DNA from: Bdellovibrio sp.
GTDB taxonomy: Bacteria > Bdellovibrionota > Bdellovibrionia > Bdellovibrionales > Bdellovibrionaceae
Assembly (NCBI GenBank): GCA_046070625.1
Contig: JBJTMR010000061.1
Coordinates: forward strand, 570 to 64,569
Direction of reading: 5' to 3'
Length of the DNA: 64,000 bases
The notes under the pieces were generated by a model, which was not told the DNA's origin, ran no database searches, and was given only the letters and a program-made list of their open reading frames with translations. Positions 1 to 64,000 of the stretch are shown here, piece by piece. Numbering within the stretch: position 1 is the first letter of the stretch; each line of letters begins with the position of its first letter. A program made the translations under genes and the position numbers.

Positions 1-774
1 TCCTCCCCTAATTTCCGCCACGGCATCCTCGAAACTGAGTAGATTTCCATGATTAAGCCGAGAACACACTGGCGTTGGCGCTAAACACCGATGGGATATC
101 GAATGGGTTCCTATGGCATGTCCGTCGGCAGCGACCATTTTTGTGATCTCAGGATGCAGTCGTACGTTTTTCGCAAGCTCAAAAAAATGAGCCTTGGCAT
201 TGACCTCTTTTAAGGTACGTAAAATGGAAGCTGTATATTCTGAACTAGGGCCATCATCAAAACTCAGAATAATTTCTTTCGGCGCCACATCCCCCGCACG
301 AGCATAGTAGCCTTTGGACGTATCACGCTTCTGAACATTCACTGGAAACTGAAAGCTATTACCCGCATCGGCAGCCTTCAGCGCATTCACTTGCACCTTT
401 AAAGTGCTTCGTTCCGCTGCATAGTGACGTTCTAATTGAGCCAACAAATCCTTTTTGCAATCCATAACCAGAGGACGGTTGCTCTCGTCTTTGATTGCCT
501 GCTCAAAAATGGTTAAGGACAGCCCATCCATAGTGCGAAGCTTGTCACAAATTTTCTTTTGCAAATTGCTCAGACTGTTCGGGCTCTGAAGGGCTTCTTC
601 ACGCCACTGAGCAAATAACACTTCCGGATGATTTGGAGATACCTCCCAATCCATTAATGAGGCTGCTGTCTTGTTTGCCACGACAGACTTTTGCAATTGC
701 TGATCGACTGAATTTCCACAACCACCAAGAGCCAACACCAGCGCAATGGCTAAAATCGATTTTAAATACTGCAT
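1..774 (-). CDS. Lipoprotein polysaccharide deacetylase (CE4/NodB family), copy 3; truncated by the left window edge; missing from the ORF track
   Basis: Manual translation from ATG at 774: MQYLKSILAIALVLALGGC (lipobox) ... NVQKRDTSKGYYARAGDVAPKEIILSFDDGP ... HAIGTHSISHRC. Open to base 1 and collinear with the two paralogues at 2342-4682. Confidence 0.92.
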   Translation of the reverse strand, partial: MQYLKSILAIALVLALGGCGNSVDQQLQKSVVANKTAASLMDWEVSPNHPEVLFAQWREEALQSPNSLSNLQKKICDKLRTMDGLSLTIFEQAIKDESNRPLVMDCKKDLLAQLERHYAAERSTLKVQVNALKAADAGNSFQFPVNVQKRDTSKGYYARAGDVAPKEIILSFDDGPSSEYTASILRTLKEVNAKAHFFELAKNVRLHPEITKMVAADGHAIGTHSISHRCLAPTPVCSRLNHGNLLSFEDAVAEIRGG

Positions 775-783
775 AAAACACCT

Positions 784-2166
784 CTAATTATCTAATTGGG
801 AGTTGGGTCTTTGCGTCAGCAATTCTGCATCGGACTGTTTCAAGCTAAATTTGATTTTTGAATTTTCAATAATCACCCGGGGATCCATGGAATAGTTATC
901 AAAAATAACCAGATTTCGAGAAGCTTGGGCCGTCACCACATTGGGATTCCACAGATAGCGGAAATAGATAATTAAAGAACCTACAAACTGACTGAGTAAA
1001 ATCGATAATAAGGCCAATGCTATGATTCCAATTAGCGGCTGAGTTGTTTCCCAGCGAGCCGCTTCCATTACTTCAAACCTGTTTCCAATAGAAAGCTTCG
1101 CGGCTTCAATTTTTGCTAGTCCCGTGCTGAGCTCCTTAAAACGTACAAATTCCAACTCTGACTTTTTCTTCAAGTCCTCTGCCATTTGCGCCTGAAACGG
1201 CAGTTCTTTGCTTTGATTTCTTAGCTGATCTATAGAAGACTGCAACTGACTCAATCTGTCTCGCAATAAATTGTTTTCAATTCTCAATGATTCTATTTTG
1301 CCGCGGGCTCCGTACAGTGTCGTGTCATCAGAAGCCGCTCGGTCCTTACTCAAATAAGCGATGATTTTTTCATTACCGGAAATTTTTAGTTTCAATTCAT
1401 TCGCACGAATCAAGAGATCACTAACATAGTCACCCATCTTGGACTGCGATGCCAAAGGAAGTAAGTTCTCGTCTTTACTTTGAACAGCGGCCAGTTCTTT
1501 TCCGATTTCAATGAGTTTATGATCGGCATCCTTTTTTTGAATTTTCATGAATTCTTCGACTCGTGCAACTTCCTCAAACTCACGCTTTTCTAATATTTCT
1601 TTTGCGACTTCAGTGACTGCGTTCACCACAAACAAAGACATCGCGCGATCTGGGGTAGCTGCGGAAATCTTAATTTCGAAATCGGCATCCAATTGTATTT
1701 TTGTCCACTTATCCAGACGCTGAAGAACAGAGATCCGGCTTTCCGGACTGGCGTTAAGCTGATTCAAATATTTTTCTTTGAAAAGATCAAATCCCTGATG
1801 CTCCTCGAGGGTAATTTTGGGACTCTGACCTCGGCTCTGAATACGCTCTAAGACGGCCTCAAAGAACTCTCGGGTTTTCAAAAATTCAATATGCTTTGAT
1901 AGCAGGCTGCTGCCTTTTTTAGACTCTTGGACGGATTTCGATAAACCATAAAACTGATTTGAAAATGCCTGAACTGAGGAATTCTGGGAGTCATTAAATA
2001 CAATGGATGTGGTCGCCACATAGGGAATTTTGACGACGTACAAAACCATACTACCCGCAAACAGAATTGCCATGAAAAATACGAACATTCGCCAATGAGA
2101 AAGATATAACTTCATGATCTCGCCGACACTTAGCTCTGGTTCGATATGCTGATGTTGATCGCTCAT
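784..2166 (-). CDS. Polysaccharide co-polymerase / chain-length determinant (Wzc/GumC-like, no kinase domain)
   Basis: N-terminal TM after 'LYLSHWRMFVFFM', 'YVATTSIVF' strand, long periplasmic coiled coil, 'FEVMEAA' then second TM; no Walker A motif. Confidence 0.75.
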   Translation of the reverse strand: MSDQHQHIEPELSVGEIMKLYLSHWRMFVFFMAILFAGSMVLYVVKIPYVATTSIVFNDSQNSSVQAFSNQFYGLSKSVQESKKGSSLLSKHIEFLKTREFFEAVLERIQSRGQSPKITLEEHQGFDLFKEKYLNQLNASPESRISVLQRLDKWTKIQLDADFEIKISAATPDRAMSLFVVNAVTEVAKEILEKREFEEVARVEEFMKIQKKDADHKLIEIGKELAAVQSKDENLLPLASQSKMGDYVSDLLIRANELKLKISGNEKIIAYLSKDRAASDDTTLYGARGKIESLRIENNLLRDRLSQLQSSIDQLRNQSKELPFQAQMAEDLKKKSELEFVRFKELSTGLAKIEAAKLSIGNRFEVMEAARWETTQPLIGIIALALLSILLSQFVGSLIIYFRYLWNPNVVTAQASRNLVIFDNYSMDPRVIIENSKIKFSLKQSDAELLTQRPNSQLDN

Positions 2167-2280
2167 AAAATTCTGCCCCTCTGAACAAGACCAGAATCTG
2201 TTTTGCCATCCTTTCCCGAGCTTGGCCTGTGTCGTCTCTGTAATGAAAATTAAGAAAATGAAATTTGCGCTTCAGGAACG

Positions 2281-2309
2281 AAAAAGGCCGATGTTTCCAT
2301 CAGCCTTTT
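2281..2309 (-). terminator. Intrinsic terminator after the deacetylase at 2342-3454
   Basis: Minus strand reads AAAAGGCTGATG-GAAA-CATCGGCCTTTTT (stem, GAAA loop, U tract). Confidence 0.7.
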
Positions 2310-2341
2310 ATATCTTTGCTCTTTATTTAACCTATTTCTGC

Positions 2342-3454
2342 TCAAGGTGTCGCCGCAAGACCTGCAGTTCCTGGTTTTAGTAATACGGGCTGGTATCCAT
2401 TCAAATAAAGCTGCCTTAACAACTCAGGAAGCGCTTCTGCTGTTGTGCGATGAATGTCGTGAAACAAAATGATGCCTTTACCACGCGTTTTAAGCTGAGC
2501 CATCACATCATCAACCACTTTTTGCGGCGTTTTTCCGACTCTCCAGTCCTCGCTATCAACGGACCAGTAAAATTCTCCGATTCCGGCGGTACGCAAATAC
2601 TCTCTGACTTCAGGAGAGGTCTCACCGAATGGAAATCTGAAAAAGGGATCCACGCGGCCTGCTGCTTTCTTAATAACACTCATACTGCCTTTGATCTCGG
2701 CTATTGCTTCCTCGGCAGTAAAAAGATGTCCATGATTTTGCTTCTGACAAATCAGCCGGCTCCCCAAACAACTATGGGTCATTGAGTGACCGCCCAAGGC
2801 GTGACCATCCTTCGCCACAAGTCTTGTGACCTCTGGATGAGCCCCGACGTTTTTCCCGACTTCAAAAAAGATCGCCTTCACATCGACGCTTCTTAGAGTG
2901 TTAAGGATTGTAGGAGTGTAAATTTCGGAAGGGCCATCATCAAAGGTCAAGACAACTTGCTTAGCTCCGACATCGCCAGCCACTGCATAGTAACCTTTGG
3001 AAGTATCACGATACTGAACGTCCGTTTTAAATCTAAGACCTGAACCAACGAACTCCGCAAGGTTATCAACATTTGTAGTCAATTTCGTCCGTTCAGCACT
3101 CCAATAACGATCAATGCGAGAAAGCAATGGCCCCCGGCATTCCACAACCAACGACGCATTCGTCGAGTTTCTAATTTCTTCTTCAAACAACGGCAACTCG
3201 TTATCCCCGAGCATCGCCATTGCATCACAAACTTCTTTACTGGTCACCATCTTGGCACTGAGGTCTTCTCTCCAACGGGCGAAGACCTTTTCAGGATTTG
3301 CATCAGACAAGTGCCACTCTGTATTAGATTGCGCCTGAATATTTGCTTGTAAGGACTCTTGCATCTCCGCATACATGTGGCCCGAACCACCATTGCTACA
3401 AGCAGCCAACGCCCAAACACTTGAAATTATCAAAAATGATAAAGGCTTTTTCAT
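2342..3454 (-). CDS. Lipoprotein polysaccharide/peptidoglycan deacetylase (CE4), copy 2
   Basis: Lipobox WALAAC; all five CE4 motifs: TFDDGP, HSMTH, FRFPFG, VDSEDW, ILFHD. Confidence 0.93.
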   Translation of the reverse strand: MKKPLSFLIISSVWALAACSNGGSGHMYAEMQESLQANIQAQSNTEWHLSDANPEKVFARWREDLSAKMVTSKEVCDAMAMLGDNELPLFEEEIRNSTNASLVVECRGPLLSRIDRYWSAERTKLTTNVDNLAEFVGSGLRFKTDVQYRDTSKGYYAVAGDVGAKQVVLTFDDGPSEIYTPTILNTLRSVDVKAIFFEVGKNVGAHPEVTRLVAKDGHALGGHSMTHSCLGSRLICQKQNHGHLFTAEEAIAEIKGSMSVIKKAAGRVDPFFRFPFGETSPEVREYLRTAGIGEFYWSVDSEDWRVGKTPQKVVDDVMAQLKTRGKGIILFHDIHRTTAEALPELLRQLYLNGYQPVLLKPGTAGLAATP

Positions 3455-3476
3455 GCAAATATCCCAGGCCTTTCTC

Positions 3477-4682
3477 TTATTTGCCTACGGACCCTTGCTC
3501 ATTAGCTTGCAAAGATTCGATAAGCTCGCCCATGGAATCTTTTTCACTTACTGTTGCGGAAAGCTCCGCCACAGTTGTCTGAGTCATGACACCATTTTTT
3601 GGTTTCAACAACACAGGTTGGTATCCATTTTTATAAAGCTGTCTCAGGATTTCTGGAAGTGCTTCGGCAGTCTTACGTTGAATGTCGTGGAATAAGATCA
3701 CGCCTTTGCCACGTGCCTTCAACTGAACCATCACATCATCAATCAATTTTTGCGGAGACTTATTTTTCCAGTCTTCACTATCAATCGACCAGAAGAACTC
3801 ACCGATGCCCGCTCCGCGCAAATACTGTTTCAAAGCTGGAGATGACTCGCCGTAAGGGAAGCGGAAGAATGGGTCCACCCAACCAGCAGCTTTTTTAATT
3901 GCATTCAAGCTTCCAGTAATTTCGGCAACGGCTTCAGAAGTTGTAAATAAATGACCACCGTTGTTGTTTTTGCAGATTGTTCTATTGCCCAAGCAACTAT
4001 GAGTCATCGAGTGACCACCCAAAGAATGACCATCTTTTGCGACCAGTCTTACCATGTCAGGGTGAGCTTTTACGTTTTTTCCCATTTCAAAGAAGATTGC
4101 TTTTGCATTCACTCTTTTCAATGTCGCCAGAATTGAAGGCGTGTGAGCTTCAGAAGGACCATCGTCAAAAGTTAGAACCACTTGTTTGGGACCAACGTCA
4201 CCAGCGACCGCATAGTAACCATTTGATGTGTCACGATATTGAACGTTGTTCGCGAACTTGAAACCTGTATCCGCTAGCTCTTCCGCAAAGTTATCAACGT
4301 TTACCGTTAAGTTCGCACGTTCAGAGGTCCAATGGTCCTCCAAACGAGAGATCAACTGATCTTTACACTCTGTGACTAGGGCCGCATTAACGGGCTTTCT
4401 GATTTCTTCTTCAAATAGTGGCAGCTCTTCATCACTCAAGCCAGCCATTGCTTCACACACGTCTTTGCTTGTAGTTTTCTTAGCAATAAGATCTTCGTTC
4501 CAACGTGCAAATGCCTTTTCAGGATTTGCCTCAGATAAATGCCACTCAGTAATCGTTTGAGACTGAGTATTTGCCTGCAAGGATTCCTTCATTTCTTTGT
4601 ACACTTGTTCAGAGCCACCGTTGCTACAAGCTGCCAATGCCCAAACACTTGAAATGACTAAAAAGGATAGAGATCTTTTCAT
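3477..4682 (-). CDS. Lipoprotein polysaccharide/peptidoglycan deacetylase (CE4), copy 1
   Basis: Start moved from 4769 to ATG 4682 (MKRSLSFLVISSVWALAAC, AGGAG RBS). Motifs TFDDGP, HSMTH, FRFPYG, IDSEDW, ILFHD. Confidence 0.93.
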   Translation of the reverse strand: MKRSLSFLVISSVWALAACSNGGSEQVYKEMKESLQANTQSQTITEWHLSEANPEKAFARWNEDLIAKKTTSKDVCEAMAGLSDEELPLFEEEIRKPVNAALVTECKDQLISRLEDHWTSERANLTVNVDNFAEELADTGFKFANNVQYRDTSNGYYAVAGDVGPKQVVLTFDDGPSEAHTPSILATLKRVNAKAIFFEMGKNVKAHPDMVRLVAKDGHSLGGHSMTHSCLGNRTICKNNNGGHLFTTSEAVAEITGSLNAIKKAAGWVDPFFRFPYGESSPALKQYLRGAGIGEFFWSIDSEDWKNKSPQKLIDDVMVQLKARGKGVILFHDIQRKTAEALPEILRQLYKNGYQPVLLKPKNGVMTQTTVAELSATVSEKDSMGELIESLQANEQGSVGK

Positions 4683-4859
4683 ATTAATTCTCCTAATAGG
4701 CCCATTCAAAGCATAGAGCGTTCCAAGAGAACTCCATAAAAAAGCCGCTGCCTGTCCTCCATCAGACATCTTGTAAGCATTTGATATTAAGAAACTTTAT
4801 ACGACGTCAGCAAACAAAAGTAGAACTTGGATGTGGCCTCAAGACTGACCAAATTTTGG

Positions 4860-6182
4860 TCAGGTACCCTCAATTGTCACTCGTGCCCCCGGGATATTGT
4901 TATCAAATTTGGGGTAGCCCAAAGCTGCGGCGGCCACAAAGCCGAACACCATCCAATAGAGGCGATCCGCCATTCCTCCCACAGACAAATGAATGTGATA
5001 AATGACCAAAATAGGAATATGCGAAATCAAATAGATAGCCACTTGGCGTTTAGGAATATCAAAAGACTTCAGGGCTTTTAGTGATCCGATAGTCATAAAT
5101 CCCAGGGCCATCGCTGCTAAAACTAACAAAGGCCAACCTCCCACAACACCCGCAGAAACAAAAATGTTATGGGGATCTTTTAAGGAGTTGTAGTTAGAAA
5201 CATCCACATCACTGCCAGAGGCGAACTTCGACATCAACCCATGGCCCAACCATGGATGTTCCATAAAAATGTCGGTGCCTCTTTCGACTTCTTCCCAGCG
5301 AGAAGCGACACCATCTTGTGCTTGCCGAGCTCCCAACGAATTCTGTCCGGTCGCGACTCCTCGAGCGAACTCATAAGTTTGCCCGCCGAAAAATGCGGAA
5401 AAGATCAGAACAAAAGCAATGGCGGAAAATTTAAAAATGCGCCCTTTATTGGTCTGCGCTTCATGCAAAATCATTGTGAGTAAAAACGCAAACATTGCCG
5501 CCCCTGCTGACGACCGAGTCCCCGTGAAAATAATTGCCGTGAAGCTGGAAAATAAAACTAAGATACTCCAAATCTTATGTTTCAATTTATCGTTAGACAA
5601 AAATGTTCCCAATGAAAAGACGAAAGCCGTCGTCGCACAAGTCACCATGTGAGGAATATGCTTAAAGACTCCGATAAAACGACCACCCTTGAAAGCAGCG
5701 CTCGGGTGCAGAATCAGAACCATCAACGACAAAAGAACTAAGGCTCCCGTCCATCGCTGAACATAGTTCATAAAGTCTCGGACATTCCAAAGACTCGGAA
5801 TAATCAAGCCATATACAACGACCATAAACAAAGAGGCCGACATAGCCCCTAGTTGCATCGTGACGGATTCGTCAGGGTTGACATAATGAGCTTGCAGCAA
5901 GGTTTCAACGGCCAAAGTGATCATCAAAAAAAAGACAAACAGCTTATAAAAACCACTTAAATGCTGTCGTCGCCGCACCCGCAACCACAGTAAAACGAGG
6001 GGCCCACCCAAAAGACCACACAGAACCACATTCACATAAGGGTGCATACCTTGTTGAAAAATAAGATACGGCACTTCACGGGGAATGGGCAGCAAACTCC
6101 CCAGCGATACTTTACAAACAAAAGCCAGGGCGATGAGTGCTTTTATTAAAAATAAAATTCGCTGATCACGGACTTGAATCAT
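4860..6182 (-). CDS. O-antigen ligase/polymerase (Wzy/WaaL-like) membrane protein
   Basis: About 12 hydrophobic segments; TGTRSS, HPWLGHG and PHNIFV motifs typical of the Wzy_C family. Confidence 0.85.
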   Translation of the reverse strand: MIQVRDQRILFLIKALIALAFVCKVSLGSLLPIPREVPYLIFQQGMHPYVNVVLCGLLGGPLVLLWLRVRRRQHLSGFYKLFVFFLMITLAVETLLQAHYVNPDESVTMQLGAMSASLFMVVVYGLIIPSLWNVRDFMNYVQRWTGALVLLSLMVLILHPSAAFKGGRFIGVFKHIPHMVTCATTAFVFSLGTFLSNDKLKHKIWSILVLFSSFTAIIFTGTRSSAGAAMFAFLLTMILHEAQTNKGRIFKFSAIAFVLIFSAFFGGQTYEFARGVATGQNSLGARQAQDGVASRWEEVERGTDIFMEHPWLGHGLMSKFASGSDVDVSNYNSLKDPHNIFVSAGVVGGWPLLVLAAMALGFMTIGSLKALKSFDIPKRQVAIYLISHIPILVIYHIHLSVGGMADRLYWMVFGFVAAAALGYPKFDNNIPGARVTIEGT

Positions 6183-6736
6183 TAGTTATGTCCGGTATTT
6201 TTTTGAATCAATAACGCGGTCAATGCGATCCCCAGAATTACTGACACCACCGTGACCGTTCGTGCTGTATCACCGCTAATCATGTAAGACTTCTGTGGGA
6301 CATAGACAAAATCGTCTTGTTGCAAACGCAGCTGTTTGGCGCCGCCATACTTAATGATCTTTTCAGCATCGACTTCGTAGGCGCCTTGATATTCACTAAC
6401 CGCCTTGGATTTGATTTCCGCCCAAGATTTTGGTTCGTATTTACGCACTAAAATCTCTGACATGTCTCCAGCGTTGTTGGATCCGCCCGCCAACGTGATC
6501 AATTTTAGTAAATCCGTACTGGGTGGAACATAGTAAACACCGGGACGGTTCACCGCTCCTAAGAGTTGGACACTGATCAAAGATTCCTTTGCGGAAGAAC
6601 GATAGATATATTCAGAAGCTTGTTGTGGTTGTTTGATGTCGCTCAAGAGACTGTAATCTTGTGTTTCCGCAAACGCGGTACAATTCACGAACAAAATACT
6701 GGCAATTATCAACGAAAGATTCTGTTGGATATTCAT
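6182..6736 (-). CDS. SLBB-domain polysaccharide export protein (Wza-like, short)
   Basis: Start moved to ATG 6736 (MNIQQNLSLII, signal peptide, GGGGTGG RBS). SLBB signature VQLLGAVNRPGVY...LITLAGG and LQQDDFVYVP; hydrophobic C-terminal helix. Confidence 0.75.
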   Translation of the reverse strand: MNIQQNLSLIIASILFVNCTAFAETQDYSLLSDIKQPQQASEYIYRSSAKESLISVQLLGAVNRPGVYYVPPSTDLLKLITLAGGSNNAGDMSEILVRKYEPKSWAEIKSKAVSEYQGAYEVDAEKIIKYGGAKQLRLQQDDFVYVPQKSYMISGDTARTVTVVSVILGIALTALLIQKNTGHN

Positions 6737-6811
6737 CTGACCACCCCTTTCACTGGACCAAAATCGAGAGCCTCGACTCTCGTCAATATTTCGATGACTT
6801 GACTTCGGTCC

Positions 6812-7852
6812 ATGGACCACAATGAGTCTATGACAACTTCTGACGTTCCAGAGCACGAAAAACTATTTGATGAAATTTGTAACAAATTGAACGCTCTCAG
6901 TAATACTCCTGAGTCGGCAGAGGAAGCTGTTCCTCCCCAACCAAAGTATGAACAGATGCAAGTTCAGATGAAGAAATTCCACTCTGATCTCAAGGGTTCA
7001 CAAGAAGAATTGCGTGAAAAAATTAAGACGCTTGAAAACGTTTCTTACGGATCTGAAACGTTAGACGGGCAAGCGAAACTCCTTGCAGATCAACTCGGCG
7101 CAGAACGTACCAATAGCGCCAAGCTAAGCTCTGACCTGGCAAAATCATTGGAACTCAGCTTGCAACTGCAACTGGAAATTCAGGGCTTGAAAGCGCGCGC
7201 ACTGCAAATGCAGAGCGAAGAAAAAAAGTACAGCCAAGGTCTGTTTGAAAAAAATAAAATTCTGCAAAGAGATTTAGAACTCACAAAAGCTCTAAAAGAT
7301 GAAACGGCGATGGAGTTTGCCAAAGCCAAAAGTGCTTTTGCCCGCGAACAAGATTTATGGGAACAAGAGTACGATAAGCTTCAAAATGAAATCCAATGCC
7401 TGAAAAAAGATAAACACGAATTGGAACAAACGGGCGAAGAACTTCGTGCCACGATCGCAGAGCGCGATCAAACAATCACTTCCTTAAATGAAGAAATCGA
7501 AAAAATTTCTACGTCATTCAGCGAAGTAGAATCGTCTGCACAACAACAAAATGAAGTTCTCAAGAATCTCATGGAAGTTGCAGAGACCAAGATCGTTGAG
7601 ATGAAAATGGCCTTGGATAAAAAAAGTCTCGAAGCCCAAGACTACTTCAGTCACCTTCAACAAGCTTTAAGCCAATTAGGCATTCTAAAGCAAGAAAACG
7701 GCGCTTTGAAAGAATACGTGACGAAGCTGAACTACTACCATCAGCAAGCGCAACACGCTCAGATGGCCGTCGCGCAAATGGCCCAAGTCGCAGTTCAACA
7801 AGTTGGCCCATCAAACACGACCTCTGCAGTGGTGGTTGCGACACAGTCTTAA
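6812..7852 (+). CDS. Long coiled-coil protein, unknown function
   Basis: About 280 aa of E/K/Q/L heptad-like sequence, no signal peptide, Q/A/V-rich tail. Confidence 0.8.
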   Translation: MDHNESMTTSDVPEHEKLFDEICNKLNALSNTPESAEEAVPPQPKYEQMQVQMKKFHSDLKGSQEELREKIKTLENVSYGSETLDGQAKLLADQLGAERTNSAKLSSDLAKSLELSLQLQLEIQGLKARALQMQSEEKKYSQGLFEKNKILQRDLELTKALKDETAMEFAKAKSAFAREQDLWEQEYDKLQNEIQCLKKDKHELEQTGEELRATIAERDQTITSLNEEIEKISTSFSEVESSAQQQNEVLKNLMEVAETKIVEMKMALDKKSLEAQDYFSHLQQALSQLGILKQENGALKEYVTKLNYYHQQAQHAQMAVAQMAQVAVQQVGPSNTTSAVVVATQS

Positions 7853-7875
7853 GTCCAGCATTTAATAGCTTTCCT

Positions 7876-7915
7876 AAGAAGGACTCGGAGCCCCTCTCTG
7901 GGTCCTTCTTTTTTT
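7876..7915 (+). terminator. Intrinsic terminator
   Basis: AAGAAGGAC...GTCCTTCTT followed by a T run. Confidence 0.65.
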
Positions 7916-7985
7916 GATCCATTTGGCAGCCCTTAATTGAAGGCCCGGTTTTGTTTATGTACAATAACAAAAGCACGGAGGCCTC

Positions 7986-8567
7986 ATGCAAAAAATCACA
8001 TCCTTAAAATGTCTCATCTTGATAATCGGAATAATTCAAGGCTCTCAGTCACTAGCTGCAAGCTTCACCTTATCAAAAGGCAATGGCTATACGATTGAAC
8101 CTCTTTATGGTTATGAAACGGTTTTCCGTGACTATCCAACAGCCCATCTTCAAACCAGAGCGATGTACGGCGCGCGCGTCACCCTTGGTGCGGATATTCT
8201 TTCTGCGGAACTCGAATATATGAAAGCCTCTGACACCGAAAACTTTTCAACCGCGCCACAAACCATCAAAATAGATGACGAAAAATTGAAGCTGGGCATT
8301 CGCTCCACGTACCGCTTTAATGACTATATTTACAGTTCAGTTCGCCTTGGGGCGCAAGCGACTAAATCCACTCATGAGGAAATTTCTGGGGGGATCTCAG
8401 ATAAAAAAGAAAAACCCATTGCTTACAACCCTTATGCCGGAGCCTCTCTAGGTGTACGTTTCGGAGTTCTCTCTATTAATTTAAGCTCCACGGTCATCTT
8501 CCGCGACAGCAGCGACATGTCGAAAAATGATTATCAGAATACAATTTCTGCAGGTATTGGATACTAG
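7986..8567 (+). CDS. Small outer-membrane beta-barrel protein
   Basis: Signal peptide (SLA|AS), alternating amphipathic strands, C-terminal aromatic residue (SAGIGY). Confidence 0.7.
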   Translation: MQKITSLKCLILIIGIIQGSQSLAASFTLSKGNGYTIEPLYGYETVFRDYPTAHLQTRAMYGARVTLGADILSAELEYMKASDTENFSTAPQTIKIDDEKLKLGIRSTYRFNDYIYSSVRLGAQATKSTHEEISGGISDKKEKPIAYNPYAGASLGVRFGVLSINLSSTVIFRDSSDMSKNDYQNTISAGIGY

Positions 8568-9469
8568 GACGACTTCCGAAAGACCTTTTCTCTGCCCCAG
8601 TTTTTCGATTGGGGCAACAGCTTGAACATCAAGCGATGAAATAACGCCGCTGGCACGACCCTCCGTAACATCGCAAATAAAAAAGCATCCAAGGTGACCT
8701 TCATTCGCAGTGGTGGATCGCGCATCTCTATCAACTTATAAACTTTGCGGGCGATTCGCTCCGGAGTTGCCCAAGATCTTTGCATCAACCCTTCAATAAA
8801 AGGCCCCATAGAATCATAAAACTCAGAGTGAGGACCTTGTACCGAGGCACTCATCCGCGCCTTATTTGGCAAAATCACATTTTGAAAAGATCGCGAATTG
8901 ATAAATCCCGGCTGCACCAAGGTAACTCGAATGCCATAGGGTCGAGCTTCATACCACAAGGCTTCACTCGCCCCTTCCAAAGCATGCTTCGAGGCGCTAT
9001 AGGAAGCCATGGTCGGCATCGAAAGCATTCCGCTCACTGACGACACGTTGATAATATGTCCACTTCGTTGTTCACGCATCAAGGGAAGCACCGATTTGAT
9101 CATCATCATCGGTCCTAGATAGTTGGTTCGCAACTGAACCTCTTCTGCGTCCTCATCCATATGTTCGACAACAGAGCGAAAGCACACACCTGCATTATTC
9201 ACTAAAACATCAATACGTCCCCAGCGATTGCACACTTCGTTAAGCAGCGTGTGAATTTGTGACGAGACCGTGACATCGAGCTCGCGCACCATCGTTCGCT
9301 CGCACGCTGGAAACAAATCCTGAATCACTCCCAGGGAGGGGCGACGAGCGGTAATAACCAAGCGATGCTGTGTCTCCTGGTAAAGACATTTCGCTACGGC
9401 CAAGCCAAGGCCGGAGCTGCAGCCTGTGACTACGACGACTTTCTGTTGCGACTTGAAAGACCTTGCCAC
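8564..9469 (-). CDS. Short-chain dehydrogenase/reductase (SDR)
   Basis: TGCSSGLG, DVLVNNAG, YSASK motifs. Confidence 0.92.
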   Translation of the reverse strand: MARSFKSQQKVVVVTGCSSGLGLAVAKCLYQETQHRLVITARRPSLGVIQDLFPACERTMVRELDVTVSSQIHTLLNEVCNRWGRIDVLVNNAGVCFRSVVEHMDEDAEEVQLRTNYLGPMMMIKSVLPLMREQRSGHIINVSSVSGMLSMPTMASYSASKHALEGASEALWYEARPYGIRVTLVQPGFINSRSFQNVILPNKARMSASVQGPHSEFYDSMGPFIEGLMQRSWATPERIARKVYKLIEMRDPPLRMKVTLDAFLFAMLRRVVPAALFHRLMFKLLPQSKNWGREKVFRKSS

Positions 9470-9888
9470 GCTTCACCTCCACTTGGTCTTGGCGACAACC
9501 CCAAGCTGAACAGCTTTTCAAAAACTCGCTCAATCTTCGGCACACTTAGGGGCTTCGAAAGAACATGGATATCTTTGACAGAATCTCGATAGCTATGGCG
9601 AATTGCATTTTCATCTGCCGAGGAAACCATAATCAAAGGTGTATGCTCCTGGTTCTTGCCAATAAAATGAACTAAATCAAGCCCGGTAGCGGACCCCGCA
9701 AGAAACAGGTCCGTGACAATCAGACAATAGGTCGAATCATACTTGACGGAAGAGGCGATCAATCTTTCGGCTTCCTCGCAACTAATGGCCCAATCGAGAT
9801 GGTACTCGATAAACTGGCGTCGCAAAATAAGCTCCCAGAATGGTCGTAAAGCTAAGTCATCTTCGACTATCAATACTCTGTTTGTCAT
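9430..9888 (-). CDS. Single-domain response regulator (receiver)
   Basis: VLIVEDD, IVTDLFL (phospho-Asp), MVSS, SKP. Confidence 0.85.
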   Translation of the reverse strand: MTNRVLIVEDDLALRPFWELILRRQFIEYHLDWAISCEEAERLIASSVKYDSTYCLIVTDLFLAGSATGLDLVHFIGKNQEHTPLIMVSSADENAIRHSYRDSVKDIHVLSKPLSVPKIERVFEKLFSLGLSPRPSGGEAWQGLSSRNRKSS

Positions 9889-9914
9889 GGCCCTGTCCTT
9901 GCGTGAAAAATGCT

Positions 9915-10223
9915 CTATGCAACTTCGATTTTACGGGTGGTTGACCACTTTTTAATTCTTTCCATGGATTCTTTGTGAATTTTTTCTAGCGCGACGAAAG
10001 CACTTTTAGCATCTGCCACAGATGAAAAATTCAGGTCTCCCGAGACTAAATCCAGATTCACCAGATAATTCGCTCCATCAAAATCAACGGCCAAATTTAT
10101 AATGCTGTCCGAAGGAGCCGACGCTGTTATTCTTTCCACCACGCGCCCACAAGACAGTAAAAATTGTTTTTTGTCGGGAAGACTCATACTTTCAGTTCTG
10201 ATTTCCACATTCTTCATGCTCAT
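9915..10223 (-). CDS. HPF/RaiA-like small protein
   Basis: Beta-alpha-beta-beta-beta-alpha pattern ending FSSVADAKSAFVALEKIHKESMERIKKW, resembling the HPF C-terminal helix. Confidence 0.5.
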   Translation of the reverse strand: MSMKNVEIRTESMSLPDKKQFLLSCGRVVERITASAPSDSIINLAVDFDGANYLVNLDLVSGDLNFSSVADAKSAFVALEKIHKESMERIKKWSTTRKIEVA

Positions 10224-10229
10224 TCCTCC

Positions 10230-10688
10230 TTATAACAGTGCCTTTAACACTTCACGACAGACTGCCGTCGACAAAGGTTTTTGCAAATAAAATGGTAGGT
10301 TCGGTGACTCTCCATTCATCGAATGAATCAAAGAGTCGAAGTTTTTCAGACTCATGCTGCTGACAAAAATGAAGCGATCGGAAACCTCCCCATAACGACT
10401 CCAAAGATCCAGTCCAGTGTCTTCGCCCTCCAAGAAGACATCAGAGATCACCAGGTCATAAGGTTTTTCCGCATGAAACGAATGTCGCAGCAGCGCTTCT
10501 GCTCCGGCCTCGGTCGTCTCATAATCAATCTCTGCATTGGGATGGGTCGATTTGATAATACTGTCCCACAGAGGCCACTGACTCTGGTCGTCTTCAACGA
10601 CTAGAAATCTCAATGTGATAGCTTGCTTGTGAATTGTGGCTAAGGGATTTAGCTCTGATTGCGTGCCCATCGCTAATGATGTATCCAT
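10230..10688 (-). CDS. Single-domain response regulator (receiver) with short N-terminal extension
   Basis: FLVVEDD, VISDVFL, FVSS, QKP; GGAGG RBS. Confidence 0.85.
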   Translation of the reverse strand: MDTSLAMGTQSELNPLATIHKQAITLRFLVVEDDQSQWPLWDSIIKSTHPNAEIDYETTEAGAEALLRHSFHAEKPYDLVISDVFLEGEDTGLDLWSRYGEVSDRFIFVSSMSLKNFDSLIHSMNGESPNLPFYLQKPLSTAVCREVLKALL

Positions 10689-10790
10689 GGATTACCTCCT
10701 GTTTCCTGTATTCATCATCGACATCACATTTAAGGTTCGTAATAAAATGATTTGATGATTTCGCAAAACCTTGCTTAAATCCCTGGTATT

Positions 10791-11510
10791 ATGGCTAAAA
10801 TTCTTTGCGTCGAAGATAGCGCTGAATTCTATATTTTTCTGACATCAGTTTTAAAAGACCACACCTTGGTTCAGGCCGAGTCTATTAATGATGCATTTAA
10901 ATTAGTTCAGAATGGTCGAGACAGTTTCGACTTGGTTCTGCTGGATATCTCACTTCCAGACGGAAATGGGATGAAGATTTTACCTCAACTTAAAGAATCG
11001 TTCGCCTCTAAACCTGTCCCGTTCATTATTCTGAGTTCTGATGATGACATCCTCAGTAAAGTTGCTGCCTTCGGCATTGGGGCTGATGACTATATTTCCA
11101 AGCCACCGAATTCCAGTGAGTTACGCGCCCGTATCGATGCCCGCCTGCGAGCAGTAAATGCGTATCAACAAAATGTATCACAAATTCAATTTGGAAACTT
11201 GATGATCGATTCCAACAGAATGTGCGTCGAACACAAAACTGCTAAGGGATTGCTACAGATTGATCTGACGCCATTTGAATTTAAAATACTAAGAATTGTT
11301 TGCAGCCGTCCCGGCCAAGTTTACAGCCGAGAGCAGTTAATTGATCAGGTTTGGGGTGTGGGAAAATTTGTCACCGAGCGAACCGTTGACGCTCACGTAA
11401 GTCATTTGCGTAAGAAAATTGCCGACAGCTCTGTCAAAGTCGAAACAGTTCTTGGTGCCGGCTACAAAGCTTCACTTAAAGATAACTCTGACGGCGCGGA
11501 AAACTCTTAG
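10791..11510 (+). CDS. OmpR/PhoB-family response regulator
   Basis: LCVEDS, LLDISLPDGNG, GADDYISKP; winged helix LTPFEFKIL...RTVDAHVSHLRKK...ETVLGAGY. Confidence 0.95.
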   Translation: MAKILCVEDSAEFYIFLTSVLKDHTLVQAESINDAFKLVQNGRDSFDLVLLDISLPDGNGMKILPQLKESFASKPVPFIILSSDDDILSKVAAFGIGADDYISKPPNSSELRARIDARLRAVNAYQQNVSQIQFGNLMIDSNRMCVEHKTAKGLLQIDLTPFEFKILRIVCSRPGQVYSREQLIDQVWGVGKFVTERTVDAHVSHLRKKIADSSVKVETVLGAGYKASLKDNSDGAENS

Positions 11511-11883
11511 ATATTAAATTAAGAAGTGTCTTTACATCTGATCTATATGCCGCAATGTCTTCGACGTGATTGCTAAGATCCGAGCTCAATTTTAAATGCC
11601 CAGAAAGTCTTTTGGACTTTTGCCCAAACTCCTTGAAACCCAGCATTTCTGCAGAACCTGCAATCTTATGGGCGGCCTTCCAAATCAAGGTTTGATCTTC
11701 AATCTCAGCACCCTTTTCCAGCAGAAATAAAGACTCCTCTAAAGTGACACTGAAACGAGCCAAAATTCTCAGCACTGTGTTTGCTGCTGTATCCTCAAGA
11801 AGATGATGCAAAGCATAGGTGTCAAACCCCGGAAGCCCTTTCAAATGTTCGACTACTTGATTTAATTCAATATCTGTTTCCAC
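11476..11883 (-). CDS. Hpt (histidine phosphotransfer) protein
   Basis: AAHKIAGSAEMLG Hpt motif; GTG start. Confidence 0.88.
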   Translation of the reverse strand: METDIELNQVVEHLKGLPGFDTYALHHLLEDTAANTVLRILARFSVTLEESLFLLEKGAEIEDQTLIWKAAHKIAGSAEMLGFKEFGQKSKRLSGHLKLSSDLSNHVEDIAAYRSDVKTLLNLISKSFPRRQSYL

Positions 11884-11999
11884 GATGAGTCCTTTTAGAA
11901 CAATTTATCTAAAACATTATATATTCGATTTAAGTTGGTTTGAAGAAATCTTCAAACCCAATTAACATCGACGTAAATTCACTTATTAATTATGGTGAC

Positions 12000-14537
12000 A
12001 TGAAAATGAGCCGACTGAAATTTAAAAAAATGTCAAAACTCACGCAAACCTTACTCAAAAAGGTCCGCCAGTTCTTACTGTGGATCCCCGTGCTTTCTCT
12101 TATCTTGGGAAGCATAATTTCAGTTAATATTTACCAACGCATGCATCAACGCGAGCTGATTGAGCAGCGCTCAGATTCCATCAAGCGTTCTAAAGAAATC
12201 ATTCAGTCCCTGGATCTGCTTCTTTCTAACAGTATTCTGCGTATTCAATCCTACGAGGAATATATTGGATCTCGCACGAATGACTACAAACGCGACAGTG
12301 CTCTTTTAGGTCAATCTTTGCGATATACGATTTTCCAACGGTTCTCGATTTTCAAAATCGTCAACGGCAAAAAAAATGAATTCGTCAATTTACATGTTTT
12401 ATCCAGATTCACACTGCCGAATTCCCCTCTTCCTGAAGCGAAGGGACGCTATGTGACTTCTGAGGAAGTTCTATCAGCCACCAAAGAACTCATCAAAAAT
12501 AAGGAATACAGCCGGGCCATTCTACATGAATACCTGGGTATGCCTTTAATCACTTACGCCCTTAAATCTCGAGGGCAAAGTGACGTAATTTTCTTCTTTA
12601 CGGCCCCTCTGGTAAGCATATTTGAAAAAATTGATCTCAAATCTACCGAATACATTGATATCGAGGACATTTCGTCAGGACGTACTTGGAAGGTTGCCTC
12701 CAAGGGGGTTGCCAAAACAATCTCCCTGAACCAGGACGGGACGGCACAAATCGACAGCAGTACTGTTTTACAAACTCTGAAATTAGGTGAACCACAAAAA
12801 ACGGGGTTACGCGTTCACTTCCATTTCAGTCCTTCAGAAAATGCCGCTGGTATTCCACCGTCAATGGTCACTGGGCTTATGAGCCTTTTAATAGCCTTCA
12901 TCGTTTCATATCTCTTCTGGGTCCTCGTTTCGCAGAATAAAAAAGTCAGCCGCATGATTATTGAAAAAACTCATGACCTCGAAAAGTCCCAGCAGGATCT
13001 GCAAGAAGCGTTGCTTACCAAAACTCGTTTCTTAGGCAGCATTAGTCACGAAATACGCACACCCTTAAATCTTATTATGGGGATGATCGACCTTTGTGAA
13101 GAAAAAGACGTCCAAGGAAAAATCAAAGACTATCTCAGCAGTATGCGTTCATCAGGGAATCACCTTCTGAGTATGATCGAAGACCTTTTGGATCTTGCTA
13201 AAGCTGAAACAAATGAACTTCAAGTACAACCGAAACGCATGAACCTGATTAACTTTCTTTCAGAGGTCGCCAGGATCTCGGGTCAAGATTGCGCTAAAAA
13301 GAATTTACGCCTTTATACTCATTTGGCCGGGGACCTTCCGGCGACAGTGAATTGTGATCCTAGTCGTCTTCGTCAAATTCTATTGAACCTTCTGCGCAAC
13401 GCCTGCAAATACACCAATAGCGGGCACATCATCTTAAGAGCTTCTGTCTTGAATCAGCTAACACCTGAACTGATTACCCTGCGCTTCGAAGTGGAAGATA
13501 CTGGGGTCGGAATTCAACAGGATAAGATCCAAAAGGTCTTTGAAGCCTTCTTCCAAGTCGAAAATTCTTACGCTTTAGCTGAGGGTGGCGTAGGGCTTGG
13601 GCTTGCCATCGTCAAAGAGCTGGTTAAAAAACTTAATGGTCGCATTACCGTTCAATCAGAACCAAACAAAGGATCCGTTTTTCAAGTCGATATTGATATG
13701 GAGGTCGTGGATGAATCTCTGTGGTCCGATTTGTATCGTTCCGGCAACGACATCGTCAGGGAATTGATCTTGGTTTCTTCAGATTCTCTTTTGGTCCAAT
13801 CGGTGGCTCCTTTGAACCTGCATCCTTCAGTGATTTTCCGTCACTTTACAAACTATACTGATCTTTCTGTAAACCAAAAAAAATCTCAAGATCCCAATAA
13901 GTGGTTTTTACTTGATACCTTAAATCAACGTTTTTCCGCTGTAGAAATAGACCATCTTCATCATCTTGGTAATGTCATACTGCTCGGAAACCGCGAACAG
14001 ATCTTAACGCAAAATCCGGGCTTAGACGCTCCCATTTTATCCACGTCTCCGTTGCTCTTTACAGATATCTTGGGCACAGCCGGATTTTCATCCCGCACCT
14101 ACCGACGGGAAAACAAAGAAATTAGATCCGCTCCTGTTAAAAACGCTCCCGCAGGAATTCCAGATTCCTTAACGATGCTTGTGGCTGATGATGACATGGG
14201 AAACCAAGAGCTGTACCAGGCTTACTTCGAAGGGAAGTCGTGGCAAATTTCCTATACCTCTAACGGTGGCGAAGCTTATGACGACTATGTTCAGCGCCCT
14301 GCTGAAGTCGTTATTTTAGATGTGCGCATGCCTATTATGGATGGTTTTGAAGTCGCTAAAAAAATTCGCGAATACGAAGAAACACATCGTTTGCCTCGCC
14401 GACCTATTTTGTTGGTCACGGCCGATGCATTGGAAGAAACAATGGAAAAGGCCAAAGAAATTCCATCGGTGAAATTTCTAACGAAGCCCATTCGCAAATC
14501 TTTATTATTGGAATCTATTGCGGAAGCCCTGAGATAG
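12000..14537 (+). CDS. Hybrid sensor histidine kinase (2 TM, periplasmic sensor, HisKA, HATPase, degenerate receiver, receiver)
   Basis: ISHEIRTPL H-box; NLLRNACKYT, DTGVGI, GVGLGL boxes; C-terminal ADDD/ILDVRMP/TKP receiver. Start uncertain (11940, 12000 or 12030). Confidence 0.93.
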   Translation: MKMSRLKFKKMSKLTQTLLKKVRQFLLWIPVLSLILGSIISVNIYQRMHQRELIEQRSDSIKRSKEIIQSLDLLLSNSILRIQSYEEYIGSRTNDYKRDSALLGQSLRYTIFQRFSIFKIVNGKKNEFVNLHVLSRFTLPNSPLPEAKGRYVTSEEVLSATKELIKNKEYSRAILHEYLGMPLITYALKSRGQSDVIFFFTAPLVSIFEKIDLKSTEYIDIEDISSGRTWKVASKGVAKTISLNQDGTAQIDSSTVLQTLKLGEPQKTGLRVHFHFSPSENAAGIPPSMVTGLMSLLIAFIVSYLFWVLVSQNKKVSRMIIEKTHDLEKSQQDLQEALLTKTRFLGSISHEIRTPLNLIMGMIDLCEEKDVQGKIKDYLSSMRSSGNHLLSMIEDLLDLAKAETNELQVQPKRMNLINFLSEVARISGQDCAKKNLRLYTHLAGDLPATVNCDPSRLRQILLNLLRNACKYTNSGHIILRASVLNQLTPELITLRFEVEDTGVGIQQDKIQKVFEAFFQVENSYALAEGGVGLGLAIVKELVKKLNGRITVQSEPNKGSVFQVDIDMEVVDESLWSDLYRSGNDIVRELILVSSDSLLVQSVAPLNLHPSVIFRHFTNYTDLSVNQKKSQDPNKWFLLDTLNQRFSAVEIDHLHHLGNVILLGNREQILTQNPGLDAPILSTSPLLFTDILGTAGFSSRTYRRENKEIRSAPVKNAPAGIPDSLTMLVADDDMGNQELYQAYFEGKSWQISYTSNGGEAYDDYVQRPAEVVILDVRMPIMDGFEVAKKIREYEETHRLPRRPILLVTADALEETMEKAKEIPSVKFLTKPIRKSLLLESIAEALR

Positions 14538-14547
14538 CGGGCTTCGA

Positions 14548-15576
14548 CTAGCGACTGCCTTTAGCCTTTGACTGCGTTTGAACAACTCCCGAGCCGACAT
14601 CTGAGCCTTGGCAATAGCGGTATTTCTTCATAATAGAGCGAGTTTTTTGCGCACCACTGATGTCACCGCCGCGGGCTTTGTTCCAGTCATCGCTACGCAA
14701 TGGCCCCCAATAAGTCCCCTTGCTCCCCTTGGACGTCGGAGTCATCAGATCGTCGCGGTTTTGCAGTTCATTCGACAAGAGATCTACTGCACAAGTGATA
14801 TTGTGTTTCGGGTTATGAAGATCATCTGTTCGTTTCGCAGCCTTCGGACACTTATTGTACTCGAGCTGGAAAAGACCAATGGCCGTGCCATTTGGGGCGT
14901 TCTTGTTATCTGCTTTGGGGTTACAGCTGGATTCTGAAGAAGCCATCGACATCATCGCCCACACCCAAAAAAGTTCACGTTGTGCCGGCTTCATCTTTGG
15001 ATAATTAGGGCACCACTTTCTGATATCGTCTGGAACATTTTCACCGAATGAATCCGGCTTATTTTTAATCATTTGCAATGCCCACGAACCCCAAGGTCCC
15101 ATACGACCTTGATTATCCATGAACTGCGTGCAACCAGTTTGCATATTTGCATCAATATCGTGACCAACTTCTAAAGCCGTATCATGATCGATCATTGAAT
15201 CATCATAGATATTTCCAGCTTTACTACGCTCATCCCACATGACGTCATCAATATTTCGAGCTTCATCTCTCAAATCCTGACCTTTTTTTCCCATTGCCGT
15301 CGTTTGGGTATTCGTCAAAGGACAGTACTTAAAAAATACCTGAAGCATCGCTCCCATTTGGGCGTTTTTAGCGACCTGTTGCTGTTCCAACGCCAACTGA
15401 GCAGCGGCTGCATCTTGCTGGCGCAAAACGTTGTTCACATAGTTTTCATAAATCAGCTGCTGTGTCGCCAATGAGGTCGCACTTGCCGTTTCTGCGTAGA
15501 CGTTGCCGTCCACACTTCCCACAACAACCGTCACCAGAAGAAATAATTTTAGAAATGAACTTGAGGAATGTTTCAT
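14548..15576 (-). CDS. Secreted lytic transglycosylase/lysozyme-like (SLT) protein
   Basis: Signal peptide; catalytic SMASSESSCNP and GLFQL motifs; several Cys. Confidence 0.75.
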   Translation of the reverse strand: MKHSSSSFLKLFLLVTVVVGSVDGNVYAETASATSLATQQLIYENYVNNVLRQQDAAAAQLALEQQQVAKNAQMGAMLQVFFKYCPLTNTQTTAMGKKGQDLRDEARNIDDVMWDERSKAGNIYDDSMIDHDTALEVGHDIDANMQTGCTQFMDNQGRMGPWGSWALQMIKNKPDSFGENVPDDIRKWCPNYPKMKPAQRELFWVWAMMSMASSESSCNPKADNKNAPNGTAIGLFQLEYNKCPKAAKRTDDLHNPKHNITCAVDLLSNELQNRDDLMTPTSKGSKGTYWGPLRSDDWNKARGGDISGAQKTRSIMKKYRYCQGSDVGSGVVQTQSKAKGSR

Positions 15577-15584
15577 CCCTGAAC

Positions 15585-15612
15585 TTATCGGGGACTGAAG
15601 GGGCTGGCTTAA
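15585..15612 (-). promoter_or_regulatory. Sigma-28 (FliA)-type promoter for the SLT gene
   Basis: TTAAG-N15-CCCGATAA versus consensus TAAA-N15-GCCGATAA; -10 box ends 8 nt before the ATG. Confidence 0.7.
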
Positions 15613-15698
15613 ACAAATAACGGAATATCTATGCTTAGTTAGGCAAACAACACCCTGCCCTTAAACCAATTGAGTCTAAGGACAGGTTCAAAGTCGAG

Positions 15699-17003
15699 TT
15701 ACTGGACGTAATGCACGTACATTTTCAAATAGAAACCCTCAGGGAACTGCATCAATGTTGGGTGATCGGCCGCGTGGCCACCACGCAAAACACTGCGCAT
15801 CTCTGAATAGTTGCGTAGGGACGCTTTACGAATGGCATCGCGGAATTCTTCTTCTTCAAGTAATCCCGAGCAAGAGCACGAAGCCACGAAACCATTCTTT
15901 TTTGCCAAACGGAACGCATGCGTATTCATTTTAATATACGCTGCCTTCCCCGTCGGAATGTCTTTCTTCGCCTTAATAAATGCCGGAGGATCTGCAATCA
16001 CAATATCGTATTGCTGTGTTGGCAAGCTACCTAAGCCTTCCATAACATCCATTTCGTGAACCGTAACTTTTGCTCCTTCACGTTCCGCATTTTCTTTCGC
16101 AAAGGCCAAAGCTGACTTGGAAACATCGACTAAAGAGATTTCTACATCGAAACCTTCGGCTTTCAACGCGCGAGTAATCTGCGTCGACCAGTGGCCCACG
16201 TAACAGCACAAATCCAAAACTTTGATCGTTTTAGTCTTCTGTTGCTTTGCCCAACTTTTAAAAAGATTCACTGCCAAATAAATATTATGCGTCTGATCTA
16301 AGAAGAATCCGGTTTTCTGTCCTTCTTTAAGATCACAGCTCATTTTAATGACACCGTCGTCCCCTGCGGCATTCAAAAGAATTTCAACATGCGATAAATT
16401 AATATCAGAAAGGTCTTTGATCACTTTCGCTTCATTGATAGTCATGCCTTCAAGCTTGCGCACGCCAACGTCATTACGCAAAACGACAGCAGTGTCATCC
16501 CAGCCGAACTCCGAAACACCTTGATCCTTGGCTTTTTCAGCCAAGCCCTTAAAGAACCCTTCAATATCAACAATGGCTTGATCCATACCGGCCGTCACAA
16601 GTTGCGCCACAAAGACCTGAGCTTTACGCCCTTTTTGTTCAACCACGTAATAGTCTAACACTAAGCCCGGAATGTAATCAGACTCACCGAATGCCAGGCG
16701 GAAGCTTCCGCGGAAGCCCGCGGCCTTACGAACAAGCCATGAGGTCAAGATTTTTCCATGAAGAAAATCAAATCCCGTTGGTTCTTTATCTTGGCTGTTA
16801 AAAGTCAGCGCACGAAATGCAATTAATGAATGAGGATTGCCATAACCGCGAGCCAAGAACTGCCCCTTGGCGTCTTGAATTTCCACAGGCGCCCCTGGGA
16901 CATGACCTTTAGGGCTTACTAGCAGTTCGTTCGAAAAAACCCAAGGATGGCCACTGCGAATGCGTTTATCAGCTCCTGTACGAAGTCTCCAAACCGTCAT
17001 CAT
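15699..17003 (-). CDS. rlmI: 23S rRNA m5C methyltransferase RlmI-like
   Basis: RIRSGHPWVFSNE PUA start, GQKTGFFLDQ, VLDLCCYVG, VIADPPAF, SCSCSG. Confidence 0.8.
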   Translation of the reverse strand: MMTVWRLRTGADKRIRSGHPWVFSNELLVSPKGHVPGAPVEIQDAKGQFLARGYGNPHSLIAFRALTFNSQDKEPTGFDFLHGKILTSWLVRKAAGFRGSFRLAFGESDYIPGLVLDYYVVEQKGRKAQVFVAQLVTAGMDQAIVDIEGFFKGLAEKAKDQGVSEFGWDDTAVVLRNDVGVRKLEGMTINEAKVIKDLSDINLSHVEILLNAAGDDGVIKMSCDLKEGQKTGFFLDQTHNIYLAVNLFKSWAKQQKTKTIKVLDLCCYVGHWSTQITRALKAEGFDVEISLVDVSKSALAFAKENAEREGAKVTVHEMDVMEGLGSLPTQQYDIVIADPPAFIKAKKDIPTGKAAYIKMNTHAFRLAKKNGFVASCSCSGLLEEEEFRDAIRKASLRNYSEMRSVLRGGHAADHPTLMQFPEGFYLKMYVHYVQ

Positions 17004-17005
17004 AA

Positions 17006-18112
17006 CTATTCACCTTCAACTGAAAAAACAACGAGCTCTGTCGTTTCATTTTTCTTAAAATTATTATCCACCATCACGAGCAGGCTGCGACGACCATCGG
17101 GTAACAGAGGGCCCCATGAAAGACCTTCAAAGTTATCCACCATTTTTTGCCCACGCTCTTTGACCAAGTCCGTTTCAAAATCTATCAATTTCGTTTTGTC
17201 TGCGAACGTCACTTTTTGTCCGACAACTTTATCTATCGCCAAAGTGTTCGTTGCCTTCGACAAGTCCGCCAAATAAAGACTGACAGTCGAAGACCAGCCC
17301 TTCCCATTTATGCGTACGCCACGTTCCATCACCAACATCTTGGTTTCTGACAACGCTAATATCTCCGAAACCCCTCGGAAGATTTCTTTACCTTTTTGAT
17401 TGTCGTTAAAAGCATCAACCTTATACACAAACTCAGCCACTGGAGTATAATACCCATGCTGAGCGCCCTTATCTTCGAATTTTAAAATACGAATAATATC
17501 GCCGTTAACTTCTTCACCAGAGACAATGTCTTGGGTCAGGCACGATTCGGTACTGGTAAATACGATTTTACCATCGGCAAAAGTGGTCAAACCTTCTAAG
17601 GACTGATTGTTCTGGACACCTTTAGATTGTTTCCCTAAAAGCTCCGGCAAATACTTTTCCGGCAGAACAAAATCAGATTTCCAGGCGCCTTCCGAATTAG
17701 TTCTAAAAATGCGTGGCATAGATCGCGGTTTGGCATCCGTATTCGCTTCAGAGGAAATCAACAAATCCCCATCCGCAAGCCTTGCCAATCCCTCTGGATC
17801 CAACATCGCCTTGCGCGCCCCTTCCAAGGGCAAGTTCGTCACAAACTTCACGGCTTTAGGGGTTAGACTGACAAGATTCTTTTCCAGTTTGAGATCAAAT
17901 TCATAAAAGCGAGGTTCACCAACACGGCCTTTGTCGTCGGAAAGCGCCAACAAACGGCCTTCGTGCCAGACAATTCCTGAAATACCACCAATGATGGTAT
18001 TATTAAACTTCGTTCCGGTGGTAATCGCTGTCTCACCATAGTAGTGCAAACGCAAAGCATGCGCAGAACTTGCAAAACTAAAAAGGACAAGAGCAACAAC
18101 GAACACTTTCAT
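17006..18112 (-). CDS. Secreted esterase-like/phytase-like beta-propeller protein
   Basis: Signal peptide; GGISG, ALSDD, DPEG, NQSLEGL, DNFEG, VDNNF motifs. Confidence 0.8.
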   Translation of the reverse strand: MKVFVVALVLFSFASSAHALRLHYYGETAITTGTKFNNTIIGGISGIVWHEGRLLALSDDKGRVGEPRFYEFDLKLEKNLVSLTPKAVKFVTNLPLEGARKAMLDPEGLARLADGDLLISSEANTDAKPRSMPRIFRTNSEGAWKSDFVLPEKYLPELLGKQSKGVQNNQSLEGLTTFADGKIVFTSTESCLTQDIVSGEEVNGDIIRILKFEDKGAQHGYYTPVAEFVYKVDAFNDNQKGKEIFRGVSEILALSETKMLVMERGVRINGKGWSSTVSLYLADLSKATNTLAIDKVVGQKVTFADKTKLIDFETDLVKERGQKMVDNFEGLSWGPLLPDGRRSLLVMVDNNFKKNETTELVVFSVEGE

Positions 18113-18113
18113 C

Positions 18114-19154
18114 TTAACTTCTCCAACGAAGTTCCGTCTGTCTAACCGGATTCATGAAATCACGTTTTCCTTCTAAGGCCTCTTGGTATTCTGTCTTCAA
18201 TGAATAATACCATTTTGCCTGTGTATCGGCGTCCTTAATCAGCATAAGACTTGGGTCGTATTTCAGTCCCTCTTGCTGTTTAGTAACAGCATCCATATCC
18301 TGCCCTAGGAAAACCTTCGCGAACTGATTGACCGCAGGTTTCAACAGAGTCAACCAAGGTATGTCCCAACATGCCAGCTGGGTCACACGCGTGTTCATTT
18401 CATCAACCGGAGTCAGCGCCGTGAATGCATAGAAACTGCGCGAGCCTACTTGCACATGCTCAACACGCACACATGGTAAAGTAAAAGTAATTTCCGTGGT
18501 CGGAACTCCACCCAAAATTTTATAGGCCTTAGAGTTCTTAGAAGGTTGATGGCGAATCATCTGGAAACCGAATTCCACCGGGCCGAAAAGTTTCTTCTTT
18601 TCCAGCATTGTTTTTTCAGAACGCCAGAACCAGCTCTTGTGAACATAAGGACCATGTGCGGGGTCCATCAAACCAATAACGGCGTGATCGACGTGACATG
18701 GGAAATTCACCACGTAAGTCAAATTTGGTTTTTTATCCGCACCAAAGGCCTTCATCACCGGAGGCTGCGGAGCTTTGCTGACATCAAAGTCTTTATCTCC
18801 CATGAACACCCAGATAAGACCTTGAGCTTCATGAACGGGATAACTACGTACTTTGATTTTATTTGGATTCAAATCTTGATCCGGGCACAAGGAAGGAATT
18901 TCTGTGCACGTTCCTGATCCGTTAAATTTCCAGCCATGGTAGGGGCATTCCAAGGTATCATTCACCACACGACCATAGCTTAAAGGAATTCCACGATGGG
19001 GGCAGATATCACGCATCGCTGCCACTTTACCCTGAGAATCACGGTAAAATACGACCGGCTCCCCTAACATTTTGCGTGATTGCACTTTGTTCACATCAAG
19101 TTCTGCACTCGGCAAACCCACATACCATACGTTTTTCAAAAAACCGGGAAACAT
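18114..19154 (-). CDS. Rieske non-heme iron oxygenase alpha subunit
   Basis: CPHRG...CPYHGW Rieske cluster, MDPAHGPYVH iron site, distal GQD; ATG 19154 with GAGG RBS. Confidence 0.9.
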   Translation of the reverse strand: MFPGFLKNVWYVGLPSAELDVNKVQSRKMLGEPVVFYRDSQGKVAAMRDICPHRGIPLSYGRVVNDTLECPYHGWKFNGSGTCTEIPSLCPDQDLNPNKIKVRSYPVHEAQGLIWVFMGDKDFDVSKAPQPPVMKAFGADKKPNLTYVVNFPCHVDHAVIGLMDPAHGPYVHKSWFWRSEKTMLEKKKLFGPVEFGFQMIRHQPSKNSKAYKILGGVPTTEITFTLPCVRVEHVQVGSRSFYAFTALTPVDEMNTRVTQLACWDIPWLTLLKPAVNQFAKVFLGQDMDAVTKQQEGLKYDPSLMLIKDADTQAKWYYSLKTEYQEALEGKRDFMNPVRQTELRWRS

Positions 19155-19182
19155 CGAATACCTCAAAAATAAAAATTAGAAA

Positions 19183-20037
19183 CTATGAGCGGGCTCTTTT
19201 TTCAGCCAGCAGACATGTATTTTGTAACAGCGTTGTGATTGTCATGGGGCCGACTCCACCTGGCACAGGGCTGGCAGCCTTCGCCCACCCTTGCAACTCT
19301 TCAAAGCGCACATCTCCGCAAAGCTTTCCGCCGTTGCCAGAGCCATGCATCCCCACATCGATAACCACAGCATCTTTTTTAAAATCGTCTTTACCCAAAA
19401 AGCGCGCTTTCCCGGCAGCCACAACCACCAAGTCTGCTTCTTTCGTATATCGAGAAAGATCTTTTGTTTTGGAATGACATAATGTCACTGTCGCATTGGC
19501 TTCCATCAACAAATGAGCCATAGGCTTACCGACGATATTACTGCGACCCACGACGACCGCTCGCATTCCTTCAACATTGATTTTGTAGTGTTTAAGGATC
19601 GTCATCACACCTTCTGGCGTGCAAGGACGGACAATCGGTTGACCCGCAAAGAAATAACCTAAAGAAGCATAGGTCAAGCCATCGGCATCTTTTTCTGGAG
19701 CAAGAGTTTTAAGAACTTCGTGAGAACTTAGATGCGCGGGCAATGGAAACTGAACTAAAATGCCATCTACAGAATCGTCTTGATTCAAAGCCACGATCAA
19801 TTCATTCAACTCTGCCTGAGTGATTTCTTCTGGCAATGTATGAATTGTGGAAGTCATTCCGACCTTTTCACAGGCGAGCTTTTTATTCTTAACGTAAATG
19901 TGGCTCGCCTTATCGTTACCCACGATAATCACAGTCAAATGAGGTGCTCGGCCATGAAGCTCTTTAAAGGCATTAATACGTGGCTGTAACGATGCTCGCA
20001 CCGTCGCTGACACTTCCCTGCCGTCCAAAATGAGCAT
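19183..20037 (-). CDS. folD: Bifunctional methylenetetrahydrofolate dehydrogenase/cyclohydrolase
   Basis: MLILDG, ASHIYVKNK, GILVQFPLP, KDADG, PCTPEG, VGRSNIVGKP, PVPGGVGPMT; start moved to 20037 (GGAGG RBS). Confidence 0.97.
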   Translation of the reverse strand: MLILDGREVSATVRASLQPRINAFKELHGRAPHLTVIIVGNDKASHIYVKNKKLACEKVGMTSTIHTLPEEITQAELNELIVALNQDDSVDGILVQFPLPAHLSSHEVLKTLAPEKDADGLTYASLGYFFAGQPIVRPCTPEGVMTILKHYKINVEGMRAVVVGRSNIVGKPMAHLLMEANATVTLCHSKTKDLSRYTKEADLVVVAAGKARFLGKDDFKKDAVVIDVGMHGSGNGGKLCGDVRFEELQGWAKAASPVPGGVGPMTITTLLQNTCLLAEKRARS

Positions 20038-20204
20038 CACGTACCTCCCCCAATATGAGGCTTCAATTTCCTGCATTTACCAAAGAAATTCAATAGTTTA
20101 GTGCCGTACTGTAAAAATAAAACCCTGGTTTAGCAGACATTTTATGCTTGCTTCGCTTCCCCGATTTAATGTACAAGTTCTTAAAAACACTAGGGGATTT
20201 AAAG

Positions 20205-20495
20205 ATGGCAGAAAAAGTTAAGCTTTCCAAAGACGGTAGCTCCATTGATTTCGTACAATCTGAAAGCCTTCCAACGTCCCTTAAAAAATTCCGCCAAAGC
20301 CCTGAGATCGAAGGTTTCTACCGTTTCGTATTCGAAAACGATCTTCAGAAAGAATCTTACGACATCCTAGATCGCATCATTCAACAACGTAAGATGAAAA
20401 AAGCTGACGCGAAAAAGGAAGCCGCTGCCGCAGCTAAAGAAGAAAAAGCAGCTGCCACGAAAAAGGTCGAAGTTAAGGCCGCTAAAAAGAAATAG
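20205..20495 (+). CDS. Small protein with helical core and Lys/Ala-rich tail
   Basis: Start at ATG 20205 (AGGGG RBS); core FRQSPEIEGFYRFVFENDL; tail KKADAKKEAAAAAKEEKAAATKKVEVKAAKKK. Confidence 0.8.
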   Translation: MAEKVKLSKDGSSIDFVQSESLPTSLKKFRQSPEIEGFYRFVFENDLQKESYDILDRIIQQRKMKKADAKKEAAAAAKEEKAAATKKVEVKAAKKK

Positions 20496-20504
20496 TTCGT
20501 TTCC

Positions 20505-20533
20505 AGAAGTCCGGTCCCCCGGACTTCTTTTTT
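20505..20533 (+). terminator. Intrinsic terminator
   Basis: AGAAGTCCGG-TCCC-CCGGACTTCT followed by TTTTT. Confidence 0.8.
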
Positions 20534-20594
20534 ATCAGGGCTCTTCTTAAGCCCGCACCGACCTTGCAAAGTCCTCCACCACCTGGAGGATCTC

Positions 20595-20864
20595 TTGAAA
20601 AAACCAAATTTCTTAAAAAACAAAAAAGGCCAAGGCCTGATTGAATATCTTATCATCGTCGCGATCGTGGCGGTCGGCAGTATCGCTGTTATTAAAGTTG
20701 TCGGCGGAAATATCGACGTCCAATTTGCCAATGTTGCGCAAGCCCTGGGCGGAACTGAGTCGCAAAAGAAAGAAGCCCACAAAGTCACTGATGGTCTTTA
20801 CAAGAAACGCGACTTCAGCAATTTCTTCGAGGATTCCGTCAATTCCAAGAAAGACAGTAAATAA
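20595..20864 (+). CDS. flp: Flp (type IVc/Tad) pilin with C-terminal extension
   Basis: KKG|QGLIEYLIIVAIVAV prepilin/Flp motif (G-1, E+5, Y+6); GGAGGA RBS, TTG start. Confidence 0.9.
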   Translation: MKKPNFLKNKKGQGLIEYLIIVAIVAVGSIAVIKVVGGNIDVQFANVAQALGGTESQKKEAHKVTDGLYKKRDFSNFFEDSVNSKKDSK

Positions 20865-20866
20865 CC

Positions 20867-21247
20867 ATGACGTCCCTCCCCCACTCGGAAAAAGGGCAGG
20901 GCCTGGTTGAAACGCTTCTTACGCTTCCGATTGCGGCGGCGTTGCTTGCTACCATCATCGCGCTGTCTTACCGGGCCGCCTTGTTTTCCTATGCAGATTT
21001 TCAACTGCATGAGGCCCTGATTTGCACGGATGATTTCGCCCCTCGGGCCTGCGAGACAGACCTGCGGTCTCGGATTCGTAAAATGCTTTTCTTTCAAGAA
21101 TCCTTGGAAGTAAGCATTTCTAAAACGCGCACCAAAGCCACGGGTGCCGTCAACATCCACAAAGTTCACGCAAGTAATTTGTACTATAAGGTTTGGCCCC
21201 CTTTAAGGATTGAAAAGGATTTAACCTTTCCTCTTAAAATACGATGA
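20867..21247 (+). CDS. TadE-like pseudopilin
   Basis: EKG|QGLVETLLTLPI prepilin motif plus hydrophobic helix. Confidence 0.75.
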   Translation: MTSLPHSEKGQGLVETLLTLPIAAALLATIIALSYRAALFSYADFQLHEALICTDDFAPRACETDLRSRIRKMLFFQESLEVSISKTRTKATGAVNIHKVHASNLYYKVWPPLRIEKDLTFPLKIR

Positions 21248-21978
21248 AAAAACAATCTCCTGTCTGTAACAACAAAGGCTATGCCCTGGCGCTGATGGCC
21301 GCTTTATTGCCGGCTTTAATGGGACTTTTGCTGTTGGGTTCTGCCGCCTTGATTACCATTAAAATCAACCAACAATACCTACACACCTGCCGCGCCGAGG
21401 GCCTTCGAGGTCAAAAATTAGTTGCACCCCAATTAAAGCTTCTCATCTCCCTTAATCCGATATCGGTGGCGTTGCGAGCCAAGAAACATTTTGCACTGGG
21501 GAAAATGACTGCGGCCCTAACCAGTCAAAACTACGTCGCCTTATTGAAGGCCACTGCTGATTTCAATACGGCCCTTGAAAACTTACGCAAGCTGGATGCC
21601 CAACAAAAACAACTGATACGGCAATCGAATTTAGTCCTGCGAAGCGCGCACCAAATGGCGCAAATAAAACTACGCAAGGATGGGTTTAACAATAGAAGCC
21701 TTGGAATTCTTGAAAGCACCTTTTCTGTGGAATCCCGTCGGCCACCTCAACTTGCCGTCCATCCGGATGATGCGGACGTAGCTCCGACCTACAGCCTAGA
21801 AGAGGATTTTGAAAACAGACAAGCTTTGGCGCAAAAGTGGCAATACACCCTGCGCGTTGTTCGTCCGCTCAGACGACTTCTGTCAGGAACTTTTCAATTT
21901 GAAAAGTCCTGCGCAATCACTCTCACGGAGGAAAATCAGGTATGGCAACCCAAGGTGAAAAAGGACAAGTCTTCCTAG
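21244..21978 (+). CDS. TadG-like/pseudopilin-type membrane protein
   Basis: NKG|YALALM N-terminus plus hydrophobic helix; ATGA overlap with upstream gene. Confidence 0.6.
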   Translation: MKKQSPVCNNKGYALALMAALLPALMGLLLLGSAALITIKINQQYLHTCRAEGLRGQKLVAPQLKLLISLNPISVALRAKKHFALGKMTAALTSQNYVALLKATADFNTALENLRKLDAQQKQLIRQSNLVLRSAHQMAQIKLRKDGFNNRSLGILESTFSVESRRPPQLAVHPDDADVAPTYSLEEDFENRQALAQKWQYTLRVVRPLRRLLSGTFQFEKSCAITLTEENQVWQPKVKKDKSS

Positions 21979-22124
21979 AATTTATCCTGATTGGACTCTT
22001 CGTCGTATCGGTCATCTTTGTGGCCCAGCGTGAACTTTCAAAACTAAAAACCGTGAACCGGAAATACCAATTCAGCAAGGATCGTTATGATCGAAAAATG
22101 GCGCCAACTAAAAATCGACACTAA
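21942..22124 (+). CDS. Small prepilin-like peptide
   Basis: EKG|QVFLEFILIGLFVV motif (E+5) inside the Tad block. Confidence 0.6.
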   Translation: MATQGEKGQVFLEFILIGLFVVSVIFVAQRELSKLKTVNRKYQFSKDRYDRKMAPTKNRH

Positions 22125-22566
22125 AATTCTGGTGGCAGGATTTATTATTCTGGGACTTCTTTGTTTTTTACTAAGCAGTCCGGCGAAGGATTCCGCCACT
22201 GAAGCCCCATCCGAACCGGCAGCTTCCGTCGACACATTTATACCGCGTGGTTACACCTTGGTACCTGTTGAGCTGGCAAACTCGGCCTCTTTAAGCTCCA
22301 TGGTTGGAGATGTGGGTGGCGTCGTGGACTTATATTTGGCATCTACAGAGACACGCAAAGGGGGCTTGAAAATTGGCGCCCGATTGAAACTCTTAAGAGC
22401 GCCTCTGAACCCGGATCAGTACGCGGTTTTGGTGAATGAGCAGGAAGCCCCCAAGCTCCTAGGTTATTCTGGCCCTTTCACAGCAGTGATTCAAAACCCT
22501 GACTCGCGTGGTTCGCAGTTAGCCACCACGAAAAAAAGAACGATTCAAATCGATTATCAAAACTAG
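22087..22566 (+). CDS. cpaB: CpaB/RcpC-like Tad assembly protein
   Basis: N-terminal TM; IPRGYTLVPVEL...GGVVDLYL RcpC-like signature. Confidence 0.65.
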   Translation: MIEKWRQLKIDTKILVAGFIILGLLCFLLSSPAKDSATEAPSEPAASVDTFIPRGYTLVPVELANSASLSSMVGDVGGVVDLYLASTETRKGGLKIGARLKLLRAPLNPDQYAVLVNEQEAPKLLGYSGPFTAVIQNPDSRGSQLATTKKRTIQIDYQN

Positions 22567-22574
22567 GATAGACC

Positions 22575-23447
22575 ATGAAGACATTCATCACTTTTATTAT
22601 GACCTTTATTTTAGGAAGCCATGCCTCATGGGCAGCGGTCCTCGTTCGCGCTTCTGGCGCGAGTCCCCTGGAATATTCTCAATTTCTGAGTTCTCATCCA
22701 GAATTGAAAACCTATTCTCGATTGTTAGTTGAAAAATCCCAAATCAATCAACGGCAAGAGGAAGAACTGTTTGCACTGGGCGAGCATATTCAAAAAAAAC
22801 CCGATGAAACGTTGAATAAGCTTAAGCGCGCGCAGGCCGACCTGCCGCTGTCCTCAACAAGCCTTCAATATGTTTTTGATCTTTCCAAAAAAGGTTTAGA
22901 AAACACAAAGTCTTCATCTGCCAAAAAGGATTTTAAAAACCTGTACTGCAAGACTGGAACATTGATGACTCCACCGGTTCAAGATTGTGAGATCATGACG
23001 GTGGACTTTAAAGCAATACAACGTCAATGGCCCCAAACAGACATCGTGATGGTGGAATCAGTGCCTTTTAACTTAAACGATGCTGTGTTCCTGGAAATCT
23101 CTTCTGAAAATCAGTATCACTGGACTTTGCTTTCCGACGCGCAGAAACCAGTTCATTTTTATGGAACCTATCAGCACTTCATGCGTCAGCAATTAGCAAC
23201 AGAGGACCTCACGCAAGGGACGTGCTCTGGTTACTCTGCAAACTTTGATGATTTTATGTTGAATTCAGAAGGCCTGATCTTTTTTAATAAAGGCTGTGCT
23301 AAAATGGCCAATGCACCCCAAGGCCCGCAGAATGTTTCAGAGTGGATTGAGAAAAACAAAGCCTGGGTTTATCCCTTAGGCGCACTCCTGATTGGCGGAG
23401 CCGCCTATGCTTTGAAAGATAAAACCTTAGTTATCGAAAAGCCTTAA
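22575..23447 (+). CDS. Secreted protein with C-terminal membrane anchor, unknown function
   Basis: Signal peptide (SWA|AV), four Cys, C-terminal WVYPLGALLIGGAAYAL; 8 nt after cpaB. Confidence 0.7.
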   Translation: MKTFITFIMTFILGSHASWAAVLVRASGASPLEYSQFLSSHPELKTYSRLLVEKSQINQRQEEELFALGEHIQKKPDETLNKLKRAQADLPLSSTSLQYVFDLSKKGLENTKSSSAKKDFKNLYCKTGTLMTPPVQDCEIMTVDFKAIQRQWPQTDIVMVESVPFNLNDAVFLEISSENQYHWTLLSDAQKPVHFYGTYQHFMRQQLATEDLTQGTCSGYSANFDDFMLNSEGLIFFNKGCAKMANAPQGPQNVSEWIEKNKAWVYPLGALLIGGAAYALKDKTLVIEKP

Positions 23448-24701
23448 GGGCTGACCATCAAAAATGACTTCCTTGATTTTATCGTCTTCAATCACCGTCC
23501 ACGAATTTGTGTAATTCGCATCCGGGTGACCATGCACAACAGCTAAGTCGCCAGTGAACTTTTTAATATCCGCTTTCGGGCTTTGCTCGAGAGCTGCTTT
23601 ATTGGCAAAAAACGACGTCGCTTCTATCGGACTGTCACACCCAAAAGAAATGGGAATTTGCGCCGCACGCAGAGCTTCCCACGGAAAAACGAATTTATAA
23701 AGACCTACTAATTTATCCTTCAACCACTTGCGATCGCTTAACCAGTGGCAAGGCTGCATGTGACAACGTATATGCAAGGGCTTCATCATCTGAATAGTTT
23801 CTGGGCGCAGAACTTGTGCATGCTCTAAATTCAAACGACCCACGTACCCTTGGGCGGAAACCTTGCGCGCCGTCTGGACGATGTGATGAGCAGCCTCATC
23901 ACCGATCGTGTGAACTGAAACCTCTAAGCCGGCCGTCCAAGTCTTTTTTAAAATCTCTTCAACTTCCGCAAGATTCCACAAAACCTTACCAAACTTGTTC
24001 CCATGCCCCCCATAAGGCTGAGACAGCAATGCCGTCTCTGAACCTAAAGAGCCATCATAGAAAAACTTAACCCCTTTGGAGCGAAGCAATTTGGTTTCAT
24101 GTTTACGGCAAGCCAACGCCTCTGCGATGACACGATCTAAATCGTTGAGTTCATGGAAAGTGAAATTTTCTTCCACGGCCAGAGTCAGTTCCCCGGCGGT
24201 CTCCATCTCTGTCAGCAAATTCCATAAAGACTCCGTTCCAGACATGTCACGGATATGGGTGAAGCCAGCGCGATTATACAACTTGCAACCGGCAAGGACC
24301 TGTTGCCACTGTTGCGCTTTTTCATAGGGGGGAATTCGTTCCCAAGATTGCAAATGATCTTTTTCTGAAAGGAGGCCTGAATCTGATTGCAGCCCCAGAG
24401 CCTGCAAAGCTTTTGTATTTACCCAAGCCGTGTGGCCATCGGCTCGGCAAAGGTATACCGGAAAATCTGGAAAGGCGGAATCCAGCAATGCTTTAGAGGG
24501 AAGAGCTTTATTGTCCCATTTGTTTTCATCCCAGCCAAATCCGACCAACCAGCCACCGCGAAATGCCGTTTTGCCCCCAAGCTGCAGGTCCTTTACAGAC
24601 TCTGCACTTGGCAAGTTGAATAGATTTAAACCCGCAGCGAATTCGCCGGTTGCGAGAAAATGAGTATGACTGTCATAAAGACGTGGGATCTTTAAAAGCA
24701 T
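23427..24701 (-). CDS. Amidohydrolase 3 family (YtcJ-like)
   Basis: DSHTH, GWLVGFGWDE, RADGHTAWVN, KFFYDGSLGS, VHTIGD, EHAQ, FGCDSP. Confidence 0.9.
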   Translation of the reverse strand: MLLKIPRLYDSHTHFLATGEFAAGLNLFNLPSAESVKDLQLGGKTAFRGGWLVGFGWDENKWDNKALPSKALLDSAFPDFPVYLCRADGHTAWVNTKALQALGLQSDSGLLSEKDHLQSWERIPPYEKAQQWQQVLAGCKLYNRAGFTHIRDMSGTESLWNLLTEMETAGELTLAVEENFTFHELNDLDRVIAEALACRKHETKLLRSKGVKFFYDGSLGSETALLSQPYGGHGNKFGKVLWNLAEVEEILKKTWTAGLEVSVHTIGDEAAHHIVQTARKVSAQGYVGRLNLEHAQVLRPETIQMMKPLHIRCHMQPCHWLSDRKWLKDKLVGLYKFVFPWEALRAAQIPISFGCDSPIEATSFFANKAALEQSPKADIKKFTGDLAVVHGHPDANYTNSWTVIEDDKIKEVIFDGQPLRLFDN

Positions 24702-24729
24702 AAGGCCCTCTGTTTTAGCAGAGGGCCTT
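24702..24729 (-). terminator. Hairpin between the Gly/Met-rich gene and the amidohydrolase
   Basis: AAGGCCCTCTG-N6-CAGAGGGCCTT, perfect 11-bp stem ending immediately before the amidohydrolase ATG. Confidence 0.55.
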
Positions 24730-24753
24730 CATCTTTTTAAGTTTTAATTTTAA

Positions 24754-26832
24754 TTATCGACCCGTTCCAACCGGAGTTGTCGCTGTTCCATTGCCTGGAA
24801 CTGGAATTCCGCCCGGAGTGGTGCCAATTGGCGTAGTACCCGTCGTGCCTGGAGCTGGCAACACGCCGCCACCCATGCCGACACCAGTCGTACCGTTACC
24901 GCTGATGTATCCTGTACCCGTTGAACCGTAGCCCATATTCAAGTACTGAAGTTTCATCTGAAGATTAGAGATCTCTTGGTAGATACTTGCCGCTGCTTGC
25001 TGTTTTTGCATTTGTTGCTGCATGTAAGTTTGTTGCTGTTGCATGTATGATTGATACTGCTGCATTTGCATTTGCATCATTTGTTGTTGCATTTGCATCA
25101 TACCCATATCACCCGCGTAGCCACCCATCATGCCGCCGCCCATGCCACTAGCCATCGCTCCTGGATATGCCATGCCCATTCCAGCCATGCCACCCATCAT
25201 CGAGCCCGGATACGCGCCCATTATGCCGCCGCCCATGCCACCCATCATTGCTCCTGGATAAGCCATACCCATTCCGGCCATGCCACCCATCATCGAACCT
25301 GGATATGCTCCCATGCCGCCGCCTGGATAAGCACCCATTATGCCGCCGCCCATGCCACCCATCATTGCTCCTGGATATGCCATGCCCATTCCAGCCATGC
25401 CACCCATCATCGAGCCCGGATATGCGCCCATACCGCCGCCTGGGTAAGCACCCATTATGCCGCCGCCCATGCCACCCATCATTGCTCCTGGATATGCCAT
25501 GCCCATTCCGGCCATGCCACCCATCATTGCGCCCGGATAGGCCATGCCCATCCCGCCGCCCATATAAGAGCCAACGAAACCATTTGCAATACCATTTACG
25601 AAAGACATGCCGCCACCAGCGTACGGACCCATGCCCGCACCCCAAGGACCAGCAACGCCCCAAGGCCCCATACCGTTAGCATAAATACCTCCGCCCATCA
25701 TAGCGTAAGGATTCATACCACCCATGGCATAAGGGTTCCCCCACATACCATTTCCGTTTGCGCCACCATAAGGACCATAAATTCCGTAAGGTCCACCATT
25801 GTTACCTGCACAACCAAAACCACCGGCACCCGTACCGCCGCCAATTGCCCCGTAAACTCCGGAACCACCACCGATAGCTTGCGCAGCACCTGTCGCCAAG
25901 AACGGAAATCCATAACCCCATGATGGATATGGATTTGATGGGTAACCAAGACTGGCATTGTTTTCTACAACCATCTTGTTTTGTTGATAACCTACATAAG
26001 TTGCAGCTAACCCCAACCCTACGTTCGCAATAACACTTGTCCAGTCCCTTTCAGGTTTTTGGTAAGTGTATCCGTTACCAGAAGCCGCACAGTCTTCACA
26101 AATGCCACCTTCAAGGTTGTCACGTTGTGCTTGGGCTCTTTGGTCGATGGCATCTTGACGAGCATCGTTCAAATCATCTTTTGCATATTCAGCGGCTTTA
26201 TCCAAGTTTGCGACATCATCAAGAAGTTTCATCTTCTTTGCATAAGCCGAACGATAGTCATTCAAACCTTTTTTACAACCTTTGGCATTTGCACGACCGC
26301 CTTCAACGCGATATTTTTGGACGTCACAAACGCCACCATAGACGCCACCGGCTTTATTAGGATCACAAATCTGAGACCATTCACCTTGAGAGAATGGCGA
26401 AGTCGCCAGTCTGTCACCAGAACGACTTACCGGAGAGCCACCTTGATCGCCATCAGCTTCAACATCCCCACCTTGATAACCAGATCCTTTATAGTCAGAG
26501 CAAACGCGCGCATTTTCCATGTGTTCATAGATCGTGCTTGCGTAGTCTTCTGCCAAGGTGTCATCGATGTCGCGTCTAGCGTACTTTAAATCTCTTTCAA
26601 CTTTTGAAAGATCGCGCTTTTTCTGAGCTTTTTGTTTCTGAATTTCGGCGATGGATTGTTTTATCTCGTTCACACGATCGTTATCGCTGGAAGCTCCTGA
26701 AGCACCACCATATCCGTAGGCACAAGCTTGCATACCACCTGCAACACCAACACCGTAAAGCGTTGCTTGAGCACTTACTGCAAGACTCATCACCGCTGTG
26801 ATTGGAACTGCAATGCGCATCAAAAATTTCAT
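24754..26832 (-). CDS. Secreted Gly/Met/Tyr-Pro-Gly-repeat protein
   Basis: Signal peptide (AQA|TL), two coiled coils flanking a Cys-containing domain, a TM-like segment, GM-rich repeats, a poly-Q/M helix and a G/T/P tail. Confidence 0.85.
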   Translation of the reverse strand: MKFLMRIAVPITAVMSLAVSAQATLYGVGVAGGMQACAYGYGGASGASSDNDRVNEIKQSIAEIQKQKAQKKRDLSKVERDLKYARRDIDDTLAEDYASTIYEHMENARVCSDYKGSGYQGGDVEADGDQGGSPVSRSGDRLATSPFSQGEWSQICDPNKAGGVYGGVCDVQKYRVEGGRANAKGCKKGLNDYRSAYAKKMKLLDDVANLDKAAEYAKDDLNDARQDAIDQRAQAQRDNLEGGICEDCAASGNGYTYQKPERDWTSVIANVGLGLAATYVGYQQNKMVVENNASLGYPSNPYPSWGYGFPFLATGAAQAIGGGSGVYGAIGGGTGAGGFGCAGNNGGPYGIYGPYGGANGNGMWGNPYAMGGMNPYAMMGGGIYANGMGPWGVAGPWGAGMGPYAGGGMSFVNGIANGFVGSYMGGGMGMAYPGAMMGGMAGMGMAYPGAMMGGMGGGIMGAYPGGGMGAYPGSMMGGMAGMGMAYPGAMMGGMGGGIMGAYPGGGMGAYPGSMMGGMAGMGMAYPGAMMGGMGGGIMGAYPGSMMGGMAGMGMAYPGAMASGMGGGMMGGYAGDMGMMQMQQQMMQMQMQQYQSYMQQQQTYMQQQMQKQQAAASIYQEISNLQMKLQYLNMGYGSTGTGYISGNGTTGVGMGGGVLPAPGTTGTTPIGTTPGGIPVPGNGTATTPVGTGR
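25141..25560 (-). repeat. Coding tandem repeat, 117-nt (39-aa) unit
   Basis: CC(A/G)GCCATGC recurs at 25181, 25274, 25391 and 25508 (spacings 93, 117, 117); unit GGMAGMGMAYPGAMMGGMGGGIMGAYPGGGMGAYPGSMM. Confidence 0.9.
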
Positions 26833-26876
26833 ACACGATCTCCTGACAAGGATATAAACACACTATTTCGTTACTC

Positions 26877-26904
26877 TAATCGTCAGAAGGAGCGACAGAC
26901 TTGA
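26877..26904 (-). promoter_or_regulatory. Possible sigma-28 promoter for the Gly/Met-rich gene
   Basis: TCAAG-N15-GACGATTA (6/8 match to the GCCGATAA -10). Confidence 0.5.
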
Positions 26905-27034
26905 CTCAAAACAGAGCAGTTCTGCTCAGATGCGAACAAAACTAGACTGTTGTTCAGCAGGTCGTCTTCCATGACAACAAAAGGCCGTTGCAAAATCCTT
27001 TGCAACCACACTTTAAATCCTACACTATCTTCGT

Positions 27035-28144
27035 ATGACGAAGCACACAATTCTTTGTGTAGATGATGAAATAGATAACGTTGAGGCCCTAGAACGGCTC
27101 TTTCGCAAGAAGTACACTGTACTAAAGGCTACGTCTGGAAAAGAAGCTCTCCAGGTACTCGACGAAAATCCAGGACCTCTCGCACTCATTATTACAGACC
27201 AGCGCATGCCGGAAATGACCGGCGTGGAGCTTTTAGAAAAAACTCTGGATTCTCATCCCGAAACAGTTCGCATTCTGCTGACTGGTTATACGGACCTTGA
27301 GTCCGTCATCATGGCTGTGAATAAAGGACAAATCTTTAGATATCTCACAAAACCGTGGGACCCTGTGGATTTATCCAATACGGTCGATCATGCGATTGAA
27401 CGCTTCGCTCTGGGACAAGAGCTTGCGGTGAAAAATACCGAACTGGCCAAGGCCCTGGAAGATCTAAAAAGTCTGGATGTCGCAAAATCAAATTTCATGA
27501 TTTTGATAAATCACGAATTAAAAACTCCTCTGACTTCTATCTTAAGTTTTTCTTCTTTGTTGGGAGAGTCCGCCCTACCGGATGAAGAAAAGCTGATGGT
27601 AAATAGAATTTCCCGCAGTGCTGAACGCCTGAAGAACTTAGTCGATGATGTGTTGCTGGTCGTTCGCGCGGAAACGGATCAACTAAAGATCGATTTACAA
27701 AATATTTCTTTCGCTCAGTTTGATGAGCTTCCAAAGGAAGTCACAAACTTGCTTAATCAAAAACAACTTAAAGTGGTAAGCCAGTTTGAAAATGCCATGG
27801 TGAAGGCCGACGTGCGTTTGATTAAACAAGTCATCCAACGTTTGATCCACAACGCCGCGAAATTCGGTCAAGAAGGCACAGAGATCCACGTCGAAACCAT
27901 TAAAAGCGGCAACAACCTGCGCTTCTTAGTTTCCAACAAAGGCCCCCATATCGAGGCTCGGGTCGTCGACAAGATCATGAAGCCTTTTTATATTGATGAA
28001 GATGTCATGCACCATTCGACAGGCACAGGCTTGGGGTTGACTATTTGTCAGGCTATTTTGAAATCTCACCATTCCCAGTTGCAGTTTAAAAATACTGACC
28101 AGGGAGTTATGGTTTACTTTGAATTGCCCTTGGCGACTGTTTAG
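27035..28144 (+). CDS. Cytoplasmic hybrid kinase (receiver-HisKA-HATPase)
   Basis: LCVDDE, ITDQRMP, TKP; NHELKTPL; HNAAKF, NKGP, GTGLGL. Confidence 0.92.
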   Translation: MTKHTILCVDDEIDNVEALERLFRKKYTVLKATSGKEALQVLDENPGPLALIITDQRMPEMTGVELLEKTLDSHPETVRILLTGYTDLESVIMAVNKGQIFRYLTKPWDPVDLSNTVDHAIERFALGQELAVKNTELAKALEDLKSLDVAKSNFMILINHELKTPLTSILSFSSLLGESALPDEEKLMVNRISRSAERLKNLVDDVLLVVRAETDQLKIDLQNISFAQFDELPKEVTNLLNQKQLKVVSQFENAMVKADVRLIKQVIQRLIHNAAKFGQEGTEIHVETIKSGNNLRFLVSNKGPHIEARVVDKIMKPFYIDEDVMHHSTGTGLGLTICQAILKSHHSQLQFKNTDQGVMVYFELPLATV

Positions 28145-28174
28145 TCAACGTCGCCAAAGTATCAAGATATACTT

Positions 28175-28969
28175 TTAAGATTCCGTGATCTCAAAGAACT
28201 GCAAAGCTAAGCAGTATACAGACTCACGGTCGGCTCCGGATTCCAACTCAACCATCAAGGCGCGGCGGAAAGATTCCAAACGTTGTTTCACCAATGGAAT
28301 TTGGCTTTTGTTAATACTCAACATCATGGATGAAATATCACGATTTTCTACCGGTTGTTTATCAATTGACGTCATCGCCTTAGCCAGGATTTGCTTATGG
28401 AAACTACGAATAGCTTCCGACGGGATATCTGCAGTGGTCGTCTGTTGACCGTGTTTGCAAACCCAATTGCCGTCTTTCTTTTCAATCAAGTTAAGACGCT
28501 CTAAGCGCTCAAAAGAAGATTCCACCAGTTCTGGTGTTATTCCCAATTTTTTCGCAAAAGCATTGGTGTCGTTGTGAACTTTAGAGGAGATCAAAATCTC
28601 CATGATCGCAGCATAATGCCAGTCAGAGATCAGTTTAAAAGTATCTTCACCAATATGAGTGAAAAACTCAGTTCTTTGTTGCACACGCTGTTGTGAAAGT
28701 TTTTTGATCACAGCACTGCGCGAGTGTTCAGACAAAACAAGGTTAACGAATAACTCACGATCGGAACTGGAAAACCCCAGACGTTCCGCAATTTTTACGG
28801 CGCGCTCTTCGGATAAACCTACTTTTCCGTTAATGACTTCAGACAAGCGAGATACAGGAACCCCTAAATCACGAGCGAACGCTCGCAATGAGTACGATGG
28901 ATTACGACGCTTGCGGGTCTCAAGCTCAGAAATCAAAAAATTTCGATAATTTAACTCATTTTTCATCAT
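28175..28969 (-). CDS. TIGR02147-family protein (HTH plus DUF4423-like domain)
   Basis: NPSYSLRAFARDLG HTH, LISDWHYAAI, PVENRDISS, VYCLALQFF; start moved to the MMKNEL ATG (uncertain). Confidence 0.85.
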   Translation of the reverse strand: MMKNELNYRNFLISELETRKRRNPSYSLRAFARDLGVPVSRLSEVINGKVGLSEERAVKIAERLGFSSSDRELFVNLVLSEHSRSAVIKKLSQQRVQQRTEFFTHIGEDTFKLISDWHYAAIMEILISSKVHNDTNAFAKKLGITPELVESSFERLERLNLIEKKDGNWVCKHGQQTTTADIPSEAIRSFHKQILAKAMTSIDKQPVENRDISSMMLSINKSQIPLVKQRLESFRRALMVELESGADRESVYCLALQFFEITES

Positions 28970-29163
28970 CAACCGTGAATTTTTATATGACAGCATATCC
29001 CGAGTCATCGCACTGTTAAAAAAGGCCTGCGGATCTGTACCGCCATGTTCTTTCAAGTTCTGACGTCTATTTTCCCATATCCCGGAAACGTCCGTCCAGC
29101 GCCAATATCCCTGCAATAAAACAGCTCTTTGTATGTTACCTATTTTTGCATTGAGTCGAAGTC

Positions 29164-30465
29164 ATGCGAACTTTCACAATACTTTCTATTCTCACATTCT
29201 CTTTAAACTGCTTCTCTGCCACAGGCGATCTCGTGCTATCACTAGGCCAATCTAAAGACCTTCCTCTGAAGAGTTCTTCAGTATGGATCGAGGATCGCAA
29301 GATTCTTAAGGCCGAGCCCTTAGGAGCTAAGCTCATATTGAAGGGCCTCAAAGAAGGATTCACGACGGTTCGCATTGGAGACAACCTGTATCATATTCAA
29401 GTCGTCCACCCAGGAAAAAGAGATATCCTTACGGATCTGCATCTCAATCTTAAAGACATTGTCGGGCTTAACGCGGAAATTTCAGAGGGAGATCTGTTGG
29501 TCACGGGTCGTCTTTATCGTATGACGGATTGGTTGCGCTTGGCGAAACTTGCGCGAACTCAGGCTGTTACTTATCAAATGCGTGCTGAGCTTTCACAAAC
29601 TTTACAAAATGAAAGTGCTCGCTTTTTCAGTGAGCTTTTAGCCAAAGCGCACTTACCACCGCAGACATTGATTTTTTCTCCCGCTCCGGAAATTCGCATC
29701 ACGGGTTCCGATCTGGTATTAAAAAAATATGCAACTCTTTTACATCCTTTTGGAATCACGATTCTTAAAGATGAAAGCAGCCTCGACATTTCTCCGACGG
29801 TAAAAGTACAAATCACGGTCGCTGAAATTCGCAGAGACAAGGGCCTCACCTATGGCCTTAAGCTGCCAGAAGCCTATTCAGCGACCATACTGAATTCTGG
29901 AGAAACTGTGTGGGAAGATTTGAAGCTCACCGTCGAAGCTTTCGAAAAAAATGGTATAGGAAAAATCTTAGCCAGTCCCAATATCATGTGTCGAAGTGGC
30001 AAGGAGGCAGAGTTCCTTGCCGGTGGGGAGTTCCCGATCAAAATTATGAACTATAAGGTTCAAGACATTGTGTGGAAACGCTATGGCATTTTATTGCGTG
30101 TAAAACCCAAAGCGGATTCAGCAGGACGCATAAGCCTGTCAATTGAGACAGAAGTTTCAACCATTGATAAGGCTACAGGAGTGGATGGCATTCCCGGTAT
30201 TTTGACAAATCGAGTTTCCAGCCATTTTGATTTAACTCGGCCTCAGACTATCGCACTTTCTGGGCTGCTCAAGAATGAAGATTCAGAGAACTCTCAAGGC
30301 TTGCCCATGTTGTCGCGTCTACCGATTATTGGCGCTCTTTTTTCCAGCAAGGAATTTCGTGATAACCGTACTGAGCTGGTCATTTTTGTTCGTCCTGAAA
30401 TCCTGAAAGAAGGCGATCAGAACTTAAAGCCTCAACACCTAGGCGAGCTGTCGGAGCCACGATGA
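29164..30465 (+). CDS. cpaC: CpaC/RcpA-type secretin of the Tad system
   Basis: Signal peptide; KVQITVAEI, LASPNIMCRSGKEAEFLAGGEFPI, LPMLSRLPIIGALFSS, RTELVIFVRP. Confidence 0.92.
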   Translation: MRTFTILSILTFSLNCFSATGDLVLSLGQSKDLPLKSSSVWIEDRKILKAEPLGAKLILKGLKEGFTTVRIGDNLYHIQVVHPGKRDILTDLHLNLKDIVGLNAEISEGDLLVTGRLYRMTDWLRLAKLARTQAVTYQMRAELSQTLQNESARFFSELLAKAHLPPQTLIFSPAPEIRITGSDLVLKKYATLLHPFGITILKDESSLDISPTVKVQITVAEIRRDKGLTYGLKLPEAYSATILNSGETVWEDLKLTVEAFEKNGIGKILASPNIMCRSGKEAEFLAGGEFPIKIMNYKVQDIVWKRYGILLRVKPKADSAGRISLSIETEVSTIDKATGVDGIPGILTNRVSSHFDLTRPQTIALSGLLKNEDSENSQGLPMLSRLPIIGALFSSKEFRDNRTELVIFVRPEILKEGDQNLKPQHLGELSEPR

Positions 30466-31577
30466 TTTCAACTGCAAAAACAGTTTTTGATTCCATCCAA
30501 GAAAAAATCTCAAGACTTCCCTTGAATGAGTTCATGCTTTCCAGTGACGAAGAAAATCAAATGCGCTCGCAAAAGATCGAACAGCTCATCTTAACGGAAA
30601 CGGCTTCGTTGGAAGAGACACAACGCCGTCGAATCCAAGATGAATTCAACTCTTGGGGGCCCCTGGCCGCCCCGCTTGAAGATGAATCCATCACAGAAAT
30701 ATTAGTGAACGGCCCTGATAGCATTTGGATCGAACGTAAGGGGCAACTGGAAAAACACCCGGATTTCTTTTTCTCTGATTTAAGTTTTCGCAACTGTCTG
30801 GAAAGAATTTCCTTGGCGGCAAAGTCTCATATTACTGTTGAGCATCCCTGTGCAGACGGTCAATTTGGGAACTTTCGTTTAAGTCTTATCGGCGCAGATC
30901 TGACGCGCTCGACCCCGCACTTATCTTTACGACGCCACCCCAAAAACCCTTGGACCTTTGAAAAACTTCAGAGTCATCAGTGGTGTTCGGCCTCGGCAAC
31001 TGAATTTTTTCAACAAATGATCGAACAAAAAAAGAATTTTTTAGTTATCGGCGCTACGGGCTCTGGTAAAACATCCGTCCTGAATTCATTTTTAAATATT
31101 TTGCCCGAAAACGAGCGTGTAGTGGTGATCGAAGACACCGCTGAAATCGCGTTACCAAACTCTGCTAGCATGAAACTTTTAACTCGTGAAGATCCCCAGG
31201 GGATTTTGCCTACCGTTGATCAAGCCCAACTGGTCAAACGTTCCTTGCGCTTAAGACCGGATCGAATTGTCATGGGAGAAGTACGTGGTGCGGAAGCGAA
31301 GGACTTCTTGATGGCGCTGGCCACGGGACATTCAGGAAGCTTTGGAACCTTGCACGCTCAGGATGCGGCCCAGGCTTTGATTAGATTAGAGATGCTTATT
31401 CAAATGGGCGCTCCTCAATGGAGTTTGAGCGCCATTCGACGATTGATACAGCTCTCCCTCGACTACGTTATCGTCACTGGGAGAGAGTCCTCTGGAAAAC
31501 GAATTTTTAAAGGGGCGTATCGACTTTGTTCCCTGGAAGATCATGGCTTCCTTTTGGAGCCGATGAACTTGGAGTGA
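30462..31577 (+). CDS. cpaF: CpaF/TadA pilus assembly ATPase
   Basis: EILVNGPD, Walker A GATGSGKT, IEDTAE, LRLRPDRIVMGEVRG, TGHSGSFGTLHA. Confidence 0.95.
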   Translation: MISTAKTVFDSIQEKISRLPLNEFMLSSDEENQMRSQKIEQLILTETASLEETQRRRIQDEFNSWGPLAAPLEDESITEILVNGPDSIWIERKGQLEKHPDFFFSDLSFRNCLERISLAAKSHITVEHPCADGQFGNFRLSLIGADLTRSTPHLSLRRHPKNPWTFEKLQSHQWCSASATEFFQQMIEQKKNFLVIGATGSGKTSVLNSFLNILPENERVVVIEDTAEIALPNSASMKLLTREDPQGILPTVDQAQLVKRSLRLRPDRIVMGEVRGAEAKDFLMALATGHSGSFGTLHAQDAAQALIRLEMLIQMGAPQWSLSAIRRLIQLSLDYVIVTGRESSGKRIFKGAYRLCSLEDHGFLLEPMNLE

Positions 31578-31923
31578 ACTCTTGAGAGGATGACATGTTT
31601 TCAAAGGCCTCTTCGGAATGAGTCAAGTCATTATCCCGAGCCACGGATTTGGGATTGCTGAAGAATTTTTTGTTCAGCTCTTCAACCACCTGTTTCTTAG
31701 TCATCTCTGGCTTTTTGTAGGTAATTGGAGATTCCGGTTCAGGCAATTGACCTGATTGGCGCATCTCTTCCATTTGTTTGCTCAGCATGATTCTGTCACC
31801 CAAAGAGTTCTTACCCTCAGGACGACCGAATGCAGGAGCTCCAGGACGAGCTGGTTGGGCCGCAGCCGTTTCCATCAACTTCATTCGCGGACTTGCCGGA
31901 ATAATACCGCTGATTTTATCCAT
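31507..31923 (-). CDS. Hypothetical soluble protein
   Basis: Strong GGAGG RBS and plausible composition; 71-nt convergent overlap with cpaF. Confidence 0.7.
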   Translation of the reverse strand: MDKISGIIPASPRMKLMETAAAQPARPGAPAFGRPEGKNSLGDRIMLSKQMEEMRQSGQLPEPESPITYKKPEMTKKQVVEELNKKFFSNPKSVARDNDLTHSEEAFENMSSSQEFTPSSSAPKGSHDLPGNKVDTPL

Positions 31924-31977
31924 ACCACACCTCCGTGTGTATTTACGAAAAGCCTTCCTTGGCTTTCCATAGGAGTT

Positions 31978-32004
31978 GTATCGGATTAATACGTCTTAAC
32001 TTGA
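31978..32004 (-). promoter_or_regulatory. Possible sigma-28 promoter
   Basis: TCAAG-N14-TCCGATAC upstream of 31923; spacer one base short. Confidence 0.4.
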
Positions 32005-32026
32005 GACCGTTGCAGGAAATCTGGAA

Positions 32027-32797
32027 CTAGGTCCAGCTGTAAAACTGCCAAGGACTTGCGGGATGCCCTAAAAGACGTTCGCAAATCATTTTTATGTGCG
32101 GATCTTCACTGCCGGACCAAAAAGTGCGACCGATCAAAAAGCTTTGCGAGAACTCGAGCCAAGTTTTGAATTTTCCTTCCGCAAGCGGAGCCATTTTTAA
32201 AATTTCGCCCCAGGCTTCGCTATCGTCAATGTAACCGGAAACAAAACTAAGTCGTACTAAGTGGACAAAACGCGCCACATCCCAGCCGAGGATGCCACAA
32301 TCTGAAATGTACTTATTCGTTCTTTGTATCCAAGCGGCAAGCTTTTGATACGCCTCATCGTCCATCTGCAGATTTTGTTCCTCACTGAAATCAAAACTGA
32401 AAACTTGTTTAAACTTTTCAAGTTCGCTAGCTCTTAGCGGACCCTCAGGAGGAACAAAAGACTTCAACACACTGAACTTGGCCCGATGGCCCTGTTGTCG
32501 GATATTCTCAAGCGTTACCAAGGCTTGTTCTCGGGACTTAACTCCCCAGTACTCTTCTAAAATTCCGATGCAATCAGCTTTGATTTCATGGCCCCAGTTT
32601 AAGTCCAAACGGAAAAAGTATTCTGCAACTTCATCCAGAACTTGTTCCTTGGCGTCCCCCGTCAACTCTGCGCCTTCTACCAAGTCAGAACCAATGATCT
32701 CAAATAAATCGTCAAGGACGTGATTTTCTTCAACAAAGACGGCACCCATGCACATCATTTTTTGTTCTAAATTTGTTTCAGGTAAAATGCGCTGCAT
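32027..32797 (-). CDS. DUF1266-like protein
   Basis: GILGWDVARFVHLVRLSFVSGYI...W.EFSQSFLIGRTFW pattern; start moved to MQRIL (GGGAG RBS). Confidence 0.75.
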   Translation of the reverse strand: MQRILPETNLEQKMMCMGAVFVEENHVLDDLFEIIGSDLVEGAELTGDAKEQVLDEVAEYFFRLDLNWGHEIKADCIGILEEYWGVKSREQALVTLENIRQQGHRAKFSVLKSFVPPEGPLRASELEKFKQVFSFDFSEEQNLQMDDEAYQKLAAWIQRTNKYISDCGILGWDVARFVHLVRLSFVSGYIDDSEAWGEILKMAPLAEGKFKTWLEFSQSFLIGRTFWSGSEDPHIKMICERLLGHPASPWQFYSWT

Positions 32798-32874
32798 GGA
32801 AACTCCCTGTGTGAAAACATCGTTCCTATTCAATTACGTTTCTTTGCCTTTTTCAATGTGTTAAATTTATCGCT

Positions 32875-33525
32875 ATGTTGAAGAGAATTCTCATGGCAGC
32901 AATTGCCATCTTTTTTATTCTGGTGGGATCTCTAATCGTAATGATTGGCTATGCCATTTATAATCCGCATTCTATCTTCACTGCCTTTGATAAAGTCACC
33001 ACGCACTTTACTCGTGGTGAACCTTACAGTGAAAATGGCGAGTTTTTCTTGCAAGGTATTCAAACCCTTCACATCAAAACCGGTCGTATGAAACTTGAAG
33101 TGGCCCCCTATTCTGGTAACACTTTAAAGATTTCCTTAGAGGGCAAGATCCCGCGGTTTGAACATGGTCCTTTCATCGTAGAGCGAGCTGCGGAAAGCCA
33201 AGTCGCAATCGAACTGCATGAGCCCATCGCCAGCCAGTGGGTTCATATGAACGTGAATGGTCAGGAGTTTGCGGAGGAATCTAATTCTTCACTGGTGGCA
33301 AAAATTTATTTACCCAAAAACTTTAAAGGCACGGCAACTCTTGCGACCGATTCCGGTCCGGTTGAAATGACTTTACCTAAAGATCTGTTTTATGAATTTG
33401 ATTTGCAGTCTACGTCGGGAAAGATTGAAAATAAGGCCATCGTGGATAGCACTTTGCCCGTTCCTGCAGAAGTGGCCAAGATTCATATCTTGACCACCAC
33501 TGGAAATATCTTAATTAAGAATTAA
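32875..33525 (+). CDS. Membrane-anchored beta-strand-repeat protein (DUF4097-like)
   Basis: N-terminal TM; repeated xTxSGxI motifs (TDSGPV, STSGKI, TTTGNI). Confidence 0.65.
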
Positions 33526-35335
33526 CTTTCTTAGCATCATCCAACGCCTTCTCTGCCAGAGGGCTTAAGCGAACGCCGACTTCTGCCAACTGATCGCGGC
33601 TGACTTCGCTTGGACAATCTGCCATCAAGTCTGAAGCTTTTGCCGTTTTCGGGAATGCAATTACTTCACGGATGGCATCTGTTTCACATAGCAACATCAC
33701 AAGACGGTCCAAGCCCCAAGCGATACCACCGTGTGGAGGTGTTCCGTATTTCAATGCTTCTAAGAAGAATCCAAATTTGTGTTCAGTTTCTTCTTGGCTC
33801 ATACCTAGAAGACGGAACATCGCCTGTTGGATTTCGTTACGATAGATACGAATAGATCCACCACCCATTTCGTAACCGTTACAAACCAGGTCATACGCTT
33901 TCGCTAAGATCTTGCCGTAAGCTTGCTCATTCGTGCCCAAAAGATCACCGAAGAACTCATCCTTAGGAGACGTGAATGGATGGTGACGAGCGACCCAGCG
34001 TTTTTCATCTGGAGAGTACTCAAGAAGTGGGAAATCCACGACCCACAAGAACTTATAGTTTTTATTGTCGATCAGGTTCAATTCTTTGCCCAAGTGCAAA
34101 CGCAAAGTTGAAAGCGAAGCACAAGCTGTATCGAAATCATCGGCAACGATCAAGGCACAGTCACCCGTGTTGGCACCCGTTGCTTTAAAGATTTCTGCCA
34201 ATTTGTCTGGGCTAAAGAATTTAGAAACTGGAGAAGACAACGAACCATCTGCTTCAGATTTAATCCAAACCAAGCCTTTAGCGCCCGCGCGTTTCGCCAG
34301 GTCCGTCAATTTATCAAACTGACCACGAGAGTAGGCGCCACCATTAGGCACGGCGATACCACGTACGATACCATTGCGACCTAACACGTCGTCGAAAACT
34401 TTAAAGCCAGAACCTGTAACGATGGCTTTAAGGTCTTTGATCTCCATACCAAAGCGCGTGTCCGGCTTATCGATACCATAACGATCCATCGCTTCTTGGT
34501 AAGTCATACGAGGGATTTCGCCCACGTCGATACCTTTGATCTCTTTCCAGATCATACGAAGCATTTTTTCATTCATCGCCATGATGTCTTCTTGGTCGAT
34601 GAAAGACATTTCCATATCGATTTGCGAAAATTCCGGCTGACGGTCCGCACGCAAGTCTTCGTCACGGAAGCAACGAGCGATTTGGAAGTAACGGTCATAA
34701 CCAGAGATCATCAACAGCTGTTTCAAAGTTTGTGGCGATTGAGGAAGAGCATAGAACGTCCCTTGGTTCACACGTGAAGGAACCAAGTAGTCACGAGCAC
34801 CTTCCGGTGTCGATTTATAAAGAATCGGAGTTTCAACTTCTAAGAAGCCATTATCAGAAAGGAAGCGACGAACCACCTGAGCCACTTTATGACGAGTGAT
34901 CAAATGACTTTGTAAACGCTCAGTGCGCAGATCCAAATAACGATATTTCAAACGTAGCATTTCGTTGACGTTTTCATCGCCGGCTTGGAACGGAGGCACC
35001 GCTGATTCATTCAAAACTTCACAACGAAGGGCTTCAATTTCAATTTCACCGGTTTTGATTTTCGTATTTTTCATCCCATCTGGACGAGCACGAACCACAC
35101 CTTCAACAGCCACTACAAACTCACCACGCAAGTTTTTCGAAGCCGCCGTCTCAGCTTTATTCGGATCCAAAACGACTTGGACGATGCCTTCACGATCACG
35201 CAAATCGATGAACACCAAGTTACCGTGGTCACGTCGCACATCGACCCAACCCATCACAACAACTTTCTGCCCAACATTCGCAGCACTCAATTTACCGCAG
35301 TAATCAGTTCTCTTAAGATCTTTCACAAATTTCAT
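33515..35335 (-). CDS. aspS: Aspartate-tRNA ligase (likely non-discriminating)
   Basis: True start ATG 35335 ([14 protein letters not shown]); [46 protein letters not shown]. Confidence 0.98.
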
Positions 35336-35595
35336 TGAAGACACCTTGCTAAGGAATAAAGCCCGGGCAAGCCCCAAGCTGTTCAAAATACTCTCATTTT
35401 CACAAACTCCAGTCAAAACCCAACGCACCCAAACCAATAAAATCCAGGCCCCAAAACAACTCCCCAATCTTATTGAACCCACCAAAAAATGGAACGATTG
35501 CTCAAAAAATCCTAACCCCAAGTCTCCCGGAGCACCGATTCCTCAAAAAAATGAAGGCCTTTAATGACCAAGAGGATGACGCATGTCTTCGAGGA

Positions 35596-35734
35596 GGAAA
35601 AGGAAGTGTTAAGCCCCCACGGAGCGAGTGCAAGTTCCGCAGCCGAGCCCAAAGCCTAGTAAACAGGAGTGACAAAATCGAGGCGAGGACTGTCCGAAGC
35701 AATCGCTCCGTGGGGGCTTAACACTTCCTTTTCC
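35596..35734. repeat. 139-bp long-hairpin element with perfect 32-bp terminal inverted repeats (MITE/REP-like or structured RNA)
   Basis: GGAAAAGGAAGTGTTAAGCCCCCACGGAGCGA (35596-35627) is the exact reverse complement of 35703-35734; the interior is partly self-complementary. Confidence 0.85.
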
Positions 35735-35784
35735 GACCCCCGAAGTACATACTAAGAACGATTTAGCCCCGAAAGGACCAAGAA

Positions 35785-36090
35785 ATGCCAAAATTCACGA
35801 TCGATCACAATTCCAGCCACTCTGCCCCCGAAGCTTACAAAAAAATAAAAGAATTTTTGGCCAATGACCTTGATATTCGAAAATTCGATCCCAAACTTCA
35901 GTGCGACTTTAATGATGGAGCAATGAGTTGCAAAATGAATGGCGCTCAATTTAAAGCAGATATGGCCGTTGCCGCTGCGGGCAATGGCAGCAAGGTCTCC
36001 GTAATAGTTGATCTGCCATTGATGCTCACTCCGTTCAAGGGTAAGGTCCAAGAGACTTTACAAAAAAAACTCGCTAAGTATTTAAGCTAG
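35785..36090 (+). CDS. Polyhydroxyalkanoic acid system (PHA_gran_rgn-like) small protein
   Basis: IDHNSSHSAPEAYKKI N-terminus and VDLPLMLTPFKGKVQETL C-terminus. Confidence 0.7.
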   Translation: MPKFTIDHNSSHSAPEAYKKIKEFLANDLDIRKFDPKLQCDFNDGAMSCKMNGAQFKADMAVAAAGNGSKVSVIVDLPLMLTPFKGKVQETLQKKLAKYLS

Positions 36091-36096
36091 GAAACT

Positions 36097-37203
36097 ATGG
36101 CAAAAACAAAGGCGAAATCTTCTAATTCGACCAAGTCTTCGAAAGAGATAAAAGCGGCACCTAAAAGTTCCGCGAAGAAATCACCTGCGCCTAAAAAAAG
36201 TAAAATTGAACCCAAAGCAGTTGTCGCTGAGATCGTTGAAAACGAAACCGGCGATGAAAATCCTCATGCAGAAGCTGAAAAAGCTTACACTCTTCCGCAA
36301 GACGAAGATTTCACAAACGACGAAATCACCGACAGCCCAAAAGCCATCGCGGTAGTAGAGCCTTCCAAAGCTCTTACGTCTTCAGACCCTTTAGTGACCT
36401 ATTTAAATGAAATTCGCCGCTATCGAGTTCTTAGCAAAGAAGAAGAAACAGCCCTCGCGAAAAAATATTTTGAAACGAAGGATCCTGAGGCCGCTCAAGA
36501 TCTCGTTAAAGCAAATCTGCGTTTCGTTGTAAAAGTCGCGGCAGAGTATTCAAAATTCGGCGCCAAGATGATTGATTTGATTCAAGAAGGCAACGTCGGC
36601 CTGATGCATGCGGTTCGCGAATTCAACCCCTATAAAGGGGCTCGCCTCATCACCTATGCGGTTTGGTGGATTCGCGGTTATATTCAAGAATATCTTATGC
36701 GCCAATATTCTATGGTGCGTATTGGAACGACTCAGAATCAGCGCAAGTTGTTTTACCAACTGCAAAAAGAAAAAGAGGCGTTGGATGCTATGGGGGTTCA
36801 CCCCACCACGGCCTTGATCAGTAGCCGCTTGGGAATTCCAGAAGACGAAGTGCGCGACATGGCCATGCGCATGTCTGGACGCGATGTCAGCTTGGACCGC
36901 CCTGTTGATGACGACTCTGGAACAAGCCTGGGTGACCTTCAAAAAAGCCACACCTCCGATGAGTCCTTGGATGATACTCTTGCACACCAAGAGCAGCTCG
37001 AAATTCTTAAAAAGAAAATCGAAGAAATTCGTCCAGAGCTTTCTGAAAGAGAAAAAATCATTCTCGATGAGCGAATCTTAAATGATGATCCGTTAACCCT
37101 CCAAGAAATTGGCGAAAAGCACGGCATAACCCGAGAAGCTGTTCGACAAATGGAAGCTCGCCTGTTGAAAAAGATCAAATCGAAAATGGAAGAGCAGCCT
37201 TAA
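36097..37203 (+). CDS. rpoH: RNA polymerase sigma factor, RpoH/sigma-32 family
   Basis: YLNEIRRY, NLRFVVK, DLIQEGNVGL, TYAVWWIR, RpoH box QRKLFYQL, LQEIGEKHGITREAVRQME. Confidence 0.9.
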   Translation: MAKTKAKSSNSTKSSKEIKAAPKSSAKKSPAPKKSKIEPKAVVAEIVENETGDENPHAEAEKAYTLPQDEDFTNDEITDSPKAIAVVEPSKALTSSDPLVTYLNEIRRYRVLSKEEETALAKKYFETKDPEAAQDLVKANLRFVVKVAAEYSKFGAKMIDLIQEGNVGLMHAVREFNPYKGARLITYAVWWIRGYIQEYLMRQYSMVRIGTTQNQRKLFYQLQKEKEALDAMGVHPTTALISSRLGIPEDEVRDMAMRMSGRDVSLDRPVDDDSGTSLGDLQKSHTSDESLDDTLAHQEQLEILKKKIEEIRPELSEREKIILDERILNDDPLTLQEIGEKHGITREAVRQMEARLLKKIKSKMEEQP

Positions 37204-37218
37204 AAGACTGCTCTTTTT
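37190..37218. terminator. Probable terminator between convergent genes
   Basis: AAGAGCAG...CTGCTCTT followed by TTT at the rpoH stop. Confidence 0.55.
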
Positions 37219-37508
37219 CATTTAACCTCGGTGGCTTCATCAGACTCTTTAATTTCACCGTTCAGCTTGTCCGTGGGTCTGCAATCACTGCTGTGCTTAT
37301 CTAAAAAACTCAGCTCTTTTCCTCCCGGTTGCTGTTGTTCGGGACAAAGCAAAATGCCGGGGCCTTTACTTTGGGGCATTGGAGGTTGTCCACTGATCTC
37401 CCCTTGGATATCAATCATCGTTTTATTTTCTGATCGCACCTGAGGAGCGGCAACAGAAAAATGCCAACCCCCAAGCAGAACAACAAGGAACACCGTTAGC
37501 TTTTTCAT
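37218..37508 (-). CDS. Small secreted protein
   Basis: GAGGAGG RBS, signal peptide (SVA|AP), two Cys. Confidence 0.7.
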   Translation of the reverse strand: MKKLTVFLVVLLGGWHFSVAAPQVRSENKTMIDIQGEISGQPPMPQSKGPGILLCPEQQQPGGKELSFLDKHSSDCRPTDKLNGEIKESDEATEVK

Positions 37509-37628
37509 AAATCCTCCTCTCTCGTCCGTATTTTAACACTATTCTTCTGGGAGTTAATGAGTCACAGGACAGAAGGAGGTCTAGCACCTTCAGGATTCTT
37601 GCATCATCGATGCTAGATCACAAATAAT

Positions 37629-39395
37629 ATGAGTATGTCGATAAAATTCAAATTCCTCCTGATTACGTCGGTTCTATTAATTGGTTCCTCTGCCACGATC
37701 TTTTTAATAAACCGTGAATCATTTTTAGATGATAAAAGATCTTATCTTTATGCTTCTGCCCTAGAGCGCGTAGATAGCGCAGCAGAAAATTTCCAAAGAT
37801 CTTTCGATGTGAATTTCGATCGAATCAGTTCCGCATTACAGTTATTTGATCCGGCGACCCAACAGTTTCCTCCGCAAATAAAAAAAATCGCAGAAAATCA
37901 AACATGGGGTGATATCGGATTATATACTGCTGAGCCCGGCTTTCCCTTAAGACTCGTGGACGCTATTGGGCAACCTTCGAACCTGCCAGAGAGCCAGGCG
38001 GCCCGCCTATCAAATATCGCGGAAGGGCAAACACAGATTGATGTGGACCTTGCGACCCCGGATCGTATTCGCATATTCTTCCGCCAGGGAAACTATAGAA
38101 TATTCGGAAACTTAAAAATGGCCTTTTTCAAAGCCCTCCGTGATCAAGGTGAAATGGGTCTTTTGAAAGTGAGCAACTCAGAATTTTACTTTCCTCCCCA
38201 TCTGAAAGAGTTACAGCCTCTGGCGCCTCAGCTGATGACCTTAATGACCGGAGACAACAACGGCGTGAAGGATATTACCTACAACTCTCGTCCCTATTTG
38301 GTTTCTTACCGCACGCTTCCGATCATCAATACGGTGATCTTTGAAATTCACGATAAGAAAAAAATCTTCTCTGTCCTCGACAGCACCATGAACAGAACGC
38401 TATTCGCCAGTGCGATCATTTTACTGGCGGGTCTTTTAGCTATCTATTTTTCCGTCGACAACTTGACTGGAAATCTTTCGAAGCTGGCGGGGGCTATGCA
38501 ATCTTTCGCAACCAGTGGTACGGCTAAAAAACTTCAAATTAACAGCCAAGACGAAGTCGGCAAAATGTCCGGGGTCTTCAACTCAATGCAGGAGAAAATC
38601 GAAAACCTGCTCAAACAGACCCAAGAAAAAGCCCGAATGGCCAGTGAGCTTGAAACTGCGAAAGAGGTTCAGTCCGCCCTGCTTCCGAAGGCAAAGGTCG
38701 ATAATGAACGGTACACTGTTAAAGGTTACTATCAGCCCGCTTCCGAGTGTGGTGGAGATCTGTGGTTCCATAACTGTAAAGACGACAAGGTATTTGTCTT
38801 TATTGGAGATGCTACCGGGCATGGTGTTCCTGCCGCTCTTATTACCGCCGCAGCCAGGTCCATTCTTTCGATGTGTGTGGACGAAAACATTTGGAGTCCT
38901 TCTAAAGTGCTCTCCATGATTAACAAAGTTCTCTGTGACATCGCTGGCGGAGAAAAAATGATGACCGCCTTTGCGGCCGTGATTGATCTGAGCGCAAAAA
39001 AACTGACTTACTCCAACGCCAGTCATGATGTTCCTTTTATCGTGCCCCTGTCTGAAGAAGGACGAAAATTTAAAAAAAATGACCTGATGTTTTTGGGAGA
39101 AGCAAACAACAAACGTCTAGGTCATGAAAAGGGCACTTCCTACCAAGAAGAGTCACTGCCTTTCAATCCGGGACAAACCTTCTTTGCCTACACGGACGGA
39201 CTTATAGATGCCAAGAACTCTGGCGATGAAATCTTTGGGGAACGAATTGTTTTGAAGCTTGCGGCAGATTCAGCCACGAGAGGATCGCAACGCAGCCTGT
39301 ACGACCAAATCGCTCGAAAGGCCTCAGAGTTTACTGAGGGAGTCGAGCAACCTGACGACATTACGTTTGTAAGTTTTCACTGGAGATTAGATTAG
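37629..39395 (+). CDS. Membrane sensor PP2C/SpoIIE-type phosphatase (periplasmic sensor-HAMP-PP2C)
   Basis: Two TMs, HAMP (SQDEVGKMSGVFNSM), GGDLW, GDATGHGVPAAL, YTDGLID, DDITF. Confidence 0.92.
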   Translation: MSMSIKFKFLLITSVLLIGSSATIFLINRESFLDDKRSYLYASALERVDSAAENFQRSFDVNFDRISSALQLFDPATQQFPPQIKKIAENQTWGDIGLYTAEPGFPLRLVDAIGQPSNLPESQAARLSNIAEGQTQIDVDLATPDRIRIFFRQGNYRIFGNLKMAFFKALRDQGEMGLLKVSNSEFYFPPHLKELQPLAPQLMTLMTGDNNGVKDITYNSRPYLVSYRTLPIINTVIFEIHDKKKIFSVLDSTMNRTLFASAIILLAGLLAIYFSVDNLTGNLSKLAGAMQSFATSGTAKKLQINSQDEVGKMSGVFNSMQEKIENLLKQTQEKARMASELETAKEVQSALLPKAKVDNERYTVKGYYQPASECGGDLWFHNCKDDKVFVFIGDATGHGVPAALITAAARSILSMCVDENIWSPSKVLSMINKVLCDIAGGEKMMTAFAAVIDLSAKKLTYSNASHDVPFIVPLSEEGRKFKKNDLMFLGEANNKRLGHEKGTSYQEESLPFNPGQTFFAYTDGLIDAKNSGDEIFGERIVLKLAADSATRGSQRSLYDQIARKASEFTEGVEQPDDITFVSFHWRLD

Positions 39396-39428
39396 ATTCT
39401 TCAAGATTAATGAGCCAGAAAGATTGCC

Positions 39429-41171
39429 CTATTGAGCAATCTTTCTCACCTTCATATTTCCTTCAACCAGGTCTGATAACCGAATAGAACGACGATCTAA
39501 TTCCGCTTCAATCTGCTGGCAGATCGTACGGCGAACCTGCGCGGTTAATTTGCGGGGCGGGATAACAACCATGTCCGCCAAATCTCTTTCGACAATCATC
39601 GCCTTTTTCTCTGGCAAACTAGAAAGAGCATACGTAAAGAAGACTGCTGGAGTTCTAAAGAATGCCGCATAAAGGGCTTCTACCTCAAGACCACCCAAAA
39701 CTTCACCCACTATATCCAGAGGAGTAATTTTTAAATCATCAAAGGTCAAAATAGATCTGCGTACGCGCTCTAGTTCCTCTGGATTTTCATTGGCAAACAA
39801 GGCCAACATGTCCATTTCCTCTTCCGGTGTCATGCCACGGATAACTCGAGCCAATACCGTCGCGCCTTGAATTTTTGGTTCGGGCTTTACACGCATTTCC
39901 ATCATTCGTTGATTGAATGACTGGATGACCATCTTCACGACGTCATGAGGAAGCTTTTCGATGCGTGAAAGTTCGCTCATAACACGCACCTTTTTTTCAC
40001 CTTCCATTGTAGCAAGGATACCGGCAGTCACTTCAGCTGGTGCATGCAAACAAAAGATTGCAATATTGCGCGCGCTTTCTTTGTCTAAGATTTGCTGGCG
40101 CTCATCTTCACGCATTTTTAAGACAAAGCTAAACGGATTTTGTTCATCTTCAGTCATTTCATGTTCAATGTAAGCCGCAAGTATAGCGCGATAAGTTTCT
40201 CGCACACCGGTTTCAATCTGTGCGGTCGTCGGATCACCCTGACGGTCTTTAACCGTACGACCCATCTTTGCCCACGCCATCGCTGGAATTTCCGTAAATG
40301 CCTGTTTAGCAATATCCCAGCCCAAGAAATCCATCATATAAGTGGCATTTTCGGCGGACTTTTCCAGACAATACTCTGCCATCGCACGAGATGCCATCTG
40401 AGGATACCTAGCTGCAATTTGCACCACATGTTGACGAACGGAGTCCAAATCTAAATCCCAAATTGGCGGTTTCTCCGGTTCAGGAATCACTGGAGAAGCG
40501 GCCGCTGCAACGGTCGGCACAGGTTCTTCTTCTTTTACTTCAGGTTTCGGTTCCTGATGACGATAATCGTGATTTTCTTTAAACTCTTTCTTAGGATCCT
40601 GAGCTCGTGCACGTCTCCACACAGCGAACATCAATCCCGCAAGAGCAAGCAACGACAAGATCACTACTAAAGTCCAAGTCTTCCACGTAAGCTCGGGCAG
40701 CTTTTTGGGAGCTTCTTCCAGCTTTGGGTCTGATGGCAATTCAATCCGACGAACGACCACAGCATCTCCAGCATTTGCGTCTAAATGTAATTTAGACGTC
40801 AGAAGGTCTCTAATGACCTTCTCTACCTCTGGAGAAACATTCCGCGACAGAACGACACTAATATCTGTTTTTGCCTTCATTTCATGAAGCTTATTGGCCG
40901 CCTGAGGGGCCACAGGAACGTCGCCCATCATCGGCATACCTGGAAGATATTGAACTTCTGCTTCATCATGAAATTCTTTAAGCTTTTTCTCGTCACGGTC
41001 CAATTCTACCGAAACAACCAAAGTATAATCCGTTGGACGCAAAATAGTGTTCAGAACAGCCCGGGCCCGAATTTCATAAAGGCTTTCCAAGGATCCCATT
41101 TCTTCAATATATTGTGCCTTGACGGACAGTGTGGAAAAAACAAGTCCTAAAACTATTAAGGTTTTTTTCAT
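39429..41171 (-). CDS. FliF(RBM3)-TM-FliG(M/C) fusion protein
   Basis: Cleavable signal; LESLYEIRARAVLNTIL...VVSVELD and ISVVLS...IRDLLTSKLHLDANAGDAVVV match the FliF ring domain; one TM; IAIFCLHAP, GATVLARVI, ENPEELERVRRSILTFDDL and SSLPEKKAMIVERDL match FliG middle and C domains. Confidence 0.8.
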   Translation of the reverse strand: MKKTLIVLGLVFSTLSVKAQYIEEMGSLESLYEIRARAVLNTILRPTDYTLVVSVELDRDEKKLKEFHDEAEVQYLPGMPMMGDVPVAPQAANKLHEMKAKTDISVVLSRNVSPEVEKVIRDLLTSKLHLDANAGDAVVVRRIELPSDPKLEEAPKKLPELTWKTWTLVVILSLLALAGLMFAVWRRARAQDPKKEFKENHDYRHQEPKPEVKEEEPVPTVAAAASPVIPEPEKPPIWDLDLDSVRQHVVQIAARYPQMASRAMAEYCLEKSAENATYMMDFLGWDIAKQAFTEIPAMAWAKMGRTVKDRQGDPTTAQIETGVRETYRAILAAYIEHEMTEDEQNPFSFVLKMREDERQQILDKESARNIAIFCLHAPAEVTAGILATMEGEKKVRVMSELSRIEKLPHDVVKMVIQSFNQRMMEMRVKPEPKIQGATVLARVIRGMTPEEEMDMLALFANENPEELERVRRSILTFDDLKITPLDIVGEVLGGLEVEALYAAFFRTPAVFFTYALSSLPEKKAMIVERDLADMVVIPPRKLTAQVRRTICQQIEAELDRRSIRLSDLVEGNMKVRKIAQ

Positions 41172-42124
41172 CGCACTACTCCAGAACTTAATATAGCCTG
41201 CGCCATATCTTTAATTTGAGGATATTGAGACTCTTTACTAATTCGAATTACTTCCGCACGAAACTCTTCCACAGAAGACAATTCACGAACGCCGACCAAA
41301 AATGCCTCTTCGTTAGACTCTCCTGATTTTTTAGCCAATCCACCTAGATACTTTTTAAGATCCCCTTTAACCATGCCTCGGTTAATGACCAGTTGCTTAA
41401 ATATCAAAGGCCTAAATTTTTCGTTATAAGAATCATAGGATTTATAGATTTCATTCCAAAAATCAGAAGCGACTCGAAGATCACGCATCTGACTGATTAA
41501 CAAAACGGCTTCATAGGGACCTGTTTTAGAACGAATTTTCTCGTGAACAATTTTGCGTGCCTTTTCGGGAAAAGGGTTCAATCGAACTAATGTCTCCGCG
41601 ACGATGTCCTTTTGGTTTCCGGGCTGCGCTGATTTTTCAAAATTTAACAAGTGATTCGTTGCCTTAGTGGACAATGAATCAAATTTTAATAAAACTTTTG
41701 ATGCATAACTCAAAATCTGAGCTTCTTCACCTAGAACCGGTTTCTCGCGCTTCGCAGTCATGAAGTCCGCAATTTGCTCCTGCAACTGATTCAAATGTTC
41801 TTTTTCTTCTGGTTTCCATTCAGGCTTTGCCACATCCAAAACATAGATGCTGGCTTGAAAGAAATTTCGATTTTCACTTAGAGATTTGCTCAACCCAAAG
41901 AATCCTGACAGGGCGGCAAAGTTTTTTTCTTTCCAGGCTTTCCCAGTTGGTGAAGTCAGATGAGTACTCACTGTTAACCCATGAGCCTTTTTAAGGTCCG
42001 CCAACACATCGGCACCTTCAGATATTTTTGCTGAGTGACTCGTTTTTTTATAAAACAAATAACTACCGCTAACTATCGCCGTTAAAAATACAACTCCTGA
42101 TATTATGACAATCTTCTTATTCAT
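41168..42124 (-). CDS. Membrane-anchored helical protein, unknown function
   Basis: N-terminal TM, helical (HEAT-like) body; ATGA overlap with the FliF-FliG fusion. Confidence 0.75.
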   Translation of the reverse strand: MNKKIVIISGVVFLTAIVSGSYLFYKKTSHSAKISEGADVLADLKKAHGLTVSTHLTSPTGKAWKEKNFAALSGFFGLSKSLSENRNFFQASIYVLDVAKPEWKPEEKEHLNQLQEQIADFMTAKREKPVLGEEAQILSYASKVLLKFDSLSTKATNHLLNFEKSAQPGNQKDIVAETLVRLNPFPEKARKIVHEKIRSKTGPYEAVLLISQMRDLRVASDFWNEIYKSYDSYNEKFRPLIFKQLVINRGMVKGDLKKYLGGLAKKSGESNEEAFLVGVRELSSVEEFRAEVIRISKESQYPQIKDMAQAILSSGVVR

Positions 42125-42127
42125 GTA

Positions 42128-42712
42128 TTACTCGAATCCCACGAAACGGACCCCCGCAAAGAGGGTGATAAAAGTATACTGCACGCCATCTTCCGCCGTC
42201 CCTGCAGCGGTAAGGCTGGAACCCATTGCAACCTGTCCTATCAAAAGCATATTGGACATCATCGGAATCTCAACCCCGCCTCGAAGGTTAAGATCAACAA
42301 GCGAAGCATTAAAGTCTTTGACTGCCAAATTAGATAACCCCAGATTGGCCGCCACAAATGGTGTAGGCCGCCATACCTTTGCTTGAGTTCGGCTGTCTAA
42401 AATGGTGCGAAGACCATTGGTACCGAAAAGGTAATACCGCGCTCCCAGAGCAATCCGTGTAAACGGCATCTGCATTCCTTCGGCCTCCGTCATCTCCATA
42501 AAAGACAGAGTAAAAGCGGTGTTGATAGAAGGACTATTGACACTGTAGTTCACTTCTAGAGTCGTAGGTGACTCTATCGTTTTTGAAGATGAGTCCCTAG
42601 CAAAGGCATACTTTAATGACGTCATACCTAAGCTCACATCCCAATCGGATGTCAAATAAGCCCAAGCAGGCGACGACATTAAAAGCGCTATCACTAAAAC
42701 CCAAGCCTTCAT
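42128..42712 (-). CDS. Small outer-membrane beta-barrel candidate
   Basis: Signal peptide (AWA|YL), amphipathic strands (ALGARYYL, PFVAANLG, LRGGVEIP), aromatic near C-terminus. Confidence 0.7.
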   Translation of the reverse strand: MKAWVLVIALLMSSPAWAYLTSDWDVSLGMTSLKYAFARDSSSKTIESPTTLEVNYSVNSPSINTAFTLSFMEMTEAEGMQMPFTRIALGARYYLFGTNGLRTILDSRTQAKVWRPTPFVAANLGLSNLAVKDFNASLVDLNLRGGVEIPMMSNMLLIGQVAMGSSLTAAGTAEDGVQYTFITLFAGVRFVGFE

Positions 42713-43605
42713 TAACGAACAACCTTTTTATCTGGGTTACGTTTGTCGATCTCAATCGTTGATGCCGGATATCTCATCTCGGCTCCCGATTGTGGAAGCG
42801 GAGCCATTCCCAGACGTTTGTAAACGTCAGATAGATACTGGTAAGCCACTTTGTTGTAAGGATCGATCTTCAAACATCTCTCCCAAGCTACCTTCGCTCC
42901 CTGGAAGTCTTTCTGCAAATATTTTACAGAGCCCTTTAAGAGCCAGGCATTGTTGGAGTACTCATCCATTGTAATTGCCTTATCAATTTGCTCCAGAGCC
43001 TGCGGATAGTTTCCTTTCATGATGGCTTGCTGACCTTGAAAGATAAGCCCCACCACTTTTTCACTACGATCCCGATCTGTTTGCGGCATTCCCCCAGATA
43101 AACGTGGAGAGAACAAAGCATCCTTGTAAAAGGACGAAGTATTCTCTAGTAATGCCACCCGCAATTTTAGCTCAGAAAGTTCCGCCAAAAGATCATCCAT
43201 TTTTTTGTCTTCAGGCTTCTTTTTATCCTCGGGTTTTTGTTGAGGATCTTGCTTTTTCTGATCATCGTTTTTCGCTAACTCTTCGGCCTTTTTTTCTTCA
43301 TCAGACAAAGGGTCGAGGCGCGCCTGTACCGCAATACTTTCCCCTTCATTAACCTTCACCATGACTTCTTTTGTACGATAGTTTTGTTTTTCAAAAATTA
43401 GAAAGAAAACATCGCCCAGCTTAGACTCTTCTTGTACGTTCAGAGGAGCAATACCCAAAAGCTTTTTTTCGTTACTCTGCATATCTTTGATGTAGACTTT
43501 TGATCCAGTCGGATAAGACTTGATTGAGTACTTCCCGGCACAAGCTGAGATAAATACTGGAGAAAGAGCAAGGCACAACATTTTCAGTTGTCGTGTCAGA
43601 AACAT
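42712..43605 (-). CDS. PEGA-domain plus TPR lipoprotein
   Basis: Start moved to ATG 43605 (GGAGG RBS); lipobox FISAC; YSIKSYPTGSKVYI...LGIAPL PEGA-like; coiled coil; TPRs (YPQALEQIDKAI, AKVAWERCLKIDPYN). Confidence 0.8.
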   Translation of the reverse strand: MFLTRQLKMLCLALSPVFISACAGKYSIKSYPTGSKVYIKDMQSNEKKLLGIAPLNVQEESKLGDVFFLIFEKQNYRTKEVMVKVNEGESIAVQARLDPLSDEEKKAEELAKNDDQKKQDPQQKPEDKKKPEDKKMDDLLAELSELKLRVALLENTSSFYKDALFSPRLSGGMPQTDRDRSEKVVGLIFQGQQAIMKGNYPQALEQIDKAITMDEYSNNAWLLKGSVKYLQKDFQGAKVAWERCLKIDPYNKVAYQYLSDVYKRLGMAPLPQSGAEMRYPASTIEIDKRNPDKKVVR

Positions 43606-43691
43606 TTCCATTATCCTCCATGATATATGGGCGTCGCATTCTGCTTCCCCATATTCATTTTCCCAAGTATGAGAGGAAAAAAGCATTGCTT

Positions 43692-44306
43692 ATGAGACAT
43701 ATCCTATCCTTAGTCCTGTTATTAATGTTCTGTGATGTTTCGCGTGCCAACCTTCAGGCACCAGTCTTAAGAACTAAGCTTTCTATGTACAACACGACGG
43801 TGACCGCAGGCGAGCTGGTCCAGGAGCAAGCTCTTGGCTCTCTGATGACGTTTCAGCCCTCACTTCTTTGGGACATTCCCTCGATGAGCGCACGCGTAGG
43901 GGTGCACTATATTATCGATATTAATAGCAAATATGGGGCTACTCCTATCTCAGGCATAGGTTTAAGTGGATATTACTATCTCAAAGGTTTGTCTTCGGTT
44001 TATGAAGTTACTCCGGATGAGGTCTTAACTCAAAAGTCGCGTCCAGGCTTGTTTACCTTCGCAAGCTTCACTCCGGTTAATTTTAATCTAAATAAAATGG
44101 ATCAAGCCGATCCGAATCAGTCATTTTCTTTTAGTGCTCTGGTATATGAATTTATTCTAGGTCTAGGATATGAATATCCTTTAAAACCGAATGCTCTTCT
44201 GGCTTTTGAACTTTCCCAGAGAGAAGGCTCCTCATCTTCCGGAGACAAAAATGTTCGGTACTCCGGCATGGGCTTCTCTCTGGTATTTACGACTTCTTAC
44301 TATTGA
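43692..44306 (+). CDS. Small outer-membrane beta-barrel candidate
   Basis: Start moved to MRHILSL; signal peptide (SRA|NL); amphipathic strands; ends TTSYY. Confidence 0.7.
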   Translation: MRHILSLVLLLMFCDVSRANLQAPVLRTKLSMYNTTVTAGELVQEQALGSLMTFQPSLLWDIPSMSARVGVHYIIDINSKYGATPISGIGLSGYYYLKGLSSVYEVTPDEVLTQKSRPGLFTFASFTPVNFNLNKMDQADPNQSFSFSALVYEFILGLGYEYPLKPNALLAFELSQREGSSSSGDKNVRYSGMGFSLVFTTSYY

Positions 44307-45247
44307 GCTTTCTCTTCGTACTGCTTGGCTTTCGTTTCAAGAGCTTCAATTTTCTTTTCTAAGTTCTGTAATTGTTGCTCTTTACGTTTTTGCTCAGCCT
44401 GTTCACGGTACTTTCTTTGAGCTTCCTCAAAACGAGCTTTCGCGAGCTTCATCTTATCTTGCAGTTCCGCCTCTTTTTGTTGGCGTTCCACTTCTTCTTT
44501 ATTGAGTTGTTTTTTAAACTGTTGCTGTTGCAGACGGTATGCCGCCTCCGGATCCATCATCTTTACTGCAATCATCACACGACGATTTACAGCTTTGTTG
44601 GTCGGTAGATCCTCGCCCTTGGCGTCTTTCTCTGGAGCAATTGGCTGAGAAGATCCATATCCCACTGCTGACAGCATTTTCGATTCAAGACCACTTTCCT
44701 CAAGATACCGAACCACAGAGCTTGCGCGCAATGATGACAACTCCCAATTTGATTTGATCAAGCTATTTTGCATACGATCGCCGTCCGTGTGTCCTTCAAC
44801 TGAAATCTTTTCCACACCGGGAACAGATCTTAAAGCTGCAACGACCTTGCGCATGCCGGATTTAGCTTCTTCTCGCAATTCAGTCGCGCCAGAGGCAAAT
44901 AGAACTTCTCCATCAAATTTTAAAAGAATCGTGTCGTCAGATCCCTTGGAAACTTCGACGCCTTTTAAATCACCAGATCCCAACAGAGTTGTTTTTAGCT
45001 TCTGTTCAGCCAAAACAATTGTGCTAGTCTCTTTAATTGTACCACCGAAATATTGAGCGACTTCTTTCCGAACCAAATCGAATTTTGTGTTATCAAATCT
45101 TGATAGAGAATACATCAAAACGAAAAACCCAAAAAGTAAGGTCATCATGTCCGCATAACTGACGAGCCAATTGGATTCGTCATGAGAATGAGATCCGTGA
45201 TCGTCATGCTCCTCGTGATGCTTGCTGCGTTTACTTGGTGCCCCCAT
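44300..45247 (-). CDS. motB: MotB-family stator subunit with C-terminal coiled-coil extension
   Basis: WLVSYADMMTLL with the proton-accepting Asp; OmpA domain VEGHTD, SNWELSSLRA, VGYG, NRRV. Confidence 0.93.
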   Translation of the reverse strand: MGAPSKRSKHHEEHDDHGSHSHDESNWLVSYADMMTLLFGFFVLMYSLSRFDNTKFDLVRKEVAQYFGGTIKETSTIVLAEQKLKTTLLGSGDLKGVEVSKGSDDTILLKFDGEVLFASGATELREEAKSGMRKVVAALRSVPGVEKISVEGHTDGDRMQNSLIKSNWELSSLRASSVVRYLEESGLESKMLSAVGYGSSQPIAPEKDAKGEDLPTNKAVNRRVMIAVKMMDPEAAYRLQQQQFKKQLNKEEVERQQKEAELQDKMKLAKARFEEAQRKYREQAEQKRKEQQLQNLEKKIEALETKAKQYEEKAQ

Positions 45248-46048
45248 TTAGGCCGCCTTTTTTGTCGCTGGCATTTCGTTGTTACGTTGACCTGGTGGCA
45301 AGAAAGATTTTAGATATTCACGAATAAAAATGGGATGTTTTTTCTCATGAACTAGAAGAACACCTTCCTTAATAATCTCTCGCAAGGTCATATCTGCCTG
45401 AGATACGCTGATCAACTTTTCGCTGATTGGAATCAAAATAAGATTGGCCAACAACAAACCGTAGAATGTCGCAACGAGAGCCGTCGCCATGGCCGGACCG
45501 ATACGATCTTGGGCCCCTGGTTCACCCAATGTCTGAAGCAACGAAATCATCCCCAAAGTTGCCCCCAAAAGACCGAATGCCGGGGGAAAACGGGATAGCG
45601 TCTGCCACACTTTTATTTCCTCGCCATCACGCTTTCTTTTACCACGAACGGCGTTAGACAGTACCTCATCTAGTTCTTCATAATTAAAACCATAATCAAC
45701 TAAGAGCTGAATACCATCTTTTAAAAATGGATGATCCGACGGTTTCAAAGCACTTTGAACTGCTTTAGGATCTTTCCTATAGGCCTCAGAAAGTTCGACA
45801 ATCTTTTCAATTGTATCCAAATAGTTAATCGCTCTTTCACGACCTAGATATTTTCGAGCAATGATTTTCAGCGCTGTTCCTAGACTTTTGAAATTGAAGC
45901 TCATCAAGGCAACGGTAAGCGTTCCGCCCACCACCAGCATCAATCCATGTACGTCCGCAAACACCTTTGGATTTTTTGCGCTGTCGAGAATTGCAAAGCC
46001 GGCAATCCCTGCCGCCGCTAATAGTCCTAATAAACCTGCAAAATTCAT
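45248..46048 (-). CDS. motA: MotA-family stator subunit
   Basis: LVVGGT, HPFLKDGIQLLVD, PPAFGLLGATLGMI, IGPAMATALVATFYG, IPISEKL. Confidence 0.93.
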   Translation of the reverse strand: MNFAGLLGLLAAAGIAGFAILDSAKNPKVFADVHGLMLVVGGTLTVALMSFNFKSLGTALKIIARKYLGRERAINYLDTIEKIVELSEAYRKDPKAVQSALKPSDHPFLKDGIQLLVDYGFNYEELDEVLSNAVRGKRKRDGEEIKVWQTLSRFPPAFGLLGATLGMISLLQTLGEPGAQDRIGPAMATALVATFYGLLLANLILIPISEKLISVSQADMTLREIIKEGVLLVHEKKHPIFIREYLKSFLPPGQRNNEMPATKKAA

Positions 46049-46201
46049 AGTTCCTCCGAAAATTCACAGTTGAAATAATCCACTGGTTTCTTCGAAACAT
46101 TTTCATGAGTTCTAAACTGTACTTAAGCTTAGATTTTCGAACTTTAGCTGGTTGCAATTTTGTGGAAAAGGTTCTCACGTTTATACTAAAGAGAACTAAG
46201 G

Positions 46202-46642
46202 GTGAAAATTATGATCACGGCTATTACATTTGTTTTTATACTTATATGTGTCGTGGAAGGCGTACTTATCACACGCGAATTCCTCGGAACACGAAGGAAC
46301 GTTACCGCTAAATCTCTTTTGGCTGAACTCCAAAATGAAAATCGCGCCCTATCCGAAAAGCTAGGTGCTACAGAGAAAAAGCTAGACGAAGCTCATAAGG
46401 AACTACAAGGCATTCATCTTTTATGGAATAAAGCCCTTCTATCTGAGCAAGGCCTCCGACAGGACCTTGAGATAGCGAAAACTCAGCTAACATATCTCGC
46501 CCAAACTGTCTTAAAAATTAAATCAGAAACAAAGACTTACTGGTCGGAAGAAGTAACGACAGTTGCTGCTCCTCCAAAGAAATCAGAAAATCTTCGTGCC
46601 TTTAAAAACTCTAGCGAGCTTATTGCTCGGGACTTTCTCTAG
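46202..46642 (+). CDS. Membrane-anchored coiled-coil protein
   Basis: N-terminal TM followed by about 70 aa of heptads; divergent from motA. Confidence 0.7.
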   Translation: MKIMITAITFVFILICVVEGVLITREFLGTRRNVTAKSLLAELQNENRALSEKLGATEKKLDEAHKELQGIHLLWNKALLSEQGLRQDLEIAKTQLTYLAQTVLKIKSETKTYWSEEVTTVAAPPKKSENLRAFKNSSELIARDFL

Positions 46643-47379
46643 TTTTTCTGCCCTTTTACTTCGGACTTCTTACACTTTTCCGTAAATCTGTCGGGCACGA
46701 CGTCTAGTTGGCGAAGATCCACCGTTCCATCCTTATCCTTAAAGACTTTAAAGTCATCCATGCACGTTCCTGGAGTTTGTAAGGCATAAAGAATTCCAGA
46801 CAAAGACTTTTGCAGTGCTGAGTTCACTTTGGAAATCTGCTCAAATGCTGGCGTTGCGGTACAAACGGTTTCTCGATTTTTGCGATAGCCTTCTAGCTCA
46901 TTTTTTACAACTCGAGTCTCTCTGCGATACTTATCTAAAGCGATAGAAGAATCATACTTGACCAAGTCTGTAGCGGTAGCAGCCTTGTCGAGGTCATCCG
47001 ATATTTTAATAACGTTCTTTTCTATTTCTATAAAGAGATCACTCTTGTATTTGCTAATTTCTGACAAAGAAGCCGTTTTGCGGTACGCTTTTAGGTTTGC
47101 AAAGCGGTCCGACTTTGCATCAATTTCAAATACCCGTTCGTAACCAGCCTTGCTCTTGACGGTGATATAGCCAAGGACAGCGGCTTGGTCGATGAACAGA
47201 CCGACGTCGTCAGCCTTCATCAAAATAAGATCACCATCCTTTGCGACCCATTGACAGATCAGGTTTGAACCCGTATTTCGAATAAGGCAGTAGAGCTCAT
47301 TTGATTCAATCTGGGATGCCAAAACAGCAGTCCCCATTCCGAAACTCACTACAATGCCCACTAGAAAGTATTTAAACAT
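46639..47379 (-). CDS. Secreted protein, unknown function
   Basis: Signal peptide (VLA|SQ), five Cys, helical middle. Confidence 0.75.
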   Translation of the reverse strand: MFKYFLVGIVVSFGMGTAVLASQIESNELYCLIRNTGSNLICQWVAKDGDLILMKADDVGLFIDQAAVLGYITVKSKAGYERVFEIDAKSDRFANLKAYRKTASLSEISKYKSDLFIEIEKNVIKISDDLDKAATATDLVKYDSSIALDKYRRETRVVKNELEGYRKNRETVCTATPAFEQISKVNSALQKSLSGILYALQTPGTCMDDFKVFKDKDGTVDLRQLDVVPDRFTEKCKKSEVKGQKN

Positions 47380-47400
47380 AGGACTCTCCTCTCTGGTCGC

Positions 47401-48345
47401 CTAGTATGTCTGGCTCCATGTCCACGTATATTTCATTACCAACGCAAAGGTCGACGAGTGCATGGACCAATGATCCGTATAACTGCCAATAGAACCATGA
47501 ACTTGAGCTTCGCGATAAATGTAGCCGATGCCCAGGTAATAGGAATTTAAGTTTTTGATATTTTGAAAATCGACACCGACTTCACCTCGAATTTTATTAT
47601 CCGAGTCTACGCCAAGTGATGAGCTTTGACCTTGATGGAGACCATACAAATATTCAAAGTTTGATATAATTTTTTTAAACGGCGCGATCACGTGATCATA
47701 ACTAATATTAAGTCCTAGGACCATATCGTTGATTGAAGATATCCCCAACTCTGCAGATGAAAGAAACTCAAGTGAGGGATAAGCATCCCATCCAGCGACA
47801 AAGCCATAGCAGGCTTTATTCATAGCGTGATTTCCGACGCTACAATAAGTAAAACGGCTAACGACTGTTTCTACGTTTGCTGTCGATGAGTTGACTTGAT
47901 AACTTCCAACATTTTGGCCCTGGACCGCAAAAGAAGAATGACTGTATTCCAACTCAGCATAAAAAATCGGACTGGCCAAATAGCGCCCGCTTAAGACAAC
48001 GCTATCATAAGACGTCACTGAAAAGTTCATCGGCAGATCATAGTATTCTTGCTTAAAACCCGTCTTCATCGGTGCAATCGCTACACCAATCTGATAACGC
48101 GGATAATTTAGATAACCAGTATAAGGTTGTGGGTTCCTCAAAGCCTGAACCGGATCGACCTTCGATTGATCTTTACTATTGCTGACTTTCAATTTCAATT
48201 TTGTCTTTTCGTCTGAAAAAGAAGGGTCGCCAAAAGCATTGAATTTATACTCTGGACGTTCCGGAGAATTTTCGGCCCAACACGGAAGCGACGTGCTAAT
48301 TGAAATCGCAAAAAGACTGCCTATCAGCAAAGAACTTTGGCGCAT
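47401..48345 (-). CDS. Outer-membrane beta-barrel candidate
   Basis: Signal peptide, Tyr/Ser/Gly-rich amphipathic strands, ends KYTWTWSQTY. Confidence 0.7.
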   Translation of the reverse strand: MRQSSLLIGSLFAISISTSLPCWAENSPERPEYKFNAFGDPSFSDEKTKLKLKVSNSKDQSKVDPVQALRNPQPYTGYLNYPRYQIGVAIAPMKTGFKQEYYDLPMNFSVTSYDSVVLSGRYLASPIFYAELEYSHSSFAVQGQNVGSYQVNSSTANVETVVSRFTYCSVGNHAMNKACYGFVAGWDAYPSLEFLSSAELGISSINDMVLGLNISYDHVIAPFKKIISNFEYLYGLHQGQSSSLGVDSDNKIRGEVGVDFQNIKNLNSYYLGIGYIYREAQVHGSIGSYTDHWSMHSSTFALVMKYTWTWSQTY

Positions 48346-49563
48346 CTACGGAACCACCCACATGCAATACCAGGTCGCAGAAGCCCCTGCCGCTGAAAGT
48401 GTTATCGTCACATTCCCTGCTGATGACACAAACGATGACCACACAACTGACGCGCCCTGTGTGGCACTCGGTGAGCACGAGATTGCGGCCCCGACGGGTG
48501 CGCTGGTACAAGCTTTTGCATTTGCGCCTAAGACAGCTGTAAATGCAGAAATAGTACATGCTCCTACGGAGCTCACGGCAACACCGGAGCTTCCAATTTT
48601 TACTTTACCAGTGGAACCACCTTGAATGATAGTCGCAGCAGCAGCTCCTGTGTTACCCACCGTAACCGCGCCGGCACCTGTCGATCCTCCGACAGCTATA
48701 TTTTGCACGCCTGTGCTGGCCCCAATTGAAATTGCGCCTGTTGAACTCCCCCCACCAATAGTGGTAGTGCTCGCCCCAGAAGTATTTACTGTTGTGGTTC
48801 CCAATACTGACATCGCTCCGAGTGTACTTGCCCCAGTGACGCCAAATGTGCCTCCCACTGTGGCATTAGTCGTCACAATTACAGCAGTCCCGGCTGCATT
48901 GAATGTCGTGCTATTGGATATAGTCGTCGGAAGCACAGAGCTTGAAAGAGTCCCAGAGGAAATACTGGAGGCATTCAAACTCGTCAAATTGGCTCCGTTG
49001 ACTGCTGGCAATGTGGCCGGAAACGTCGTCGTCGGCAGTGTCCCTACAATGTTAGCAGCCGCAATGTTGGTCACTGTCGACCCATCCCAAGCCGGTAAGA
49101 CGCCGGAGGGTGCAAAGGAAGCACTTGTGATCGCTCCAGCAACGACCGCATTAGCTTTATCAGATAAAAGAGACAAGGCGACCGGGGTTGCCTGTATATC
49201 AAAACTCACTGGTAATCCGTCCACTGTAGATTGGATATTTACGACCAGACTTCCCGAAGCAGCTCCAACCAAAGTTGCAGAATCAATACCTCCCGAATAA
49301 GGAGGAGATGAGCTTCCCGACAAACTTTGAGAAAAGAACCCCCCACTGACACTGACTGAAAATGATTTTGTCCAAAAGTACGTATTCCCGGAACGAATAG
49401 AAAATGTCATTGCGTAGCTGCCATCAGTTACTGCTGCGCCGGATATTTTACGGAGATACCCTTGAACGAAAAGAGTGTTCATGTTGGGCGCTGCAGATAC
49501 GAAGCCCCCGTATCCCAAAATAAAAATACCGAACAGAAATTTCAAACGCTTGAAAATATTCAT
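48346..49563 (-). CDS. Secreted fibre-like adhesin
   Basis: Signal peptide; FVQGYLRK...YAMTFSI...SGGFFS N-domain; LPAWDGSTVTN / LPAVNGANLTSLNASSISSGTL repeats; G/T/S-rich repeats; small Cys-rich tip. Confidence 0.7.
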   Translation of the reverse strand: MNIFKRLKFLFGIFILGYGGFVSAAPNMNTLFVQGYLRKISGAAVTDGSYAMTFSIRSGNTYFWTKSFSVSVSGGFFSQSLSGSSSPPYSGGIDSATLVGAASGSLVVNIQSTVDGLPVSFDIQATPVALSLLSDKANAVVAGAITSASFAPSGVLPAWDGSTVTNIAAANIVGTLPTTTFPATLPAVNGANLTSLNASSISSGTLSSSVLPTTISNSTTFNAAGTAVIVTTNATVGGTFGVTGASTLGAMSVLGTTTVNTSGASTTTIGGGSSTGAISIGASTGVQNIAVGGSTGAGAVTVGNTGAAAATIIQGGSTGKVKIGSSGVAVSSVGACTISAFTAVLGANAKACTSAPVGAAISCSPSATQGASVVWSSFVSSAGNVTITLSAAGASATWYCMWVVP

Positions 49564-49575
49564 TTCACACCATCA

Positions 49576-50499
49576 CTAAGGATTTAACCACTGTGCACCT
49601 ACCGCCATAGGACCTATCAGCATTTGAACTTTTTGATTATCAGCACCCGACGAATTCAGATCGACCGCTTTTCCACTTAAACTATCTAAATTACCAATCA
49701 GCGACGGAGAGGAATTGACCGGTCCTCCACTAAAGCCCGAAGCTCCCCCCGAGGAAACGGAGGCCGCTAAAATCGTTGTCAGCGAAAAATAGCTTACGGA
49801 CATAACCCCGGCTCCCGAAACATTCCCAACTAGGTCCTTCACCGTAAATGCCAAACTGCGGGTTTGGCCCTCAGTCAGGTCCATCTCAAATGAAAAGCCA
49901 TTTGCCGATGGATAAGAGATCACTCCACCGCTAGGATACTGCAAGGAAACAACTCCTTCGCCACCAGTCCACCCTCCACTAACTCGAACATGACTATCAC
50001 TGCACGTCCAAATGCCTGTGGACAAGCGGCACCCTGAGACTGCATTCAAATAGGGAGCTGAAGGAGCATGGGTATCAATGATAATGACCTTCGATGTGGT
50101 CAAGCCCGCCAAGGCCGCGCCGTCAGCACGAAGCCCTTGAAGCTCTATCGCGTATTCATTCCCTAAATGTGGTGTAGAGGAGGGGAAAAATTTAGACCAG
50201 CTAAAAGTTCCACCGGCCCCACACGACGCTTCGACACTATCGATGGTTCCATTAATAATGACGGAGATTCTACCAACTCCCCGAGAGCACCGACCTTCAA
50301 TCGTCACCGTTGCAGAGTTCAAATAAATTTTCCCTAGGGAATCTACAGTCCATTCATTTTTACTTTTCCCAAGAATTTTTTCGACGGCCATTGATGGTGC
50401 CGCCGGAGACCCTGGTGATGCCGTGCCAATAGAAATATCACTTCCACCCTCAAGACAAGACGTCAAAATTAAGCAAAAGAAAAGAATGAGCCAATTCAT
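49576..50499 (-). CDS. Ig-like-domain lipoprotein
   Basis: Start moved to ATG 50499 (ATGA overlap); lipobox LTSC; beta-sandwich-like segments (TVTIEGRC, IIIDTHAPSAP, AFTVKDLVGN). Confidence 0.7.
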   Translation of the reverse strand: MNWLILFFCLILTSCLEGGSDISIGTASPGSPAAPSMAVEKILGKSKNEWTVDSLGKIYLNSATVTIEGRCSRGVGRISVIINGTIDSVEASCGAGGTFSWSKFFPSSTPHLGNEYAIELQGLRADGAALAGLTTSKVIIIDTHAPSAPYLNAVSGCRLSTGIWTCSDSHVRVSGGWTGGEGVVSLQYPSGGVISYPSANGFSFEMDLTEGQTRSLAFTVKDLVGNVSGAGVMSVSYFSLTTILAASVSSGGASGFSGGPVNSSPSLIGNLDSLSGKAVDLNSSGADNQKVQMLIGPMAVGAQWLNP

Positions 50500-51251
50500 C
50501 GTGGCAGCATTTCTTTCACACATCTTATGGGTATGAAAATAGGAACCCCCGTTGAAGAAGAAACCTTAATGTATTCTCCAATACGACGTCCAAAAACAAA
50601 TTTTGCTTTCTGGAATTTACCAATTACGTTGGCCGTTTCATCTGGCGCCATCAAACCAGTACAATTTTGCACAAAAGTCCATCGACCCGCTGGGCGAAGT
50701 TCATTTATCGTTGCTGGATTCGGCCTTGCTGGTGCTGTGACTTCGTCTTCTAGGGCTTTCAAAGACATTTCGTCGCGTTTCAATTCCTTTTTACTTTTCT
50801 CAATATCAGCACGAAGTGCATCGCTATCGTCAGTTTTTTTATTGAACTTCGCTAATAGATCTTGATATCGCTTTTGCACTCTTTTTCTGTTGTTCTGAAT
50901 CTCTGCGAGTTCGGCCTTTAAAAACTCCTGATCCTTTTGCAAAGATTCTTGCGCAATTTTCAAATCTTCAATTTGTCGGCGCTTCGCTCGAATATCGCGT
51001 TCGGTATCTTCTTTGTTCAGCTCGTACTCTTGCTTAAATCTCACGGCGGCGGCTTTGGCTTCTTCATAGCGCTGGCTTTCTTCAAATTCATCTTTTTGGG
51101 CCTGAATCAAAGCTCCCTCAGGATAAATGCTATTTACCGAGGTCTGAGCAGAACGAGCTGTGGCTGCATTCAAAATAACAAATATCCCAAAGACTAATCT
51201 CCTTAGACACGGATTTGCGAAAATTCGTAACCATATCAGTCGAGATTTCAA
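50496..51251 (-). CDS. Secreted coiled-coil protein with small C-terminal beta (SH3-like) domain
   Basis: Signal-like N-terminus, about 130 aa coiled coil, Pro linker, Cys-bracketed beta domain. Confidence 0.7.
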   Translation of the reverse strand: MKSRLIWLRIFANPCLRRLVFGIFVILNAATARSAQTSVNSIYPEGALIQAQKDEFEESQRYEEAKAAAVRFKQEYELNKEDTERDIRAKRRQIEDLKIAQESLQKDQEFLKAELAEIQNNRKRVQKRYQDLLAKFNKKTDDSDALRADIEKSKKELKRDEMSLKALEDEVTAPARPNPATINELRPAGRWTFVQNCTGLMAPDETANVIGKFQKAKFVFGRRIGEYIKVSSSTGVPIFIPIRCVKEMLPR

Positions 51252-51389
51252 AAGCGCCCTCAGTCAATGTTTGAGACAAAGCAGGAGCCCTTAAGCTCCC
51301 GGTAGCTAATGTTAAATATCTGTCAAAATGCGAGGGATTTATATCTGAATTACTTCAGCATGGAAATTTCTAGACTGAAAGACAGCTTC

Positions 51390-52622
51390 TTACTGAGAGT
51401 CACACTCTAACATCGTATAGTTCGTCTGCCCATTTTTCGGAGCAACTAACAAATGTCTATTGCCTGGTAAAACAACCCAGAAGCCTTTTTTCGCGAAGCT
51501 CAAATTTGACGTTTCGTCATCGACCTCAAAACTTTGCTTATTCCCGTCTGCCGATACTTTAGATAAAATATATTTATCAAAAAACAAATGCTGCTTACGA
51601 TATTCAGCGACCCAATAGTTAGCACTTTGTTTTTTCTCTAAGGAATAGTCAAATCGGAAGGATACTGGTTTTGCTGCCGACACGGGCTTTGTCGGACGAT
51701 TGTTTTTCAAATCATCCAGCGAAATCAAATTCCAAGACTCGCTACGATCTAGCCATCCACTAGAACGAAAGCCAATAACTGTGGAATTTCCTAATATGAA
51801 GTCAGAAAAAGGCTCGGATCGAACTGGTAGCTGTAACGGTGACAATTTAATTTGATCCTTTGCCACTTCATACAAACTTAAAGCAGCTGAGTCCCCGGAA
51901 GAAAAGCCTAATAGCCCCTCCTGCACCCGAACTCTGGCTTTGCGATTTTGATTTAGATGTCCGCAATCGCCAACATTTAACATGTTACCCGGCTCCACCG
52001 TCATCATTAGATCAGCAGACTTAGAAGCACCCTTAGGAATGTAATCCAATAGACCTTTCAGCTTGTAAAAGCCAATCTGTCCAAGCCCGTTCCAAAAAAC
52101 CATGTAGTCATCATTCAGACGCTGCAGCGAAAGGTCGTCTCCCCAAGTACCCGTACATAGTCCCCAGGAGTTCCTGGCGAATATTTTATCGTTCAATACT
52201 TGTAACGGGATTCTTTTACCAGTGTCTTCTTTAAGAATTGACCAATCATCAAACGAGGCTTCCATTTCATAAGAATGCTTTTCAGCGGATCGTAAAGAAT
52301 TTTCCTGACGATTCAAAAGTTCTCCATAAGGAGTCATGTCTGCTGAAAATCCAACTTTGCCCACGATAAAACTATTTTTATTAAAATCCACTCCAGCAGC
52401 GATGTACTGTCCCTGAGCATTCTTGTACAGATGAGTTATCATTGGAACTCTATCTTGTCCCAGCTTTAATTCACCCCTATTTTTGACTCGACATTGCAGT
52501 ACCTTTTCTGACTCTGGAGGAACATTTTCAAAAATCGTCACAAGGATCAATATCAAACTTAGGAATACAGCCAGTAAGATGGGACCTTTAATATAAAGAG
52601 GAAGCTTTTTTATCTGATTCAT
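51390..52622 (-). CDS. Membrane-anchored beta-rich protein, unknown function
   Basis: N-terminal TM, repeated short beta strands (propeller-like); overlaps the VWA gene. Confidence 0.7.
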   Translation of the reverse strand: MNQIKKLPLYIKGPILLAVFLSLILILVTIFENVPPESEKVLQCRVKNRGELKLGQDRVPMITHLYKNAQGQYIAAGVDFNKNSFIVGKVGFSADMTPYGELLNRQENSLRSAEKHSYEMEASFDDWSILKEDTGKRIPLQVLNDKIFARNSWGLCTGTWGDDLSLQRLNDDYMVFWNGLGQIGFYKLKGLLDYIPKGASKSADLMMTVEPGNMLNVGDCGHLNQNRKARVRVQEGLLGFSSGDSAALSLYEVAKDQIKLSPLQLPVRSEPFSDFILGNSTVIGFRSSGWLDRSESWNLISLDDLKNNRPTKPVSAAKPVSFRFDYSLEKKQSANYWVAEYRKQHLFFDKYILSKVSADGNKQSFEVDDETSNLSFAKKGFWVVLPGNRHLLVAPKNGQTNYTMLECDSQ

Positions 52623-54037
52623 TTTGTTTGATTCTTTTTACAGTTAAGTTTAACAACTTCTTTATTGGAACCCATGATAACGTCTTTGAATATACACCCT
52701 TCGTCAACTTTGATCTCATAGACACCCTTTCCTAAAATCAGGGGAAAGTTTGTCACATGATTTCCTATAGTTTGGCCGCGGCTATTCTGAACGTAAATGC
52801 CCTTTACGACGGGATCCTCCACAAATGCAACCCCGGCTTCTTCAATATTATATTCATACTGGCCTTCTGGCACCACAAGATAGTCGTTGATTGTTTTCTC
52901 ATAGAAAGGATCTCGATAAAATCTGAGACTCCATCTGCCCGGTGGCAGCGCCGTTGCTTGATCCGAAGTAAATCGCTTAACAACTTTCTTATTCTTATTC
53001 AAAAGTTCAATTTTCATCAGGCCATCAATGAAGTGAGCAGTGAAGGTGCCGCTGCCTTTCACGCGCAAAGTGATCTTCTTTTTTGGAGGTATGATGAACT
53101 CTTTGAAGCGATATTTAGGTTTTAAATTTACAACGGCAAAGTAAGTTCCGGGTGGGACTTCAATTCCGTAAGAAGCCTGAAATTTTCTATAAATTTCATT
53201 AGGGCTCTCTTTGCGGAATAAAAAAACTGTAGCCTTGGGATCCGGACTATCGACAAAAAGATTTTTATTCGGGTTGAGTTCTTTATCCATATCGCTAAAA
53301 AGATCATCCAACTGCTGTTCATCGTCGGCCTGGTGAACATCCCCTATACACTTTAACTTTTCCAAAGTGTCTTGTTGATCCTTAAGTCCAAAAGCTATCA
53401 CAAAGAACTTCAAGTCCACATTTTTCTTTTTTACTTCGTTCACAAATTTGCACGGATCTTTTCCGCAGGTTTCCTCGCCATCAGTAAATACGACGACTCT
53501 TTTAGGTCCATCATAGTTTTCGAGATCTTTGTAAGCATCTTTTAGACCATCAAACAAGGGCGTCATTCCTACGGGATCCATCGTTTTCACTGTGCCTTCG
53601 ATAAGACCCAATTTTGAATTGCCTGGTTGAATAGCCAAAAAATTGTCTTTACAATCTTTTTTCCGACGGGAACCAATGACGCGCATACCGCTGGAGCTCT
53701 TTTCCGTCCATTGCGAAACAAGATAGCGCGACAAGATTTTCTTCATGACATAAATCTTGGTTTTTTTTTGACTCAGAATTTGCCCCATAGAGCCAGAACT
53801 ATCGATAATATATTCTACCAAGGGAGTTGGCGTATCCGCCATGTTCTCTACATCAGCGGTCCCCTCTGTTGATTCTTTTACTTTAGTGGGATCAAAATCC
53901 ATTTTATCTAGCAGATCCTTAGCCTGCACTTGGACAGAGCCCGCAGCAGGTTTCATATCCGGATCAACCTGTCCCCAAACAGTCATCGTCCACACAAAAA
54001 AGATACTGAAATACAGAAATATCTGTTTCATAATCAC
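52619..54037 (-). CDS. Secreted von Willebrand factor A (VWA) domain protein
   Basis: Signal peptide; MIDAS DSSGS, GMTPL, VVFTDGEETCG, FVIAFG; C-terminal beta-sandwich repeats. Confidence 0.88.
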   Translation of the reverse strand: MIMKQIFLYFSIFFVWTMTVWGQVDPDMKPAAGSVQVQAKDLLDKMDFDPTKVKESTEGTADVENMADTPTPLVEYIIDSSGSMGQILSQKKTKIYVMKKILSRYLVSQWTEKSSSGMRVIGSRRKKDCKDNFLAIQPGNSKLGLIEGTVKTMDPVGMTPLFDGLKDAYKDLENYDGPKRVVVFTDGEETCGKDPCKFVNEVKKKNVDLKFFVIAFGLKDQQDTLEKLKCIGDVHQADDEQQLDDLFSDMDKELNPNKNLFVDSPDPKATVFLFRKESPNEIYRKFQASYGIEVPPGTYFAVVNLKPKYRFKEFIIPPKKKITLRVKGSGTFTAHFIDGLMKIELLNKNKKVVKRFTSDQATALPPGRWSLRFYRDPFYEKTINDYLVVPEGQYEYNIEEAGVAFVEDPVVKGIYVQNSRGQTIGNHVTNFPLILGKGVYEIKVDEGCIFKDVIMGSNKEVVKLNCKKNQTK

Positions 54038-55224
54038 CGCGGTTTCATCAATTTACTAATAAAATCGTCTAGACGTAATCCTAACATAATGCGAATCGCG
54101 CTTTGGCTTTCGCTATAGCTTTGTCCTTGGGGAATATTATAGACACCGTCGGCAGCATTCTTAACTTCACCACTAAATGAAACTTGGGATTGAGACATGG
54201 TGTAACTAACGTCTAAAGAATATCTCTTAAACCAGGGAATAGCTTTAACATAAAAAAGCATCGTTGCGCCGGCTTTTAGTTCATACATGCTGCCAGAAGA
54301 ACTCGCTCCCCGTTGGACAAGACTGTCGCTCACGGAGTAGGTCGGAAAATAAGAAACATCCACATAAATTCGATTGAAGCTCCAGCCAAAGGCATTGCTG
54401 GTCTGATAGATATTATCTCCGAAGAGATAGTGAAAATTTACTCCCAAACCTAACCCTGAAGCGTTCGAAGACACCACGTATTCATCATCATTCGTAGTTT
54501 TAAACTCTGAATTGAGCGAAATCAGTTTCAGGGTCGGTCGCAATTCCTTCCAAATGGGAAGCAATCGATAGTGAAGGGCTATACGCGTTTCTTTGGCGGT
54601 GGTTGCCTGCTCTTGGCGATTGTATGACTTTAAAGGGATATTCCCACCGGACGTTTGGTATTCAATCCCATAGCGCCACAGAAAGTCCACGTACCACAAG
54701 AAATGTGTCTCGACGTATTTAAAATCAAAAACTTTATATTTATTGGCATTATTTGGAGACTGACTTTCAAAATGGCCGTTATAAGGACCCATCTCGAAAA
54801 TCATATATCCCGGTTCATAGGGATCCGGTGTTTCTTCGGGAACTTTATACTCATTTTCTGGCACCGGGGCTTCTGACGGCAAGGGCTTCAGCCGCGACAA
54901 GCTTACTACGAGATCTTTTGCCTTAGGCATCTTGGTGATAGAGGGACCGTCCAGAATCGCAAGCAATTCATTATTCTGGACACTCTCTACACTTCCGCGA
55001 GCGATAACTTCGACATCTTCTCCAATGACACGCAAAACGACAATAAGCTCCCCCGCTCGCACCCGATTTGTTCGGGGCAGAATCAAAACATCGTCATTCA
55101 TTCGACGAATAGGGACAGCATTTTTTTTGATGAAATCTATGTTAATCCAAGAACTAGCAAAAGCACTTTCGCCGGCAAGGAACATCCATGTTGCCATCAT
55201 TAATTGTAAGAGAATCCTTCTCAT
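54034..55224 (-). CDS. Outer-membrane beta-barrel candidate with N-terminal periplasmic domain
   Basis: Signal peptide (AFA|SS), N-terminal beta domain, Pro linker, about 12 amphipathic strands ending IMLGLRL. Confidence 0.65.
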   Translation of the reverse strand: MRRILLQLMMATWMFLAGESAFASSWINIDFIKKNAVPIRRMNDDVLILPRTNRVRAGELIVVLRVIGEDVEVIARGSVESVQNNELLAILDGPSITKMPKAKDLVVSLSRLKPLPSEAPVPENEYKVPEETPDPYEPGYMIFEMGPYNGHFESQSPNNANKYKVFDFKYVETHFLWYVDFLWRYGIEYQTSGGNIPLKSYNRQEQATTAKETRIALHYRLLPIWKELRPTLKLISLNSEFKTTNDDEYVVSSNASGLGLGVNFHYLFGDNIYQTSNAFGWSFNRIYVDVSYFPTYSVSDSLVQRGASSSGSMYELKAGATMLFYVKAIPWFKRYSLDVSYTMSQSQVSFSGEVKNAADGVYNIPQGQSYSESQSAIRIMLGLRLDDFISKLMKPR

Positions 55225-58200
55225 CTATTTCGCTTTGTATACCTTTCCTTTGGATCTACTCACCAGCAATATTTGTCCCGAAGGATATGAAGCTATACTG
55301 GTGATTGGATTCTGAACTGCACTTACGTAAACTGTATTCGTCGTTAGATCCACAGTAAACACTTGATTTGCACCCTCCATAGTTCCGATCAATAATCGAT
55401 CCTGAGAGCGAATTACTAGACGTTTCCCTGCGCCAGGAACGTCAAAAGGAGATCCATTCAATTGGTTGACTCCAATAAACTCCATGCTTCCCACAGTCGG
55501 CGTCGTTGAACCACTGTCCGGAAAAGTCACAACCCCGCCCGTTCCACTGAGCAGAGCATAAACACGGTTATTCGTGGAATCGTAAAGGATATCGGAAGGC
55601 TTAGAGTCCTCATGACCTACGACACCATCGAATACATTTAGCGACGTTACCAACGACGGTATTCCGCCAGAAAGCGCCGCAGTGACATCAAATACAAATA
55701 TTTTATGCAAGACTGTCGGTGAAGTCTGTTGAGCAGTCACATACAGCCTGTTAATGGAACGATTCAACGTCATCCCGGAAATCTTCATAGTTCCGAAGTT
55801 ATATACAGTCTTGGGATTCGATGGAGCAAGATAGTCATAATACAAGACATTGCCTGCATCTGCTGCATAGAACACATAGGTCGAATCCATTGAAGTGGTA
55901 ATACGACTGTCTGAATAATAAGGACTTGTATAAAGTTGCAACGGACAATCCCCCGCACACTTATTATTACTTGCCAATGCAAGAGACGTAAGATCTCCAT
56001 TCATTATATGCAGAGCTTCCGTGGTCAAACCGAATGGCCCACTTCTAGCGGATGTTGAAGTCATCAGCATGTCGTACCCCGTACCTACGGGGTTAATGGC
56101 AATTCGTCTAGTCGATGTGCCCGTCAGCCATGGCAGGTCTTCCGTGAAATTCCACGGTGGATTAACCAAGGTTCCATTGGGCTTTCCAATGTTTCCATTA
56201 ACCATCAGCAAGTCCCAAAGGAAATGCTTTTGAAACGAGCCAGACATATAGTTTCCGGCAATAATTAAATGATCTAGATTGTCATTTCCAACAAGCTGTC
56301 CGTAAGCGATTTCCCCCATCCAGTTGACATTCGTCGGAGTGATCGATGGTGAGCTTTCAATTCGGCTTGTCGTCAAGTCAAAGACAGAATCTCCTAACAA
56401 AAAGGTATTCAAAACTTTCACGTCCCAGCTTCTAGAGACAACATAGTTTCCGTCCGTTACTTCCACACGGATCGTGAATTCACCAGCTTTCTTAGGACCA
56501 TTACCGTCGGGATCTAAAGAGCCATCCATATCACTCGGCTTAAATGTGAAGCTTGAAGACTCGTCAGAACTAATTTTTCCATTCACATACCAACGATAAA
56601 ACAGCACATCATCTGGATTCGGATCCGAAGCATTTACCGACAAGACCACAGAACTCTTCTCTGCCACTAAAATATTGTTTCCAGATGGAACAGATGAATC
56701 TATGACTGGTGTTTTTTCGAATGGCGATAGGGCGCTTTGAACTTTCAAATAGAAATGCGCACTGTCGACGTCCCCTGTTACAGTATCTTTGACTTGGACA
56801 CGAATAAGGCTCCCCGGACTTCCCGCTGGAGTAATATCCAACGAGTAATTTGGCACCCAGGTAATAACTCCGGTGCTCGAATCGATACAAACACCATTGG
56901 CAACTCCGCACTCTCGCGGAGACGATAACAAGGAGTATTCTAAAGAGTGTTCCTGCGAATTATTCACAATGACATCATAGCGGAAGGGTTGCTCGTTCAT
57001 ACTGGCCGCAGTCTGAATCATATGATGCGTTGGCACATTCATAATGCTCACTCGCGGACTGACCAAATAAACCGGCGCCACGACAGTTAACAGTAATGGC
57101 GTCCCACTGATCGCCGATGGCAAAGCGACCCCGTCTCTATCCACGTCACCATTATCATTGACATCAATCTCTGCAGAAAACACCCCAATTTGGCCACGCT
57201 GTGGACACCATTCCATTTGATATTTTTGGCGAAGAACTCCGTTGATCACCTCTGGGGCGCCTGCCGGGCTGAACTTTGGAATAGCGAGATCCGCATTTAA
57301 GACTCCGGAGGAATAACATTGAGTCAAATTTTTATTACGATCGTAAGCAGGGTCATAAGTTGTCAACTCAACAGGAAACGTCGCCGTCGTCGCATGACAA
57401 ATAAATGGATCAGCAGACCCAGTATCTAATGTTGGATGTTGCAAAGCCACGCCATTTCCATCACGACAAGCAGTCAAAGTCGTGGCGAAAGTTCCCCCCA
57501 TTGGAACAAAGGCATCTTTGTCATATAAGAAGAATTCTTTTTTAACATAGGTGTCCGCAAAAACTTTTACCTTGTTATCGGTATCCATTGTGGCGATCGT
57601 CGGAATCTGATTCTTGTTAATCAAGCGAACTTTATAATAACCATAAATAGACGTAGAAACATCTGGCGATGATTTCGCATCAAATACTTTTATTTTTACA
57701 ATCAAACCTGCGGCCCCGGAGAACTGTTTAGAGTCGGCGTCTGTTGGGTTCCATGTCAAACGAGCTGTTGTTTTCGTGCCGCTCGTCACAGTCAGAGGGT
57801 CCACTCTATCAATGCTCACCGTTAATCCCGCAGGACGATCACGCCAGGTACTGGTTTTTAAATCATAGACTTGAGGCTGAATTTCGAAATTATCATTCTT
57901 CAATTCCTCCCCTTTGTTGGAGTCTGTCACATAGAAATTGTAGAAGCTTGAAGTTCCTTCCGCATAATCTCCTAGAACAACTGGCGTCGCCGTGCTTGCT
58001 CCAGTTCCCCCGGTTAATGCGGTAAATGAACTGTTCGTAAGAACTGGTGGGTGATTCACTTCATGAACCACCAAAGTTAAATTGGTCGTATAAACTAGGG
58101 CAGAATAATAGGTGTTGTTCACGAAATAAGCGGAACTATCACAATACCTACTGACAGCCCCGGTTTGACAACCGGAATTTAGATTTTCATATGTTGTGAG

Positions 58201-61200
58201 CTTGTACGAAAAAGTTCCCGAAAGATCCAAAGCATTCGGCTGATAACGAATATAACATTTGGAACTTTTAAAATAAGAACGATAGGCAGCCAATGGCAAA
58301 AACGCAGGAGCCCCATAACTACAACTATTGCAGGCAGAAGCATATGCCCCTGGCTCGCGACATAGTTTCAATCCCCCAGCTGGAGGAGTTCCCTGAGCCG
58401 CTAAAACAAATGAATACGAATCACGACGATCTTTCGGGTACCAGTATTCATGCTGCGTATAAAGAGGGTCAGGAATTGTTGATGCCACATCGGAAACTTC
58501 AATCAGCCCGTCGGTCAACTCCTGGCCTTCATAAGCATGAACCATCGTTTCGCTAATGATTTTTGAAGCGTTATTTAAACGCGCCAAGTTTAACGTTATG
58601 GACCGAGACGTCTCTCCAGGGACTAACGGTGCAGTATTCGGTATACCAAAATAATTTATCCGGCGTACCCAGACACCCGTCACCGAAGCTGTTCCCGCCG
58701 CAAAGTTCACATCATACAATGTTTCATACTGAGTACGTATACTTGTCGTGATCCTGGTTCCCTTTGGAAGAGTAAACGCAGGGGTCGCCGTTGGACGAGT
58801 GAAATTCACCATACCTTCAAGGTCGAAGGATGTCGGATTTGTTACTTTCAAGCCCGTGACACCGGCAGGTAAAGGATCCATAAAGGCATTGATCGTATTC
58901 ACCGCAGGTTTATCGCCGTCCAACGCTCGAATATTGTACTTACGTGACAGTATTGAAAAAGTCGGTTCCAGAGCTAAGGAAGTCACATTATAATTCGTCA
59001 AACCAATGACCGATTCGGACACAAAACTGAAGCCCGCTGGCTCCGCTGGTGCCGGCGCTGCCCAAGTAATCGTCAACGGTGTCGCTGCTGGAGTCACCGC
59101 AAATCTGCGCCACACAGGAATAGTCACCGAAGACGTATTGGCTGGAATGGTCACATCTGCAGGAACCTCAAATAAAACATCTGGTACAAACGGCGTACCA
59201 GAAAAAGAAGCCGTTTTAATTGTACAACCCGCTGGAATCGTTCCTATTGCAGTGGCCGGGGTACGCGTGAAGGTGACAGAGCCTTGGTCATCAATCGGCA
59301 GACTGTTCGTCACTGTATATGTTCCACCTGTTGTCGCACAGGTTCCCAGGACCGTCACTTTACCCGCGGGAACTACGGTATCCAACGCTACTACAGGGAT
59401 ATAAATCAAATAATCCTGGGGCAAAATCGTCACATCCATAGCCGTGGCAAATCGTTGATAAAAGCCTGCGGCCGCCGAAGTTAAGATAGTTCCCTTTTTT
59501 ATTGTCGTCGAAGCTGTGGGCCGAGGGAATGTCGTGGCTGTGCCGCGAGTGAATCGAACAGAGCCAGCTCCATTCCAAAAAATGCTGTTATAGGAACTCC
59601 GTATACACAAGGAGCCAGAATTCTTCCGAAAGGTGGGCTCATCTTGAGCAATATTCTGTTTCAGAACGAAGGGCTGCCCCGTCGCGCAGTCTCCAACCAA
59701 TTTAAGTACATCAAAGCTATTGTTGGCAGCGAAACCAAAGGCTTCGAGCCATAGCCCCCCTCCGTCTTTATCTGACGTTGAAACAGTTGAAGAGGCTTGG
59801 AATATATTGGGGTTCAGGCCCGCAACAATATTAGGCGTCGTTAAGCATGGTTTGGTATTTCGGTCTTGTGCGGAAAAATTCAAAGTTAGGGGCGTTGAAA
59901 AACCACCATGATTATCTTTAAGAGTGATAATAAAGGTTCCCGTCTTAGCCGTATGAGTAGGTTTCCAATCATAGGTTACACGCAAACGATCCGCAAGCTG
60001 CTCCTTGGAAACCAAGGTCATATTAGCATTCAGCGTTCCCCCAGTTGTATATGAAATCTCATCTGGTGGAGTCGGAGCAGGAGTGTCTAAGTTATCAGGA
60101 TCCTGGAAGTCCAAATAGAATCGATAAGGTGGAACACCGTCCGGAACTTCTAAAGCACAATAGTCATATTCATAGGGGTCATTATAAATGACCTTCACTC
60201 CACTAGTCGTCCCGCCCACAAGAATCGGAGCACGATTTGTATCAGCAACCAACACATTGAGAGTCAAAAGCCCAATCCCAAAGGACTCATCCATTAACTC
60301 CAAAGAAATACTGCCTGCTTTTTTAAAAGCATCGCCATTATTCGGCGTCCAACGAACTTCAACTTCATTGGCATCATTAATTGTCGCTGGCGCAAGCTGT
60401 CCATTAATACTCAGTTGACTCGAGTCGGTTATCTCCGCAATTTTTGCAGAAACTTTTCCACCATCAGGATCAGAATAGTGAATCTTACATACCCATTCCT
60501 TCGACTCTACAGCATTCAAGTCGCAGTTATGGGAAAATACCGGGATACGATTGACGTTATCCACGAAGACATCCCAACTAACTCGAGTAACCTTTCCGCC
60601 ATCAGACAGAATCACACTCATCTGATAGGGTGCAACCCGTCCTTGATCATAATTAGGAGTCCATTTAACAGTGCCATTTTCACTGTCGACCAACTGTCCC
60701 TCAAACATCCACGCATAAAATACTTGGTCACCATCCGGGTCTAACGCCAGAGCCTTCATTAGCAGATTCGAATTTTCATTCACTCGTTGATCCACCAGAG
60801 GCGTGGTTGCTCTATCGTCCAATGCTGGCGGGCGATTCTGAATTCCAAAGGGGTACGGAGCAGATAAAATATCTCCGTCAGAATTGAAGTTGAAATTAAC
60901 ATCAAACTTTTTAAGCAATGTTAAAAAGGCAACGTCATTTGATAGACCGTTACGTACGAAGCGATAAAGAAGATCTGGATTAAAATCTTCTTCAATGCCG
61001 AACATCGCCATTCGCTCTTTACGAAAAGCTGTGACCGCATTCGTAATTTCGCTCACTTCACTTTGGGTAAAAGTCGCAAGTGGTCGATTCCCGTAATTAG
61101 CTAATAGATTATATACCAGCGTAGAATCCAGAGTAACCGGAATAACAACATCTGAAAACACGATCGCATACCATGGAGTCGATCGATATTCCATAATCAG

Positions 61201-61491
61201 TTTGGCAACAGTCGCGCCAGAGGGATTAAGTCCTTTAGGCAAAATCCGACGCATTAAATTCGGCTTTTCATCGGTGGTTAAATCCAATAAATTTTTTGCT
61301 CTAATTTCTTCTTGCAGGAACTGCGCTAGATAAAGGGAATATCTACTGGTACTAACTTTATTAGCTTGGGTTAGTTCCAATTGAATCAAACCGCCAGCAG
61401 GAATGACGATTTCACTAGATGTGCCCTTATCTTCCAGGCAACCGGAAAATAAGAACACTGATATAATTAATGCCAATATCCTAATCAGCAT
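55225..61491 (-). CDS. Giant surface lipoprotein: Ig/cadherin-like repeats, baseplate-J-like repeats, C-terminal beta-propeller
   Basis: Lipobox LFSGC (Cys18); repeated NxxP domain starts (NRPP, NRIP, NRAP, NHPP, NQIP); IDSSTGVITWVP putative-Ig motif; three G.V.FTR...I..GT repeats; propeller blades at C-terminus. Confidence 0.85.
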   Translation of the reverse strand: MLIRILALIISVFLFSGCLEDKGTSSEIVIPAGGLIQLELTQANKVSTSRYSLYLAQFLQEEIRAKNLLDLTTDEKPNLMRRILPKGLNPSGATVAKLIMEYRSTPWYAIVFSDVVIPVTLDSTLVYNLLANYGNRPLATFTQSEVSEITNAVTAFRKERMAMFGIEEDFNPDLLYRFVRNGLSNDVAFLTLLKKFDVNFNFNSDGDILSAPYPFGIQNRPPALDDRATTPLVDQRVNENSNLLMKALALDPDGDQVFYAWMFEGQLVDSENGTVKWTPNYDQGRVAPYQMSVILSDGGKVTRVSWDVFVDNVNRIPVFSHNCDLNAVESKEWVCKIHYSDPDGGKVSAKIAEITDSSQLSINGQLAPATINDANEVEVRWTPNNGDAFKKAGSISLELMDESFGIGLLTLNVLVADTNRAPILVGGTTSGVKVIYNDPYEYDYCALEVPDGVPPYRFYLDFQDPDNLDTPAPTPPDEISYTTGGTLNANMTLVSKEQLADRLRVTYDWKPTHTAKTGTFIITLKDNHGGFSTPLTLNFSAQDRNTKPCLTTPNIVAGLNPNIFQASSTVSTSDKDGGGLWLEAFGFAANNSFDVLKLVGDCATGQPFVLKQNIAQDEPTFRKNSGSLCIRSSYNSIFWNGAGSVRFTRGTATTFPRPTASTTIKKGTILTSAAAGFYQRFATAMDVTILPQDYLIYIPVVALDTVVPAGKVTVLGTCATTGGTYTVTNSLPIDDQGSVTFTRTPATAIGTIPAGCTIKTASFSGTPFVPDVLFEVPADVTIPANTSSVTIPVWRRFAVTPAATPLTITWAAPAPAEPAGFSFVSESVIGLTNYNVTSLALEPTFSILSRKYNIRALDGDKPAVNTINAFMDPLPAGVTGLKVTNPTSFDLEGMVNFTRPTATPAFTLPKGTRITTSIRTQYETLYDVNFAAGTASVTGVWVRRINYFGIPNTAPLVPGETSRSITLNLARLNNASKIISETMVHAYEGQELTDGLIEVSDVASTIPDPLYTQHEYWYPKDRRDSYSFVLAAQGTPPAGGLKLCREPGAYASACNSCSYGAPAFLPLAAYRSYFKSSKCYIRYQPNALDLSGTFSYKLTTYENLNSGCQTGAVSRYCDSSAYFVNNTYYSALVYTTNLTLVVHEVNHPPVLTNSSFTALTGGTGASTATPVVLGDYAEGTSSFYNFYVTDSNKGEELKNDNFEIQPQVYDLKTSTWRDRPAGLTVSIDRVDPLTVTSGTKTTARLTWNPTDADSKQFSGAAGLIVKIKVFDAKSSPDVSTSIYGYYKVRLINKNQIPTIATMDTDNKVKVFADTYVKKEFFLYDKDAFVPMGGTFATTLTACRDGNGVALQHPTLDTGSADPFICHATTATFPVELTTYDPAYDRNKNLTQCYSSGVLNADLAIPKFSPAGAPEVINGVLRQKYQMEWCPQRGQIGVFSAEIDVNDNGDVDRDGVALPSAISGTPLLLTVVAPVYLVSPRVSIMNVPTHHMIQTAASMNEQPFRYDVIVNNSQEHSLEYSLLSSPRECGVANGVCIDSSTGVITWVPNYSLDITPAGSPGSLIRVQVKDTVTGDVDSAHFYLKVQSALSPFEKTPVIDSSVPSGNNILVAEKSSVVLSVNASDPNPDDVLFYRWYVNGKISSDESSSFTFKPSDMDGSLDPDGNGPKKAGEFTIRVEVTDGNYVVSRSWDVKVLNTFLLGDSVFDLTTSRIESSPSITPTNVNWMGEIAYGQLVGNDNLDHLIIAGNYMSGSFQKHFLWDLLMVNGNIGKPNGTLVNPPWNFTEDLPWLTGTSTRRIAINPVGTGYDMLMTSTSARSGPFGLTTEALHIMNGDLTSLALASNNKCAGDCPLQLYTSPYYSDSRITTSMDSTYVFYAADAGNVLYYDYLAPSNPKTVYNFGTMKISGMTLNRSINRLYVTAQQTSPTVLHKIFVFDVTAALSGGIPSLVTSLNVFDGVVGHEDSKPSDILYDSTNNRVYALLSGTGGVVTFPDSGSTTPTVGSMEFIGVNQLNGSPFDVPGAGKRLVIRSQDRLLIGTMEGANQVFTVDLTTNTVYVSAVQNPITSIASYPSGQILLVSRSKGKVYKAK

Positions 61492-61516
61492 AAAAATCCC
61501 CCAACTTACGTGCCGG

Positions 61517-64000
61517 CTAGTATAACAAGAAGTATGTGCCGATTTTTACCCCAACAAGAGGACTGTAGCCTCCATGGAACTCGGTTGGAACCATGATATC
61601 CATTGTTCCATCCCCATTCACATCCCCCGTCGATGTGTTTGCAAAGAAGTACCTTGGCGCGGTGGTATCATCAGCACGCTTAATAATGTAAGGCTTCACA
61701 TGACCTGAAGAATCCGCTACGACCACGGAATCCGGGTAATCTGCTGCATGCAGCCCCGTTACAGATCCAAAGAATGCAACACCACGACCAAAACTAGAAT
61801 TCCCCAGAATTGGATCATCCCAGTATGGGGCTCCTAAAATGACGTCATCAAAGCCATCCCCATTTAGGTCACCTTTTTTTGTTCGTCCCGTCATAACAGT
61901 ATAACCGTTATAATCTGAAGCTGCCGTATCCCAAACATAGAAAGGCATGGGGGCAGGTTTCGATATGCCCGTCGTTTTGATACACTCTGGCATTGGCGAT
62001 AAGTTAATACTTGGATCAGCAAACTGAAACTGTTTGTTCATATTTCCGTAAAGAGAACTAATCCACATATCGGTCGCATTATCGTTGCCACACAATGGGC
62101 CATAGTACATATAAGCCAATCCTGCGGTCGGCAACGAGGCCAATGGCGTTTCGGTAGGAGCCGTGACGATAAGGTCCTCATAGCCGTCGTTGTTCACATC
62201 GCCTGCAGAAGCTACGCGCCAGCCAAAATTTCTAGAATTGGTGTCCCTATTAATTGGCGGCATCAAAGACCGCACCTGACCTGTGCCATCCAAATTTAAA
62301 GAAACCGAATTGCGACGCTGAAAAGCATCATTAGAAAGGCACTCTCCCGGATTGTAACTGGCATCGTAGTAATCTCTTTGATTTCCGGCGATCAATCCAT
62401 TGTTACTGCCTTTAAATAAGAAAATACGACCGTAGGCATTTCTTTTACGCACTGGATTCATAGGATCACTAAGATCATCCACGTCATAATAACAAGGAGT
62501 ATCTTCCCAGCCTGGGGCGGCCACAACAAGATCATCGATACCGTCGTGATCGTAATCGACAATAGCTATTGAGCTGCCAAAATTATGATAGTTGCGGTCA
62601 TATCCATGATCTACATTCTCGATAAAGGGATCATAAAGAAACTGCATTTTACAGTTTTTATTCGTGATGCCTGCAGACCCTGGACACGCTTTGTTCGTCG
62701 CGCCGGCGGCCTCAGAATTATATGCATCAACCATGTATGCTGAAGTTCCGGCTGGCAATACCAACGTTGTCGGCACATCCGGCTCGTTATCGCTCACCGC
62801 ATATCCCTTCGCCTTAGGTGTTTGCACACCAGACGTCGACCCATAATAAATCCACACCCGTCCGGCTCCCCAAGCTGGAGTACCGGATGAGCATCCACCG
62901 TCGATGGCCCCCGGAGAGCACTGCCAGCCCCCGTTCGCAACCACAGGCCCTGCCACTGTTCCACCATCCGGTGAAGCGCCAGGATTAAACCCTGTGGTTT
63001 TATTCATGATAAAGAAGGCCGTCGCATCAGGGTTCGAAATCACAAGGTCCGAAAGACCATCGCCATTGAAATCTCCATGCACAATAATTTCCCTACGAGT
63101 ATTAAAATTATTCGTTGCCGAAGTTCCGGTGAGATTGGCCATCGACGACCAACGCTTAGAGATTATCTGTGGATCACCATACGCCGGTATCCACTGTGGA
63201 TTACTTACGGCCTGTAGTCCCCCACGAGATCCATAATAAACAACAATTTGACCTGACGTACTTAGCCAATCTATAAATGCGACATCTGCAAACCCATCCC
63301 CATTAATGTCGCCAGCATCAAAGGCACGCGACGCCCATTCTTGCGACAGGTTTGTGGGTTTTGAAATCAACTGCGGCAAAACGATATCGTCCACCGTCAC
63401 ACCCTGTGCGGGATTTGCCGACGGATAACAGTAACTGGTATTGCCTTGGCCAGTTTTAAAGATACGATTCATATTTTCTAAACAAAACGAAGTGCTAATC
63501 AAGCCAATCTTCGAACCATAAAACACAACAGCATCAGTGATATTTGAAGCACTCGTTGGGGAAGGCCAAGAAATTTTTGCGACAGCGTCGGTATAGCCAT
63601 CGCGATTAATATCACCGACCAAACGAATACTTTCATATCCCGATTTCTGGGAACCTGCCAGAGATTCATAAATTGAAAAAGACGGTACTGAGTTCACCGC
63701 AGATAATGCCTGTCCATGACTGTTAAAACCATAAACAGCACCACCACCATTCTTTGTGGTTTTATCTAAAAATGCTCCGACCGCAACGTCATTCAAAGGT
63801 TTTACCCCGGCGAAATCTCCGTCAAAATTTCCAGCAGCAACGGATCGTCCGAAGTAATCGCTTGGTTTTCCATATGTATTATAGAACTTCAAAAAGTTTG
63901 TAGTAAGACCTGCATTTGCCAAGCTTGTAAATGCGTACACTGCTCCGGCATTGGTTCCTTTAGTTGTGTCCCCTACAGCTCCAATAATAACGTCTTTTAA
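61517..64000 (-). CDS. FG-GAP/integrin-alpha-like beta-propeller protein; truncated by the right window edge
   Basis: Frame is open from 64000 (LKDVIIGAVGDTTKGTNAGAVYAF); seven DxNxDG-type Ca-binding loops and FG-GAP motifs (YFGRSVA, NFGSSIA, NFGWRVA, VVAAPG, ILGAP). Confidence 0.9.
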   Translation of the reverse strand, partial: LKDVIIGAVGDTTKGTNAGAVYAFTSLANAGLTTNFLKFYNTYGKPSDYFGRSVAAGNFDGDFAGVKPLNDVAVGAFLDKTTKNGGGAVYGFNSHGQALSAVNSVPSFSIYESLAGSQKSGYESIRLVGDINRDGYTDAVAKISWPSPTSASNITDAVVFYGSKIGLISTSFCLENMNRIFKTGQGNTSYCYPSANPAQGVTVDDIVLPQLISKPTNLSQEWASRAFDAGDINGDGFADVAFIDWLSTSGQIVVYYGSRGGLQAVSNPQWIPAYGDPQIISKRWSSMANLTGTSATNNFNTRREIIVHGDFNGDGLSDLVISNPDATAFFIMNKTTGFNPGASPDGGTVAGPVVANGGWQCSPGAIDGGCSSGTPAWGAGRVWIYYGSTSGVQTPKAKGYAVSDNEPDVPTTLVLPAGTSAYMVDAYNSEAAGATNKACPGSAGITNKNCKMQFLYDPFIENVDHGYDRNYHNFGSSIAIVDYDHDGIDDLVVAAPGWEDTPCYYDVDDLSDPMNPVRKRNAYGRIFLFKGSNNGLIAGNQRDYYDASYNPGECLSNDAFQRRNSVSLNLDGTGQVRSLMPPINRDTNSRNFGWRVASAGDVNNDGYEDLIVTAPTETPLASLPTAGLAYMYYGPLCGNDNATDMWISSLYGNMNKQFQFADPSINLSPMPECIKTTGISKPAPMPFYVWDTAASDYNGYTVMTGRTKKGDLNGDGFDDVILGAPYWDDPILGNSSFGRGVAFFGSVTGLHAADYPDSVVVADSSGHVKPYIIKRADDTTAPRYFFANTSTGDVNGDGTMDIMVPTEFHGGYSPLVGVKIGTYFLLY

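Follow-up and report, generated by a model that had tools for sequence, protein, structure and literature searches.

Gene content of the locus

The window analysed here is a stretch of 64,000 nt from a Bdellovibrio sp. contig. Every gene listed in a first-pass annotation of this DNA was found again at its coordinates. The genes and elements surrounding the putative motor are:

37629–39395, plus strand: SpoIIE/PP2C phosphatase (SpoIIE 3e-36), convergent on the fusion gene, a possible regulator
39429–41171, minus strand: FliF/FliG-like fusion, 580 aa, the rotor candidate (Pfam, AF2 models, Foldseek)
41168–42124, minus strand: p318, N-terminal TM helix and a helical domain with no assigned fold, 4-nt overlap with the fusion gene
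42128–42712, minus strand: brl194, small outer-membrane beta-barrel candidate with signal peptide (weak OMP_b-brl match, E 0.007)
42712–43611, minus strand: PEGA-TPR lipoprotein (TPR_2 7e-8; PEGA weak, 6e-3)
43692–44306, plus strand: brl237, small barrel candidate, divergent from the PEGA-TPR gene and convergent on motB
44300–45247, minus strand: MotB, 315 aa (MotB_plug 2e-17, OmpA 3e-18)
45248–46048, minus strand: MotA, 266 aa, PomA-class stator A subunit (MotA_ExbB 3e-21)
46115–46136, minus strand: conserved motif of ~22 nt, AAATCTAAGCYTWRGTACAGTT, 67–88 nt upstream of the motA start codon, candidate promoter/operator
46202–46642, plus strand: p146, small membrane-anchored coiled-coil protein, divergent from motA

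Two of these coordinates reflect revised starts: the PEGA-TPR ORF reaches 43686 with a probable true start at 43611, giving the lipobox ISAC, and the brl237 ORF opens at 43593 with a likely true start at 43692 (its C-terminus reads ...TTSYY). The region from 46639 to 64000 lies on the minus strand throughout, as described before, with junctions of −28 to +25 nt except for one gap of 138 nt. Rod, hook, filament, FliM/N and export-gate genes, reported as missing from the window, were found neither there nor in any related locus, and no other flagellar gene was present among 31 further window ORFs of at least 150 aa. The four proteins previously named as outer-membrane barrels all carry signal peptides but are still candidates, and two of the four end in an aromatic residue.

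A natural FliF-FliG fusion protein

The 580-aa protein is, on the evidence of its structural model and of family-level sequence matches, a natural FliF(RBM3)-TM-FliG fusion, in agreement with its first description. It comprises a signal peptide (residues 1–19), a periplasmic FliF-RBM3-like domain (28–142) and a TM helix (163–187), followed on the cytoplasmic side by a disordered linker (186–238) and a full FliG-like N+M+C region (242–570). Pfam scores for FliG_M (31.3 bits) and FliG_C (27.1 bits) are both above the curated cut-offs. When the whole AF2 model was searched with Foldseek, FliG occupied ranks 1–13 over 310–320 columns and was followed by FliF RBM3, and with the periplasmic domain as sole query 17 of 17 top matches were FliF S-ring/RBM3 (E 4e-4 to 1e-2), headed by the Vibrio S-ring structures 8z4g and 8z4d; the structural match is moderate (TM 0.43–0.53, model pLDDT ~74). 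The window protein gave no FliF match at the sequence level, and distant fusion relatives from a profile search match PF08345 (YscJ_FliF_C) above its cut-off, for example P0195 with 33.4 bits against 23.8. The fusion does not amount to a minimal FliF: it contains the RBM3 part only and has a conserved LPGMPMMG loop at the place of the beta-collar.

Across 132 fusions the torque interface is largely preserved, with K/R at the R281 equivalent in 92% and D/E at the D289 equivalent in 74%, and the hinge keeps its F in 87% and its D in 82% of the proteins. The equivalents of D288 and R297 are not conserved in this set, and E alone survives from the EHPQR site for FliM. The best conserved parts of the fusion are the RBM3-like domain and the LPG[ML]P loop. 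In some lineages a second RBM3-like paralogue adjoins the fusion.

The associated stator genes

MotA and MotB are a stator pair of the PomAB class. MotA matches Vibrio PomA structures over its full length (3e-31) and its clade is marked by the signature Y-R-x-[ND]-P-K...H-P-F; of the residues equivalent to PomA R88 and E96, the former is retained in 114 of 117 MotA sequences and the latter is not conserved. MotB consists of a plug, a TM helix with the channel Asp (SYADMMTLL) and an OmpA-type peptidoglycan-binding domain, with a C-terminal coiled-coil extension of ~75 aa in the window that is lineage-specific and spans 75–200 aa across relatives. In NCBIfam it matches MotD and MotB families best, with no score reaching the equivalog cut-off. 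By genome position the two genes correspond to motAB2 of B. bacteriovorus.

Conservation of the core module

We found that seven genes form a core across Bdellovibrionota, namely those for p318, the fusion, MotA, MotB, the PEGA-TPR lipoprotein, brl194 and brl237, and that this core persists at a fusion identity of only 28–36%. The core set recurs in shuffled order in ~30 loci from two phyla. The fusion is genetically locked to this MotAB clade, the TPR lipoprotein and the barrel candidates, and a reduced form extends across phyla: in the gammaproteobacteria Oleispira and Thalassolituus the operon is made up of a lipoprotein, a TPR lipoprotein, the fusion, MotA and MotB, with a fusion–motA spacing of 0–8 nt. 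All five of the distant MotA relatives sampled adjoin a fusion gene. Some loci, such as L016, carry the fusion with no MotAB within 10 kb.

Homologues of p318, for which Pfam and NCBIfam gave no match, adjoin the module in 24 Bdellovibrionota loci according to an iterative search, including the distant loci L025, L027, L028 and L029. Of the mutual paralogues brl194 and brl237, the former is kept in every Bdellovibrionota locus with enough flank and the latter shows the same position and orientation in all Bdellovibrionota loci. The PEGA-TPR lipoprotein is ~50% identical in loci where the fusion is only ~29% identical. Its TPR part and the gammaproteobacterial TPR lipoprotein are homologues (E 1e-8 to 1e-12). 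At the flanks, a p146 homologue (36–52% identical) occupies the same place in all Bdellovibrio-genus loci, the SpoIIE/PP2C gene is syntenic in all Bdellovibrio loci (51–62% identity), less similar homologues of it occur in L010 and L023, and the AAATCTAAGCYTWRGTACAGTT motif recurs in seven Bdellovibrio loci besides the window. For B. bacteriovorus, the one informative RNA run gave assembled contigs that span motA to the fusion at high depth.

Surface-protein genes upstream of the core

The remaining minus-strand genes up to the end of the window are:

46639–51251, minus strand: five-gene insertion (p246, the barrel candidate brl314, a 405-aa 'fibre', a 315-aa lipoprotein and a 251-aa coiled-coil protein)
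51390–52622, minus strand: p410, membrane-anchored protein with no assigned fold
52619–54037, minus strand: VWA472, secreted von Willebrand A protein (VWA 8.5e-8)
54034–55224, minus strand: brl396, barrel candidate with an N-terminal periplasmic domain, always adjoining VWA472
55225–61491, minus strand: Big2088, giant 2088-aa lipoprotein with lipobox FSGC and Ig/cadherin-like repeats (Big_9 5e-5)
61517–64000, minus strand: FG-GAP repeat protein (FG-GAP 4e-37; ORF listed as 61517–63940)

The first-pass annotation had taken the surface proteins and the motor as one adhesin platform, a view that could not be upheld for the block as a whole: co-occurrence is seen for the fusion, MotAB, the TPR lipoprotein and the barrel candidates, whereas the adhesin-like genes are found near them in some lineages only. 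The 'fibre' (rich in Ala/Gly/Ser/Thr), the Ig lipoprotein and one barrel belong to the five genes between 46639 and 51251, a window-specific insertion outside the conserved module. These five genes gave no tblastn match against 24 related loci, the gene lists of the further loci L025 and L027–L032 hold no counterparts of them, and in B. bacteriovorus p146 and then motA come straight after the p410 homologue. A hairpin resembling a terminator is located at 51301–51282, at the insertion boundary.

The other surface-protein genes are limited by lineage to differing degrees. A family search with p410 gave no match, and its homologues are confined to Bdellovibrio-genus loci. VWA472, whose MIDAS motif (DSSGS) is intact and whose C-terminal region is rich in beta structure, is represented close to the module in 15 loci, among them the distant L010, L013, L023, L024, L028 and L030; homologues of brl396, which has no family or PDB match, were found in 12 loci (L013, L024 and L028 among them). 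Big2088 is syntenic in Bdellovibrio and L013, and its place in L025, L027 and L029 is taken by unrelated giant proteins of 2700–3250 aa. The linkage of VWA472, brl396 and Big2088 is limited to Bdellovibrionaceae-level relatives and absent from the gammaproteobacterial operon. The FG-GAP gene, whose frame is still open at base 64000, is truncated by the end of the window. In L011, L015 and L016 a full-length homologue is located 8 kb downstream from the fusion, and L016 also has a 1566-aa fn3/FG-GAP gene that begins 4 nt after the fusion gene, with one of 1562 aa in L028. The VWA472, brl396, Big2088 and FG-GAP genes are absent from the contigs of the single B. bacteriovorus RNA run, and the accessible portion of the supplementary files of one predation Tn-seq study contains no Bd301x or Bd302x gene.

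A possible flagellum-independent rotor-stator module

What emerges is a module conserved in two phyla, in which a MotAB motor is paired with its own minimal rotor and with envelope proteins and with no other flagellar part. Our literature search found no paper describing such a module, in keeping with the earlier remark that the parts list matches no described machine. We favor, with a probability of roughly 0.55, the reading that this is a rotor-stator module of flagellar descent that works independently of a flagellum, lacks switch and T3SS, and powers an envelope or surface process. The fusion would oligomerise via RBM3 into an inner-membrane ring showing its FliG torque helices to the cytoplasm, and stators of the MotA5B2 type, held to peptidoglycan by MotB, would conduct ions and push on this ring. 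Since the FliM-binding motif is lost and FliM/N, export gate, rod and hook are missing, the ring would be switch-less and without an axial filament. Its periplasmic face, with the LPG[ML]P loop instead of a beta-collar, may act with p318 to transmit the work to the PEGA-TPR lipoprotein and the small barrel candidates. In Bdellovibrionaceae, where the core is linked to integrin-like surface or secreted proteins (VWA with its barrel partner, giant Ig lipoproteins, FG-GAP), it may power the display, movement or release of these proteins; gliding, prey attachment or contact and adhesin movement are conceivable outputs, of which we can only speculate. Several observations speak against the favored reading: the non-conserved E96 equivalent of MotA and D288 and R297 equivalents of the fusion, the moderate structural match and missing sequence-level FliF match of the window protein, the distance of MotAB from the fusion in loci such as L016, the lack of Bd301x or Bd302x genes in the Tn-seq files, and the lineage-specific occurrence of the adhesin-like genes together with their absence from the RNA contigs.

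A doubtful alternative treats MotAB2 as a mere reserve stator of the flagellum. The FliG-like protein in the membrane would then regulate this stator, holding or releasing MotAB2 units as a decoy, parking site or brake, and the envelope genes would be accessories of a sheathed-flagellum motor, comparable to the scaffolds that TPR proteins and lipoproteins form in Vibrio and Campylobacter motors. TPR proteins and lipoproteins such as PflA/PflB, MotX/Y and FlgP are known stator scaffolds of polar motors, the stator belongs to the flagellar PomAB class, and all nameable host organisms are flagellated, which also counts against the favored reading. Morehouse et al. reportedly observed in 2011 that deleting any of the three motAB pairs, motAB2 included, lowered swimming speed. 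Expression of motA2/motB2 moreover changes strongly in fliL mutants (PMC11323537). From these two responses it follows that the stator may also, or only, serve the flagellum. However, a ring-building domain in the periplasm would be superfluous in a decoy, and precisely the RBM3-like domain and its loop are best conserved; flagellar genes never adjoin the module in ~30 loci, the fusion and motAB form one tight operon in two phyla, and fusion and FG-GAP genes are directly paired in L016 and L028. Epibiotic Pseudobdellovibrionaceae likewise have motAB3 in every strain and lack motAB1 and motAB2, SBM16 alone retaining Bd3021 (PMC11870529).

Quite unlikely, in our view, is a non-rotating trans-envelope energy transducer, in which a static fusion ring docks and activates MotAB and motion reaches outer-membrane barrels by way of the TPR lipoprotein and of the long coiled coil that MotB extends into the periplasm, as in Tol-Pal or ExbBD-TonB, for outer-membrane upkeep, uptake or secretion. 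The universal core of a TPR lipoprotein and, per phylum, barrel-like outer-membrane candidates would suit it, as would the lineage-specific MotB extension and the lack of any axial structure for a rotor to turn. Against it, the retained FliG part is exactly the torque interface and hinge, the driven element in the flagellum, and Tol-/Exb-type systems use another stator class than the plug-plus-OmpA flagellar one (PMC12505986). A surface or load sensor, in which a stator engaging the ring would report contact of the envelope through the SpoIIE-type phosphatase, with a sigma factor close by in the window, is very improbable: the convergent, syntenic SpoIIE/PP2C gene is followed by a sigma-70-family gene in the window and L009, but this sigma gene is not syntenic in B. 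bacteriovorus, and the distant and gammaproteobacterial modules lack SpoIIE. A chance neighborhood of unrelated genes is hardly credible; it describes the inserted segment, and for the core genes it is refuted, their grouping being far beyond chance because the same set recurs, reshuffled, in ~30 independent loci of two phyla.

Comparison with known systems

Among the nearest known systems is the flagellar FliF/FliG-MotAB/PomAB pair. The favored rotor-stator module shares with it a homologous stator (plug, channel Asp, OmpA anchor), the FliG N, M and C domains, likewise homologous and with R281-/D289-type charges and hinge retained, and an RBM3-type ring-building domain that lies periplasmic to the same membrane helix. 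The module differs in being one polypeptide instead of two; of FliF it lacks the beta-collar, the first TM helix, RBM1 and RBM2, and the FliM-binding EHPQR motif is also lost. Its partners are a TPR lipoprotein, p318 and barrel candidates, and its neighborhood contains no genes for FliM/N, export gate, rod, hook, filament or L/P ring. Engineered FliF-FliG fusions of Salmonella and Vibrio alginolyticus assemble rings (PMC11481574, PMC10941966), and a covalent link is compatible with ring assembly. The Vibrio S-ring structures 8z4g and 8z4d named above were obtained from fusions of this kind. Those are laboratory constructs of full-length FliF, whereas the present gene is natural, truncated, widely conserved and accompanied by its own stator.

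Tol-Pal and ExbBD-TonB likewise couple a stator-type motor to TPR, lipoprotein and outer-membrane partners in the absence of a filament, but belong to another branch of the stator superfamily and have no plug-plus-OmpA B subunit, torque interface or rotor ring. The Bacteroidota T9SS motor GldLM with its GldKN ring is similar in concept, a 5:2 ion motor turning or pushing an envelope ring to move or secrete adhesins; the two are not homologous, GldM crosses the periplasm on its own, and a FliG-like rotor on the cytoplasmic side is missing. Myxococcus Agl-Glt resembles the module in part types: an inner-membrane motor driven by ions has genetic ties to TPR proteins, to barrels of the outer membrane and to an adhesin of the VWA type, and the proposed logic of moving surface adhesins is the same. 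AglRQS are, however, TolQR-class motors without a FliG-like rotor (PMC12505986), and Bdellovibrio has separate Agl and Glt homologues (PMC13104615).

Genes of the block

The first-pass annotation had described, for the block at 39429-64000, a motA-motB pair, a FliF/FliG-like fusion, a PEGA-TPR lipoprotein, barrel candidates and a run of surface proteins. These genes are present, and Pfam backs MotA, MotB, FliG_M/FliG_C, TPR, VWA, Big_9 and FG-GAP.

Genes and domain matches in the block (window coordinates)
39429-41171, minus strand: 580-aa fusion; Pfam FliG_M and FliG_C, both above curated cut-offs
42712-43686, minus strand: PEGA-TPR protein; Pfam TPR, PEGA match weak
44300-45247, minus strand: MotB; Pfam MotB_plug (2e-17) and OmpA (3e-18)
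45248-46048, minus strand: MotA; Pfam MotA_ExbB (PF01618, 3e-21)
46639-51251, minus strand: five-gene insertion, comprising p246, a 314-aa barrel candidate, a 405-aa 'fibre', a 315-aa 'Ig lipoprotein' and a 251-aa coiled-coil protein
52619-54037, minus strand: VWA472; Pfam VWA
55225-61491, minus strand: Big2088, a 2088-aa lipoprotein; Pfam Big_9 repeat
61517 to window end, minus strand: FG-GAP protein; Pfam FG-GAP

The minus-strand run reported from 46639 to the window end was borne out, with junctions of -28 to +25 nt bar one 138-nt gap. The FG-GAP reading frame stays open to base 64000, so this gene is cut by the window end. No flagellar domain was found in the 31 further ORFs of ≥150 aa, in agreement with the earlier statement that the window holds no rod, hook, filament, FliM/N or export-gate gene. 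Beside the fusion gene lie a sigma-70-family gene (36097-37203), common only to the window and one related locus (L009), and then a SpoIIE/PP2C phosphatase gene (37629-39395), which converges on the fusion gene.

Conserved gene linkage

Gene linkage is the strongest evidence for a module. A scan in which each species was represented by one genome gave 22 loci, all of them in Bdellovibrionota. In all loci of the genus Bdellovibrio the order is giant lipoprotein, brl396 (a barrel candidate), VWA, p410 (membrane-anchored), MotA, MotB, PEGA-TPR, brl194, p318 and fusion; p146 (a small coiled-coil protein) lies on the opposite strand between p410 and MotA, brl237 likewise between MotB and PEGA-TPR, and SpoIIE beyond the fusion. 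The two small barrel candidates, brl194 and brl237, form a paralogous pair. The neighbourhood check proposed earlier for the Bdellovibrionota came out in favour of the module: in relatives at the family level, whose fusion shows only 28-36% identity, MotA, MotB, brl237, PEGA-TPR, brl194, p318 and the fusion are still found together, sometimes rearranged (L010, L013, L014, L019, L020, L022, L023). MotA relatives at 56-60% identity gave the same picture, as all five that were sampled are located beside homologues of the fusion, MotB, brl237 and brl194, and PEGA-TPR (~50% identical) is also present in each. The fusion gene is directly upstream of motA in four of the five, where it is itself preceded by an RBM3-like fusion paralogue.

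A more FliF-like branch of the fusion occurs in Oleispira and Thalassolituus (Gammaproteobacteria, Oceanospirillales), in a five-gene operon away from flagellar genes.

Gammaproteobacterial operons
L031:8220-13407: Thalassolituus hydrocarboniclasticus CP054475
L032:8241-13433: Oleispira MAG

The gene order is 350-aa lipoprotein (ending ...GVRF), TPR lipoprotein, YscJ_FliF_C-FliG fusion, MotA and MotB, with only 0-8 nt between fusion and motA. Homology links the TPR lipoprotein to the TPR half of PEGA-TPR in the window; for the 350-aa lipoprotein no homology to brl396 or the small barrels was detectable. Exceptions are L016 and probably also L011 and L015, where the fusion has no MotAB within reach (none within 10 kb in L016) and is followed by large fn3/FG-GAP genes. 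Flagellar genes are absent from all of the ~30 module loci examined. That the core genes are neighbours by chance is excluded.

A FliF-FliG fusion as candidate rotor

In the AlphaFold model of the fusion (pLDDT 73.5), a signal peptide precedes an alpha/beta domain in the periplasm (28-142); a single TM helix (163-187) follows, and a disordered linker leads on to an all-helical part (242-570). When the whole model was compared with the PDB by Foldseek, FliG occupied ranks 1-13 with 310-320 columns spanning the N, M and C domains, directly followed by FliF RBM3/S-ring entries. With residues 20-192 modelled alone, the top 17 PDB matches were all FliF RBM3/S-ring (E 3.8e-4 to 1e-2, probability 1.0, TM 0.43-0.53), and unrelated OsmC/Ohr folds ranked below them. 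The periplasmic domain has the topology helix-strand, insertion, strand-helix-strand, which is that of the split RBM3 of FliF, and the collar position is taken by a helix-loop-helix with an almost invariant LPGMPMMG loop. RBM1, RBM2, a second TM helix and the beta-collar of FliF are absent, as only ~120 periplasmic residues lie between the cleavable signal peptide and the single TM helix.

At the sequence level, the periplasmic domain of the window fusion alone found no Pfam match at E up to 10, and the link to FliF was therefore made through structure prediction and distant relatives. An exhaustive profile search with the fusion gave 84 clusters below 1e-30, and the same arrangement recurs in over 100 of the top 150 representatives: a signal peptide is followed by a periplasmic stretch of 150-280 residues (often with [LIFM]PG[LMIV]P), a TM helix and FliG. 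Several of these relatives match Pfam YscJ_FliF_C (PF08345, the RBM3 family) above the cut-off, P0195 with 33.4 bits against 23.8 and over the full profile. The domain-only structural matches to RBM3 and these YscJ_FliF_C scores make the original description as a FliF/FliG-like fusion correct, with the refinement that only RBM3 and the second membrane helix come from FliF. Having RBM3 as its only FliF domain, the protein is not a member of the FliF family.

On the FliG side, the fusion scores 31.3 bits for FliG_M (Pfam cut-off 25) and 27.1 for FliG_C (cut-off 23.3), and a PDB sequence search matched FliG at 4e-7. Pfam FliG_N remains below its cut-off (22.6 against 25) and is placed on the M region, while the Foldseek alignments span full-length FliG. 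We aligned 132 fusions with 10 canonical FliG proteins and compared the functional residues. Of the EHPQR motif that binds FliM, the fusions keep only the Glu (96%; ESARN in the window protein), and the canonical FliG matches in the same alignment show H70/P90/Q90. The hinge Phe is kept in 87% and the hinge Asp in 82% of the fusions. In the torque helix the equivalent of Arg281 is Lys/Arg in 92% and that of Asp289 is D/E in 74%; the equivalents of Asp288 and Arg297 (E. coli numbering) are variable. Judged by these residues, the pattern fits a fusion that may still meet the stator and would no longer bind the switch complex. The protein is not a FliG: it lacks EHPQR, is membrane-anchored (580 aa with signal peptide and TM helix, against a soluble protein of ~335 aa) and stays far under the TIGR00207 equivalog score (22.4 against 226.7).

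In four distant loci a second, shorter fusion paralogue is located directly upstream of the fusion (L025:6927-8060, L027:6753-7964, L029:7121-8104, L030:3478-4554). It consists of a signal peptide, an RBM3-like domain whose loop reads HLPGLPD, a TM helix and a short tail resembling FliG_M, and its position beside the fusion hints at a two-component or concentric ring.

The MotAB pair

Residues 1-258 of MotA align to residues 1-250 of Vibrio PomA structures (E 3e-31). The NCBIfam equivalog cut-offs for named flagellar stators were not reached (PomA 149 against 341, MotD 145 against 283). We checked the rotor-facing charges PomA R88 and E96, which correspond to R90 and E98 of E. coli MotA. The Arg88 equivalent is kept in 114 of the 117 members of the MotA clade; the Glu96 equivalent is A/S/D/E and not conserved. 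Across the 117 members a clade-specific signature, Y-R-x-[ND]-P-K...H-P-F, is seen. MotB contains the plug, a channel Asp within SYADMMTLL and a peptidoglycan-binding domain of the OmpA type, and then a Lys/Glu/Gln-rich coiled coil of ~75 residues (residues ~240-315, window 44300-44530). This extension is longer in L025 and L027 (proteins of 376-422 aa) and absent in the gammaproteobacterial operon (224 aa).

Adhesin-side genes and the insertion

The MIDAS motif of VWA472 is intact, and VWA472 together with its constant neighbour brl396 accompanies the module in 12-15 loci, distant ones included. In contrast, p410 is limited to the genus Bdellovibrio, and other lineages carry unrelated giants in place of the giant lipoprotein. 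Near the fusion gene or directly behind it, FG-GAP proteins are encoded repeatedly, as in the following two loci.

Proteins of ~1560 aa with fn3 and FG-GAP
L016:11699-16399: 4 nt past the fusion
L028:16818-20816: one small opposite-strand gene between

The gammaproteobacterial operon contains none of the adhesin-side genes. No related locus has a counterpart of any of the five genes at 46639-51251, and a terminator-like hairpin bounds this insertion. The link to surface adhesins is thus weaker than first proposed, as the 'fibre', the 'Ig lipoprotein' and one 'barrel' belong to this insertion; the linkage of integrin-like proteins is real and lineage-specific. PDB sequence searches with brl194, brl396 and VWA472 gave nothing usable and NCBIfam had no match for the adhesin-side genes, so that the brl proteins are kept here as barrel candidates. 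The 405-aa 'fibre' is rich in Ala/Gly/Ser/Thr and resembles Bd0149 by description only ('PE-PGRS-like, antifreeze-like').

The corresponding locus in B. bacteriovorus and its transcription

Homologues of the fusion are 64-77% identical throughout Bdellovibrio, and the window sequence itself was seen in no runs other than those of metagenome DNA from freshwater, groundwater and wastewater. B. bacteriovorus has three motAB pairs (PMC11323537). Its syntenic locus (L001) is located at 2.90-2.92 Mb of the 3.77-Mb chromosome, and from this position we infer that the stator pair of the window corresponds to motAB2 (Bd3021/Bd3020); locus tags of the neighbours are assigned likewise. The position led us to reject motAB1 (Bd0144/5), downstream of which lie the Bd0148-Bd0150 predation genes (Duncan 2019). 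No mention of Bd3015-Bd3024 was found in a literature text search or in the supplements of the AP/GP RNA-seq paper, and Bd301x/Bd302x genes were not found in the supplementary files of the predation Tn-seq study, which may mean either that predation on E. coli can proceed without the module or only that these files are not complete.

The RNA data for L001 are assembler contigs, which give presence and contig ends; being unstranded and non-quantitative, they are supportive only. In one run a single contig (depth ~600) extends from 17 nt before motA to inside the fusion gene, with no contig over the upstream VWA-side genes, and in another run motAB and the stretch from PEGA-TPR to the fusion are covered by different contigs. 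This suggests two units, motAB and PEGA-TPR-brl194-p318-fusion, that are present together, with the adhesin-side unit regulated apart; the reading as two units follows from the orientation of brl237, which is convergent on motB and divergent from PEGA-TPR. A 22-nt motif, AAATCTAAGCYTWRGTACAGTT (window 46115-46136, 67-88 nt upstream of motA), is conserved in the window and seven Bdellovibrio loci. By eye, no sigma-28 or sigma-54 consensus was recognised upstream of motA, the motif included, and a generic promoter and terminator scan remained at background level.

Proposed mechanism and alternatives

From the architecture, homology and linkage of these genes, and from their presence in RNA runs, we infer a ring, its rotation, its coupling and an output, and assign the mechanism as a whole a probability of roughly 0.55. 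The fusion would form an RBM3-mediated ring in the inner membrane that presents FliG torque helices, and PomAB-class stators fixed to peptidoglycan would drive this ring, which would have neither a switch nor an axial structure. The conserved periplasmic loop and p318 may couple it to the PEGA-TPR lipoprotein and the outer-membrane barrel candidates, and in Bdellovibrionaceae the output would act on VWA, Ig and FG-GAP proteins. Engineered FliF-FliG fusions still form rings, which is a useful precedent (PMC11481574, PMC10941966). Only tentatively do we go further and consider a distinct envelope-spanning rotary nanomachine of at least two phyla, in which dedicated MotAB would spin a homo-oligomeric 'mini MS/C-ring' built from the one FliF(RBM3)-FliG fusion protein. 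Such a machine would lack a type III export core, a rod and a switch; torque would pass via the TPR lipoprotein to outer-membrane proteins, and in Bdellovibrio integrin-like VWA, FG-GAP and Ig proteins would be moved or deployed.

The main rival, which we consider unlikely, holds that motAB2 serves the flagellum as an auxiliary stator, which the fusion regulates or parks. The altered expression of motA2/B2 in fliL mutants speaks for it (PMC11323537). Slower swimming of motAB2 mutants, a partial contribution to swimming, is also reported, in work by Morehouse in 2011. However, a ring-building periplasmic domain is conserved in the fusion, the ~30 loci hold no flagellar neighbours, tight fusion-motAB operons exist in two phyla, and epibiotic relatives keep motAB3 and are without motAB2, bar one strain retaining Bd3021 (PMC11870529). 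A non-rotating transducer of the Tol/Ton kind seems less probable still. We give very little credence to a contact sensor that signals via the SpoIIE phosphatase, although this gene is syntenic across Bdellovibrio.

Relation to known systems

In its working, the proposed ring driven by MotAB comes closest to the rotor-stator interface of the flagellum. The likeness to Myxococcus Agl-Glt is one of logic only, as AglRQS is TolQR-class and has no FliG-type rotor whereas the stator here is PomAB-class and matches TolQ at only 9e-4 (NCBIfam), and no block gene matched a gliding family in Pfam or NCBIfam. The same applies to T9SS, whose GldLM motor belongs to another branch and likewise lacks a FliG-type rotor; no homologues of GldL, GldM, GldK or GldN were found among the block genes in these databases. 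Neither FliG nor stators of the flagellar class are known to work outside flagella, and the literature searched describes neither a natural FliF-FliG fusion nor a MotAB-FliG module outside flagella. A recent survey places flagellar stators in one group distinct from non-flagellar homologues (PMC12505986). If the mechanism holds, the flagellar torque interface would have been reused for another envelope task, or would preserve a simpler ancestral arrangement, and the module would offer structural and single-molecule studies the smallest rotor-stator system found in nature. According to a 2026 review the gliding motor and adhesins of Bdellovibrio are unidentified and the surface motility motor is a major open challenge (PMC13104615); the module would be a concrete candidate for both, and under the rotary-machine reading it would join motor and adhesins as the missing link in gliding or prey attachment. 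The core operon in Oleispira and Thalassolituus, including T. hydrocarboniclasticus, makes the question wider than predation.

Other features of the window

Outside the block, a secretin gene (433 aa) adjoins a T2SSE-family ATPase gene (371 aa) at 29164-31577, preceded by a DUF4423/HTH regulator (28175-29116); the pair is possibly a small pilus or secretion module. Two polysaccharide deacetylase paralogues (370 and 430 aa) are arranged in tandem at 2342-4769, adjoined by a Wzy_C O-antigen-ligase-like gene and an SLBB-domain gene. A 692-aa ORF without Pfam match (24754-26832) lies in the most G+C-rich stretch (0.517 against ~0.45), where several long ORFs overlap on both strands.

Follow-up and report, generated by a model that had tools for sequence, protein, structure and literature searches.

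The window, by which we mean the whole 64,000-nucleotide stretch of Bdellovibrio sp. DNA that was analyzed, carries a 580-residue open reading frame on its minus strand at positions 39429-41171, exactly where the preliminary description had placed it. From the N to the C terminus, the encoded protein comprises a signal peptide, a domain resembling RBM3 of FliF, a TM helix, a linker, and a FliG-like region with N, M, and C domains. This fusion gene is part of a conserved module that also encodes a PomA-like MotA, MotB, a TPR lipoprotein, and two small OMP-like paralogues, and that is often joined by VWA, FG-GAP, and giant Ig/cadherin-like proteins. The locus contains the following genes.

37629-39395, (+): HAMP-SpoIIE (PP2C) phosphatase, convergent with the fusion gene (Pfam)
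39429-41171, (-): fusion protein gene, 580 aa (ORF; Pfam FliG_M and FliG_C; Foldseek; profile searches)
41168-42124, (-): X318, 318 aa with an N-terminal TM; its stop overlaps the start of the fusion gene (ORF)
42128-42712, (-): 194-aa secreted OMP-like small protein, core member (weak OMP_b-brl match)
42712-43686, (-): TPR lipoprotein with lipobox ISAC, core member (Pfam TPR_1/TPR_2)
43692-44306, (+): OMP-like small protein, paralogue of the 194-aa protein, on the opposite strand (longest ORF from 43593)
44300-45247, (-): MotB with plug, TM, and OmpA-like peptidoglycan-binding domain (Pfam MotB_plug 1.7e-17, OmpA 2.9e-18; NCBIfam MotD/MotB)
45248-46048, (-): MotA, flagellar-type (PomA-like) stator A subunit, 266 aa (NCBIfam PomA 1.3e-43, full length)
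51390-55224, (-): 410-aa protein of unknown function, 472-aa VWA protein, and 396-aa protein of unknown function, all upstream and accompanying the module in Bdellovibrio
55225-63940, (-): 2088-aa Big_9/cadherin-like giant protein and 807-aa FG-GAP repeat protein (Pfam)

X318 gave no informative family match in Pfam, NCBIfam, PADLOC, or the PDB, and its orthologues were limited to closer relatives. The TPR lipoprotein, whose true start probably lies downstream of the ATG of the longest ORF, has a weak PEGA-like N-terminal domain followed by a charged coiled region and the TPR segment; homologues were present in nearly all distant loci, Endomicrobiales among them. The VWA protein accompanied the module in distant loci also, and giant proteins adjoined it in distant loci L001, L002, L022, L024, L026, and L027. 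The HAMP-SpoIIE phosphatase adjoined the fusion gene in the Bdellovibrio loci and in distant locus L023, and it is a possible regulator. RNA-seq contigs spanned motA through the fusion gene, demonstrating that the module is transcribed. An element upstream of motA was conserved; judged by eye, neither a sigma-54 nor a sigma-28 promoter fit convincingly at this position, and a scan for sigma-70 promoters and terminators found more sites in shuffled sequence than in the real one and gave no usable result.

Topology and periplasmic domain of the fusion protein

The fusion gene was divided into segments by sequence reading, homologue comparison, and structure modeling, as listed here.

41115-41171, (-): signal peptide, residues 1-19, predicted cut between VKA and QY (sequence reading; A19/Q20 conservation)
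41001-41114, (-): RBM3a half, residues 20-57, alpha1 and beta1 (profile versus Salmonella FliF 238-280; AF2 secondary structure)
40878-41000, (-): insert, residues 58-98, helix, LPGMP loop, helix (family alignment; AF2 model)
40746-40877, (-): RBM3b half, residues 99-142, beta2, alpha2, and beta3 (profile versus Salmonella FliF 404-437 and Vibrio FliF 419-457)
40617-40676, (-): TM helix W166-W185, the only one, N-out/C-in (sequence reading; model helix 163-190)
40452-40616, (-): Pro/Glu/Lys-rich cytoplasmic linker, residues 186-240 (pLDDT 33-45, modeled as disordered)
40143-40451, (-): FliG_N-like helical domain, residues 241-343 (Foldseek; PF14842 and FliG_N matches in relatives)
39882-40142, (-): FliG_M-like domain, residues 344-430, with E365 the sole EHPQR residue kept (Pfam PF14841 E 2.4e-7; column counts)
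39462-39881, (-): FliG_C-like domain, residues 431-570, with torque helix residues P520, K522, K523, D530, and R548 (Pfam PF01706 E 5.3e-6; Aquifex FliG alignment)

The signal peptide, MKKTLIVLGLVFSTLSVKA followed by QY, had been proposed to be cleavable, and comparison of 19 homologues showed the A19-Q20 position of the SVKA-QY junction to be invariant or nearly so. The single TM helix and Pro/Glu linker of the preliminary description were likewise borne out. A strongly basic flank, RRARAQDPKK, follows the TM helix on its C-terminal, cytoplasmic side, and the linker was poorly conserved and variable in length among homologues. When the family was clustered at 50% identity, the 89 clusters shared one architecture consisting of the RBM3-like domain, a TM helix at residues ∼160-185 (also in distant relatives), and the FliG-like region, and most members possessed an N-terminal signal or hydrophobic segment.

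The mature periplasmic region of ∼145 aa is fully explained by RBM3 and its insert. AF2 modeling of the isolated domain (residues 20-145) gave a mean pLDDT of 68, corresponding to moderate confidence, with a first half of alpha1 (20-40) and beta1 (49-57), the insert at 58-98, and a second half of beta2 (99-108), alpha2 (114-127), and beta3 (137-142). When this domain was used as the only Foldseek query, the best 17 PDB matches were all FliF S-ring/RBM3 chains (E 2.8e-4 to 6e-3, probability 1.00, TM-score ∼0.54), followed by a gap and then unrelated folds from E ≥ 0.037.

The sequence evidence for this relationship depended on the breadth of the family. No FliF match to the single protein was obtained in Pfam or NCBIfam, and a profile built from the 20 close-family sequences failed to detect FliF in the PDB, returning two spurious weak matches only; PF08345 (YscJ_FliF_C) was seen in four of these 20 members by per-member Pfam scan, at best with E 0.078. 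Significance was reached only once an exhaustive profile search had enlarged the family. A 35-member domain profile compared with 177,635 PDB sequences then matched FliF (7.8e-6 to 3.8e-4) and SpoIIIAG (4.6e-4) and nothing else, and on Salmonella FliF it divided into 238-280 and 404-437, which are the RBM3 halves on either side of the beta-collar. Pfam called PF08345 in 20 of 54 distant relatives that had been retrieved with the periplasmic domain as sole query (best E 1.6e-10, spanning profile positions 85-147). A word-index search with the domain profile retrieved three proteins, one of Elusimicrobia name. The invariant G135-D136 of the fusion corresponds to the 'RGD' motif of FliF. These results confirm, by structure and by sequence, that the periplasmic domain is FliF RBM3-like with its two halves separated by a short insert, as the preliminary description had claimed.

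The insert is ∼40 aa long versus ∼110 aa for the FliF beta-collar, and it is helical with a disordered loop (pLDDT < 50). Its loop carries the invariant LPGMP motif, and L57, P58, and G59 were invariant or nearly so in the 35-sequence family alignment. Neither RBM1 and RBM2 nor the YscJ_FliF N-terminal family (PF01514) was detected in the fusion by Pfam or NCBIfam, in line with the proposal that the part of FliF surrounding the export gate is missing.

The FliG-like region and the stator

Pfam assigned both FliG_M (PF14841, 31.3 bits with a gathering cut-off of 25) and FliG_C (PF01706, 27.1 bits with a cut-off of 23.3) to the cytoplasmic region, as anticipated from the initial reading, and the N domain proved to be present too. 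Foldseek aligned 310-323 columns between the fusion and full-length FliG, which indicates a FliG_N-like domain at residues ∼241-343; PF14842 was annotated in 17 of 30 homologues (precomputed annotation), and FliG_N was matched in relative P0072 with E 7.6e-9. The family profile matched FliG alone in the PDB, with E down to 2.2e-26 and no MgtE structure at E ≤ 0.01, so that the earlier concern that only MgtE-N-like repeats might be found was not realized. We rejected an MgtE_N-only reading of this region because the MgtE_N matches were faint and overlapped the FliG domains. A periplasmic E-ring-type (MotE/FlbB/FlgY-like) reading was also rejected, the region being located after the TM helix and its basic inner flank. 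The score for the canonical FliG equivalog TIGR00207 was 22.4 bits versus a cut-off of 226.7, and the region is therefore FliG-like rather than an orthologue of flagellar FliG. It is covalently joined to the TM helix and RBM3, and is not a soluble FliG docked on the FliF tail.

Among 25 sequences, K/R522-523 and D/E530 of the torque helix, the equivalents of E. coli FliG R281 and D289, were near-invariant, as were P520 and R548, and the torque-helix charges held down to 28% identity. The position equivalent to D288 holds R, K, S, or G, an alteration of the torque-helix pattern. The FliM-binding EHPQR motif is lost; E365 is conserved and the H, P, and Q positions are variable in the same number of sequences. 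Family searches of the neighboring proteins revealed no FliM or FliN gene in the module cluster.

MotA aligned end to end with PomA from the PDB (E 2.6e-31, residues 1-258 on 1-250), and retained the channel motifs and the Arg equivalent to R88/R90. The position corresponding to E. coli E98 and PomA E96 is not acidic, so that clear retention is limited to one classic charge pair out of two. The TM helix of MotB bears a conserved Asp (YADMMT), and the protein has a tail of ∼80 aa that is rich in Lys, Gln, and Glu. The pair has the attributes of a flagellar-type stator, namely a large cytoplasmic torque-generating loop in four-TM MotA and the plug, TM Asp, and OmpA domain in MotB, and NCBIfam scores below the equivalog cut-offs (149 versus 341) identify it as a divergent member of this type. 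MotB also matched the PADLOC ZorB models (E 2.4e-20), as would be expected if the locus encoded a Zorya-like anti-phage defense system built on a MotAB-type motor. This explanation is effectively refuted: the ZorB match reflects generic MotB homology, with flagellar MotB/MotD models scoring higher, PADLOC detected neither ZorA in MotA nor any defense family elsewhere in the module, and the 266-aa PomA-like MotA lacks the long ZorA-type tail.

The loss of charge at the E98 equivalent counts in favor of a non-rotating transducer or signaling device, in which MotAB would be a proton-driven unit of the Tol/Exb kind. The FliG-like region would serve as an adaptor or regulator in the cytoplasm and might respond to the conserved PP2C phosphatase that adjoins the fusion gene. 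The RBM3-like domain would then merely oligomerize or bind a partner, and force would reach the outer membrane through MotB and the TPR protein with no rotating ring. The other known non-flagellar 5:2 motors (ExbBD, TolQR, AglRQS, GldLM) do work on the envelope without a FliG ring; however, that clade has small cytoplasmic domains whereas the MotA of the module resembles PomA over its entire length. The retention of torque-helix charges in remote family members also argues against this explanation, as does the nature of RBM3, a ring-building fold whose sole known relatives here, FliF and SpoIIIAG, make rings of 30-35 subunits. We consider such a device distinctly unlikely.

The module was found across Bdellovibrionota and in Elusimicrobiota metagenome-assembled genomes (MAGs). 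MotA and MotB adjoined the fusion in every sufficiently long locus that was examined, from 77% to ∼20% identity, and this linkage survived shuffling of gene order and orientation; in locus L021 the start of the fusion gene overlaps the MotB stop. The fusion occurred without MotAB inside the retrieved flanks of a few loci (L013 and L020). The TPR and OMP-like partners were conserved as far as an Endomicrobiales MAG. Cultured members of Elusimicrobiota are not known to be flagellated.

The preliminary description had raised the question of whether separate canonical genes exist. In the type species, B. bacteriovorus HD100, canonical fliF (Bd3404) and fliG (Bd3403) are located apart, in a flagellar cluster of their own, so in that species the fusion is not the sole fliG. 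By equal span length and genome position, rather than by sequence identity, the stator of the module corresponds to motAB2 (Bd3021/Bd3020), and the fusion gene is predicted to lie near Bd3015-Bd3016. The genus can do without motAB2, which epibiotic predators lack, whereas motAB3 is universal. No entries for Bd3014-3021 were present in the transcriptome supplements of Karunker 2013, and our literature search found no mention of Bd3014-Bd3019 in a Bdellovibrio context.

The motA2 and motB2 transcripts are strongly raised in fliL mutants, which ties them in regulation to the flagellar system. Deletion of motAB2 in HD100 reportedly had a slight effect on swimming, and stators of the module type may therefore also serve the flagellum. 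Such observations are compatible with the fusion being an accessory of the flagellar motor, assembling at the flagellated pole as an additional ring or patch to recruit, store, or regulate MotAB2 for the sheathed flagellum, by analogy to the scaffolds of high-torque motors that use TPR proteins, lipoproteins, and outer membrane proteins. MotA and MotB are flagellar-type, motAB2 is counted in the literature as one of three flagellar stator pairs, and TPR/lipoprotein scaffolds have precedents as flagellar accessories, as do rings built from FliG/MgtE_N-like ARM domains (known as the E-ring, which B. bacteriovorus possesses). Nevertheless, the FliG-like region is cytoplasmic with a conserved torque helix, as expected of a stator target and not of a periplasmic scaffold, and motE is already found in the flagellar cluster. 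In addition, the module accompanies VWA, FG-GAP, and giant adhesin-like genes and never flagellar genes, and it extends to the Elusimicrobiota MAGs. An accessory role of this kind thus appears unlikely.

Proposed function of the module

The combined properties of the module point to an undescribed flagellum-derived motor with no export apparatus, rod, or filament. With a probability that we place at roughly 60%, the fusion is the rotor of a dedicated, non-switching, export-free ring that has its own stator and an output directed to the envelope or surface. After signal cleavage, the RBM3-like domain would reside on the periplasmic face of the inner membrane, where laterally associating copies would form a ring of the kind that RBM3 makes in the FliF S-ring and in SpoIIIAG. 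The TM helix and flexible linker would hold one FliG-like N-M-C unit per subunit under the membrane, and these tethered units would form a ring of torque helices, the covalent tether providing an arrangement that the flagellum reaches by non-covalent 1:1 FliF-FliG contact. Release of the MotB plug would open the PomA-like MotA/MotB complex as the OmpA-like domain anchors it to peptidoglycan, and ion flow through the complex would push on the charged torque helix and turn the ring.

Given the absence of EHPQR, FliM, and FliN, no direction switching by a CheY-type switch complex is expected, and given the absence of RBM1/RBM2, export gate, rod, and hook, no filament would be built. The LPGxP insert, which takes the place of the rod-holding beta-collar, is probably the periplasmic output face. 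This face would couple to the TPR lipoprotein and the two small OMP-like proteins, by way of which the output would reach the VWA and FG-GAP proteins and the giant Ig/cadherin-like ones. Movement or energizing of surface adhesins, for surface motility or prey contact, is the likely role of the module.

The preliminary description had gone further, suggesting that a single polypeptide could provide a minimal motor. Its minimal-rotor idea is strengthened by a dedicated MotA/MotB stator and envelope partners that are conserved next to the gene across two phyla; the notion of a complete motor in one polypeptide was overstated, since the module comprises at least six genes, of which the fusion is one. 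A broader proposal is that the flagellar torque core alone (RBM3 ring, FliG, and MotAB), without type III export, rod, or filament, operates as an autonomous rotary nanomachine in at least Bdellovibrionota and Elusimicrobiota and drives a trans-envelope complex with integrin-like or giant adhesins; we regard this version as tentative, and its full extent as doubtful.

In Bdellovibrio, the module could be the gliding motor, which is still to be found (PMC13104615). Alternatively, it could be the 'rose-like complex' of the biting pole, a trans-envelope structure with a cytoplasmic ring of ∼17 nm and large extracellular densities (bioRxiv 10.1101/2022.06.13.496000) that was still without a gene assignment in PMC12428579. 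The module therefore offers candidate genes for two problems of predatory bacteria, the gliding motor and the envelope complexes of the prey-invasion pole, and with a role of this type the 'three flagellar stator pairs' of Bdellovibrio would have to be read differently. If the proposal is correct, a flagellar rotor-stator module can exist and work apart from the secretion system, and the module is either an offshoot that has undergone reduction or a still-surviving relative of a pre-flagellar motor. This bears on the separability of the rotary and secretory halves of the flagellum and the order of their evolution. With one rotor gene and two stator genes, it would also be a simpler system for studies of stator-rotor coupling and for membrane-rotor engineering.

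Comparison with known systems

The flagellum and the module share the RBM3 fold, split at the same point by an insert, the topology that leads from periplasmic RBM3 through a TM helix into the cytoplasm, the FliG N, M, and C domains with their conserved charged torque helix, and a stator with plug, TM Asp, and OmpA domain. They differ in that flagellar FliF and FliG are separate proteins bound 1:1, whereas the fusion is a single polypeptide; FliF has RBM1/RBM2 and an N-terminal TM anchor, in place of which the fusion has a cleavable signal peptide. Where FliF has the ∼110-aa beta-collar, the fusion has an insert of 40 aa whose LPGxP loop is invariant, and it has lost the EHPQR motif of flagellar FliG. 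The module is not linked to genes for FliM/FliN, an export gate, or a rod; its neighbors encode TPR, OMP-like, VWA, and giant adhesin-like proteins.

A natural FliF-FliG fusion is not in itself unprecedented, as one is known from Chlamydiaceae (Bergeron 2016, PMC4768692). Both it and the Bdellovibrio protein join FliF-type periplasmic to FliG-like cytoplasmic parts without a complete flagellum in context, but the two differ in architecture. The chlamydial protein contains RBM2 and a second RBM with no SpoIIIAG-like RBM3, two TM helices, and a FliG_M-like piece only, in contrast to the RBM3 without RBM2, the single TM helix with signal peptide, and the FliG N/M/C domains of the Bdellovibrio fusion. 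No MotAB linkage was reported for the chlamydial fusion, which was proposed to be an injectisome partner (PMC4768692).

Engineered FliF-FliG fusions form rings (PMC10941966 and PMC11481574). These constructs (Salmonella deletion fusions and Vibrio alginolyticus FliFG, PDB 8z4d/8z4g) are also covalent and still give S-rings of 34-35 subunits, and their structures were the best Foldseek matches to the periplasmic domain of the fusion. They are, however, laboratory-made, contain full-length FliF (RBM1-3 and two TM helices), and function solely within a complete flagellum. SpoIIIAG, which in Firmicutes belongs to a complex of the feeding-tube or secretion-like kind, resembles the fusion in carrying an RBM3-type ring-building motif with an insertion between its halves outside the flagellum, but it has no association with FliG or a stator and its insert is a large beta-triangle/barrel.

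The logic of the module, in which an inner-membrane proton motor acts through periplasmic TPR/lipoproteins on outer membrane barrels and adhesins, is shared with AglRQS-Glt, GldLM/T9SS, TolQR, and ExbBD; in the AglRQS-Glt gliding system of Myxococcus, CglB is a VWA adhesin. The stators of these systems fall within the non-flagellar clade and are not paired with a FliG-like rotor, whereas the stator of the module is flagellar-type and presumably has the FliG ring as its target. No prior description of the fusion or the module was found in the literature searched. To our knowledge, every characterized FliG ring is flagellar and every characterized non-flagellar ion-driven 5:2 motor is devoid of a FliG-type rotor, so the module would put the flagellar torque core to a new use.

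Domain architecture of the fusion protein

The ORF at 39429-41171 (-) is genuine and encodes a 580-aa product whose closest relatives are Bdellovibrio spp. proteins (66-77% identical), placing the window in that genus; databases name the family "hypothetical" or "FliG C-terminal domain-containing protein." Its layout was derived from the sequence and an AlphaFold2 model (19 homologues as input, mean pLDDT 77).

Layout of the fusion protein (sequence and AlphaFold2 model)
Residues 1-19: signal peptide, ending VKA/QY
Residues 20-145: folded periplasmic domain
W166-W185: single TM helix, then basic flank RRARAQDPKK
Residues 186-240: disordered Pro/Glu/Lys-rich linker
Residues 241-570: all-helical region

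The TM helix and the basic flank after it indicate that the N-terminus lies outside and the C-terminus inside. FliF was not detected when the protein was searched directly with Pfam, NCBIfam, or close-family profiles. Three independent lines, from modeling and sequence profiles, agree in identifying the periplasmic part as an RBM3 domain of FliF. Searching the PDB by Foldseek with a separate model confined to residues 20-160 (pLDDT 68) placed FliF S-ring/RBM3 chains of Vibrio and Salmonella in all of the first 17 ranks (E 2.8e-4 to 6e-3, probability 1.00, TM about 0.54 by both normalisations); after a clear gap came OsmC-like and other unrelated folds at E of at least 0.037. The periplasmic domain alone, used as an exhaustive HMM query against 1.84 billion representative proteins, yielded 89 clusters; Pfam analysis of the 54 most distant matches revealed FliG_C in 29, FliG_M in 22, and PF08345 (YscJ_FliF_C, best E 1.6e-10) in 20, and the query that recovered these FliG-bearing relatives contained no FliG sequence. 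A widened-family profile of the RBM3-like domain (35 sequences), run on 177,635 PDB sequences, matched nothing but six distinct FliF sequences (E 7.8e-6 to 3.8e-4) and SpoIIIAG (E 4.6e-4). The Salmonella FliF match fell into two pieces, 238-280 (RBM3a) and 404-437 (RBM3b), separated by the beta-collar, and the invariant G135-D136 of the fusion family aligned with the FliF "RGD" motif. The insert between the RBM3 halves is about 110 aa in FliF, whereas that of the fusion is about 40 aa and is built of a pair of short helices plus a loop in which LPGxP is invariant. Domain searches found neither RBM1 nor RBM2.

The cytoplasmic part is, as modeled, a complete FliG-like N-M-C unit. Pfam FliG_M (E 2.4e-7) and FliG_C (E 5.3e-6) both exceeded their gathering cut-offs, but the NCBIfam fliG equivalog model scored 22 bits against a cut-off of 227; the protein is thus FliG-like rather than a flagellar FliG orthologue. 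With the full model, Foldseek ranked full-length FliG first (Aquifex and the Salmonella C-ring in both rotational states), and the alignments of 310-323 columns (E about 1e-6) indicate an N-like domain besides M and C. In a search of all PDB sequences with the fusion-family profile, FliG was the only match (to E 2.2e-26), and MgtE was absent. Residues at functional positions were counted in 25 family members with identity as low as 28%. The torque helix is kept, with P520, K/R522, K/R523 (counterpart of E. coli FliG R281), D/E530 (counterpart of D289), and R548 near-invariant. The D288-equivalent position is mostly basic, so the charge pattern differs from that of canonical FliG, and only the Glu (E365) of the FliM-binding EHPQR motif is retained.

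The preliminary description had taken this protein for a natural FliF-ring/FliG fusion lacking the export-gate-binding part of FliF. It was right in each element (signal peptide, RBM3 match, short insert, TM, linker, and FliG-like M and C), and its interpretation is supported for domain identity and architecture: Foldseek, PF08345 in distant relatives, and the PDB profile concur on RBM3; Pfam, Foldseek, and the PDB profile concur on FliG M and C; RBM1 and RBM2 are confirmed to be missing; and the FliG-only PDB matches remove the case, raised there, of MgtE-N-like repeats with no FliG match. A single polypeptide combines the topology of FliF (periplasmic RBM3, TM, cytoplasm) with a FliG-like N-M-C unit whose torque helix is conserved.

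Gene cluster and its conservation

The fusion gene is the final gene of a minus-strand cluster.

Genes of the module and its surroundings
45248-46048 (-): MotA, end-to-end PomA alignment (E 2.6e-31)
44300-45247 (-): MotB with plug, TM Asp, OmpA domain, and unusual charged tail
43692-44306 (+): small OMP-like protein, opposite strand to the cluster
42712-43686 (-): TPR lipoprotein
42128-42712 (-): small OMP-like protein, paralogue of the opposite-strand one
Between the 42128-42712 gene and the fusion gene (-): 318-aa TM protein, stop codon overlapping the fusion start
37629-39395 (+): HAMP-SpoIIE (PP2C) membrane phosphatase, convergent with the fusion gene (Pfam)
Farther upstream of the module: 410-aa unknown, VWA protein, 396-aa unknown, 2088-aa Big_9/cadherin-like protein, 807-aa FG-GAP protein (Pfam)

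Across 27 loci surveyed by BLAST and profiles, the fusion co-occurred with MotA and MotB, the TPR protein, and both OMP-like proteins; the association held at identities between 77% and about 20-30% and despite shuffled order and orientation (loci L011 and L019). The module also occurs in an Endomicrobiales (Elusimicrobiota) MAG, adjoining a 2988-aa surface-type protein. That the genes stay linked despite such divergence and reshuffling is good evidence for a joint function. The stator genetically coupled to the fusion is of the flagellar type and keeps its channel, plug, peptidoglycan anchor, and R90-equivalent Arg. Two distant loci encode tandem RBM3-TM-FliG-like paralogues upstream of MotAB (L022, 8001-11094; L027, 9001-12026), one short (381-393 aa) and one long (615-657 aa), an arrangement suggestive of two concentric rings or of a single hetero-oligomeric one. 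A 532-aa periplasmic protein in a third (L025 P0067, 9001-10599), encoded directly upstream of a TPR protein, a fusion homologue, and MotAB, has three RBM3b-like repeats, one passing PF08345, and C-terminal TPRs; this architecture is a hint that the TPR partner belongs to the periplasmic ring. A Zorya-like defence identity of the module, highly improbable in our estimate, was ruled out by a PADLOC search.

Several further features were observed. The two OMP-like paralogues are retained as an opposite-strand pair in most related loci. The Lys/Gln/Glu-rich MotB tail after the OmpA domain (residues about 235-315, ~80 aa; 44300-44550 (-)) is probably a coiled coil, and related loci also encode long MotB (319-382 aa). 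The HAMP-SpoIIE phosphatase, convergent in Bdellovibrio, also adjoins the fusion in distant L023 (13077-15077), suggesting phospho-regulation; a sigma-70 family factor lies just past it (36097-37203). Five genes at 46639-51251 (-), between the 410-aa gene and motA, are missing in other Bdellovibrio loci and gave no family match; one (48346-49563) specifies a secreted, repetitive 405-aa protein rich in Gly, Ser, Thr, and Ala, and others an OMP-like protein of 314 aa and a coiled-coil protein of 251 aa. The region 28175-31577 probably belongs to a type IV pilus or Tad-like system: it encodes a DUF4423/HTH regulator, a secretin at 29164-30465, and a T2SSE-family ATPase at 30462-31577. Such an ATPase is also near the module in L024. 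GC content spikes at 24754-26832 (-) (0.517 versus about 0.44-0.46 elsewhere), coinciding with a 692-aa ORF that had zero Pfam matches and is overlapped by several alternative-frame ORFs.

Stator identity and expression

Separate canonical fliF (Bd3404) and fliG (Bd3403), which the preliminary description expected elsewhere in the genome, are present in the standard flagellar cluster of the type species, B. bacteriovorus HD100, a genome other than that of the window; HD100 also has three motAB pairs (PMC11323537 supplement). The module stator is very probably motAB2 (Bd3021/Bd3020), because the two have the same 1844-bp span and matching locations, the module stator lying at about 2.90-2.92 Mb in a complete genome of B. 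bacteriovorus. Among predators compared in a preprint, motAB2 is absent from epibiotic species and motAB3 is universal (PMC11870529). Such a distribution is as expected if motAB3 is the core flagellar stator and motAB2 part of something accessory. On the other side, deletion of motAB2 reportedly had a modest effect on swimming in the 2011 work of Morehouse et al. Also on that side, motA2/motB2 transcripts rose strongly, by up to several hundred-fold, in fliL (bd1076) mutants of HD100, in measurements that covered this stator pair (PMC11323537). The fusion could be a flagellar accessory ring or stator depot, a reading that we consider possible but unlikely.

RNA-seq assemblies of cultured relatives span the whole module, with contigs in three runs starting about 15 nt before motA. 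Expression of the genes follows from these contigs, which record neither strand nor quantity. A conserved non-coding element, AAATCTAAGCC(T/A)(A/G)GGTACAGTT(T/C)AG, occupies 46110-46135 (-), some 60-85 nt before the ATG of motA, with an invariant CGA about 20 nt after it. It is kept across Bdellovibrio species despite diverged flanks (also in L001, L003, L004, L006, L008, and L014) and may serve as a promoter or operator; inspected by eye, it did not cleanly fit the sigma-70, sigma-54, or sigma-28 consensus.

Proposed mechanism and comparison with known systems

We favor a dedicated motor, at a probability of roughly 60%. By analogy with FliF (33-35 subunits) and SpoIIIAG (30), the RBM3 domains would assemble the fusion into a ring bearing one FliG-like unit per subunit, which MotA5B2-type units would rotate. 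Such a ring would not undergo CheY-type switching, because the EHPQR motif and FliM/FliN are missing, and would assemble no filament, because RBM1/2, the collar, the rod, and the export gate are missing. The LPGxP insert, in place of the rod-gripping collar, would be the best candidate for a periplasmic output surface, contacting the TPR lipoprotein and OMP-like proteins and, via those, the adhesin-like proteins. The conserved dedicated stator strengthens this functional inference, in which ring formation and rotation are proposed from sequence.

The Bdellovibrio gliding motor, adhesins, and force-transmission path are still to be identified according to a 2026 review (PMC13104615). In the trans-envelope rose-like complex at the biting pole, large extracellular densities accompany a cytoplasmic ring of about 17 nm (bioRxiv 10.1101/2022.06.13.496000), and the complex was still unidentified as of 2025 (PMC12428579). 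The module encodes parts of the corresponding kinds (a predicted ring in the inner membrane that faces the cytoplasm, a stator, a lipoprotein of the periplasm or OM, OM proteins, and giant surface proteins) and is, speculatively, a candidate for either.

Full-text literature searching found no description of the fusion family or of the genes adjoining motAB2. The module would represent a flagellar rotor-stator core re-deployed without secretion and filament parts. Engineered FliF-FliG fusions form S-rings and rotate (PMC10941966, PMC11481574), and their structures are the best structural matches to the periplasmic domain. The known natural FliF-FliG fusion of Chlamydiaceae is a mirror image: it retains RBM2 but not RBM3 and has two TMs and only a FliG_M-like piece, with no stator linkage reported (PMC4768692). 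A non-rotating Tol/Exb-style transducer or regulator is a reading that we find decidedly doubtful. The Agl, GldLM, Tol, and Exb 5:2 motors have envelope-spanning logic in common with the non-flagellar reading of the module, but they contain no rotor of the FliG kind, and their stators fall in a different clade (PMC12505986, PMC13104615).
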